Part shown: positions 1-14,161 of the stretch, in pieces | How the letters are laid out: the number at the start of each line of letters is the position of its first letter | Position numbering within the stretch: position 1 is the stretch's first letter | IMG/VR virus record: IMGVR_UViG_3300045391_005622 | Span: 1-14,161 of that record | Length of the DNA: 14,161 nt | Direction: 5' to 3' (one strand) | Source of the DNA: a virus | Notes under the pieces: generated by a model | The model's database searches: none | The model's input: only the letters and a program-made list of their open reading frames with translations | What the model was told of the DNA's origin: nothing | Made by a program: the position numbers and the translations under genes

Positions 1-54
1 TTACTATTGCACCATTGGCCAATTATTTGCACCTTTGAATTGTCAGTAAACAAA
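1..54. repeat. Terminal direct repeat, copy 1 (circular-closure overlap)
   Basis: ttactattgcaccattggccaattatttgcacctttgaattgtcagtaaacaaa is identical to 14108-14161. It contains the perfect palindrome ATTGGCCAAT (14-23), flanked by two TTGCACC copies (7-13 and 27-33). Confidence 0.9.
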
Positions 55-70
55 CCAAAAAATCTCAACC

Positions 71-325
71 ATGTTACACACTCCATCCAGTGCCATGCGC
101 ACTATCGCGGCCCAATGCGGCCAACTAATCAGAGAAAAAAAATATCACAAGGAACAGGCGCTGTATTACCACAAGATGTTCAATGCCAGCGTACCAAAAG
201 AGGATCTAAGCGCTGATATCATTATTTTGCATGAACTAACCCCGCTGCAGGAATTTTGGCAGCAGATGGCACAGCACCACATTACAGCCCTGCACCTGGT
301 AGAGAACCAAATAAACGCACTTTGA
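71..325 (+). CDS. Hypothetical small protein (84 aa), early module
   Basis: ATG-initiated ORF with helical-looking, balanced composition, followed by an intrinsic terminator at 354-375. Preferred over the overlapping 7..216 ORF, which has an odd His/Cys/Arg-rich composition and starts inside the terminal repeat. Confidence 0.55.
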   Translation: MLHTPSSAMRTIAAQCGQLIREKKYHKEQALYYHKMFNASVPKEDLSADIIILHELTPLQEFWQQMAQHHITALHLVENQINAL

Positions 326-353
326 TCACGCACGCAGCCGTTTCAACGGCACA

Positions 354-375
354 GGGGCTAATTTTAGCCCCTTTT
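354..375 (+). terminator. Rho-independent terminator after ORF 71-325
   Basis: ggggctaa/ttagcccc stem (354-371) followed by TTTT (372-375). Confidence 0.6.
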
Positions 376-449
376 CGCTTTTCTCCCAAAAGACGGGCAG
401 TTGCCCACATTACAAACCAGGCCCGTAAAAGGGCTGCAAATCGTTTACA

Positions 450-701
450 ATGGCTACAGACAAAGACCGGTTTTTATTGATATTGGTAGAGGATCTGCCA
501 TTGCCGGCAAACTCAATTGAGTGCAAAAAAGTCGGCACTGCATTAAATGGCCCTGAAGCTGAAATGATCGAAGTGCTGGCAGTGCTGATGGCACATAGTG
601 AAAAATTTCGCAGGCTGTTCAATGCAGCCGGCATAATGGCAAACAAAATACGGCGCGGTGAAATGCCCACACCTGGCCATTTTCAGGTAAACGATAATTA
701 A
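450..701 (+). CDS. Hypothetical protein (83 aa), early module
   Basis: ATG ORF with normal composition. No recognisable motif. Confidence 0.6.
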   Translation: MATDKDRFLLILVEDLPLPANSIECKKVGTALNGPEAEMIEVLAVLMAHSEKFRRLFNAAGIMANKIRRGEMPTPGHFQVNDN

Positions 702-725
702 CCAGTAACCCCAAAAACAAGCAAT

Positions 726-908
726 ATGACAGTAGCTATGCTAATTGAAAACCTGCAGGCGTTGCCCCGGCAGGATCTTCCAGTAATGGTTTTTGATGAA
801 CTGTTCAACACTTACCAGCATGTAGTGCTGGCAGAGATTGACACGCTACCAACCCCGCAGGGTGAAGTAACAGCGATCCGATTATTCACCAATGACAAAG
901 ACATTTAA
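726..908 (+). CDS. Hypothetical small protein (60 aa), paralog of 1129-1359
   Basis: N-terminus MTVAMLIENLQALPRQDLPVMV resembles MTVTEYIKALQALPGDLQVIIA of ORF 1129-1359. The next ORF starts 2 nt after its stop. Confidence 0.65.
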   Translation: MTVAMLIENLQALPRQDLPVMVFDELFNTYQHVVLAEIDTLPTPQGEVTAIRLFTNDKDI

Positions 909-909
909 C

Positions 910-1098
910 ATGGAAAAGGAAAAGATACCTGCAGCCCTGCAGGATGAAATTAACCGGGCTTTTGAAGTCGCAAAGCAATCGGTTTCCCTGCTCTACAGCC
1001 GGATGGATCTGGCAGATATTCCCAACGGGGGAATGGCCATGATCCTGAAAGACCTGGTATTGCAGCACCAGGAAGTGCAGCGGCACATGGCAGGGTGA
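910..1098 (+). CDS. Hypothetical small protein (62 aa)
   Basis: The track ORF begins at 892, inside the previous gene. The ATG at 910 directly follows the TAA at 906-908, so 910 is the likelier start. Helical composition. Confidence 0.6.
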   Translation: MEKEKIPAALQDEINRAFEVAKQSVSLLYSRMDLADIPNGGMAMILKDLVLQHQEVQRHMAG

Positions 1099-1128
1099 AT
1101 ATTTGCCCGGTTTTTCCGTTCTTGCCTT

Positions 1129-1359
1129 ATGACCGTGACAGAGTATATAAAGGCGCTGCAAGCCCTGCCAGGCGATCTGCAGGTGATAATAGCAGCCGGA
1201 ACGATTGACAGCTACACACAGTTTAAACCGGCTGGCCATCCACATACCATGTGCGTTGTGACCAGGACACAGGACGGGAAAACAATCCTGGAAAGCCAGT
1301 TAACAGGCCATCCCCTGCAGAAAGATTGCCCACAATTCGACGCGGTACGGCTGGCCTAA
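1129..1359 (+). CDS. Hypothetical small protein (76 aa), paralog of 726-908
   Basis: Shares the MTV..(I/Y)I..LQALP..DL.V motif with ORF 726-908. Followed by the bidirectional terminator. Confidence 0.7.
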   Translation: MTVTEYIKALQALPGDLQVIIAAGTIDSYTQFKPAGHPHTMCVVTRTQDGKTILESQLTGHPLQKDCPQFDAVRLA

Positions 1360-1385
1360 CCTGGTACTACCGCGAAGCGTGACAC

Positions 1386-1418
1386 AAAAAAAGCCGTGCA
1401 GATCCTGCACGGCTTTTT
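1386..1418. terminator. Bidirectional intrinsic terminator between convergent genes
   Basis: A7 run (1386-1392), stem gccgtgcag (1393-1401), loop atc, stem ctgcacggc (1405-1413), T5 (1414-1418). Lies between the + ORF ending at 1359 and the - ORF ending at 1435. Confidence 0.8.
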
Positions 1419-1434
1419 CATGTTAACCTATAGG

Positions 1435-1593
1435 TTAATTTTTCTTGCTAAAGATGCCTACCAGGGCTTGCAAAACGATGCCGGCAAAAGACAGCCATCT
1501 TTTTATTTTTGCCTCTTTCTTTACTTCGGTTTCGGTGCATTCGTTCACTGGTGCAGCTGGTACATTTTCGGGTAAAATTTGCTCGTTTGTCAT
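1435..1593 (-). CDS. Small tail-anchored membrane protein (52 aa); the only minus-strand gene
   Basis: The track ORF is 1435..1722 (-), but I use the internal ATG (complement of 1591-1593). Product MTNEQILPENVPAAPVNECTETEVKKEAKIKRWLSFAGIVLQALVGIFSKKN has a C-terminal hydrophobic helix followed by a basic tail. On the - strand a TAnnTTTG-type box (TACTTTTG, complement of 1623-1630) lies about 30 nt upstream. Confidence 0.45.
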   Translation of the reverse strand: MTNEQILPENVPAAPVNECTETEVKKEAKIKRWLSFAGIVLQALVGIFSKKN

Positions 1594-1816
1594 AGGGTAA
1601 TTTTTAACTGTTAGGAATGCATCAAAAGTAATTTGCAGCCCTGGCACCTGGTAGTTTATTCGATGGCTGGCGGGTTTTTGTCGCCTAGATATGCACATTC
1701 GTGGATATTCAAAAACGATCAATTTCAGAACGGGCTTTACATTCGGGCCATGATTTTACCGTTCAATCCATTTATTGTAAAGGAATTGCACCAGTGTACC
1801 TGGTTTAAAATATATA

Positions 1817-1846
1817 AGCCCTGCTATAGAAATAGCGGGGCTTTTT
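1817..1846 (+). terminator. Strong terminator-like hairpin in the rep-upstream intergenic region
   Basis: 11-bp stem agccctgctat / atagcggggct with one G-U pair, loop agaa, then T5 (1842-1846). No convincing + strand gene lies upstream of it. Confidence 0.5.
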
Positions 1847-1940
1847 ATGATTTTACCTTGGCACTTTTTACGATGCCATCCGGCACAAATGTACCTCTTT
1901 GCCCTCTCCCCTGGGTGCATTCACTCAAAATTAATTCGCA

Positions 1941-3041
1941 GTGCTAAAAGTGCTGCAGATACCACACAGCCCATATAAGCGCCGCAAGCCGGCCGCAATT
2001 CTCACCCCTGGTTCACAAAAATGGGTAGACAGGCAAGCCCCGCTGAAGGCCTCTAAATGGCGCTCAAAGGAAGAGTTTGCCAGGATGACCGGCCGCGCGG
2101 ATCTCCTTGATAAGTTAGCACAACTATCGCAACCCGCGCTGGGGGCCAGTTCCAGCAACGGATCGGAAAAGGAATTTCTGCGGAAAAGAGCCAAACGGAA
2201 ATATTTCACGCAGTACCTGGCAGGCCAGCTGGCCATGCTCGAAAGCCCGTTAAAAAAAGCCTATCGCAATTCACTGCATTGCTGCAGTGAATTAAAGCAG
2301 CACGAAGACAAGATAACCGCGAAGTATTGTAAAAACCGCTGGTGCATGGTATGCAATTCTATACGCACGGCTAAAAATATCAATGGGTATGAGCCGGAAT
2401 TTAAAAAGCTGTTAGATCCTCAATTCCTTACGCTGACCGTTCCCAACGTCAAAAAAGATGAACTACGGGAAACAATCCGGTGCATGAAAAAGACCTGGCA
2501 GGCCGTATATAAAAAGTTCCACCGGCAATGCCAGAAACTAAAAATTAAGCTGGTTGGGGTGCAAAAATTGGAATGCACCTATAATGCAGTAGAGGACACA
2601 TATCACCCTCATTTTCACTTCATTATAGATGGAAAGCCGATTGCATCGGCAATACATGATGAATGGTTGGCCCGGTTTCCATCGGCTAGGCGTGCAGCGC
2701 AAGATCTTCGCCCTGCGGATCTCAATTCAATGAAGGAAATGTTTAAATATTTTACCAAAGTTGTTACCACCAGTGGCAACACCAGGCGGATCTATATTCC
2801 TGCAATGGACGTAATTTTTCAAGCCATGCAGGGCTTTAGAGTTTTTCAACCGTTTGGCATAAAGGCGGTGAATGATGAACCGGACGACCTGGAAGCAATT
2901 ACCCTGGAAGAAAAAGTAGATCAGCTTGTCTGGTGGAAATGGACGGGTAACGATTGGCACGACACAGCAACCGGCAAACCATTAACCGGCTTTGAACGTG
3001 TAACGGTATATGATGAACTCTTTAAAAATGCAGCTTTGTAG
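1941..3041 (+). CDS. rep: Rolling-circle replication initiator, pC194/pUB110 (Rep_1) type HUH endonuclease
   Basis: All family motifs are visible: Cys cluster YCKNRWCMVCNSIR, motif I FLTLTVPN, HUH motif YHPHFHFII, and the catalytic E-x3-Y motif MKEMFKYFTK. The ORF opens at GTG 1941. ATG 2085 (MTGRADLL...) is an equally plausible or better start. Confidence 0.9.
   Translation: MLKVLQIPHSPYKRRKPAAILTPGSQKWVDRQAPLKASKWRSKEEFARMTGRADLLDKLAQLSQPALGASSSNGSEKEFLRKRAKRKYFTQYLAGQLAMLESPLKKAYRNSLHCCSELKQHEDKITAKYCKNRWCMVCNSIRTAKNINGYEPEFKKLLDPQFLTLTVPNVKKDELRETIRCMKKTWQAVYKKFHRQCQKLKIKLVGVQKLECTYNAVEDTYHPHFHFIIDGKPIASAIHDEWLARFPSARRAAQDLRPADLNSMKEMFKYFTKVVTTSGNTRRIYIPAMDVIFQAMQGFRVFQPFGIKAVNDEPDDLEAITLEEKVDQLVWWKWTGNDWHDTATGKPLTGFERVTVYDELFKNAAL
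2106..2112 (+). promoter_or_regulatory. Candidate double-strand-origin nick site (CTTGATA)
   Basis: This is the only CTTGATA I found in the window. It matches the CTTG/ATA nick core of pC194, pUB110 and phiX174 origins. It lies in the 5' part of rep, between short inverted repeats gcgcgg (2095-2100) and ccgcgc (2143-2148). A 7-mer alone is expected about once by chance. Confidence 0.3.
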
Positions 3042-3112
3042 CGCTAGCTGTCTCTAGTCGGTAATTTCTAACGGTAATAAACAACCTAAATTTTAAATTC
3101 AATTATAATTTT

Positions 3113-3364
3113 ATGGCAACACTAACAAATGAAGAGGTAAAAAATGTTTTAAACGATCACCACACTGGCCTGGTAATACTTATGCCTGGCAACCCAGATA
3201 ATTGCCCGGTCGGTGGAATGATTGTAGGTGCACAGGTTCAATTTCAATTTGGAATGAACGGCTGCTATAGGTGCATGATGTATGCGATACGCGGCATAAT
3301 GGAAAAAGAACCGGCATTGAAAAAATTAGTCATTGATGCACTGGCAACAAATTACAACCCATGA
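3113..3364 (+). CDS. Hypothetical protein (83 aa), low-GC trio member 1
   Basis: ATG ORF whose stop overlaps the next start (ATGA at 3361-3364). The region is AT-rich. Confidence 0.6.
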   Translation: MATLTNEEVKNVLNDHHTGLVILMPGNPDNCPVGGMIVGAQVQFQFGMNGCYRCMMYAIRGIMEKEPALKKLVIDALATNYNP

Positions 3365-3597
3365 AAAAGATAATCCCAAATAAAATTGTTTTTAGTCTGG
3401 TGCAACCTGATGAGCTAAACGTTGAAGTAAAAATAACAATGCACGGGCCGGAAATTGACATTGCATCAATGATTTTTTCAGCAATGCAAATTGATAAGAC
3501 TGTAAAATATTTGCTGATAAAAACTGTAGTTGGTTTTTGTGCACTTAATAAAATTTCAATGAGTAACCTAGAAAAAGAATTCAACAAAACTCAATAG
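3361..3597 (+). CDS. Hypothetical protein (78 aa), low-GC trio member 2
   Basis: Translationally coupled to the previous ORF by an ATGA overlap. The next ORF starts 3 nt after its stop. Confidence 0.6.
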   Translation: MKKIIPNKIVFSLVQPDELNVEVKITMHGPEIDIASMIFSAMQIDKTVKYLLIKTVVGFCALNKISMSNLEKEFNKTQ

Positions 3598-3599
3598 CT

Positions 3600-3833
3600 A
3601 TGTATACCGTAAAAATTATTGCCAACACAGTTTCAGAAAACCTGGAAAGACTGATCGGCTTTTACATTGATGAAGTGCAGGCATCAATACCTGGTGCAGT
3701 GATGACTTTTCAATACCAGGCATTGAACGGCATAAATGAAACAATCTATTCTTGCATGATAACTGTTTGCACGTCGATCATTGATATGCACTTTGCAGAA
3801 AAAAAGCCAGGGGCCAGTATTGCTGGATCGTAA
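3600..3833 (+). CDS. Hypothetical protein (77 aa), low-GC trio member 3
   Basis: Tightly packed ATG ORF, similar in size and in strand-turn-helix pattern to the two preceding ORFs. Confidence 0.6.
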   Translation: MYTVKIIANTVSENLERLIGFYIDEVQASIPGAVMTFQYQALNGINETIYSCMITVCTSIIDMHFAEKKPGASIAGS

Positions 3834-3840
3834 AACGTTC

Positions 3841-3848
3841 TATATTTG
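3841..3848 (+). promoter_or_regulatory. Bacteroidota-type -7 promoter box candidate (TATATTTG = TAnnTTTG)
   Basis: Exact match to the TAnnTTTG consensus, immediately downstream of the trio stop and upstream of the hairpin cluster. I saw no clear -33 TTTG. Confidence 0.3.
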
Positions 3849-3870
3849 CACCAGCCGGTAAGAAAAGGAC

Positions 3871-3896
3871 GCGTGCTCTGCAGGGATGCAACACGC
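3871..3896 (+). other. Hairpin 1 of the structured non-coding region
   Basis: gcgtg...cacgc outer stem with an inner tgca/tgca stem and ggga loop. Confidence 0.4.
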
Positions 3897-3926
3897 CAGC
3901 GATATTGCCGGGGCTGGGTGACCATT

Positions 3927-3950
3927 GTTACCAGGGTGTAACCTGGTAAC
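3927..3950 (+). other. Hairpin 2 of the structured non-coding region
   Basis: Perfect 9-bp stem gttaccagg / cctggtaac with 6-nt loop gtgtaa. Confidence 0.6.
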
Positions 3951-3968
3951 GTCTGTAAAAGAATAGAA

Positions 3969-3997
3969 CGGACTGCAATTGCAGCCCGTTTTTTTTT
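3969..3997 (+). terminator. Strong rho-independent terminator (+)
   Basis: Stem cgg-a-ctgcaattgcag-c-ccg followed by T9 (3989-3997). Confidence 0.8.
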
Positions 3998-4007
3998 GCC
4001 CCTAAAC

Positions 4008-4034
4008 GAAAAACCCCTGCAGATCCTGCAGGGG
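4008..4034 (-). terminator. Minus-strand-oriented intrinsic terminator hairpin
   Basis: Perfect stem cccctgcag / ctgcagggg (4014-4034) with loop atc. The A-run (4009-4013) is on the + strand upstream side, so it reads as a T-run only on the - strand. Shares the 13-nt core tgcagatcctgca with the 1393-1413 hairpin. Confidence 0.5.
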
Positions 4035-4229
4035 TAGCAAATGTTATCTGCATAGACCGGGCCAAATAGGCTGCTTTTGCCCAATTTTCAACCGCGTTGC
4101 CCGGCTTCGCATTGGCAACCTACATTTTTATTCTCCAAAAAACAAGCGTTTTGCCGTTGAACGGCATAAATTTTTTATTGTGCTATTGTAATAAAAATCT
4201 AAAGAAAGCGTTCATTCACCTGTTAGATC

Positions 4230-4238
4230 AATCCAATA
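4230..4238 (+). promoter_or_regulatory. AATCCAATA upstream motif, copy 1
   Basis: 9-mer 13 nt upstream of the TTG start at 4251. Followed by aaaccaatat, which also occurs upstream of 8746. Confidence 0.4.
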
Positions 4239-4250
4239 AACCAATATTTT

Positions 4251-4700
4251 TTGAAAACCGAGAAACTTCTCCTCTACGGCGCTGCCGGCATTGCAGTATT
4301 TGCGATCTTTTCAAAAGCCCGCGCGCTGGGTAACCTGGTATTTACACCAGGTACAGTTTCCGCAATGGGTTTTACAAATGGAGTTCCCACCGCTGATGTG
4401 ACATTGATCGCACAAAATACCAGTACCACTGGCCTTACCATTAACAGCTTTGCCGGCAACGTCTTTTCAAATAATATTCTAATCGGCAATATTTTCAGCT
4501 TCGCCCCGGTGCATATTTCCGGCAATTCCCAAACACCTATCAACGTATCAATACAGTTTAAACCCCTTGGCGTTGTAACTGACTTAATCAGCGCATGGAA
4601 TACAAATAATTTTTCACAGGATATCACAGTAGAGGGCTTTGCAAATGTGCTAGGGCTGCAGCTGCCAATTAATTTACGTTTTAAGTTTGGCACCCCTTAA
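4251..4700 (+). CDS. N-terminally membrane-anchored beta-rich structural protein (149 aa)
   Basis: TTG start. N-terminal helix KLLLYGAAGIAVFAIFSKAR is followed by an alternating beta-strand pattern (LVFTPGTVSAMGF..ADVTLIAQNTS..LTINSFAGNVF) that loosely resembles LEA_2/WHy-type beta-sandwiches. That fold assignment is tentative. Confidence 0.7.
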   Translation: MKTEKLLLYGAAGIAVFAIFSKARALGNLVFTPGTVSAMGFTNGVPTADVTLIAQNTSTTGLTINSFAGNVFSNNILIGNIFSFAPVHISGNSQTPINVSIQFKPLGVVTDLISAWNTNNFSQDITVEGFANVLGLQLPINLRFKFGTP

Positions 4701-4711
4701 ACCTGCAAGGC

Positions 4712-6454
4712 ATGACAGTAACAAAAGAAAAATTATTGGACTTGCTGCCACCTTATACGGATGAATGGATCAAGGTGAAGGAGAAACAACAGGTAAAGGA
4801 TATTATAAAATTAATTTGTGAAAGGCATTTGGATTTTTGCAGTGATTACGATCTTATCTGCAGTGCTTTTGTTGGTGCCAGCTTGCAGGATACATGCAAC
4901 AACCTGTACGACTTTTGCGCGAAGAACTTGCATTATAAGGAAGAAAGCGAAGAAGTACAAACAGTTGGTAACCCTGCTTCAATTATTGCCAGGGGTGCCA
5001 CCGGAATTGATTGTAAATCCTACGCTCTTTTCATTGGCGGTTGCCTGGATGCAATACAAAGGGAGACAGGTAAAAAAATCGATTGGCATTACTGTTTTGC
5101 ATCTTACGATCCGATGCAAACAACCCCTTACCATGTGTTTGTTGTTGTTGAAACGGACAAGGGCTTGATGTATGTTGATCCAACGCCTGGCAGCGAAGAC
5201 AAGGAACCGGTATGGATAGTGAATAGGAAAGTGACCGGTCAAAAAATCAAAGGGTTAGTTTTAGGCAATAGGGAAAAGGAAGTGATCAGCGGTGCCAGCG
5301 CAGGCGGCAACGGGTTTTTGATGCCGGCCCCGGCTTGGTACCCTGACTATCTTCCAAAATTTTATAACAATGGTGACGGTTTCAGGCTGTACCCTCTCAA
5401 TGCCGTCCCGAAATATACGCAGGATGATGTTTTGGACGTGTGCTTATACTACCAAACATTGATCGGTTTTAATCGGGTAGACTGGCAAAACGCAAGGTCT
5501 GCAGCCTGGAAGTATACAGACGGCACCGGCGGCGCTGAAATCTGGGTAAAGTCGGCATTGAAAGCTGATGCCAATGGTGATGGCAGCGGGAATTTTGCAC
5601 GGATATCGCCCAACGGGCAATCAATAGACGGTGCATTTTATTCCCAACTGCAGGCCAGGTATATTTTCAGAGAAAAGAGCACAAAGCCCTGGCTATCCTC
5701 AATGCAGGCAAAGGGCGGCGGGATCGATTTAATGACAATACCAATGGCTAATGACGTTGAAGTGCCGCGGCCGTCCTGGTATCCTGCACACCTGCCATCA
5801 TTGTTTTTTTCAGCTGGTAACCCTGGCCAGTACGCGGCCGGTCATTTGGATACAAAGCCGAAAATTAGAAACGGCAAGGCGTCAACGTGGGGGCCATACA
5901 CGGTAACCCCTGCAGATGTGGCTAACTACATGGTATATGCGCAGCCATTGATTTACGCAGGTTCAACACCTTACCCGTTGAACTGGTATATTAATGACGA
6001 TGTAAACGGGGCAATGGCCAGCTATTTTAAAATTACGCTGGGTTTCACAGAGGGGCATACTAATTCGCAAATGCAGGTTAATGTGGGCATCACTGGAAAT
6101 ATTTTGGAACAACCGGTATTAGATGCCAACCCTTACACCAGCGGTTTTACAAGGACGTTAGAAGACATTGTGAGCGCGGCAATAAATTTCTTTGCCGGAA
6201 AGATACCAGGCGGCACAAAGATGGTGCAGGCGGCTTATGCTGCAGGCCAGATAAAAGCCGGCGAATATATTACCGGCGGTGCAATGCCACCAGGTGCATT
6301 TTCTGCAGCGGTTTTCCGTGAAGCTGATGCACTGGTAACACAGATTGCAACGGATCAGAAAAATAAAAAAACTTTTCTTTTTGTCCTGGTGGCAGCTGGC
6401 CTGTTAGGCTGGTATTACCGCAATGACCTGAAGAAAATGGAATTTACTTTATAA
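4712..6454 (+). CDS. Large virion-type protein (580 aa): N-terminal transglutaminase-like Cys-His-Asp domain, duplicated middle domain, C-terminal TM anchor
   Basis: GIDCKSYALFIGGCL (Cys101, codon 5012-5014), PYHVFVVVE (His141, 5132-5134) and LMYVDPT (Asp156, 5177-5179) match the transglutaminase-core pattern G.C..(F/Y)A...H.(W/F).E....G....DPT. The motif P.P.WYP..LP..F occurs twice (aa ~205 and ~352). C-terminus is KKNKKTFLFVLVAAGLLGWYY. Confidence 0.8.
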   Translation: MTVTKEKLLDLLPPYTDEWIKVKEKQQVKDIIKLICERHLDFCSDYDLICSAFVGASLQDTCNNLYDFCAKNLHYKEESEEVQTVGNPASIIARGATGIDCKSYALFIGGCLDAIQRETGKKIDWHYCFASYDPMQTTPYHVFVVVETDKGLMYVDPTPGSEDKEPVWIVNRKVTGQKIKGLVLGNREKEVISGASAGGNGFLMPAPAWYPDYLPKFYNNGDGFRLYPLNAVPKYTQDDVLDVCLYYQTLIGFNRVDWQNARSAAWKYTDGTGGAEIWVKSALKADANGDGSGNFARISPNGQSIDGAFYSQLQARYIFREKSTKPWLSSMQAKGGGIDLMTIPMANDVEVPRPSWYPAHLPSLFFSAGNPGQYAAGHLDTKPKIRNGKASTWGPYTVTPADVANYMVYAQPLIYAGSTPYPLNWYINDDVNGAMASYFKITLGFTEGHTNSQMQVNVGITGNILEQPVLDANPYTSGFTRTLEDIVSAAINFFAGKIPGGTKMVQAAYAAGQIKAGEYITGGAMPPGAFSAAVFREADALVTQIATDQKNKKTFLFVLVAAGLLGWYYRNDLKKMEFTL

Positions 6455-6463
6455 TTTTTATTC

Positions 6464-6472
6464 AATCCAATA
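6464..6472 (+). promoter_or_regulatory. AATCCAATA upstream motif, copy 2
   Basis: 9-mer ending 3 nt upstream of ATG 6476. Confidence 0.4.
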
Positions 6473-6475
6473 TCT

Positions 6476-7222
6476 ATGCAGGACGGCATTCAAACCGGCT
6501 TGATCTACAATGGTGCAGTTGTAAAAGATGCACCAGGTATCAGCCCAATAGATCTGATTTACGATGTTAATGCAAACAGCAGCGATATTGATCTATCGTC
6601 TCCCCTGGTTGTAACAAACCTAACACCCATTACCACGGGCGATCCTCTTGCCCCAACTGAAGCCCCGCCAATTGCGCCAAATGTGATGGCAATCCCTGCA
6701 CCAGCTGAAGACACTAAGAAAAGCCACAAAATACTTTTTGTTGGTGCTGGCCTGGGTGCACTGATGCTGTTATCAAAAGACAGTAAAAAAGCTGCAGGCC
6801 TTGGCAGTATTGGAAAGGGAAAAAAGAAAACGTCTTTACTGCCATTGCTATTGGTAGGCGGTGCAGCTGCACTTTATTATTTCTCAAAAAGCGAAAACGG
6901 TATAGATGATCCGGAAGCGGCCGGGCTGGTAGTTGTACCAGGGCTGGCAAAGCTAACTGAAGTAGAACGCGACGCAGTTTTTGCACGCACTGCAGGCTGG
7001 GTCAATCCGCATGGCGGTTATTACCCTGAAATCTACAGGGACGTGTTATTGCTAGGCCTGCCATTGTACGCTGATATATGGCGCAAGATGAGCCAGGAAG
7101 AGACAACACAAATTTACCAGCTGGTGATCGATCACCCTGCAGGATTGCTGCAGGCTGAAAACCCTCTTTTGTACAGCCAGGTACAGGCCATCAAAGAAAA
7201 ATACAATTTGAAATTTTATTAA
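6476..7222 (+). CDS. Two-pass membrane protein (248 aa)
   Basis: Pro/Ala-rich N-terminal region, helices ILFVGAGLGALMLL and SLLPLLLVGGAAALYYF separated by a basic loop, and a soluble C-terminal domain. Confidence 0.8.
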   Translation: MQDGIQTGLIYNGAVVKDAPGISPIDLIYDVNANSSDIDLSSPLVVTNLTPITTGDPLAPTEAPPIAPNVMAIPAPAEDTKKSHKILFVGAGLGALMLLSKDSKKAAGLGSIGKGKKKTSLLPLLLVGGAAALYYFSKSENGIDDPEAAGLVVVPGLAKLTEVERDAVFARTAGWVNPHGGYYPEIYRDVLLLGLPLYADIWRKMSQEETTQIYQLVIDHPAGLLQAENPLLYSQVQAIKEKYNLKFY

Positions 7223-7231
7223 AATAACTCT

Positions 7232-7825
7232 ATGTCAAACGCACTGAAGGCGATCAACAAAAGGGTAAAAGCCCTGGCCAAAAAGCATCCAAAAAGCAAA
7301 CGTTCTACGCTGCAGAAACAAGCCGGCCGCGAATGGAAAGCCGGCAAGCTGAAAGCCAGGCGCAAAAAAGTTGCAGTGAAAAAAGTTGTACGCAAAAAAC
7401 GTGCAACGGCAAAACGCACGCCCCGCAAAGTTGGCAAGCCCACAACAGTTGTGTACAGCCTGGGTAAGTTGATAAAACGCAAGCGCAGGAAGGCTGCACC
7501 AAAAAAACGCAGCCATACAAGGCGCAAGGTATCCGGTAGCGGTAAGAGTTCATTAACACCATTGTTATTGGTTGGCGGCTTAGGCCTGGCAGCTTACATG
7601 CTGTTTAAAAGTAATGCTGCACCGCAACAACAATTGTATACTACCAACAACCCGCAAAGAGATGCAAGCGCAAACAATATTTTATTGTATGCAACAGCTG
7701 CAGGCATGACAGCAAAAGCAATTGCCGATCTCATCAATGCAATAAATAAAAGCAGTGATGCTGCAGTAATTAACGCGGCGCAAAATCCGCAAACTGCAAT
7801 CGATCAGCTGTTAAGTGGTGATTGA
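7232..7825 (+). CDS. Protamine-like, highly basic DNA-binding candidate fused to a TM anchor (197 aa)
   Basis: I count about 43 Lys/Arg and one acidic residue in the first ~107 residues. These are followed by SLTPLLLVGGLGLAAYMLF and a polar C-terminal tail. Confidence 0.8.
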   Translation: MSNALKAINKRVKALAKKHPKSKRSTLQKQAGREWKAGKLKARRKKVAVKKVVRKKRATAKRTPRKVGKPTTVVYSLGKLIKRKRRKAAPKKRSHTRRKVSGSGKSSLTPLLLVGGLGLAAYMLFKSNAAPQQQLYTTNNPQRDASANNILLYATAAGMTAKAIADLINAINKSSDAAVINAAQNPQTAIDQLLSGD

Positions 7826-7872
7826 TAAGTAAAAAACCAGGTAATAATTCTAAACCATATTACACAACTACA

Positions 7873-7986
7873 ATGGCAAAGACAGTAAAACCAAAAACAC
7901 CGGCAACCGATGCACCTGCAGGCTATGATCACGAAAGCGGCGCACCCAAACCAGTGAAAGACGTTCCTGCAGGTTATGAAGAGTAA
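7873..7986 (+). CDS. Possible mini-ORF (37 aa), not in the supplied track
   Basis: Translated by hand as MAKTVKPKTPATDAPAGYDHESGAPKPVKDVPAGYEE. It fills an otherwise empty 223-bp gap. It contains two PAGY repeats, each encoded across a CCTGCAGG octamer. Confidence 0.3.
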   Translation: MAKTVKPKTPATDAPAGYDHESGAPKPVKDVPAGYEE

Positions 7987-8048
7987 CCGCAAAAAAATCA
8001 GTTAACCCGCTAGCTGCGGACATTTTTAAAAATTCAATATTCAATCAA

Positions 8049-8672
8049 ATGGCTAAAAAGAAAAAGTCACACAAGCGCAGAAAAGTTTCTGGCCTGGGTG
8101 CAATGCTCAATCCAAAAAGCCCATTGGTAAAACTCGCAGCTATTGCCGGCGGTTACCTGATGGCAGACACGATCAACGACAATTTAAAAAAGCTGGTGCC
8201 AGATTCATTGACAAAGCCCACAGCGGCAACGGCAACAACCCCGGCAAAGCCTGCAACCTTATCAGCTGACACACTCGATCAGATTATGATCGCTGGTGAA
8301 GTTGGCCTGGGTGCATTGCTGATGCTGAAGGGCAAACCGTCCCTGGTGAAAGACATTGCCGGCGGCGTGCTTGCTGGTGCAGGTCTGAAACTGGCCCTGG
8401 TATCATTCGATATAATTAAACCTGCAGCGGTTACCGGTTACCAACGTGTACCAGTGATCGGCGGCTATCAAAAAGTACCTGTTATTGGCAACGTGCCAGC
8501 GCAGCTGCAGGGAACAGTAGCCAGCAAGCCAGCGCAGCTGCAGGGCTACCGTGTGAACGGTTACAATAACCAGGGCAGCGGCGCTGTAATGGGTTCATTG
8601 TTTACCACTGCAGACGCGGCCAATGGTACAGGGTCAGGCCTGGCACATGGTAATAGCGGTTATATGAACTAA
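8049..8672 (+). CDS. Membrane-associated structural protein (207 aa) with internal peptide repeats
   Basis: Basic N-terminus MAKKKKSHKRRKVSGLG resembles HTRRKVSGSG of ORF 7232. Has hydrophobic segments. Repeats are GYQRVPVIG/GYQKVPVIG and PAQLQG x2. Confidence 0.8.
   Translation: MAKKKKSHKRRKVSGLGAMLNPKSPLVKLAAIAGGYLMADTINDNLKKLVPDSLTKPTAATATTPAKPATLSADTLDQIMIAGEVGLGALLMLKGKPSLVKDIAGGVLAGAGLKLALVSFDIIKPAAVTGYQRVPVIGGYQKVPVIGNVPAQLQGTVASKPAQLQGYRVNGYNNQGSGAVMGSLFTTADAANGTGSGLAHGNSGYMN
8495..8545 (+). repeat. 18-bp exact direct repeat pair inside the CDS (gccagcgcagctgcaggg at 8495-8512 and 8528-8545)
   Basis: Read directly from the sequence. In-frame with a 33-nt period, and encodes the two PAQLQG copies. 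Confidence 0.85.
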
Positions 8673-8704
8673 CCAGGTCAACAGCCTCGGAATTGCTAAA
8701 GAAA

Positions 8705-8713
8705 AATCCAATA
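8705..8713 (+). promoter_or_regulatory. AATCCAATA upstream motif, copy 3 (extended form GCTAAAGAAAAATCCAATA...CAAAAG)
   Basis: Lies in the 73-nt leader of the capsid candidate. The extended motif is shared with copies at 10912-10940 and 13294-13325. Confidence 0.45.
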
Positions 8714-8745
8714 TCCAAAAGAGCAACCATAAAAACCAATATAAA

Positions 8746-9456
8746 ATGAACAACACAAACAATGTGTCAGCTCGTATGAGTTTTGACATTGCACGCAACG
8801 TACTGTACAAATCCTGGATCGGATCATTCGGCGGCGATTCTAAGGCCTGCTGGGACTGGGTAGACGGCCGCAAACTTTCACAAAGCGAAGTAAGGTGCGA
8901 AGTAAAGCTGAACACCACCAATACAAATTTCACCTTTGGTGTAATACAACAGCAGCCCAACAGCAGCGCTGTTACATTCCCAACTGAACGCAGGCTGGCC
9001 ATGCAGGATAGCTTGATCGTTGCAGAGTATGGAATATTTGTAGGCGTTGCTGCCAGTGACACTGACAGTAACTGGCTTGCGAAGACTTACGGCAACCCCA
9101 ATGTATTTACCACCGCTGGTTCATTTGCAGCCATTGACGGCGGTTTCTACTCGTCTGGTGGCTTCCAGATGACCGTGAACAATGATACAATCATTCCTTA
9201 CCGTGGCTTGCTTAACCATTACTACAGACCGCAAACGCAGCAGATTGCAGCAATTGCAGTTGGTGCAGTAGGTGACCAGCTGCGCGGCGCTGAAGATGGC
9301 ATGATCACACAGGAACCAAATCTTCTGCTGATCGGATCTAAAAATTATGTTCCGCAAATCGTGTTGCCAGCTGCACTTGCTGCAGTTACTCCCAACACAC
9401 GCGCGGTGCTGATTTTCCGTGGCGTTCTTGCACAAAACAGCACTGTTATCAATTAA
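8746..9456 (+). CDS. Major capsid protein candidate (236 aa, beta-rich, jelly-roll-like)
   Basis: No TM segments and an alternating beta-strand pattern. It has the longest leader carrying the conserved motif and is followed by a terminator hairpin. The function is inferred, not recognised by homology. Confidence 0.55.
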   Translation: MNNTNNVSARMSFDIARNVLYKSWIGSFGGDSKACWDWVDGRKLSQSEVRCEVKLNTTNTNFTFGVIQQQPNSSAVTFPTERRLAMQDSLIVAEYGIFVGVAASDTDSNWLAKTYGNPNVFTTAGSFAAIDGGFYSSGGFQMTVNNDTIIPYRGLLNHYYRPQTQQIAAIAVGAVGDQLRGAEDGMITQEPNLLLIGSKNYVPQIVLPAALAAVTPNTRAVLIFRGVLAQNSTVIN

Positions 9457-9489
9457 CAGTAGCGGGATCTGGATCTACATTCTTACATG

Positions 9490-9530
9490 AAAAACCCCGG
9501 CAACCGGTAACACAGCCGGCCCGGGGCTTT
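9490..9530 (+). terminator. Terminator or attenuator hairpin after the capsid candidate
   Basis: A5, then ccccgg (9495-9500) ... ccgggg (9521-9526) with an inner ccgg/ccgg stem, then cttt. Confidence 0.5.
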
Positions 9531-9547
9531 CACAAACTATTAAACCA

Positions 9548-10054
9548 ATGGACAGAATAATATTAGTCGCTGATGAGCCCCGCAATTGCTCTGAACTGGT
9601 AGAAGTGCCAGTGACAACCACAGGGCTTTTTCGGATCAACTTTCCCGATAATCAGCAGCTGCGCTCTATGCGTACACAAGATATCCGTATACAGGGTATA
9701 CGGTTAATCACACCAGACGTGGCCAGCTTTGGCCCGATCACTGGTTACCGCACCGCACCGGTTGCAGAGTTGAAAAAATGTTTCCTGGTGCTGTATTGCG
9801 AAGGATGGGAGAAAGCCCATTACATACCGCTGCAGGTGCTCAATGATACCAATATGCCATCCGGCACAGCTGCACACCGTTACAGTGCAACAAAATTTGG
9901 AAGTTGGCGCAATGTGGATTGGGGTAAGTCTTATATCCTTTACAGCAATGGCACCGGTGGCAGTGATGTTAGCGGCGGCAATTATGAATTTCTTTTTGAT
10001 GTAGAGTACACAAAATTAGACGCTGAAGGCAAGGAGATAATAGGGCCATCTTAA
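9548..10054 (+). CDS. Second beta-rich capsid protein candidate (168 aa; single jelly-roll size, minor capsid or penton)
   Basis: About eight predicted beta segments (LFRINFP, IRIQGIRLI, CFLVLYCEG, HYIPLQVL, SYILY, YEFLFDVEY). No TM segments. Confidence 0.5.
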   Translation: MDRIILVADEPRNCSELVEVPVTTTGLFRINFPDNQQLRSMRTQDIRIQGIRLITPDVASFGPITGYRTAPVAELKKCFLVLYCEGWEKAHYIPLQVLNDTNMPSGTAAHRYSATKFGSWRNVDWGKSYILYSNGTGGSDVSGGNYEFLFDVEYTKLDAEGKEIIGPS

Positions 10055-10105
10055 CCGGCGGCCCCTCTCAAAAAACGCGATATCTAATTTTTTAAAGCAA
10101 TAGTT

Positions 10106-10891
10106 ATGGCTGGGCAATCTGTACAATTTTTTGGTAGAGCGGCCGTGTTAAACGCATACCGGGCCAGGGGCATTGATACCTGGGGGCTTTTTGATAAAAA
10201 GCAATTTATTAACGCTGGCCAGGATGAAAACGATCTATCTGCATTCCTGGAAATGTTAGAACCTGGTGGATCGCAAAGCGTTTACACGTTGAAGGTATAC
10301 CGCGATGTAGATGACATTGATTTATTAACCGATCGCACTGAATGCAATGGATCTTTCAATTTCAAATTGTTTCAGGCAATGGCCCCGGCTTCACTTGCAC
10401 CGGCAACGGTTGGCAATCCTTCACCTGGTGCCAGGTATGCTGATCCGATTTACCAAAAGATACACGGCATAATAGATCAGGAAGTAAGCGCAGCCATTGA
10501 AAAGCGGTTAAGCGGCAAAAGCCAGGATGAAGAGGAAGAGAAAGAACAATCCTGGAATGAAGTTATAATGGGTTATGTCAACAGCCCGGAAAAACTCAAC
10601 GCAGTATTGCCGGTGATACAGTCAACATTGCAGACACTAGGCGCAATTTTTCGCCCTGGTGGCGTTGCACCTGCAGCGGTTGGCATACCAGTAAGCCTGG
10701 CAGGTACGCAGCCAGTGCAAAGGGTAGGGGCTGTACAGCAACCTACCAATGATGAGAAGTTAGCCAGGCTGGCAGCTGCACTGGATAAATGGGAAAGCCT
10801 AGATCCTGATGCACTGACAGTAATTGAAAAAATTGTTGCACTTGCGGAAAACGATCCTGGCAAGTACAAGATGGCAAAGAGTTTTTTATAA
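10106..10891 (+). CDS. Hypothetical protein (261 aa), possible scaffold or assembly factor
   Basis: Globular N-terminal domain, Ala/Pro linkers with the repeated motif APATVGNP / APAAVGIP, an acidic patch SQDEEEEKEQ and a helical C-terminus. No TM segments. Confidence 0.7.
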   Translation: MAGQSVQFFGRAAVLNAYRARGIDTWGLFDKKQFINAGQDENDLSAFLEMLEPGGSQSVYTLKVYRDVDDIDLLTDRTECNGSFNFKLFQAMAPASLAPATVGNPSPGARYADPIYQKIHGIIDQEVSAAIEKRLSGKSQDEEEEKEQSWNEVIMGYVNSPEKLNAVLPVIQSTLQTLGAIFRPGGVAPAAVGIPVSLAGTQPVQRVGAVQQPTNDEKLARLAAALDKWESLDPDALTVIEKIVALAENDPGKYKMAKSFL

Positions 10892-10919
10892 ATGTGTCAC
10901 TCGCCTACATGGCTAAAAA

Positions 10920-10928
10920 AATCCAATA
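10920..10928 (+). promoter_or_regulatory. AATCCAATA upstream motif, copy 4 (GCTAAAAAAATCCAATA...CAAAAG)
   Basis: Ends 18 nt upstream of ATG 10947. Confidence 0.45.
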
Positions 10929-10946
10929 CCCGCAAAAGCCGTTGTT

Positions 10947-11771
10947 ATGATTAAAAAATTAATTGCAGTTGATGAAAAGGGCGAACCGGTAAAAAATGCC
11001 GTGTTCACTTTTACGCAAGTGCAAGCAGATGGCAGCACGGGTATTGTTGCAGTAGCTGATGGCGGGCAAAGTGGCGTGGTATCATTCGACACACAAACCG
11101 ATCCCAATTTATTTTCAAGCGATAACCATATAACAGTAGAGGCGCCAGGTTTTTTAAAAAGTGGCGTGGATGCTGATGTTATTGGTGATGCCTGGCAATT
11201 TACAATGGCCAAAAGTGCTTCAATGGTGCCAGCGTTAACGCTGGGTGCATTGGTGGCAGTGGGTGCCGTTGCCATCTACAGGAAAGGCAATAAAAGTAAA
11301 GTAGGTGCATTTAATGCAAAAGATGATTTATTGCCCTGGGTTGTTCCTGCAGCCGTTGTAGTTGGCGGTTATGCATTATATAAAAAATTCTTTGGCAAAA
11401 GCGAAGAGGACAAAGCACGCGATCAGGCGCTAAGTGATGACATTGCAAATGCACAGCAGGAAGAGCCGGCAAGAATGTTAGACAGTGAGATCGCAGCTAC
11501 TGCAAATGCACTGGTAGAAGATCTGACCTATTCACACCCCTTTGGAGACAGCGATCAGCAATTGGACGCGGCACACCAGCTGACAAAGCCAGGCACACTG
11601 GTAGACCTGTTACGATTAATAAAGCAATACGGAAAACACTATATAACATACTTCGGCATTCCTGCAGGCAGTTTCACATTAGAAGAGACAGTAACCCGCA
11701 AATTAGATCGGGAAATCATTGACGAAATAAACCGCTATTACAGAGCGCAAGGCATCAACTTTCAATTTTAA
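10947..11771 (+). CDS. Two-pass membrane protein (274 aa) with an N-terminal Ig/CarboxypepD_reg-like beta domain
   Basis: N-terminus IAVDEKGEPVKNAVFTF...ITVEAPGF resembles carboxypeptidase-regulatory-like beta-sandwiches (tentative). Helices are ALTLGALVAVGAVAIY and LLPWVVPAAVVVGGYALYKKFF. Has a helical C-terminal domain. Confidence 0.8.
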   Translation: MIKKLIAVDEKGEPVKNAVFTFTQVQADGSTGIVAVADGGQSGVVSFDTQTDPNLFSSDNHITVEAPGFLKSGVDADVIGDAWQFTMAKSASMVPALTLGALVAVGAVAIYRKGNKSKVGAFNAKDDLLPWVVPAAVVVGGYALYKKFFGKSEEDKARDQALSDDIANAQQEEPARMLDSEIAATANALVEDLTYSHPFGDSDQQLDAAHQLTKPGTLVDLLRLIKQYGKHYITYFGIPAGSFTLEETVTRKLDREIIDEINRYYRAQGINFQF

Positions 11772-11775
11772 TTCT

Positions 11776-12156
11776 ATGAACCATTGTGATAATAACGGCT
11801 TACAAGTAAAGTACCTGCAAGGCCGTGGCCAGGTGCAAGTGCCTGCAGAGTCAATGCAGGTGGCCAGGGTTTACAATATGTCCGTGCAGACCTATACAAC
11901 AAGCGCGAATGTATTGGTAGAAAGTAATTGTTTTTCATTCATGTTTACCAACCTGGGAGACACAATAGCCAGGGTAAACGGTATGATCATTTATCCACCG
12001 GCAACACCTGGTGCACAGCTGGGAGACAGCCGATCAATCAGTGCACACGTATTGGATCTGTTTAAAGGAAATATAACTATTGCTTTTGATCCGGGCGGTA
12101 CTGCGCCCCTCGTTGAAGTTGTGCAGCTGTATTACGCTGAACAATACCACCATTAA
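11776..12156 (+). CDS. Small beta-rich structural protein (126 aa), possible vertex or adaptor protein
   Basis: Beta-strand-dominated sequence with no TM segments, located immediately upstream of the spike-like gene. Confidence 0.6.
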   Translation: MNHCDNNGLQVKYLQGRGQVQVPAESMQVARVYNMSVQTYTTSANVLVESNCFSFMFTNLGDTIARVNGMIIYPPATPGAQLGDSRSISAHVLDLFKGNITIAFDPGGTAPLVEVVQLYYAEQYHH

Positions 12157-12171
12157 TAAAAAAATTAATTT

Positions 12172-13269
12172 ATGGGTTTATCTACTGGCTTTGGTGTATC
12201 TCAAAAATCAGAGGCTGGCGGCGGTATGCCGGCGCCCCCCTTCGATCCAACAAGTGCCCACAATGGCACAAGCATTGACGCGGCCGGAAAAGTTGTATTA
12301 GGAAATGATGGCGGTTTATATCCTGGCCCTGGTGCTTTTGAAAATACCAGGGAAATTGATATGAACAGCCATGATTTTTTGATCGGCCGTTCAAATAAAA
12401 CTGCTGCTGGAAATGTAATCATCACAGCAGTTACAACAGAAATTACCGGCCCGGTGCAAGAAGATAGCGCCTATGATTTTTTCCTGGTTGATCAGGAATT
12501 TAACATAGGCGGCAGTCCTGTTTTAATGCGGTTGGCAGTTACAAAAAGTTTTGCCAGCAACAATGCATGCTTTATGAAAATGAATGAAGCGGTTGCAGGG
12601 ATCGACATTCACACATTTAAATTAAACGGTGATTTTGCTTTCGGTAATAATGGCGCCGGCGGTATTATACAATCAGACAGTGGGATACTTTGGATACGGC
12701 CGGATGGTATTACCAGGTACGGACTTTTCAACGGCGGAGATGCAGAAATAAAGCTGGGTGACCTGGAAGGGACTTTCAGCAGTGCAAGGTTAAATATCTT
12801 TTTGGCAACCGGCCGGATGACTTTCACTGATGGCTTTGGTAACGAGTATTTGTCCGCAAGTTCACAGGGCGGCGCTTTGGGTAACGTTACAGATGCAACA
12901 CAGCCAAAATTAGTGGTAAACGGTAGCAGCAACGCGATCAGCGGGTATGTAGGAGACTCTGAAACTTTTAGAGTTGATAACGGTGCAGGCGCTGGCCTTG
13001 AAGCGTTCCTGGGTGATGTGAACAGCGTTGCAAATAGTACACTGCTTATTATTGATGACCGTACAGGCAACCAGCGGGTAACAATCACTGCAGCAAATGG
13101 CCTGGTAGTAAATGCAACCAACGGATATTTTGCACAGACCGGCGGCACGTTAACCAATGGCGCTGCAGCTGCAGCCGGCACGTTGAACAATGCACCCGTA
13201 GCTGGCAACCCCACAAAGTGGATCAAAATACGGGATGCAGGGGTAGACCGTTTTATACCCGCGTGGTAA
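12172..13269 (+). CDS. Spike or receptor-binding protein candidate (365 aa)
   Basis: Gly/Asn/Ala-rich beta-type sequence with a flexible Gly-rich N-terminus. The C-terminal motif GNPTKWIKIRDAGVDRFIPAW is of a kind I recall at the ends of phage fibre or spike proteins. It is the last structural gene before the lysis genes. Confidence 0.6.
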   Translation: MGLSTGFGVSQKSEAGGGMPAPPFDPTSAHNGTSIDAAGKVVLGNDGGLYPGPGAFENTREIDMNSHDFLIGRSNKTAAGNVIITAVTTEITGPVQEDSAYDFFLVDQEFNIGGSPVLMRLAVTKSFASNNACFMKMNEAVAGIDIHTFKLNGDFAFGNNGAGGIIQSDSGILWIRPDGITRYGLFNGGDAEIKLGDLEGTFSSARLNIFLATGRMTFTDGFGNEYLSASSQGGALGNVTDATQPKLVVNGSSNAISGYVGDSETFRVDNGAGAGLEAFLGDVNSVANSTLLIIDDRTGNQRVTITAANGLVVNATNGYFAQTGGTLTNGAAAAAGTLNNAPVAGNPTKWIKIRDAGVDRFIPAW

Positions 13270-13292
13270 AATAAATGCGTCATTCAGCCGTA

Positions 13293-13308
13293 TTGCTAAA
13301 AAAATCCA
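13293..13308 (+). promoter_or_regulatory. Degenerate copy of the upstream motif (TTGCTAAAAAAATCCA, then tttaacgacctCAAAAG)
   Basis: Shares GCTAAAAAAATCCA and the downstream CAAAAG with the copies at 8695 and 10912. Lies 27 nt upstream of ATG 13335. Confidence 0.35.
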
Positions 13309-13334
13309 TTTAACGACCTCAAAAGAAAGTAACC

Positions 13335-13487
13335 ATGCAAACAGAACAGGCATTAAAAATTATTCAACAGCTGCAGGACGTTGCAATACAAAAAGGATTA
13401 TTTGCAAACGTTCAAACAGTTAACCAGGTATCAACAGCAATTGCAACGCTGCAGGCTGCATTATTAGAACGCAATGAAGGCAAGTGA
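13335..13487 (+). CDS. Small helical protein (50 aa), not in the supplied track; overlaps the endolysin start
   Basis: Translated by hand as MQTEQALKIIQQLQDVAIQKGLFANVQTVNQVSTAIATLQAALLERNEGK. Its stop at 13485-13487 overlaps the lysozyme ATG (13474) by 14 nt. No TM segment, so it is not a holin. Confidence 0.5.
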   Translation: MQTEQALKIIQQLQDVAIQKGLFANVQTVNQVSTAIATLQAALLERNEGK

Positions 13488-13992
13488 TAAATATTTAATT
13501 GCTGCAGGTGCATTGGTTGTGCTGATGCTGTTACCTGGTACATTAAACCGTGGAGATATGACAGCAGCAAATTTAATTGCATCGTTTGAGGGCTTTGCAA
13601 GCCATCCGTATTGGGACGTAAATAGATGGTCCTGGGGTTACGGCACCAGGGCGCCAGGGAATTACGGTTATGCGCTGGCCTTTCCTGATCCTGCAGTAAC
13701 GATCACCAGGGCAGAGGCGCTGCAGGAATTGCAAGCGCATGCAGATAGTGATTACAACTACCTGGCACCGATGATCACGCGGCCGCTAAGCGCTGGCCAG
13801 TGGGCGGCGCTGTTATCGTTCTCATACAATACCGGCCAGGGCAATGCAGACAACCTGGTGCCAAATATCAATGCCGGCAATGATCTGGCCCTGGAAAGCC
13901 AATGGAAAAAATATGTATATGCCGGTGGCCAGGTTAATGCCACCCTGCAGAAACGCAGGGAAAAAGAGTGGCAGATCTGGCAAGCCGGTTAA
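13474..13992 (+). CDS. Endolysin, GH24 (T4/lambda-type) lysozyme with an N-terminal signal-anchor (SAR-like)
   Basis: The catalytic region SFEGFASHPYWDVNRWSWGYGT fits the GH24 pattern E-x8-D-x(n)-(S/T)..GYG. It is preceded by the hydrophobic segment YLIAAGALVVLMLL. Confidence 0.85.
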   Translation: MKASDKYLIAAGALVVLMLLPGTLNRGDMTAANLIASFEGFASHPYWDVNRWSWGYGTRAPGNYGYALAFPDPAVTITRAEALQELQAHADSDYNYLAPMITRPLSAGQWAALLSFSYNTGQGNADNLVPNINAGNDLALESQWKKYVYAGGQVNATLQKRREKEWQIWQAG

Positions 13993-14083
13993 CTTCGTTT
14001 CATGGATTAAGGGTGCTATTGTGATCGGTAGGTTTGAGATCCTGCCGGTTTACTGCAAATAAGCAATAGTGCTGAACTTTCAC

Positions 14084-14109
14084 GCCCTGGGTTTTTACTC
14101 GGGGCTTTT
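14084..14109 (+). terminator. Weak terminator after the lysis genes
   Basis: gccctg (14084-14089) pairs with cggggc (14100-14105) with one G-U pair, then TTTT. The cggggctttt tail resembles the 1817-1846 hairpin. Confidence 0.35.
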
Positions 14110-14161
14110 ACTATTGCACCATTGGCCAATTATTTGCACCTTTGAATTGTCAGTAAACAAA
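14108..14161. repeat. Terminal direct repeat, copy 2
   Basis: Identical to 1-54. Confidence 0.9.

Follow-up and report, generated by a model that had tools for sequence, protein, structure and literature searches.

A 14.1-kb circular genome from a large, apparently undescribed family of probably tailless phages that share predicted capsid genes and exchange replication genes

The stretch of DNA analysed here (the window; 14,161 nucleotides) carries a plasmid-type replication initiator together with a phage-like lysis gene, and raises the question of what kind of element combines the two. A preliminary description had proposed an undescribed lineage of membrane-containing, Rep-dependent phages. 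Positions 1-54 are 100% identical to 14108-14161, which gives a unit length of 14,107 bp, and a 54-bp repeat at the extreme contig ends, without flanking DNA, is the typical assembler overlap of a circular template. Two relatives are likewise circular by terminal repeats, L045 and L003 (the latter by a 127-nt repeat). In L003 unbroken sequence leads from the endolysin gene (14193-14699) to the counterpart of window ORF 71-325 (14888-15151), and this equal gene order independently supports the window's junction. The repeat and the gene order thus substantiate the circularity proposed earlier: the window is a complete, circularly permuted virus genome of 14,107 bp.

The genome contains 23 non-overlapping plus-strand ORFs and one conserved minus-strand ORF, with a coding density of 88% (Table 1); the strand bias noted before therefore stands, while the earlier count of 22 ORFs does not. 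The genome falls into three modules: the first holds small early genes, the second combines the Rep_1 rolling-circle initiator with a hairpin-rich intergenic stretch, and the third, a long one, carries the structural and lysis genes. Recognisable domains number only three (Rep_1 HUH, GH24 endolysin and transglutaminase-like). No Pfam or PHROG family was found for the five early ORFs or for the three ORFs 3' of Rep, and the minus-strand protein shares the pattern MTNE...KWL...LQxLxGIFSxKN with its L003 counterpart (local alignment score 89).

Table 1. Features of the window, with the basis of each assignment.
Position	Strand	Feature	Basis or remark
1-54	.	Terminal redundancy, copy 1/2	Intergenic; marks circular junction; 100% identical to 14108-14161
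71-325, 450-701, 726-908, 892-1098, 1129-1359	+	Five small early ORFs	Kept only in closest relatives L001, L003
1386-1420	.	Perfect GC-rich hairpin with A-run/T-run flanks	Bidirectional terminator-like, between converging genes
1435-1594	-	Sole minus-strand gene, 52 aa, C-terminal hydrophobic anchor	Conserved in L003
1941-3041	+	Rolling-circle initiator, HUH endonuclease, Rep_1 (pC194) family	PF01446, E 1.2e-14
3113-3364, 3361-3597, 3600-3833	+	Three small ORFs 3' of Rep	Conserved in L001, L003
3855-4140	+	Hairpin-rich non-coding region at replication/structural module boundary	Candidate origin or regulatory region
4251-4700	+	Core virion-module protein, N-terminal anchor and beta-rich ectodomain	TM aa 6-23; conserved in distant relatives
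4712-6454	+	Transglutaminase-like protein, 580 aa, variable middle, C-terminal hydrophobic anchor	N-terminal ~170 aa form Cys-His-Asp domain
6476-7222	+	Predicted membrane protein, two TM segments	Hydropathy; conserved in part of family
7232-7825	+	Basic N-terminal ~100 aa, then one TM helix	TM aa 108-125; conserved across family
8049-8672	+	Core membrane protein, basic N-terminus (MAKKKKSHKRRK...), hydrophobic segments	Hydropathy scan
8746-9456	+	Predicted major capsid protein, 236 aa, N-terminal helices and single jelly-roll	AlphaFold2 model; family's most conserved protein
9548-10054	+	Predicted second single jelly-roll capsid protein, 168 aa	Second major capsid protein or penton; AlphaFold2 model
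10106-10891	+	Core protein: conserved ~95-aa N-domain, variable acidic/Pro-Ala linker, conserved C-terminal helix	Alignment
10947-11771	+	Two-TM membrane protein, variable member of structural module	Conserved only in part of family
11776-12156	+	Beta-rich core protein, 126 aa, directly 5' of spike gene	Alignment; conserved in distant relatives
12172-13269	+	Gly-rich spike/receptor-binding candidate, 365 aa	N-terminus conserved, remainder variable
13335-13487	+	50-aa ORF overlapping endolysin start, no TM segment	Hydropathy scan
13474-13992	+	GH24 endolysin, N-terminal signal-anchor-like segment	Phage_lysozyme PF00959, E 1.8e-19; phrog_7, E 1.4e-23; TM aa 7-24
14084-14105	+	Terminator-like hairpin and T-run	Closes long rightward gene block
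14108-14161	.	Terminal redundancy, copy 2/2	Identical to 1-54

Homologues of the 236-aa capsid protein fall into 607 clusters when grouped at 90% identity and into 407 at 50%, on contigs that are almost always 13-17 kb long and come from soil, rhizosphere and groundwater. Across the 407 clusters a syntenic block of ~9 kb with ~9 co-conserved genes is kept. Hundreds of metagenomic genomes share this structural block, while replication and lysis genes are exchanged. At the loci examined the replication slot holds either a Rep_1 protein, a G2P-type Rep or a RecA-like AAA_25 ATPase, and no locus combines two of these; the complete circular relative L045, for example, encodes the RecA-like ATPase but lacks any detectable HUH Rep. 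This ATPase has no match to solved structures and might conceivably serve in packaging. Since Rep is swapped among relatives sharing the same structural genes, it does not define the family, and "Rep-dependent" has to be dropped as a trait of the lineage. Relatives also differ in the type of their endolysin, which may be GH24, GH108 with PG_binding_3, or glucosaminidase, and this exchange points to a viral lifestyle. No nucleotide or capsid-protein match was found in 50,697 GenBank phage records, nor a description of the family in the literature. By sequence comparison, the window appears to belong to a large family for which no description or classification was found, in line with the family-level novelty proposed earlier. 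The terminal repeats have no host DNA beside them, and no HK97-fold, terminase or portal homology and no identity to a known phage was detected.

Structure prediction suggests a virion shell made of two single jelly-roll proteins, encoded side by side and the most conserved of the family; the preliminary description had already pointed to beta-rich ORFs of capsid size. The AlphaFold2 model of the 236-aa protein (pLDDT 83.7, pTM 0.82) is an eight-strand beta-sandwich. Its Foldseek matches in the PDB are weak (E at least 4e-3) but almost exclusively jelly-roll capsid proteins of viruses; SPV1 is among the best of them, and the top or high matches include the horizontal jelly-roll capsids of SPMV, PCV2, BMV/CCMV, PLRV and CMV. 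Its sequence matches no PDB chain, and it lacks a basic DNA-binding arm. The model of the 168-aa protein (pLDDT 86.9, pTM 0.81, eight strands) has as its top PDB match the SPV1 capsid chain 6oj0_A (probability 0.97, E 4.8e-3, TM 0.37); its gene has 123 homologous clusters and adjoins the 236-aa gene in 25/25 longer relatives examined. With structural matches this weak for both candidates (best E ~4e-3, TM 0.33-0.48), the models fit a vertical, SPV1/Helvetiavirae-type jelly-roll or a horizontal one and cannot tell the two apart, nor do they assign the roles of major capsid protein and penton to one protein or the other.

Around these genes lie several membrane proteins. A hydropathy scan found anchors in ORFs 4251, 6476, 7232, 8049 and 10947 and in the endolysin, and inspection by eye added the C-terminus of ORF 4712 and the minus-strand ORF; the earlier report of many membrane proteins thus holds, with seven to eight in place of six. 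ORF 7232 encodes 47 K/R against 6 D/E residues (net +19 in a 40-aa window), making its product a candidate membrane-tethered DNA-condensing protein, and ORF 8049 has homologues in all loci covering that position. From this set of proteins we infer an internal virion membrane. ORF 4251 has a weak LEA_2 match (E 5e-4, below the Pfam cut-off). In the ORF 4712 family, 9/12 members match Transglut_core (best E 5e-6) and C101, H141 and D156 are invariant; its product may be an enzyme of the virion that acts in entry or maturation. ORF 10106, which has no PDB or Pfam match, may encode a scaffold or capsid-membrane linker, and ORF 11776, with no PDB match, is a candidate for a vertex or penton-base protein. 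The neighbouring ORF 12172 aligns with most relatives over only ~50-90 N-terminal residues, and with a few over its full length at ~30% identity; it has no Pfam or PHROG match. The lysozyme recognised earlier is confirmed by its Pfam match (Table 1). No real ORF of the window contains a Walker A motif, none of 20 ORFs has a Pfam or PHROG match to a terminase, portal, tail, integrase or polymerase, and an NCBIfam scan of ten of those 20 gave nothing, in agreement with the earlier failure to recognise such genes.

The assignment of the initiator to the pC194-type HUH Reps is upheld by its profile match and by three motifs, FLTLT (aa 162), HPHFHF (aa 222) and YFTK (aa 270). In full-length comparison with plasmids it comes closest to small Bacteroides/Phocaeicola plasmids (27% identity, 80% coverage, E 6e-20); among phages, the Reps of filamentous ssDNA phages are nearest (metagenomic Inovirus sp. 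and Clostridium phage CAK1, ~30% identity). The intergenic region folds as DNA at -55.8 kcal/mol (z = -4.4 against shuffles) and includes a conserved inverted repeat, GTTGCC-N12-GGCAAC, at ~4097-4120; its conserved blocks are limited to the window's close clade (L001, L003, L009 and L010). A pC194-type nick site was looked for and not found.

The reading that we favour, and hold to be rather probable, is that of a phage without a tail, probably icosahedral, that infects Bacteroidota of soil or rhizosphere, comes from an apparently undescribed family and assembles without an ATPase around an internal membrane. A rolling-circle Rep, coding on one strand, a hairpin-rich intergenic region and a missing ATPase are also a signature of ssDNA phages, however, and all occur here, down to a single minus-strand gene and a Rep_1 endonuclease whose closest phage kin are filamentous. 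The window might then be an ssDNA, FLiP-like membrane phage that encapsidates Rep-made single-stranded circles directly and would therefore need no packaging ATPase; putative FLiP-group genomes in Bacteroidetes reach 17 kb (Yutin et al. 2018; PMC5894146). We consider this unlikely. A conserved protein of double jelly-roll size is absent, BLAST, HMM and profile comparisons found no similarity to FLiP proteins, and L045, with the same capsid module and a RecA-like ATPase in place of a detectable HUH Rep, is hard to square with ssDNA circles. T at third codon positions is 0.26 in the window versus 0.45 in FLiP and 0.47 in phiX174, and third-position AT skew is +0.045 (-0.20 to +0.11 in 11 relatives) against -0.31 in FLiP and -0.58 in phiX174, both ssDNA; PM2, a dsDNA phage with rolling-circle replication, has a skew of -0.02 and resembles the window's family in third-codon composition. 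Relatives also encode DNA methyltransferases. Replication-gene swapping, these methyltransferases and the missing T-rich codon bias favour dsDNA, so the ssDNA genome suggested earlier is disfavoured, and the packaged genome is considerably more likely to be double-stranded.

The prominence of horizontal jelly-roll capsids among the matches of the 236-aa model, and the lack of any encoded lipid-related enzyme, would also suit a small icosahedral virus without a membrane, built like an enlarged microvirus or CRESS virus, whose hydrophobic proteins serve lysis, entry or superinfection exclusion. This is improbable given that several membrane-protein genes are interleaved and co-conserved with the capsid genes, that it is TM-anchored proteins, and not the capsid protein, that carry the strongly basic domains, and that, to our knowledge, the genomes of T=1 jelly-roll phages are far below the 14-17 kb seen here. 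A plasmid, satellite or other mobile element with jelly-roll-like and lysozyme genes would account for the plasmid-type Rep and for the weak jelly-roll matches of an element known from its sequence. Such a non-autonomous element is very improbable, since the ~9-kb block with its two capsid-like folds persists despite Rep swaps, genome size is held narrowly at 14-17 kb, the endolysin ends the late block and is swapped among lysin families as in phages, and Pfam/PHROG profile searches found no conjugation, mobilisation or partition genes.

The host is most likely a soil or rhizosphere member of the Bacteroidota, a proposal that remains plausible with indirect support. No start codon of the window is preceded by a GGAG-type Shine-Dalgarno motif and the leaders are A/T-rich, as noted before. 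Together with the Bacteroides/Phocaeicola plasmid matches of Rep, this points to Bacteroidota, as does relative L071, which adjoins a defence island on a possibly chimeric contig; an HsdR fragment there shares 85-91% identity with genomes of Bacteroidota such as Pedobacter, Chitinophagales and Terrimonas. The family's GC content (36-49%) is compatible with this host. No capsid gene of the family was detected in 185,579 species-representative genomes, and no enrichment of the Bacteroidetes promoter motif TAnnTTTG was found.

For the favoured membrane-containing phage, Rep would nick an origin within the structured intergenic region, and rolling-circle replication would yield double-stranded circles. 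The basic domains of the anchored products of ORFs 7232 and 8049 may condense this DNA inside a host-derived vesicle that also carries the remaining small membrane proteins. On that vesicle the 236-aa jelly-roll protein and the 168-aa protein, as second capsomer subunit or penton, would form the shell, enclosing the DNA without ATP-driven packaging. The 126-aa protein and the variable 365-aa protein may form the vertex and receptor-binding spike, the transglutaminase-like protein would work at entry or maturation, and the endolysin would release the progeny.

A double jelly-roll capsid protein is the defining feature of Corticoviridae and Finnlakeviridae. The kinship with these families that the preliminary description had drawn is not supported: all 150 capsid-family representatives among the matches listed are shorter than 300 aa, and sequence and profile comparisons revealed no similarity to FLiP or PM2 proteins. 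Archaeal SPV1 provides the top, albeit weak, PDB match of the 168-aa protein, a comparison made from predicted models of the window's proteins. Whereas FLiP and PM2 have a double jelly-roll, the window is predicted to encode two single jelly-rolls as distinct proteins, one of 236 aa and one of 168 aa.

The window represents a complete circular genome, as the preliminary description had proposed. Its two ends are identical over 54 bp with nothing beyond them, which gives a unit length of 14,107 bp, and such an end repeat is what assembler overlap on a circular template should give. The junction is further supported by L003, a related metagenomic contig with its own 127-nt terminal repeat, in which an endolysin gene is followed in uninterrupted DNA by a homologue of window ORF 71-325, the same order that results from circularising the window. 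The genome carries 23 non-overlapping ORFs on the plus strand and one on the minus strand, with a coding density of 88%. The minus-strand gene is conserved in L003, and its 52-aa product may act in exclusion or regulation. ORFs 726-908 and 1129-1359 share an N-terminal motif and look like paralogues; two ORFs of L003 match the latter. Two hairpins with a common core (repeat family D3) border the replication module. No start codon in the window is preceded by a Shine-Dalgarno motif, in agreement with the earlier reading. Scans of the window for tRNAs and Rfam families gave no tRNA and no above-threshold match, and neither the Bacteroidetes -7 promoter motif TAnnTTTG (13 occurrences, 15.9 expected) nor the sigma-70 consensus is enriched there.

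The window belongs to a diverse and widespread family. Its 236-aa protein has 607 homologous clusters at 90% identity, all unnamed, and an exhaustive profile search recovered at least 407 clusters at 50% identity (all 150 representatives listed of these 407 are shorter than 300 aa); the 168-aa protein has 123 homologous clusters. With rare exceptions, the longest contigs that bear these genes measure 13-17 kb, and genomes are apparently complete at 14-17 kb; the sources of sixty metagenome loci are samples of soil, rhizosphere and groundwater. Three are circular by terminal repeats, namely the window, L003 and L045 (107-nt repeat). Gene order is kept in relatives down to about 50% capsid identity to the window and runs from the anchored 149-aa protein through the transglutaminase-like protein, membrane proteins, a basic transmembrane (TM) protein, a basic membrane protein and the 236-aa protein to the 168-aa protein, the 261-aa protein, a variable membrane protein, the 126-aa protein, the variable spike and the endolysin. 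The spike candidate has a conserved N-terminus, the remainder being variable among relatives. Endolysins are swapped, with some relatives carrying GH108 plus PG_binding_3 or glucosaminidase in place of the GH24 enzyme of the window; such exchange of lysin type is as among phages generally. Most relatives have an ORF of about 150 aa directly upstream of the lysin, which the window lacks. DNA methyltransferases (N4/N6, Dam-type, C5), one or two per relative, are encoded by several relatives but not by the window. Window megablast and capsid tblastn against 50,697 GenBank phage records (INPHARED) gave no match, and no relative of the capsid gene or protein was found in PLSDB plasmids or in 185,579 species-representative genomes (GTDB). 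Likewise, no description of the family was found in the open-access literature. As far as these databases and that literature show, the lineage is undescribed, as first suggested.

Structural models point to two single jelly-roll capsid-type proteins. AlphaFold2 models from the family alignments comprise two N-terminal helices and an eight-strand sandwich for the 236-aa protein (pLDDT 83.7, pTM 0.82) and an eight-strand sandwich for the 168-aa protein (pLDDT 86.9, pTM 0.81). Foldseek searches of PDB with both models returned only weak matches (best E about 4e-3, TM 0.33-0.48). The list for the 236-aa model consists almost entirely of viral jelly-roll capsid proteins (SPMV, PBCV-1/EhV/SGIV, SPV1, PCV2, P23-77 VP17 and bromoviruses), including SPV1 chains 6oj0_Z and 6oj0_A at prob 0.84; SPV1 is among its best matches. 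The top PDB match of the 168-aa model is 6oj0_A (prob 0.97, E 4.8e-3, TM 0.37), and this model also weakly matches HHIV-2; the Foldseek matches to 3zmn (prob ~0.2) and 6h82_E (prob 0.23) are weak. The jelly-roll folds anticipated for these two candidates are thus borne out by the models. A BFVD fold search with the 236-aa model gave generic weak jelly-roll matches only. Profiles of five family alignments (236-aa, 168-aa, 126-aa, 261-aa and the RecA-like ATPase of some relatives) had no significant hit among all PDB sequences, and hhalign detected no relation between the 236-aa and 168-aa families. As modelled, both are single jelly-roll capsid-type proteins with no close known relative, for which we assign neither orientation nor hexon and penton roles.

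The virion probably contains an internal membrane, judging from the predicted membrane proteins. Hydropathy analysis places membrane segments in ORFs 4251, 6476, 7232, 8049 and 10947 and in the endolysin, which has an N-terminal anchor; a C-terminal segment is recognisable by eye in ORF 4712. ORF 7232 stands out, with 47 K/R against 6 D/E and a TM helix that follows a 40-residue stretch of net charge +19, and basic TM-anchored proteins of this kind would be consistent with a condensed nucleoprotein core. ORFs 7232-7825 and 8049-8672 share RRKVSG(S/L)G just ahead of a hydrophobic segment. By profile comparison, the probability of relatedness is only 40% for ORFs 7232 and 8049 and 55% for ORFs 7232 and 10947. 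Pfam and PHROG scans of 20 window ORFs identified Rep_1 and Phage_lysozyme (E 1.8e-19), with sub-threshold hints only for the remaining ORFs, and an NCBIfam scan added nothing. When the N-terminal ~170 aa of the ORF 4712-6454 product are aligned with relatives, an invariant Cys-His-Asp pattern appears, and Transglut_core is matched in nine of the 12 aligned members (best E 5e-6). The scanned ORFs gave no hit to terminase, portal, tail, integrase or polymerase families, Pfam and PHROG found no ATPase domain in the window, and a Walker A motif is absent from every real window ORF, which upholds the initial impression that packaging ATPase and these other functions are missing. A packaging ATPase of FtsK/HerA type is also absent from the structural modules of all examined relatives.

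The replication module is not constant within the family. The window Rep matches Rep_1 (PF01446; E 1.2e-14; 54.8 bits, cut-off 33.2) and has the HUH and catalytic Tyr motifs of Rep_1 (FLTLT, HPHFHF, YFTK); its best full-length plasmid matches are small Bacteroides/Phocaeicola plasmids. The early-gene replication slot holds one of three unrelated proteins while the capsid module is unchanged: Rep_1 in the window, L001/L009 and L003; a Rep of the REP_ORF2-G2P (G2P/M13) type in L016, L004, L008, L023, L029, L013 and L155; and a P-loop protein of about 345 aa in L045, L032, L037, L049, L052, L066 and L154. The last has a Walker A motif GxPKxGK[ST], Pfam AAA_25 matches (E 1e-6 to 1e-7), weak PHROG matches to DnaB-like helicase and primase-helicase, and one JGI annotation as 'KaiC/GvpD/RAD55 family RecA-like ATPase'; its 169 homologous clusters are nearly all on 13-18 kb contigs. 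An IMG/VR scan with the L052 protein and a tblastn search of phages with the G2P-type Rep of relatives found nothing. No two of the three types co-occur in the loci examined, and no HUH Rep is detectable in the complete circular L045. "Rep-dependent" therefore does not hold as a label for the family, and, with such exchange on one capsid module, the replication protein is of little use in classifying viruses of this kind. The pC194 nick-site core TCTTGATA occurs at chance frequency in the window, where the cognate nick site was not found. A hairpin-rich region downstream of the Rep gene is a candidate Rep_1 origin; its blocks GCTCTGCAGGGATGCAAC and GTTGCCCGGCTNCGCATTGGCAAC are exact, among fetched loci, only in L001, L003, L009 and L010, which form the close clade of the window.

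Coordinates of features in the window and in related metagenomic loci
Feature	Locus	Coordinates	Strand	Remarks
Identical ends	window	1-54; 14108-14161		100% identity
ORFs sharing an N-terminal motif	window	726-908; 1129-1359		MTV..I..LQALP..L.V
Hairpins, repeat family D3	window	1388-1418; 4009-4035		common core CTGCAGATCCTGCAG
Sole minus-strand gene	window	1435-1594	-	52 aa, C-terminal hydrophobic anchor
Minus-strand gene, conserved	L003	1395-1559	-	
Rep_1 initiator	window	1941-3041		
Putative Rep_1 origin	window	3855-4140		four strong hairpins in 286 nt, fold z = -4.4
Anchored 149-aa protein	window	4251-4700		
Transglutaminase-like protein	window	4712-6454		
Predicted capsid protein, 236 aa	window	8746-9456		
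Predicted capsid protein, 168 aa	window	9548-10054		
261-aa protein	window	10106-10891		
126-aa protein	window	11776-12156		
Spike candidate, 365 aa	window	12172-13269		
Endolysin	window	13474-13992		GH24
Replication slot, G2P-type Rep	L016	1786-2796		
Replication slot, G2P-type Rep	L004	3035-4072		
Replication slot, P-loop protein	L045	140-1165		
Replication slot, P-loop protein	L052	11939-12973		
Replication slot, P-loop protein	L037	10346-11377		
Alternative lysin	L037	9607-10275		
Alternative lysin	L045	14219-14719		
Alternative lysin	L154	7999-8502		
Methyltransferase	L004	1471-2067		
Methyltransferase	L045	14857-16403		one or two genes in several relatives
Methyltransferase	L049	1400-2230		
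Methyltransferase	L052	10599-11342		
Structural module	L071	5712-14491		

The packaged genome was initially suggested to be possibly ssDNA, and an RCR Rep, coding on one strand and a hairpin-rich region such as 3855-4140 are indeed typical of ssDNA replicons. The T3 bias of ssDNA phages is absent, however. FLiP and phiX174 (both ssDNA) have T3 of 0.45 and 0.47 with AT3 skews of -0.31 and -0.58, and the rolling-circle dsDNA phage PM2 has 0.32 and -0.02; the window has 0.26 and +0.045, and 11 relatives range over 0.22-0.32 and -0.20 to +0.11. This composition, the methyltransferases of relatives, the mutually exclusive replication types and the non-HUH module of the complete relative L045 make an ssDNA virion less likely and, as indirect sequence indicators, favour a dsDNA genome.

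Four indirect lines suggest a host among the Bacteroidota: the lack of Shine-Dalgarno motifs, the plasmid matches of the Rep, a GC content of 36-49% across the family and the neighbourhood of an HsdR gene in L071. L071 (Logan SRR31724234, 1-19659) is a single short-read contig of 21.8 kb whose structural module is joined on its left side to NACHT-associated, TIR and fragmented type I HsdR genes, with early genes on the opposite strand; no integrase was recognised in it. Bacteroidota genomes (Pedobacter, Chitinophagales, Terrimonas, Cloacibacterium) match the HsdR fragment at 85-91% identity. This arrangement is probably that of an integrated relative inside a Bacteroidota defence island, while a short-read contig of this kind may also be a chimeric assembly. 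As an integrated relative, L071 hints, from one contig, that some family members integrate.

Taken as a working model, Rep-driven rolling-circle replication would yield circles, and basic domains of membrane-anchored proteins would condense the DNA inside a membrane vesicle, on which jelly-roll proteins might assemble a shell without ATP-driven packaging, as proposed for the archaeal virus SPV1 (PMC8459092, PMC8812541). The 126-aa and variable 365-aa proteins could form vertex and spike, the transglutaminase-like protein may act at entry or maturation, and the N-terminally anchored endolysin would lyse the cell. It is possible, though doubtful, that the family is a bacterial counterpart of the SPV1/Helvetiavirae line (Singelaviria), that is, membrane-containing icosahedral dsDNA viruses with shells of separate vertical single jelly-rolls and no packaging ATPase. 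If so, this state, for which an ancestral status has been suggested and of which one virus of hyperthermophilic archaea is the only known example, would be abundant and diverse in ordinary soils, in viruses that infect Bacteroidota. Sampling of tailless, membrane-containing phages has been very sparse and, to our knowledge, each known bacterial family of such phages goes back to the isolation of one virus. The structural proteins of the family found no match in GenBank phage records, PHROGs, Pfam or PDB. Should the architecture of two single jelly-rolls and no ATPase be confirmed, bacteria would have an analogue of SPV1, the encapsidation of a ~15-kb genome could be studied conveniently in an ATPase-independent system, and soil Bacteroidota ecology would gain a non-tailed phage group; the family would also be relevant to the debate over how Helvetiavirae and Bamfordvirae arose (PMC8812541).

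Among known systems, pC194/pUB110-family RCR plasmids, which include small cryptic plasmids of Bacteroides/Phocaeicola, share only the replication gene, a Rep_1 initiator with three HUH-family motifs; the virion and lysis module that makes up the other 90% of the genome has no counterpart in PLSDB plasmids. Microviridae have an F-type jelly-roll capsid protein, a phiX-type Rep and ssDNA genomes of 4-7 kb against 14.1 kb here, their Pfam and PHROG families gave no hits in the window, and the Rep is Rep_1. The comparison first drawn with Corticoviridae and Finnlakeviridae extends to general features and breaks down at the single jelly-rolls and at protein similarity. PM2 (Corticoviridae) has a circular dsDNA genome with an RCR Rep, an internal membrane (predicted in the window), many small membrane proteins and similar third-position composition, and replication modules are exchanged among its relatives (PMC5894146); its double jelly-roll P2 and FtsK-like packaging ATPase P9 have no counterpart in the window, which lacks any Walker A motif or ATPase domain, and phmmer matched no PM2 protein to family ORFs. 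FLiP and PhiCjT23 (Finnlakeviridae) and the FLiP group share Bacteroidota hosts (probable for the window), circular genomes, genes on one strand, an RCR Rep (G2P/M13-like, as in relatives of the window), a lytic enzyme, many small membrane proteins and no packaging ATPase. The capsid protein of FLiP and PhiCjT23, unlike those of the window, is a double jelly-roll of ~311 aa, and their genomes are 7.6-9.2 kb of ssDNA. Yutin et al. (2018) defined the FLiP group by homologues of the FLiP capsid protein and described, from Bacteroidetes, M13-like Reps and putative genomes reaching 17 kb (PMC5894146). With FLiP itself representing the group, tblastn, hhalign (including both capsid families against the FLiP capsid protein), family HMMs and phmmer found no link, which places the window outside Finnlakeviridae.

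Helvetiavirae (Singelaviria: Simuloviridae SNJ1; Matsushitaviridae P23-77 and IN93; Sphaerolipoviridae SH1 and HHIV-2) have adjacent larger and smaller single jelly-roll genes, as do the two predicted capsid ORFs of the window, whose sizes, 236 and 168 aa, resemble those of the SH1 capsid proteins. They also have an internal membrane, for which the window has predicted membrane proteins, and circular dsDNA genomes of 16-19 kb are given for Simuloviridae in PMC12642351. As to homology with VP16/VP17 or VP4/VP7, there are weak fold matches (VP17 of P23-77 and a capsid chain of HHIV-2) and no sequence or profile hit among PDB chains. All Helvetiavirae have an FtsK/HerA-type packaging ATPase beside the capsid genes, whereas the structural module of the window has none and the RecA-like ATPase of relatives lies in the replication slot; moreover, the capsid gene order is large-then-small in the window, unlike theirs, and their hosts are Thermus or haloarchaea. 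SPV1 (Portogloboviridae) has a 20-kb circular genome, a shell of small single jelly-roll proteins (VP4 and VP10), one in hexamers and the other in pentamers, an internal membrane, numerous membrane and sub-capsomer proteins, a basic protein that condenses the DNA and no packaging ATPase (PMC8459092, PMC8812541). The window resembles it in a circular genome of similar order, predicted single jelly-rolls, many membrane proteins and the missing ATPase. There is no sequence similarity, and the structural match has a TM of only 0.37-0.43. The hosts of SPV1 are hyperthermophilic archaea, which it does not lyse, and it encodes neither Rep nor lysin, whereas the lysis genes of the window are bacterial and its translation signals of Bacteroidota type, and the peptidoglycan hydrolases of the window and its relatives are unlike an archaeal (Sulfolobales) host. 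Although membership of either group fails on host, packaging ATPase or homology, SPV1 and the two-jelly-roll Helvetiavirae appear to be the closest architectural analogues of what is probably a tailless jelly-roll, probably membrane-containing phage family.

Follow-up and report, generated by a model that had tools for sequence, protein, structure and literature searches.

A palindrome-specific surplus of CTGCAG within a mainly compositional excess in the 14-kb genome of an uncultivated virus

In cyanobacteria, HIP1 (GCGATCGC) and the alternate HIPs are GC-rich palindromes that exceed the level given by codon usage and occur in both coding and non-coding DNA; they are conserved above average words, and the alternate palindrome varies from lineage to lineage, always being of a restriction/methylation type (PMC4390886, PMC5861425). 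The alternate HIPs track cognate (orphan) methyltransferases (PMC4390886), and the conservation of HIP1 exceeds that of controls (PMC5861425). In this study, we found that the PstI-type palindrome CTGCAG shows the first of these properties in a virus genome, and the other two in its family. Unlike the octamer HIP1, however, the virus has hexamers, several of which are enriched at once and without periodic spacing, the excess resides in a 14-kb virus rather than a cellular genome, and CTGCAG is wholly avoided in sister lineages. Whereas HIP1 reaches 15-300x, CTGCAG is only 1.5-3x over composition-aware nulls, a small effect that we counted against a host-imposed pressure of the HIP type.

The DUS/USS of Neisseria and Pasteurellaceae are likewise short words repeated within genes in more than one reading frame and common to elements of the same host, but they are 9-12 nt long, non-palindromic and recognised by a competence receptor, whereas CTGCAG is palindromic and nothing in the virus points to uptake. 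The over-representation of CCWGG in E. coli was reportedly attributed by Bhagwat and McClelland (1992) and by Merkl et al. (1992) to Dcm/Vsr very-short-patch repair. In Helicobacter pylori, sites of long-resident R-M systems are over-represented (PMC4687349). Both cases indicate that a methylation-linked process can raise its own target, and CCWGG is also enriched in the genome studied here (CCTGG 56 vs 34, CCAGG 35 vs 20 under the strict null). Restriction-site avoidance is strong in this virus family too, in agreement with phages and plasmids (PMC6286503, PMC10359461), but in the window its sign is reversed to an excess for CTGCAG, CAGCTG, CGGCCG, and GCCGGC.

The window, i.e., the whole stretch of 14,161 nt analysed (record IMGVR_UViG_3300045391_005622, positions 1-14,161), is a complete circular virus genome of 14,107 nt, since its last 54 nt repeat its first 54 directly. 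The virus is uncultivated and tailless, and it encodes a candidate jelly-roll capsid protein together with a Rep_1 initiator and a lysozyme. Its host probably belongs to the soil Bacteroidota, as suggested by MAG bins, by a prophage copy of a family member integrated in the bacterial chromosome on a Chitinophagaceae contig, and by relatives of Rep carried on Bacteroides plasmids. No packaging ATPase was detected in the virus genome, and no methyltransferase gene is encoded in the window, the latter being counted against host-imposed pressure.

An exact recount yielded 46 CTGCAG (Table 1), just as the earlier note had counted by hand, vs 2.8 expected from base composition (iid), and a Markov-model k-mer census ranked CTGCAG first by z among the hexamers of the window. 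The seven CCTGCAGG listed previously (752, 936, 4025, 7136, 7915, 7966, and 11661; iid expectation 0.15) were also found exactly where reported. However, this octamer does not behave as the iterated unit: the bases flanking CTGCAG (C 40, G 30, T 13, A 9) favour C/G independently on each side, and palindromic extension, at 10 of the 46 sites, is near chance. TGCA, thought to occur about twice per 60 nt, occurs 206 times, or 0.87 per 60 nt. Sites do fall in all three coding phases, but only 2 are xxC-TGC-AGx (phase 2), as compared to 17 CTG-CAG (phase 0) and 24 NCT-GCA-G (phase 1), and the examples given earlier covered just two phases. Three of the seven seemingly non-coding sites (3878, 4017, and 4026) are indeed intergenic, and the other four lie in small conserved ORFs. 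The sites are dispersed genome-wide with random spacing.

Table 1. CTGCAG sites and context features (window positions; L numbers denote relatives of the virus)
Feature	Position	Strand	Context
CTGCAG	245..250		phase 0 (Leu-Gln), ORF 71-325
CTGCAG within CCTGCAGG	753..758		phase 0, ORF 726-908
CTGCAG	929..934		phase 1 (Pro-Ala-Ala), ORF 892-1098
CTGCAG within CCTGCAGG	937..942		phase 0, ORF 892-1098
CTGCAG	1177..1182		phase 0, ORF 1129-1359; conserved in L168
CTGCAG	1315..1320		phase 0, ORF 1129-1359; conserved in L168, L170, L171
rep, Rep_1 (PF01446) rolling-circle replication initiator	1941..3041	+	context gene
CTGCAG	1953..1958		phase 0, rep; conserved in L170, L171, L088
CTGCAG	2282..2287		phase 2 (Cys-Cys-Ser), rep
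three small low-GC genes	3113..3833	+	no amino-acid context able to encode CTGCAG (shuffle expectation 0.00)
CTGCAG	3878..3883		intergenic
perfect 10-bp hairpin ACCCCTGCAG-atc-CTGCAGGGGT	4013..4035		intergenic, upstream of structural module; site in each arm (4017, 4026)
CTGCAG	4656..4661		phase 0, ORF 4251-4700
CTGCAG	4858..4863		phase 2, ORF 4712-6454
CTGCAG	5499..5504		phase 1, ORF 4712-6454; conserved in three relatives
CTGCAG	5648..5653		phase 0, ORF 4712-6454
CTGCAG	5910..5915		phase 1, ORF 4712-6454
CTGCAG	6240..6245		phase 1, ORF 4712-6454
CTGCAG	6303..6308		phase 1, ORF 4712-6454
CTGCAG	6792..6797		phase 1, ORF 6476-7222
CTGCAG	6990..6995		phase 1, ORF 6476-7222
CTGCAG within CCTGCAGG	7137..7142		phase 1, ORF 6476-7222
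CTGCAG	7148..7153		phase 0, ORF 6476-7222
CTGCAG	7310..7315		phase 0, ORF 7232-7825
CTGCAG	7698..7703		phase 1, ORF 7232-7825
CTGCAG	7761..7766		phase 1, ORF 7232-7825
CTGCAG within CCTGCAGG	7916..7921		phase 1 (Pro-Ala-Gly), small conserved ORF 7822-7986
CTGCAG within CCTGCAGG	7967..7972		phase 1 (Pro-Ala-Gly), small conserved ORF 7822-7986
CTGCAG	8422..8427		phase 1, ORF 8049-8672
CTGCAG	8505..8510		phase 0, PAQLQG peptide repeat copy 1, ORF 8049-8672; conserved
CTGCAG	8538..8543		phase 0, PAQLQG peptide repeat copy 2, ORF 8049-8672; conserved
CTGCAG	8608..8613		phase 1, ORF 8049-8672
putative jelly-roll capsid gene	8746..9456		carries site 9380
CTGCAG	9380..9385		phase 1, putative jelly-roll capsid gene
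CTGCAG	9830..9835		phase 0, ORF 9548-10054
CTGCAG	10671..10676		phase 1, ORF 10106-10891
CTGCAG	11347..11352		phase 1, ORF 10947-11771
CTGCAG within CCTGCAGG	11662..11667		phase 1, ORF 10947-11771
CTGCAG	11843..11848		phase 1, ORF 11776-12156
CTGCAG	13088..13093		phase 1, ORF 12172-13269
CTGCAGCTGCAG, two abutting sites (13163, 13169), also forming CAGCTG	13163..13174		phase 1, ORF 12172-13269
CTGCAG	13371..13376		phase 0 (Leu-Gln), small conserved ORF 13335-13487
CTGCAG	13449..13454		phase 0 (Leu-Gln), small conserved ORF 13335-13487
lysozyme gene	13474..13992		carries sites 13502, 13691, 13720, 13945
CTGCAG	13502..13507		phase 1, lysozyme gene; conserved in three relatives
CTGCAG	13691..13696		phase 1, lysozyme gene
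CTGCAG	13720..13725		phase 0, lysozyme gene
CTGCAG	13945..13950		phase 0, lysozyme gene
terminal direct repeat, 54-nt copy of bases 1-54	14108..14161		window end

The larger share of the raw excess is due to codon usage and ordinary composition. Because of preferred codons (CTG 38% of Leu, CAG 56% of Gln, GCA 46% of Ala, and NCT codons) and low-order context, the expectation climbs from 2.8 to ~14-31 depending on the null. Markov models of orders 1-4 predict 4.5, 13.8, 18.3, and 31.0 copies, the maximal order leaving 46 vs 31 (z=4.4; ratios of 1.28-1.59 in close relatives), and for the 39 copies in CDS, codon-preserving shuffles predict 13.7±3.0 and shuffles keeping protein, codon usage, and all dinucleotides 20.0±2.9. 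The ~15-fold excess noted at first thus holds against base composition, but is inflated by that naive null. Nevertheless, none of 2000 codon-preserving shuffles reached 39, so the excess is not a pure codon by-product, and a palindrome-specific surplus at synonymous sites contributes a further 1.5-3-fold.

This surplus depends on how the same codons are arranged. CTG-CAG and CAG-CTG are enriched 3.1-3.3x and 2.6-2.9x, but CTG-CTG stands at 0.23-0.76x; Leu-Gln is spelled CTG-CAG in 15 of 22 cases (4.7 expected), and Leu-Leu is spelled CTG-CTG in 1 of 32 (4.4 expected). In NCX-GCY-G contexts, the synonymous third positions X and Y are complementary 226 times vs 113 expected from independence, and same-base and cross-class cells each fall to half; the pattern recurs in every one of 6 genomes and survives stratification, whereas negative-control contexts give 0.90-1.22x. 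The complementarity yields CTGCAG, CAGCTG, CGGCCG, and CCGCGG; that is, in C-X-G-C-X'-G, neighbouring codons are picked to complete a palindrome where the protein permits. In addition, ORF-free DNA of 9 clade members holds 9 CTGCAG vs ~1 expected. The signal therefore acts partly at the level of DNA rather than as a peptide motif, as had been proposed. GATC is enriched in the window as well (z 6.2-6.3), and CCAA/TTGG is depleted.

These observations bear on the view that host-adapted codon usage, together with codon-pair bias and mutation that depends on neighbouring bases, would suffice, with no factor recognising the palindrome and its palindromic look arising as a side effect of context biases around GC that are strand-symmetric. 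The dominant compositional layer fits this view, as do the confinement of nearly all sites to two phases made of preferred codons, the choice of GCA for 82-85% of the Ala residues that follow any codon ending in CT, with or without a G next, and the 6-11x iid that codon usage alone gives in unrelated viruses. However, the opposite behaviour of palindromic and direct arrangements, the twofold complementarity missing in control contexts, and the enrichment of ORF-free DNA all argue against it, and unrelated CTGCAG-rich viruses show ~1.2x over the strict null with no such asymmetry. We consider this view rather unlikely.

The earlier note correctly described the stretch from 2288 to 3877 as free of CTGCAG, and speculated that a site-free replication module had been acquired recently. 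The 1596-nt gap between the sites at 2282 and 3878 is unremarkable (P=0.18), and its greater part arises because three small genes cannot encode CTGCAG in their amino-acid contexts. Considering also that rep itself has 2 sites vs 0.64 expected from codon shuffles, that the site at 1953 is conserved, and that the early module is enriched 2.2x (pooled over three genomes), recent acquisition is not supported. The late module reaches 3.35x, and the stronger enrichment of late structural genes is also in line with a compositional by-product. Such enrichment in late, presumably highly expressed genes would fit a translational cause as well, a point that we counted against host pressure.

It had also been suggested that the palindromes promote intrastrand pairing of a packaged ssDNA genome. 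More generally, GC-rich hexamer palindromes could be favoured for copy-to-copy pairing in a single-stranded form (packaged ssDNA or RNA), aiding genome condensation or folding, and restriction avoidance would then strip individual palindromes in some lineages. Consistent with this, the virus has a rolling-circle Rep_1 and no detected packaging ATPase, every enriched palindrome is rich in GC, and the intergenic hairpin holds a site in both arms. Words of the form C-N-G-C-N-G are without exception quasi-self-complementary, and the bias makes them perfect whichever of the four bases X is. The folding of native genes is also ~6% more stable than that of strict-null shuffles (z=-3.5), a modest difference that may itself follow from the palindrome surplus. 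On the other hand, palindromes as a class show no enrichment shift (frame-0 palindromes 1.04x; GGCGCC 2 vs 9.1), and many of those rich in GC are missing or avoided. Neither do the randomly spaced sites show an excess of close pairs, and most close pairs fail to continue into stems. Helices of 6 bp are weak, pairing does not require palindromy, 4-fold sites show no C-to-T bias of the ssDNA type, one relative is integrated as dsDNA, and the strong Type II-style avoidance implies an exposed dsDNA stage. A pairing function thus seems improbable.

Comparison with about 110 relatives showed that every palindrome has its own state (avoided, neutral, or enriched), independent of the others, and that this state flips between neighbouring lineages. 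Among family hexamer outliers, palindromes are over-represented 7x at the extreme positive end and 13x among words that are nearly absent. Avoidance of CTGCAG is seen in 31 genomes, with 24 relatives having none, and enrichment in about 22. Independent recurrence is narrower than these counts suggest, because the 25-fold iid excess of a 30%-GC clade is fully accounted for by low-order context, as a by-product would be, and vanishes in clean tests. In contrast, the zero counts in sister lineages with similar proteins, and states that differ per palindrome, are difficult to reconcile with a by-product. CTGCAG sites are retained above the average hexamer (rank 33 of 322 abundant hexamers), although positions turn over; this conservation is not unique, which we counted against host pressure.

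The relatives are also informative about a virus-encoded dimeric DNA-binding protein, for instance one of the two highly basic membrane-anchored proteins encoded beside the capsid genes (7232-7825 and 8049-8672), which might bind the palindromes to condense or encapsidate the genome where no packaging motor operates. Dyad-symmetric sites spread across the whole genome would suit such a homodimer. However, close relatives keep these proteins but differ in palindrome: L090 has 1 CTGCAG site, L144 and L041 are enriched for CTGCAG yet have CAGCTG at 1 vs 8.8 and 0 vs 5.3, and L134 is enriched for CCGCGG and CGGCCG. Since, moreover, several unrelated palindromes are enriched together and an additive half-site preference would not produce X/Y complementarity, we regard this role as very doubtful.

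Our preferred, albeit tentative, explanation is a host-imposed, sequence-specific pressure of the restriction-modification/methylation type, under which this clade would over-maintain CTGCAG in a HIP-like manner. Such pressure would act on the double-stranded replicative form: the avoided state of a 6-bp palindrome would reflect cognate restriction in the host range, and the over-maintained state would apply here to CTGCAG and, less so, to CAGCTG, CGGCCG, and GCCGGC. The likeliest positive force, a conjecture, would be that sites methylated but left uncut by the host bring a benefit or are favoured by repair. In the Bacteroides fragilis group, CTGCAG and GATC are the sole methylation motifs common to all five species (PMC10333322). 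We infer the tie between surplus and methylation from sequence and analogy, and the HIP analogy is reasonable but unproven. Several host methyltransferases would be needed, because a single clade is enriched for four to six palindromes, and the four strongest all being C-N-G-C-N'-G hints at a single structural cause; both points count against methylation. Unlike in the Dcm/Vsr case, and contrary to an m5C/very-short-patch drive, TTGCAG/CTGCAA and CTGTAG/CTACAG, the transition neighbours of CTGCAG, show no depletion. The PstI-type methyltransferases known for CTGCAG act on adenine, and adenine methylation is not known to have a repair drive like that of very-short-patch repair. Among 12 relatives, the only methyltransferase found is adenine-specific and does not match the CCCGGG enriched in its own genome (L101), a mismatch also counted against host pressure.

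In summary, the CTGCAG case presents a real palindrome surplus inside a mainly compositional excess, in a 14-kb virus whose relatives switch state.

CTGCAG is the top-ranked hexamer by z-score in the window. An exact recount gave 46 copies, along with seven of its octamer extension CCTGCAGG, where base composition (iid) predicts 2.8 and 0.15; these numbers and positions are those of the earlier note. TGCA occurs 206 times (54 expected from base composition), i.e. 0.87 per 60 nt rather than the two per 60 nt previously estimated. Under Markov models of orders 1, 2, 3 and 4 (the last being maximal-order), the expectation for CTGCAG rises to 4.5, 13.8, 18.3 and 31.0, and the enrichment persists throughout. 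For the 39 sites in coding sequences, within-gene shuffling that keeps protein and codon usage predicts 13.7±3.0, and shuffling that also keeps all dinucleotides including those at junctions (the strict null) predicts 20.0±2.9 (z 6.5). None of 2000 codon-preserving shuffles reached 39, the outcome that speaks against a mere codon-pair by-product. CTG accounts for 38% of Leu, CAG for 56% of Gln and GCA for 46% of Ala codons in the window, and about two thirds of the "15-fold" excess claimed earlier is due to codon usage and low-order context. Thus, the excess is real but its magnitude was overstated by the naive null: a surplus of 1.5-3-fold is left after codon usage and context are modelled, which calls for caution with enrichments over base composition. 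By such composition- and codon-aware measures, CTGCAG is over-frequent in the manner of a highly iterated palindrome (HIP). Among 120 unrelated viral contigs picked for calibration by local CTGCAG clusters, many reach 6-11x iid from codon usage alone, and for 19 sampled contigs the median ratio to the strict null is about 1.2.

This surplus is palindrome-specific and lies at the DNA level. In the window, CTG-CAG encodes 15 of 22-23 Leu-Gln pairs (4.7 expected) and CAG-CTG encodes 11 of 18 Gln-Leu pairs (3.8 expected), whereas only 1 of 32 Leu-Leu pairs is CTG-CTG (4.4 expected). The five closest relatives show the same palindromic-over-direct codon arrangement; in unrelated site-rich viruses, CTG-CAG and CTG-CTG are raised about equally. 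Furthermore, we used a contingency test, independent of codon-usage marginals, on the codon context NCX-GCY-G, in which complementary synonymous third positions X and Y complete a C-X-G-C-Y-G palindrome. X and Y are complementary 36 times in the window (17.8 expected) and 226 times in the six-genome clade (113 expected; pooled, with shared ancestry ignored). All four palindromes are up in the clade (observed/expected 130/74 for CTGCAG, 47/24 for CAGCTG, 36/12 for CGGCCG and 13/3.2 for CCGCGG), and the same-base and cross-class cells are both halved. The complementarity is 1.33-2.02x in each genome and 1.67-1.96x when stratified by amino acid, genome and gene, and it is absent (0.90-1.22x) for control middle dinucleotides unable to form a palindrome. 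By flank, it amounts to 2.0x for C...G, 1.5-1.8x with one matching flank and about 1.1-1.25x for the others. Since depletion is equal in the same-base and the cross-class cells and the control contexts are flat, neither GC3 heterogeneity nor trinucleotide-repeat avoidance can be the source. Nor is there the depletion that enrichment by very-short-patch repair would leave: the one-off T:G-derived transition neighbours of CTGCAG are close to expectation in the window (TTGCAG/CTGCAA 27 vs 29.5 and CTGTAG/CTACAG 6 vs 5.0 expected). That the surplus has a purely contextual or mutational cause is, in our judgement, rather unlikely. A general enrichment of all palindromes is ruled out, since palindromes as a class are not shifted under the strict null and the sixteen frame-0 palindromes stand at 1.04x overall, with GGCGCC clearly avoided.

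The window's sites comprise 17 CTG-CAG, 24 NCT-GCA-G, 2 xxC-TGC-AGx and 3 intergenic copies. All three phases are occupied, as noted earlier, though the third by only two sites, and four of seven apparently non-coding sites fall in two small ORFs that are kept in relatives (see table). With all + strand ORFs of at least 30 aa masked, the remaining ORF-free DNA of nine clade genomes holds 9 CTGCAG against about 1 expected, and this, together with the several phases, bears out a DNA-level rather than a peptide signal. The octamer CCTGCAGG, in contrast to what was suggested, is not the true unit, as each flank independently prefers C or G and palindromic extension is at chance. Neither regular spacing nor clustering of CTGCAG was found. 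Gaps in the window show no quasi-periodicity (CV 1.08 vs 0.97 for random placement), a weak test because HIP1, the cyanobacterial palindrome, has periods of 18-94 kb compared with a 14-kb genome. Closely spaced pairs are no more frequent than expected, and they seldom continue into stems, one intergenic hairpin being the exception. Strand pairing as the cause of the surplus is favoured by a folding z of -3.5; four-fold sites show no ssDNA-type C-to-T bias, and we consider this cause unlikely. Two terminator-like hairpins have cores that are one-off variants of CTGCAG.

Features of the window, with coordinates and strand where assigned
Feature	Coordinates	Strand	Remarks
Terminal direct repeat	1-54 = 14108-14161		54 nt, exact
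Terminator-like hairpin	1388-1418		AAAAAGCCGTGCAG-att-CTGCACGGCTTTTT, TGCA-type core, beside T/A runs
Terminator-like hairpin	3962-3995		TGCA-type CTGCAATTGCAG core, then T run
Intergenic hairpin	4013-4035		CTGCAG in both arms
580-aa protein	4712-6454	+	Invariant Cys101, His141 and Asp156 in a DCK...YHVF...D pattern
Small ORF	7822-7986		Kept in relatives
ORF with PAQLQG duplication	8049-8672		Duplication at 8490-8545
236-aa capsid candidate	8746-9456	+	Hyper-conserved; fold matches
Small ORF	13335-13487		Kept in relatives

The largest gap between sites (1596 nt) has P=0.18 and contains three small genes unable to encode CTGCAG, and rep itself has 2 sites against 0.64 expected. When three complete genomes are pooled, the early module stands at 2.2x and the late module at 3.35x over the codon null (P=0.007). 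Since the early module still reaches 2.2x, the replication module is less enriched yet not naive, and the proposal that a site-free rep module was recently acquired does not hold.

The terminal repeat indicates that the window is a complete circle of 14,107 nt. All of its genes, including those for a Rep_1 initiator and a phage lysozyme, lie on the + strand. The 236-aa protein retains at least 61% identity among the best 120 of 607 homologues, most of them on 14-17-kb contigs, and has no match on plasmids. Its AlphaFold model (pLDDT 78) gave weak fold matches, all to jelly-roll capsid proteins (SPV1, PRD1, P23-77, PBCV-1/iridovirus and circovirus; E about 5e-3, TM about 0.3), which do not discriminate ssDNA from dsDNA viruses. 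It probably acts as the major capsid protein in a tailless-virus family, as yet undescribed, with a Rep_1 initiator; a search for cultured relatives gave no match among phages. The 580-aa protein, some homologues of which match Pfam Transglut_core (PF01841), is probably anchored in a membrane by its C-terminus and associated with the virion, either as a cysteine protease or as an enzyme of transglutaminase fold. MAG bins and Rep relatives on Bacteroides plasmids hint at Bacteroidota hosts. Furthermore, a distant family member (L001, 1-20549) resides in a 119-kb Chitinophagaceae MAG contig (JAYULK010000059.1) with 4.5 kb of host flank, next to bacterial genes for a beta-lactamase-family protein, a 2-hydroxyacid dehydrogenase and an NDH-2-type oxidoreductase, which suggests an integrated prophage of a Bacteroidota host. 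This copy has a D12 N6-adenine methyltransferase and an AAA_25 protein in place of Rep_1. No methyltransferase gene was found in the window, and none matching the enriched word in the window and 12 relatives.

Homologues of the 580-aa protein delimit a large family whose contigs, 12-17 kb in length, come from soil, fresh water and the rhizosphere. CTGCAG occurs 37-60 times in each of the closest relatives, with 56-70% amino-acid identity in the genes that align, except L090, which has a single copy. Each relative keeps 12%-52% of the window's sites in position, compared with 10-16% for hexamers in general; sites mostly change place and their number is maintained. The intact fraction of CTGCAG (0.30 vs 0.13 for all hexamers) ranks 33rd and its intact/one-off ratio 6th among 322 abundant hexamers, a conservation that is high and not unique. 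Some of it arises from a protein repeat, PAQLQG, both copies of which are encoded by ...cagcgcagCTGCAGgg... and which is kept as a duplication in the relatives L168, L170 and L089.

When all hexamers were scored in 110 genomes against the strict null, palindromes were 7x over-represented among strong positive outliers (P=2.5e-12) and 13x among near-absent words (P=8e-58). The ratio for CTGCAG itself has two modes: it is 0.42 or less in 31 genomes and 1.4-2.55 in about 22. Maximal-order Markov and contingency measures distinguish avoided, neutral and enriched states. The enriched state is found in the clade of the window and in several further soil lineages. The neutral state is that of a clade with 30% GC, in which low-order context alone accounts for the large iid excess; the same two measures rule this clade out as an independent hexamer-level enrichment. 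States switch between neighbouring branches, independently for each palindrome. The relatives L144 and L041 are enriched in CTGCAG and lack CAGCTG, and another, L103, has none of CTGCAG, CAGCTG, CGGCCG and CCGCGG. The relative L134 (Ga0137452_1000272) follows the same rule in extreme form with other words: CCGCGG and CGGCCG number 38 and 30 (19 and 12 expected), CCGCCG and CGGCGG are each at 0 in the NCX-GCY-G context (13 expected), and the 12 non-palindromic C-N-G-C-N-G words total 9 against 44.5. What is truly unusual is this complementarity at synonymous sites, together with the way in which lineages across the family switch from avoiding to over-maintaining a palindrome or back. No palindrome is avoided more widely in the family than CAATTG, an MfeI/MunI-type site that is nearly missing from 31 relatives despite an expectation of 4-9 copies (e.g. 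L014-L020, L024, L028, L029, L035, L038, L044 and L045).

Other words in the window also depart from expectation. GGATCC (0), AAGCTT (0) and GGCGCC (low) are avoided, GGATCC being absent despite 90 GATC. Under the strictest null, GATC is in excess in coding sequences (80 vs 54, z 6.2), as is CCWGG in the window (CCTGG 56 vs 34, CCAGG 35 vs 20). Both excesses extend across the family irrespective of the CTGCAG state, which co-varies with neither of them nor with that of TGCA, all being found in both states. Among tetramers, CCAA/TTGG and AGCA show some of the strongest depletion, and CTGGAG/CTCCAG, a non-palindromic neighbour of Type IIS/IIG style, is absent (5.7 expected by iid, 2.6 at order 2).

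Phages are expected to shed short palindromes. CTGCAG, over-represented in the window, shows the opposite of restriction-site avoidance there and conforms to it in 31 relatives. Specific Type II-style palindromes with independent states, alongside strong avoidance of others within the same genomes, fit a restriction/methylation pressure imposed by the host. Such a pressure would act on the double-stranded form and would set each palindrome to on, neutral or off independently, by word and lineage; in the on state, host-methylated sites would be over-maintained. In Bacteroides, methylation of CTGCAG is widespread, and CTGCAG and GATC were the only methylated motifs observed in all five Bacteroides fragilis-group species (PMC10333322). 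We tentatively favour over-maintenance of host-methylated sites, the positive force being a proposal. The C-N-G-C-N'-G form common to the strongest words keeps the contextual and strand-pairing rivals alive, as well as binding by a viral protein to the DNA, a cause that we regard as very improbable. In its on state, CTGCAG would resemble HIP sites, whose distribution follows that of orphan methyltransferases (PMC4390886). It shares with HIPs its multi-frame and non-coding occurrence, whereas its excess is much smaller than that of HIP1 and its spacing is not non-random. Thus, the DNA-level, HIP-like reading of the earlier note stands in part, without the acquired rep module.

It is doubtful, though conceivable, that in a family of small Bacteroidota viruses hexamers of the restriction/methylation type, C-N-G-C-N'-G foremost, are under a positive pressure that perfects palindromes, with words flipping between over-maintained and totally avoided as hosts change. 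If so, cyanobacterial HIPs would have a viral counterpart that involves several words, and carrying many host-methylatable sites would itself be advantageous or repair-driven, for example by serving as a self mark against a defence system or by titrating a host methyltransferase. One family holds both extremes for one word, complete avoidance as well as active over-maintenance, decided at synonymous positions. Should the positive state prove to be tied to host methylation, these genomes of 12-17 kb would offer a compact natural system for asking why HIPs exist, a question that to our knowledge has stood for about 30 years. Palindrome states could also report the restriction-modification repertoire of the host and may thereby aid host assignment of uncultivated viruses.

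Follow-up and report, generated by a model that had tools for sequence, protein, structure and literature searches.

Predicted membrane anchors of mostly generic design in the late proteins of an uncultivated, tailless phage

Six open reading frames (ORFs) in the 14,161-nucleotide stretch of viral DNA analyzed here (the window) encode proteins with hydrophobic segments. A first-pass annotation of nucleotides (nt) 4251-11771 proposed that these segments represent a single module, a basic patch followed by a transmembrane (TM) anchor, which is reused in six structural proteins and points to a lipid-containing virion. Are the segments genuine membrane anchors, are they copies of one another, and what do they imply about the virion? 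The six peptides quoted in that annotation are each present in the ORF to which they had been assigned.

The window holds a complete circular genome of 14,107 bp, as its end (nt 14108-14161) repeats nt 1-54 exactly. The region of nt 4251-11771 is its late gene block, the products of which are assumed to have a role in the virion. The genome encodes a rolling-circle replication initiator with the HUH motif YHPHFHFII (nt 1941-3041, + strand; Pfam Rep_1, E=1.2e-14) and a lysozyme (nt 13474-13992, + strand; Phage_lysozyme, E=1.8e-19). The lysozyme has an N-terminal signal-peptide or SAR-like helix (aa 7-25, nt 13492-13548), which is kept in relatives. Its gene is located outside the late block, and the helix served as a same-genome control. 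No PHROG, Pfam or NCBIfam match to tail, portal or terminase proteins was found in the window ORFs, and no ATPase family was matched by the window ORFs scanned or in the precomputed Pfam annotations of relatives. The Walker A motif is absent from every real ORF of the genome, which is thus devoid of a P-loop ATPase. The sequence matches no cultured phage. It comes from an apparently undescribed, tailless phage of an uncultivated family, the host of which is probably a member of the Bacteroidota.

Hydropathy analysis detects runs of 15-22 uncharged residues, the Kyte-Doolittle mean of which over 15 residues (KD15) is 1.7-2.45, in five of the six ORFs (4251, 4712, 6476, 7232 and 10947) and in the N-terminal helix of the lysozyme. 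The segment of ORF 8049, KSPLVKLAAIAGGYLMAD, does not qualify as a TM segment, and has a conserved lysine in its core. The helices occupy constant positions in the orthologues from 13 related contigs while their sequences drift, which indicates that they are functional membrane segments. From hydropathy and the conservation of position, the hydrophobic segments are predicted to be genuine, conserved membrane anchors. They are not confined to the six, since the genome contains at least five more hydrophobic helices. Of the 12 late proteins, six or seven, assumed to be located in the virion, carry a total of 8-11 hydrophobic helices at positions that are the same in 13 genomes. The same criterion identifies a segment in eight of 51 proteins of phage T7, where gp16 is the only one annotated as structural. 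The basic half of the proposed module is less widespread. A strong basic patch (at least +5 net over 15 residues) is limited to the second helix of ORF 6476 (6476-TM2, +6), ORF 7232 (+7) and ORF 8049 (+5); the flanks in ORFs 4251 and 4712 and at 10947-TM2 carry +1 to +2.

The six proteins, all encoded on the + strand, differ in architecture. ORF 4251 (nt 4251-4700, 149 aa) begins with a signal-anchor helix (aa 6-21, nt 4266-4313; KD15 2.35) that is kept in 12 orthologues and precedes a weakly LEA_2-like β domain (E=5e-4, short of the Pfam cut-off). In ORF 4712 (nt 4712-6454, 580 aa), a middle domain separates an enzyme-like domain from a tail anchor at the C-terminus (aa 554-569, nt 6371-6418; KD15 1.94). 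Its enzyme-like part is a transglutaminase-like Cys-His-Asp domain (aa 1-175, nt 4712-5236), with matches to DUF553 (best E=1.2e-5) and Transglut_core among family members, in which C101, H141 and D156 are invariant. ORF 6476 (nt 6476-7222, 248 aa) has a hairpin, supported by hydropathy and orthologues, in which TM1 (aa 86-100, nt 6731-6775) and TM2 (aa 119-137, nt 6830-6886) are connected by a basic loop (aa 101-118, nt 6776-6829); the flank before TM2 has a net charge of +6. ORF 10947 (nt 10947-11771, 274 aa) contains an N-terminal domain, a TM hairpin detected in the same way, and a conserved C-terminal domain. The hairpin consists of TM1 (aa 90-111, nt 11214-11279), a basic loop (nt 11280-11327) and TM2 (aa 128-145, nt 11328-11381), so that the helix-basic loop-helix topology reported for these two ORFs is present in both.

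ORF 7232 (nt 7232-7825, 197 aa) encodes a protein with a net charge of +41. The N-terminal domain (aa 1-105, nt 7232-7546) is extremely basic, with 43 Lys/Arg residues (41%) and a single acidic one. The protein also has an RRKVSG motif, a TM helix recognized by hydropathy (aa 106-125, nt 7547-7606) and, at the C-terminus, another conserved domain. This architecture is the same in 12 genomes. ORF 8049 (nt 8049-8672, 207 aa) has a basic N-terminus with an RRKVSG motif (aa 1-23, net +9), a helix 1 with the conserved lysine (aa 24-39, nt 8118-8165), two Gly-rich helices (aa 78-95 and 103-122, nt 8280-8333 and 8355-8414) and two copies of GYQxVPVIG in its C-terminal part; the Gly-rich helices also fail the strict TM criterion. 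The motif H(T/K)RRKVSG(S/L)G described for these two ORFs was found as HTRRKVSGSG in ORF 7232 and HKRRKVSGLG in ORF 8049.

Comparison of gene arrangements indicates that the modularity of ORFs 4712, 6476 and 10947 is a product of fusion and fission of entire units, each comprising an anchor and a soluble domain. In L008, the counterpart of aa 200-572 of ORF 4712 is encoded by a gene of its own, and the part homologous to ORF 6476 is joined to a transglutaminase-like domain. Other lineages encode TM2 and the C-terminal domain of ORF 10947 as stand-alone proteins of ~160 aa, and its N-terminal domain with TM1 as proteins of ~100-120 aa. Domain shuffling, as initially suggested, therefore applies to anchor-plus-domain units, but not to one anchor module spreading to six proteins.

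The segments read as ordinary anchors, and the idea of six copies derived by duplication of one module is not supported. In Smith-Waterman comparisons, 8 of the 15 pairs score at or under the 95th percentile of a null built from helices of E. coli and its phages matched for composition. Segment scores run from 7 to 31 continuously, and the six as a set are slightly above the null (26.7 vs 19.4, with p=0.001 when flanks are included and p=0.04 for the cores alone). Their mutual likeness is no greater than their likeness to the genome's other helices (p=0.06); those helices, the lysozyme signal peptide included, score as high as most pairs of the supposed module. Two pairs alone, 6476-TM2/7232 (score of 56) and 4251/7232 (39), outscore every one of the 135 unrelated TM segments and remain significant after Bonferroni correction. 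Features common to all six are generic: a basic flank, a Gly/Ala/Leu-rich helix and a Tyr or aromatic end.

A narrower likeness joins 6476-TM2, 7232, 8049 helix 1 and 10947-TM2, in which a K/R run leads into (V/I)(S/G)G and a short linker; an S/D-h-h-P cap comes next, then a helix rich in Gly/Ala and finally a Tyr. The pattern may stem from old paralogy or from a common constraint. True paralogy would mean that a basic-loop-plus-helix or helix-loop-helix ancestor was duplicated, and that its copies now anchor at least the products of ORFs 6476, 7232, 8049 and 10947, perhaps those of all six. The outlying score of 6476-TM2/7232 speaks for such an origin, as does its z=5.9 against block shuffles; however, the control pair of the 4251 anchor and the lysozyme signal peptide reaches z=5.5, which shows that the shuffle null is too lenient. 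An S-S-h-h-P...AY(Y/F) pattern is common to the 6476 and 7232 families in six genomes, but the S-h-h-P cap is missing from 7232 orthologues of distant clades. RR(K/R)V(S/G)G precedes the helix in the 7232 and 8049 families of every clade, and a KK.V.G motif is present in the loops of 6476 and 10947. Profile-profile alignment, a check recommended by the first-pass annotation and run here with hhalign, returned probabilities from 12% to 70%: 6476/10947 are aligned over the 43-column hairpin at 70%, but 6476/7232, 8049/7232 and 7232/10947 reach only 26%, 18% and 12%, and local runs 51% at most. The mild excess of the six over the null favors paralogy, and the lack of a gap in the score distribution and of a strong patch in ORFs 4251 and 4712 argues against it. 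Because 6476-TM2/7232 clearly stands apart from the other pairs and the alignment of 6476/10947 reaches 70%, some paralogy may hold; as an explanation of the segments in general we regard it as unlikely.

The DNA of the segments shows no mark of either recent duplication or gene conversion, which also counts against paralogy. The 20-mers at nt 6842-6861 and 7559-7578, the similarity of which the annotation pointed out, are indeed identical at 18 of 20 positions. However, five such pairs occur in 9.7 kb, and the two 20-mers share five of nine codons where 2.46 are expected (P=0.07); codon usage suffices to account for the match. Similarity within a genome is about the same as between genomes, with little or no excess, and gene conversion is therefore not supported.

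Phages with an internal membrane must somehow select their membrane proteins. The segments could be a dedicated sorting signal, a motif recruiting proteins of the host cytoplasmic membrane into a virus-specific patch that becomes the virion membrane. A phage-specific membrane area has been described (PMC6356626). The constant positions of helices and basic flanks across the family, and the (V/I)(S/G)G following a K/R run in four families, are in line with such a signal. However, beyond positive-inside and Gly/Ala/Leu features nothing is common to all six, and the more specific cap is limited to some clades. The lysozyme signal peptide, presumably not a virion membrane protein, scores 33 against some anchors. 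Anchors of PRD1, PM2 and FLiP look alike to the present ones under the same criterion, and we know of no consensus signal among them. We consider a sorting signal improbable.

The virion itself can be approached through two other late proteins, ORF 8746 (nt 8746-9456, + strand, 236 aa) and ORF 9548 (nt 9548-10054, + strand, 168 aa). Their AlphaFold2 models (pLDDT of 81 and 86, respectively) are β-sandwiches, and the best Foldseek match of both is the major capsid protein (MCP) of SPV1 (6oj0_A), a weak match in each case (probability 0.99, E=9e-3 and probability 0.96, E=5e-3). The next matches of ORF 8746 in the PDB are other capsid jelly rolls, with P23-77 VP17 among the weaker ones; VP17 is not matched by ORF 9548. 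TM-scores of the capsid-fold matches are weak (0.35-0.5), and neither protein has sequence similarity to viruses of the SPV1/P23-77 type. At least 607 homologues of ORF 8746 are present on contigs of 13-17 kb. The models predict ORFs 8746 and 9548 to be a large and a small single jelly-roll capsid protein, respectively, as candidates.

The phage probably has a virion with an internal lipid membrane. Soft support comes from the two jelly-roll candidates, the lack of matches to tail and portal proteins and of a P-loop ATPase, the conserved helix positions and the density of TM proteins, which resembles those of PRD1, PM2 and FLiP and is unlike that of the T7 structural genes. The earlier proposal of virion lipid has thereby gained independent backing, short of proof. 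Alternatively, the virion might be lipid-free and the TM proteins might act only in the host membrane, in assembly, lysis, entry or exclusion; in the extreme version, the element would be inovirus-like, with coat proteins inserted in the membrane before extrusion. Inovirus coat proteins are built of a TM helix and a basic DNA-binding tail. Weak matches to REP_ORF2-G2P, the Rep type of inoviruses and plectroviruses, were also found, and one strand carries all genes. Nevertheless, the TM proteins are large, have conserved soluble domains, and are interleaved with capsid genes as in PM2 and FLiP, and the two predicted jelly-roll proteins in the middle of the block are highly conserved. We judge a lipid-free virion to be improbable. 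Assignment to the filamentous Inoviridae, for which we looked for a Zot/pI assembly ATPase, a short signal-peptide major coat protein and the absence of a lysin, was rejected: the genome lacks a Zot-like or other P-loop ATPase, encodes a lysozyme, and has the predicted jelly-roll proteins.

We favor, with somewhat better than even confidence, a late block of a tailless phage with genuine internal-membrane anchors, mostly generic in their likeness, and whole-unit fusion and fission. The anchored proteins would sit in a lipid membrane inside the virion. Their likeness would mostly reflect how single-pass and hairpin membrane proteins are generally built: a positive-inside basic flank, a short helix that is rich in Gly/Ala/Leu and has small residues at its center, and a Tyr or other aromatic residue at the far end. 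The basic patches would remain cytoplasmic during insertion. ORF 7232 is, by its composition, probably a membrane-tethered genome-binding protein. We hypothesize that its N-terminal domain, by binding the genome, keeps the latter tethered to the membrane, and that this tethering replaces the packaging ATPase absent from the genome. In the assembly model of PM2 and PhiCjT23, a membrane vesicle wraps the genome and minor membrane proteins attach the capsomers (PMC6356626; PMC9719478).

PM2 (Corticoviridae) and FLiP/PhiCjT23 (Finnlakeviridae) share with the present phage a small circular genome with a rolling-circle Rep, a lytic enzyme, TM-protein genes interleaved with capsid genes, and small virion proteins whose one or two TM helices are rich in Gly/Ala/Leu and have Lys/Arg flanks. 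Flavobacterium is the host of FLiP and PhiCjT23, which, to our knowledge, have no packaging ATPase. The present phage differs from the three in its larger genome (14-17 kb) and in having anchors on large domains (transglutaminase-like and +41 basic), and its two separate single jelly-roll candidates are unlike the double jelly roll of PM2 and FLiP. The two adjacent genes for candidate jelly-roll proteins recall SPV1 (Portogloboviridae) and P23-77 (Matsushitaviridae/Sphaerolipoviridae), viruses that combine two single-jelly-roll MCPs with an internal membrane, although the top structural match of both candidates to the SPV1 MCP is weak (E ~1e-2). SPV1 and P23-77 are dsDNA viruses of archaeal or Thermus hosts, whereas a Rep_1 initiator is encoded here. 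P23-77 has a packaging ATPase, to which we found no counterpart; dsDNA internal-membrane viruses have one of the FtsK/HerA type, and none was found here.

The basic domain of ORF 7232 (aa 1-105) is similar in composition to phiX174 J, adenovirus core proteins and the Arg-rich arms of CRESS capsids; a Lys/Arg-rich, acid-poor composition is typical of proteins that neutralize nucleic acids. Unlike these, it belongs to a protein that also includes a TM helix and a conserved domain at the C-terminus, and we know of no characterized membrane-tethered equivalent. PRD1 (Tectiviridae) has no homology to the present phage and differs in its linear genome, protein-primed replication, double-jelly-roll MCP and P9 ATPase, but also possesses many small, single-TM virion proteins with basic flanks (21 segments under the same criterion). 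PRD1 P7 is a virion-associated lytic enzyme with a membrane anchor, and is comparable to the enzyme-like domain and anchor of ORF 4712.

The late gene block of the window (nt 4251 onward, with ORFs named by their start nucleotide) encodes several proteins with hydrophobic helices. We scanned for uncharged stretches of at least 14 residues in which the Kyte-Doolittle mean over 15 residues reached 1.5 or more; biological-hydrophobicity values served as a second scale. Single helices were found in ORF 4251 (aa 6–21), ORF 4712 (aa 554–569), and ORF 7232 (aa 106–125), and helix pairs in ORF 6476 (aa 86–100 and 119–137) and ORF 10947 (aa 90–111 and 128–145). Residues 7–25 of the lysozyme also passed the scan. 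The first-pass annotation had proposed that one module, a basic patch followed by a transmembrane (TM) anchor, is reused in these five late proteins and in ORF 8049. All of its peptides occur at the stated positions, as do an 18/20 match between two stretches of DNA and the motif RRKVSG. The anchor of ORF 8049 (helix 1, aa 24–39), however, contains a conserved lysine and fails the scan. Two further Gly-rich helices of this protein fail it too, although all three are conserved. The basic patch is strong (net charge of at least +5) at three of the six segments, but below that at the other three.

Across 13 related contigs with 46–91% identity in the capsid protein (MCP), the helices keep their places in every orthologue even as their sequences diverge, which is good evidence that the predicted helices are functional membrane segments. 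Anchors as such are a known kind of feature. The signal anchor of ORF 4251 (4251–4700) is followed by a sub-threshold LEA_2 match (E=5e-4), and a weak LEA_2 match is also on record for the orthologues in contigs L006 and L008.

By their design, short Gly/Ala/Leu-rich anchors with basic flanks resemble one another, and tests based on residue shuffling make them seem more closely akin than they are. We compared the six segments with 135 TM segments that pass the same scan, taken from membrane proteins of E. coli and from phages PRD1, PM2, and FLiP. The phage controls closely resemble the window segments (for example FLiP ldkntkWYIGGALGAVLLVVLLTrkk and PM2 fgvpqkTLLLGFGGLLVLGLVMrgnk). The mean Smith-Waterman score was 26.7 among the six and 18.5 to the controls; for seven of the 15 pairs, at least 13% of control segments scored higher. 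Against a composition-matched null (Gly+Ala+Leu of at least 50%, with non-independent pairs), the excess was small (26.7 versus 19.4; p=0.001 with flanks, p=0.04 for cores only), and eight of the 15 pairs did not exceed the 95th percentile. The difference from the five remaining helices of this genome, including the lysozyme signal peptide, was non-significant (26.7 versus 21.7, p=0.06). The six segments thus do not stand out as one module. Only the pairs 6476-TM2/7232 (score 56; 6476-TM2 is the second helix of the ORF 6476 hairpin) and 4251/7232 (score 39) exceeded every control, and block-shuffle tests with Bonferroni correction singled out the same two.

Column-shuffling of family profiles gave z of 4–7 for candidate pairs; since the control pair of 4251 anchor and lysozyme signal peptide reached z=5.5, residue- and column-shuffle nulls are too lenient, and we rejected the significance that they assign to many pairs. 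Segment-profile scores formed a gapless continuum from 7 to 31. Profile-profile alignment did not unite the segments either: local runs of full-length profiles reached a probability of at most 51%, and deeper alignments gave 70% for 6476/10947 (a 43-column hairpin), 26% for 6476/7232, 18% for 8049/7232, and 12% for 7232/10947. The profile of ORF 6476 is shallow, with only four proteins found in a 5.8-billion-protein set.

Intragenomic duplication, which had been offered as the source of the anchors, found no support at the DNA level. Both copies of the 18/20 match encode PLLLVGG, and four other 18/20 pairs occur in the same 9.7 kb. Identical residues of the aligned block share a codon at five of nine positions, compared with 2.46 expected from genome codon usage (P=0.07). 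The similarity of 6476-TM2 to the ORF 7232 segment averages 42 within genomes and 38 ± 12 across genomes, so that gene conversion between the two is unsupported as well. Codon use, the number of 18/20 pairs, and the about equal similarity within and across genomes together reveal neither a recent duplication nor gene conversion.

Four of the segments follow a common pattern: a K/R run and (V/I)(S/G)G come first, a short linker leads to an S/D-h-h-P cap, and then come the Gly/Ala-rich helix and a tyrosine. The RR(K/R)(V/I)(S/G) ahead of the helix is kept in all clades of the 7232 and 8049 families. The S-S-h-h-P...AY(Y/F) part is kept in 6476-TM2 and ORF 7232 in six genomes, and is gone from distant-clade ORF 7232 orthologues. 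As judged from these sequences, the pattern could reflect old paralogy or a shared constraint. RRKVSG might belong to a Tat-type signal, a reading for which we make no claim; in ORF 7232 the distance of about 95 residues between the N-terminus and the motif makes it unlikely. An internal duplication of ORF 8049 seen by eye (GLGAML..KSPLVK versus GLGALL..KPSLVK) was not recovered by hhalign self-comparison, which returned only a GYQxVPVIG tandem. This tandem lies at aa ~128–165 (8430–8540), where two GYQ(R/K)VPVIG copies are followed by two PAQLQG, conserved family-wide; in the DNA, the copies at 8492 and 8525 agree at 18 of 20 positions.

Domain shuffling, also put forward for the anchors, is visible for whole anchored units but not for a single anchor module. 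ORF 4712 is a composite of a transglutaminase-like Cys-His-Asp domain (4712–5236, aa 1–175; C101, H141, and D156 invariant) and a tail-anchored domain. DUF553 is matched in five relatives (best E=1.2e-5) and Transglut_core in six. In contig L008, the equivalent of aa 200–572 with its tail anchor is a separate gene elsewhere, and the transglutaminase-like domain is fused instead to a 6476-like hairpin protein. The domain is joined to a three-TM region in L007 and L009, and is free in L002–L004 and L018, in one clade as a 170-aa protein. It may act as a peptidase or lytic enzyme carried in the virion; V-S-G-x-G might be read as an adenain-like cleavage site for it, a reading for which we make no claim. 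The 10947 family (92 representatives) includes many proteins of ~160 aa that comprise only TM2 and the C-domain, and others of ~100–120 aa with the N-domain and TM1. The arrangements of ORFs 4712 and 10947 indicate that shuffling moves anchored units as wholes, with the junction in the loop that separates the helices. The TM2 and C-terminal domain of ORF 10947 (aa ~127–274) is widespread as a stand-alone ~160-aa protein (set P0255–P0336); in other proteins, up to 690 aa long, it is attached to N-terminal regions that are unrelated. An h-L-P helix start is visible in several stand-alone forms, such as P0275, P0276, P0280, and P0289.

For ORF 8746 (8746–9456) we count at least 607 homologues, as clusters at 90% identity, almost all of them from contigs of 13–17 kb; for ORF 9548 (9548–10054) the count is at least 123. 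Their AlphaFold models are confident β-sandwiches (pLDDT 81 and 86, respectively). The best PDB match of both is the major capsid protein of Sulfolobus polyhedral virus 1 (6oj0_A), with probabilities of 0.99 and 0.96; the matches are weak (E=9e-3 and 5e-3, TM-scores 0.35–0.5). Weaker matches of ORF 8746 are the viral jelly rolls of PBCV-1, PRD1, P23-77 VP17, the FLiP penton, and circoviruses. Those of ORF 9548 are capsid proteins of iridovirus, PBCV-1, PRD1, and hepatitis A virus, together with unrelated β-sandwich proteins. Sequence profiles of the two ORFs had no match among PDB sequences, and no sequence relationship between them was detectable. The models suggest, with moderate confidence, that ORFs 8746 and 9548 are two single-jelly-roll capsid proteins.

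An exact 54-nt direct repeat (nt 1–54 and 14108–14161) shows that the genome is circular, measures 14,107 bp, and is complete in the window. Every sizeable ORF is on the + strand, including the rolling-circle initiator (1941–3041; Pfam Rep_1, E=1.2e-14; HUH motif YHPHFHFII) and the lysozyme (13474–13992, E=1.8e-19), which has a signal-peptide-like N-terminal helix. The lysozyme start (13474–13560) encodes a signal-peptide or SAR-like helix, with AxA-like sites in relatives, for example ASAQS. No holin was recognised in the window. ORFs 4251 to 13269 had no match at a useful level in PHROGs, Pfam, or NCBIfam, whose usable yield was limited to Rep_1, Phage_lysozyme, the sub-threshold LEA_2, and the transglutaminase-like matches in relatives. 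A small ORF without a TM helix (7822–7986) lies between ORFs 7232 and 8049 and probably starts at an internal ATG (MAKTVKPK...); genes of 44–56 aa are called at its position in L015, L016, and L017.

None of the 17 genes is preceded by a Shine-Dalgarno-like sequence, the upstream regions being A/T-rich, and the Bacteroidota-type -7 promoter motif TAnnTTTG stands ahead of both gene blocks (at 1504 and 3841). Because this combination is the Bacteroidota style of expression signals, it suggests a Bacteroidota host. No cultured-phage match emerged when 50,697 phage records were searched with the window by megablast and with ORF 8746 by tblastn. A scan of GTDB genomes gave no prophage copies, and IMG/VR contained only four relatives. 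We found no published description of this phage family; the Charybdis elements of a preprint were judged unrelated.

Of the 12 late proteins, six to seven have hydrophobic helices. Scanned likewise, T7 has a helix in 8 of 51 proteins, and gp16 is the only one of these annotated as structural; PRD1, PM2, and FLiP contain 21, 9, and 7 segments, respectively. No tail, portal, or terminase gene was matched in PHROGs, Pfam, or NCBIfam, and a Walker A scan of all window ORFs found no motif and hence no P-loop ATPase. From the density of TM proteins, the jelly-roll candidates, the lack of these genes, and a late-block layout similar to that of PM2 and FLiP, we infer that an internal membrane in the virion is the best reading. 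The lipid-containing virion of the first-pass annotation thus gains soft support from features other than a shared anchor.

In the assembly model of PM2 and PhiCjT23, a vesicle wraps the genome and capsomers dock on minor membrane proteins (PMC6356626; PMC9719478). The membrane-anchored ORF 7232 protein, with 43 Lys/Arg and one acidic residue in its first 105 residues, fits this model; judging by composition, it may bind the genome. Tentatively, and with more doubt than confidence, we propose a widespread Bacteroidota phage family, apparently undescribed in the literature, with circular, possibly single-stranded rolling-circle genomes and two single-jelly-roll proteins over an internal membrane. 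Such phages would have no packaging ATPase; instead, a membrane-tethered, histone-like ORF 7232 protein would compact the genome and link it with the lipid vesicle. Fusion and fission would serve to exchange anchored modules (the transglutaminase-like enzyme and the 10947-type domain).

Tailless phages with a membrane have been sampled too little, and only a few are in culture; the double jelly roll is presumed to descend from an arrangement of two separate jelly-roll capsid proteins. FLiP and PM2 share a circular genome and rolling-circle Rep with the window lineage, and FLiP, too, is not known to have a packaging ATPase. The lineage would combine a FLiP/PM2-like lifestyle with two separate capsid jelly rolls and, probably, a Bacteroidota host, a combination that appears new compared with the descriptions found in the literature. 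Confirmation would bring a new branch into the debate on relations between ssDNA and dsDNA jelly-roll viruses, and would make ORF 7232 a concrete candidate for coupling genome and lipid vesicle without a packaging motor.

CTGCAG is the commonest hexamer in the window, with 46 copies compared with 4.6 ± 2.1 expected from dinucleotide shuffles. Its sites are spread window-wide (for example 245, 4017, 4026, 6792, 13163, and 13169), within ORFs mostly as Ala-centred nCT-GCA-Gnn, and TGCA occurs at about four times the base-composition expectation. The distribution in relatives is bimodal: 1.8–4.2 copies per kb in six (L001, L004, L008, and L015–L017) and zero or one copy in seven (L002, L003, L005–L007, L009, and L018). 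PRD1, PM2, FLiP, and E. coli have 0–0.3 per kb. Two related GC-rich hairpins, GCCGTGCAG-ATC-CTGCACGGC and CCCCTGCAG-ATC-CTGCAGGGG, at 1388–1425 and 4009–4046, have an ATC loop and CTGCAG-type stems in common. They precede the Rep block and the late block, respectively, and could be terminators or origin-related structures.

Follow-up and report, generated by a model that had tools for sequence, protein, structure and literature searches.

A polycationic, single-pass membrane protein of an uncultured 14-kb phage as a candidate for genome neutralization and membrane coupling in motor-less encapsidation

The gene at positions 7232..7825 (+ strand) of the 14,161-nt window (i.e. the whole stretch of DNA that was analyzed, which is an IMG/VR virus record that is complete and bears a terminal repeat of 54 nt) encodes a basic, single-pass membrane protein of 197 residues, which is called P0001 here; the stop codon occupies positions 7823-7825. 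P0001 is proposed to reside in the virion and, in an encapsidation process that has no packaging motor, to neutralize the genome and link it to the membrane of the phage; a probability of about one-half was assigned to this reading. From the features described below, we infer that the protein binds DNA, that it is present in the virion, that the virion contains a membrane, and which of the leaflets comes to face the DNA. P0001 may be regarded as one of the basic proteins with which viruses neutralize their genomes, and P7 of the cultured phage FLiP is its closest architectural precedent.

The start Met of P0001 aligned with the N-termini of 34 full-length homologues (E 1e-22 to 1e-59), which were gathered by word-indexed search and featured lengths of 191-237 aa and identities of 37-64%. 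In residues 1-107, 28 Lys and 15 Arg residues were counted (43/107, or 40.2%), along with one Glu and no Asp; the initial annotation had described a stretch of about 107 residues with approximately 40% Lys/Arg and one acidic residue, and the counts bear this out. The other 15 proteins encoded in the genome have mean contents of 9.3% for Lys/Arg and 9.6% for Asp/Glu, and the runner-up among all 107-residue windows genome-wide, located within the replication initiator (Rep), contains 25 Lys/Arg. Under a binomial model, 43 or more Lys/Arg in 107 residues would arise with a probability of ~1e-17.

Domain boundaries were taken from the family alignment, residue composition, hydropathy, and an AlphaFold2 model of P0001 that was built on the homologue alignment. 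Residues 1-40 (7232..7351, + strand) were delimited as an N-terminal domain and modeled as a two-helix hairpin (helices 3-18 and 24-36, pLDDT 88-98). The consensus of this domain (ALKxINxRVKxLxKKHPxxKxxTLQKQAGxExKxGKL) features 17 invariant columns, and the mean column identity was 75% over both clades of the family (see below). The subsequent K/R linker (residues 41-107; 7352..7552, + strand) has 30 Lys/Arg and zero acidic residues, and it was predicted to be disordered (pLDDT 50-64). The basic region had previously been characterized in its entirety as protamine-like; that description suits the low-complexity linker (residues ~41-107), but not residues 1-40, which were predicted to adopt the conserved, folded hairpin.

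Near the end of the linker is a juxtamembrane motif (residues 89-104, APKKRSHTRRKVSGSG; 7496..7543, + strand), which was identified from the alignment and from its match to the ORF of a neighboring membrane protein (8049..8672, + strand; 207 aa, hereafter the 8049 ORF). The latter protein begins with an SHxRRKVSGxG motif, and a syntenic orthologue of it was present in every related genome examined. The core of the juxtamembrane motif, [KR]R[KR]V[SG]G, immediately precedes the transmembrane (TM) helix and is conserved across the family alignment. Residues 89-104 of P0001 are identical to residues 2-17 of the 8049 ORF at 12 of the 16 positions (E 2e-4); the motif is retained by both L008 orthologues, and the two copies in P0001 and the 8049 ORF diverge in DNA at synonymous sites. 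The TM anchor had initially been called a shared one. A BLASTP comparison of P0001 with the upstream 6476 ORF was non-significant (E 7.5), and the concept of one reused anchor module was consequently abandoned; what survives of it is the 16-residue juxtamembrane motif held in common with the 8049 ORF. A second idea, that the [VI]-x-G-x-G sequence ahead of the TM helix is an adenovirus-protease-like cleavage site that is cut by the TGase/papain-like domain of a 580-aa protein, was set aside, the match being loose.

The single TM helix (residues 108-126, LTPLLLVGGLGLAAYMLFK; 7553..7609, + strand) is Gly-rich and was assigned using hydropathy and AlphaFold2, which placed the helix at residues 109-125. 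The Kyte-Doolittle maximum was 1.76-1.85 in P0001 and 1.85-2.5 in the homologues. The C-terminal domain (residues 127-197; 7610..7822, + strand) was modeled as a neutral, Ala/Asn/Gln-rich four-helix bundle (helices 141-156, 161-173, 176-184, and 186-194; pLDDT ~90) and is predicted to be non-cytoplasmic. This tail of ca. 70 residues contains 16 Ala, 9 Asn, and 7 Gln residues at a net charge of -1, in agreement with the polar Gln/Asn/Ala tail that had been noted after the TM helix. Across the 34 homologues, N140, A154, and A157 are invariant in the domain, and its net charge is -2 to +1. Fold searches (PDB and ESM Atlas) gave no significant match for the C-terminal domain.

Known families did not account for P0001. 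The sole Pfam match was to CbiG_N (E 0.008, below the cut-off and located in the tail), PHROGs held no family for the protein, and nothing significant was returned by NCBIfam. In a sequence-profile search of the PDB, the N-terminal domain had matches at E>1 only. Foldseek comparison of the P0001 model to the PDB yielded none at E<=0.001, and the top rows (NTHL1, ribosomal L20-like, and MLLE domains) had E ~1-4. In the ESM Atlas, structural matches had TM-scores <0.32, and no usable match was obtained by features; a fold was accordingly not assigned on the basis of these results. Searches of 50,697 phage records using megablast and tblastn likewise gave no match (tblastn E<=1). Homologues that reside on long contigs are nearly all found on phage-like contigs of 13-17 kb. 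The NCBI-sourced homologues are metagenome contigs. The initial annotation had also raised the possibility of a histone-like or ribosomal host protein acquired as a moron; no significant match to a cellular family was found using Pfam, NCBIfam, PHROGs, and PDB profiles, and the homologues lie on phage contigs. On this sequence evidence, the gene is real and viral, and not a host-derived moron. Protein J of the Microviridae was considered as an identity for P0001 and rejected, since P0001 has 197 residues with a TM helix and a predicted folded ectodomain and has no Pfam match; genes similar to those for microvirus F, G, or H were absent from the genome according to Pfam and PHROGs.

Nearly all of the plausible genes in the window are on the + strand. 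A rolling-circle replication initiator was identified at 1941..3041 (+ strand; Pfam Rep_1, E 1.2e-14, above the curated cut-off). The P0001 gene is located ~4 kb from Rep in a late module that encodes several membrane proteins, and the order of this part of the genome (TGase-like, TM protein, P0001 gene, 8049-like, capsid genes) was constant in all related genomes examined. Only the 8049 ORF separates the P0001 gene from that of the major capsid protein (MCP) candidate (8746..9456, + strand), whose predicted fold is a single jelly roll plus a helix at the N-terminus (AlphaFold2 pTM 0.76). In VIA-align, the best matches to the model of this candidate came from membrane-containing viruses and were jelly-roll capsid chains, led by a PBCV-1 capsid chain with a Z of 8.2 (rmsd 3.5, 127 aligned), followed by the SPV1 MCP (6.7), HHIV-2 (6.2), P23-77 VP17 (5.4), and the FLiP MCP (5.2); Z values of 5-8 are middling and in the range of common folds, and they thus speak to the fold of the model and not to membership. 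The candidate has 607 homologues, which are on similar contigs. The two capsid candidates are near neutral (17 Lys/Arg vs. 17 Asp/Glu, and 17 vs. 20), and the first is devoid of a basic arm. Complex predictions of P0001 residues 104-197 with the first MCP candidate and with the second capsid candidate both returned a score of 0.00, which counts neither for nor against binding. A membrane in the virion is suggested by the several TM proteins that the structural module encodes, together with the jelly-roll MCP candidate and its middling fold scores.

A Walker A motif was absent from every plausible ORF of the genome, and no packaging ATPase family (the A32/FtsK type included) was detected by Pfam or PHROGs. 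Since no packaging ATPase was found, the DNA cannot be driven through a membrane that is already closed and has to be surrounded instead. The Helvetiavirae-like viruses (P23-77, HHIV-2) are different in that they carry an A32/FtsK-type ATPase, which was not found in the present genome by the Walker A scan, Pfam, or PHROGs; they encode two vertical single jelly-roll MCPs side by side, and the first candidate here is predicted to be a single jelly roll whose Z values with VP17, HHIV-2, and SPV1 (5.4, 6.2, and 6.7) are within the range of common folds. Judged by its homologues and by the searches above, the virus belongs to a large uncultured phage lineage that is without relatives among the GenBank phages searched. 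The host is probably a member of the Bacteroidota, which fits the lack of a Shine-Dalgarno sequence ahead of any of the 16 genes. A profile of the MCP found no relative in 185,579 prokaryote genomes, and hence neither a prophage nor a host could be assigned from it.

Comparison of the homologues revealed what is preserved in the basic region. The linker measures 61-101 residues in these proteins and contains 26-43 Lys/Arg and 0-3 acidic residues, with Lys:Arg ratios that range from 9:23 to 24:13. Across all 34 homologues, the net charge of the N-terminal region (i.e. the hairpin and linker) holds at +37 to +51 while the length, the sequence, and the choice between Lys and Arg change. This behavior indicates that charge is what selection maintains in the linker, a polycation whose charge is conserved as it evolves. 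Retention of charge and composition amid sequence drift is a pattern typical of non-specific polyanion binders, and it suggests that the linker is one of them.

A wider family was sampled by searching a profile of the N-terminal domain against 1.84 billion representatives (cut-off E<=0.001), which yielded 224 representative clusters. The hairpin was at the extreme N-terminus in all but 2 of the 150 matches listed. The 168 family members with lengths of 100-400 aa divide evenly into 84 that possess a TM helix (median 208 aa, net charge +42.5) and 84 that do not (138 aa, +34). The anchor-less members retain the hairpin and the basic arm, and a conserved basic helix is found at their C-terminal ends in place of the TM helix. 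In a sister clade (L005 and L006; ~14.8-14.9 kb), the anchor-less form occupies the equivalent genomic slot, and a separate small TM protein is encoded after it. The hairpin is ~76% identical between the clades, vs. 35% for the capsid protein. In a divergent lineage (L014), the full architecture is kept and the hairpin has diverged. Because the anchor is missing in about half of the family, the core function would reside in the hairpin and the basic arm; the “tether” is thus not a core function of the family, and the membrane anchor appears to be a lineage-specific addition. A soluble, cytoplasmic polycation such as the anchor-less relatives are predicted to be fits a DNA ligand. The strong conservation of the hairpin could instead reflect a conserved host or protein partner.

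The relationship between charge and genome size was examined using 21 genomes of the anchored clade that were at least 14 kb, with contig size serving as a proxy for genome length; completeness was confirmed by terminal repeats for three genomes (the present record, L015, and L005). The net charge of the N-terminal region correlated with genome length in these 21 genomes (Pearson r 0.65, p 0.0014), and the intercept was not different from zero. The correlation persisted when phylogenetically independent contrasts were used (r 0.62, p 0.003; 16 of the 20 contrasts were in one direction), with the tree for this analysis having been built without the linker. Changes in the length of the P0001 gene itself made up less than 3% of the genome differences.

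Reference membrane-containing phages were scanned for TM helices flanked by a strongly basic window, and exactly one strong case outside of the P0001 family was found, namely CDS7 of FLiP (Finnlakeviridae; the protein is P7, ASQ41223.1). This protein has 84 residues, of which 28 are Lys/Arg (net charge +27), and is encoded in a genome of 9,174 nt; it comprises an Arg-rich, 47-residue arm (18 Lys/Arg in a 40-residue window) and a TM helix at residues 48-68, and its gene is directly upstream of the capsid gene. P7 is one of the five proven virion proteins of FLiP, a phage with an internal membrane that encodes a Rep and lacks an identifiable packaging ATPase (PMC7654751). The initial annotation knew of no description of this architecture in this form for phages; P7 has the same layout, and the architecture is therefore not new to phages. 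P0001 and P7 have in common a polycationic N-terminal arm that leads into one TM helix, a structural-module gene near that of the MCP, and a genome that encodes a Rep and no ATPase. P7 differs in being Arg-rich and only 84 residues long, with no conserved N-terminal hairpin and just a short basic C-terminal tail, and in the FLiP virus the MCP is of the double jelly-roll type and the Rep is from another family. Alignment of the P0001 family profile with P7 in hhalign gave a probability of 0.9%, confined to the TM helix, and thus no homology was detected. The genome length per unit of per-copy net charge was 337 nt for P0001 and 340 nt for FLiP P7, a correspondence that rests on two points and is suggestive. 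By analogy, the recurrence of this arrangement in two unrelated motor-less lineages argues for a role in encapsidation.

At the same threshold, no such basic TM protein was found in PM2 and P23-77, both of which have ATPases. The scan also returned no comparably basic TM protein from phiCjT23, which is motor-less and contains a membrane; a protein of this kind is therefore not obligatory. In the FLiP and phiCjT23 literature searched (the PNAS 2017 discovery paper is outside of this set), no statement on the function of P7 or on a DNA-binding role for it was found.

Several well-studied proteins offer partial precedents. Protein J of the Microviridae, a basic peptide of small size, accompanies the ssDNA into the particle and neutralizes the charge of this DNA, while its hydrophobic C-terminus tethers the DNA to the inside of the capsid. 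Unlike P0001, J has 20-40 residues and no TM helix or membrane, its docking site is coat protein F of a procapsid that has already formed, and the two are not related in sequence. The inovirus major coat protein pVIII is inserted in the host inner membrane, where its cytoplasmic basic segment captures ssDNA; the same segment lies along the DNA inside the virion, and the positive charge of pVIII fixes the ratio of nucleotides to subunits. The likeness to P0001 is in the cytoplasmic disposition of the basic segment and the location in the host inner membrane, both of which are predicted for P0001. The differences are that pVIII has ~50 residues in the opposite order (the outer N-terminus is acidic, and the inner C-terminus has four Lys), forms a filament that is extruded across the envelope instead of an icosahedral particle, and is not homologous to P0001. 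Proteins VII, V, and mu of adenovirus are polycationic and largely disordered; they neutralize and condense the genome, and V bridges the core to the shell. The Arg-rich arms in the capsid proteins of circoviruses and other CRESS viruses are polycationic, largely disordered segments that neutralize and condense the genome as well (PMC11945456). Neither the adenovirus core proteins nor the CRESS arms are anchored in a membrane as P0001 is predicted to be, and the CRESS arms are within the capsid protein itself, whereas here the charge is on a separate membrane protein and the first MCP candidate is armless.

According to the positive-inside rule, a positively charged flank of a TM helix stays cytoplasmic. 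The net charge of P0001 is +42 on the N-terminal side of the helix and -1 on the C-terminal side, and the N-terminus and basic arm are accordingly predicted by this rule to be in the cytoplasm. With this orientation, the arm would be on the side of the membrane where the DNA replicates and is present at assembly. In PRD1, where the vesicle detaches by pinching off on the cytoplasmic side, the former cytoplasmic face becomes the outer, capsid-facing one (PMC6356626). In a PRD1-style vesicle, therefore, the arm would face the capsid, outside of the lumen. For a phage without a motor, the DNA has to be luminal by the time that the membrane seals, and this would favor an arrangement opposite to that in PRD1. 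A model of membrane/genome co-assembly has been proposed for PM2 and phiCjT23 (PMC6356626, PMC9719478, PMC11945456), and reviews describe a phage-specific area of membrane that contacts nucleic acid (PMC6356626) and a membrane vesicle that wraps the genome (PMC9719478), with no protein named.

If the PRD1-type topology applied, P0001 could be a linker between capsid and membrane, which we consider unlikely. Its arm would be situated between the outer leaflet and the capsid without contacting DNA, where its targets would be the head groups of anionic lipids or the floor of the capsid and where it would set the registration of the capsomers, and the C-terminal bundle would be luminal. The positive-inside rule does place the arm on the cytoplasmic side, i.e. 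the capsid-facing side in PRD1; the TM proteins P3 and P6 of PM2 register capsomers (PMC6356626), and the strong conservation of the hairpin would be in keeping with a specific protein partner. However, there would be no means of DNA entry into such a vesicle without an ATPase, and the near-neutral MCP candidates offer no obvious match for a charge of +42. This topology would also leave unexplained why charge and genome length co-vary, the anchor-less relatives would be soluble, and the hairpin is conserved far above the level of the MCP.

Another rival is modeled on protein p16.7 of phi29, an early, non-structural, membrane-anchored protein that binds DNA independently of sequence and organizes replication. 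P0001 resembles p16.7 in being a membrane-anchored protein of a small phage; p16.7 differs in having an N-terminal TM helix, a folded, dimeric C-terminal DNA-binding domain, and no polycationic low-complexity region, and the two are not homologous. As a non-structural organizer of replication, P0001 would be a non-specific DNA binder that keeps rolling-circle intermediates at the host membrane and is not packaged. We judge this to be quite unlikely. A membrane anchor with a polycation on the predicted cytoplasmic side and a genome with a rolling-circle Rep are in keeping with it, but in every genome examined the gene is among the late structural genes by the capsid genes, ~4 kb from Rep. Further, the analogue in the same position in FLiP is a virion protein (PMC7654751), and a stoichiometric scaling of charge with genome length is expected of packaging, not of a few tethered sites.

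The notion that P0001 is a genome-delivery (pilot) protein is compatible with a coupling of genome and membrane, and it is doubtful as an account of the main function. Such a protein would be packaged with the DNA, its TM helix would help to form a membrane conduit at infection, and its arm, presumed to bind DNA, would escort the genome into the cell. Small-residue motifs in the TM helix (GG, GxG) suit oligomerization, and the PRD1-type phages build a delivery tube from membrane proteins (PMC6356626). Nothing specific favors this idea, however; the anchor-less variants would be unable to form a conduit, and the charge scaling suggests many copies and not a few pilots. Finally, a lysis-related function (holin, antiholin, or spanin-like) is barely credible: although P0001 is a small, single-pass membrane protein of a lytic phage, the lysis cassette is elsewhere (at 13474-13992, a GH24 lysozyme whose N-terminal part includes a hydrophobic segment, and a small ORF directly upstream of it, with the P0001 gene ~5.6 kb upstream of the lysozyme), the 107-residue arm of +42 and the folded ectodomain of ~70 residues are unlike those of holins, and no lysis or holin family was matched in PHROGs or Pfam.

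The mechanism proposed for P0001, as a virion protein that neutralizes the genome and couples it to the membrane, is as follows. P0001 would be a late, structural-module protein of an uncultured, motor-less phage that probably infects Bacteroidota. It would insert in the cytoplasmic membrane of the host so that its N-terminus is exposed to the cytoplasm, where the hairpin and the K/R linker (+30) would bind newly replicated viral DNA, partly neutralize its charge, and hold it at a phage-specific patch of membrane. The membrane and capsid could then close around the bound genome without the action of an ATPase. The neutral C-terminal bundle would be on the other face of the membrane and free to contact the capsid or other membrane proteins.

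The P0001 family, which is conserved and abundant, offers a concrete candidate for the step in which FLiP-, phiCjT23-, and PM2-type phages bring their DNA into a lipid vesicle without, or before the formation of, a closed procapsid. Its members combine a polycation, a membrane anchor, and a specific hairpin at the N-terminus and are encoded in hundreds of uncultured phage genomes of 14-17 kb, with an unrelated look-alike in the cultured phage FLiP. A bolder and more tentative extension is that the P0001 family and, independently, FLiP P7 are the missing factor for genome enclosure in ATPase-less membrane phages, with the per-copy charge tuned to genome length; the rolling-circle product would be captured at the cytoplasmic leaflet, and the membrane would be driven to wrap around it. 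If this is true, the inner leaflet of the internal membrane would be the former cytoplasmic leaflet, the opposite of the situation in PRD1. The charge scaling, if confirmed, would extend the charge-matching rule of the ssRNA and ssDNA capsid arms and of pVIII to membrane-containing phages.

A 16-aa juxtamembrane motif (K-K-x-S-H-x-R-R-K-V-S-G-x-G) was found in two neighboring genes of the window. The first copy occupies aa 89-104 of P0001, the 197-aa product of the ORF at 7232-7825 (+), and is encoded at 7496-7543; the second (aa 2-17, encoded at 8052-8099) forms the N-terminus of the 207-aa membrane protein specified by the next ORF, 8049-8672 (+). The two copies are identical at 12 of 16 positions. 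The two stretches of DNA show synonymous-site differences, which indicate selection at the peptide level and not a recent duplication. In the related genome L008, the motif is retained in the orthologues of both proteins (4422-4480 for that of the 8049 ORF). The L008 gene call for the 8049-ORF orthologue begins at an internal ATG (4475); with the start moved upstream to the ATG at 4422, the protein again begins with the conserved basic segment, MAKRKKGTKRRKVSGIGAML. A shorter pattern, [KR]R[KR]V[SG], recurs within the linkers of many P0001-family members. The 16-aa motif may be where a partner docks or where the protein is processed, or it may act as an insertion signal.

Within the same phage family, a sister clade (proteins P0035-P0042) has the N-terminal hairpin and basic linker of P0001 without the TM helix; the respective genes are located at 9596-10015 in L005 and 6896-7315 in L006. 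This anchor-less form terminates in a conserved basic helix (…AKT.K.KRKI.K.I.EKK.LYRKL), and a separate gene for a 100-aa TM protein lies directly downstream. An Arg-rich arm and a TM helix also occur in the structural protein P7 of FLiP (MF361639, 2703-2957), to which no function was assigned in the FLiP literature searched.

The capsid candidate (8746-9456, +) features a long N-terminal helix (aa 3-28) followed by a single jelly roll, and it contains no basic arm. Its top fold match was a PBCV-1 capsid chain (Z 8.2). Because its more than 600 homologues are each at least about 60% identical, it varies far less than the other structural proteins do.

Walker A (P-loop) motifs were sought across the whole window and were absent from every plausible ORF, the only two matches being in short off-frame ORFs; judged by its sequence, this phage has no recognizable packaging ATPase. 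The related 14.3-kb genome L016 carries additional cargo between lysozyme and Rep (11164-12216), comprising one ORF that resembles ASCH/DUF3850 and another with a faint resemblance to N6-methyltransferases, neither of which is present in the window.

FLiP and phiCjT23 are phages of Bacteroidota hosts. For 16 ORFs spread over the window, the 30-nt leaders preceding the start codons were A/T-rich and no Shine-Dalgarno-like sequence was detected in them, features that are compatible with a Bacteroidota host for this phage as well.
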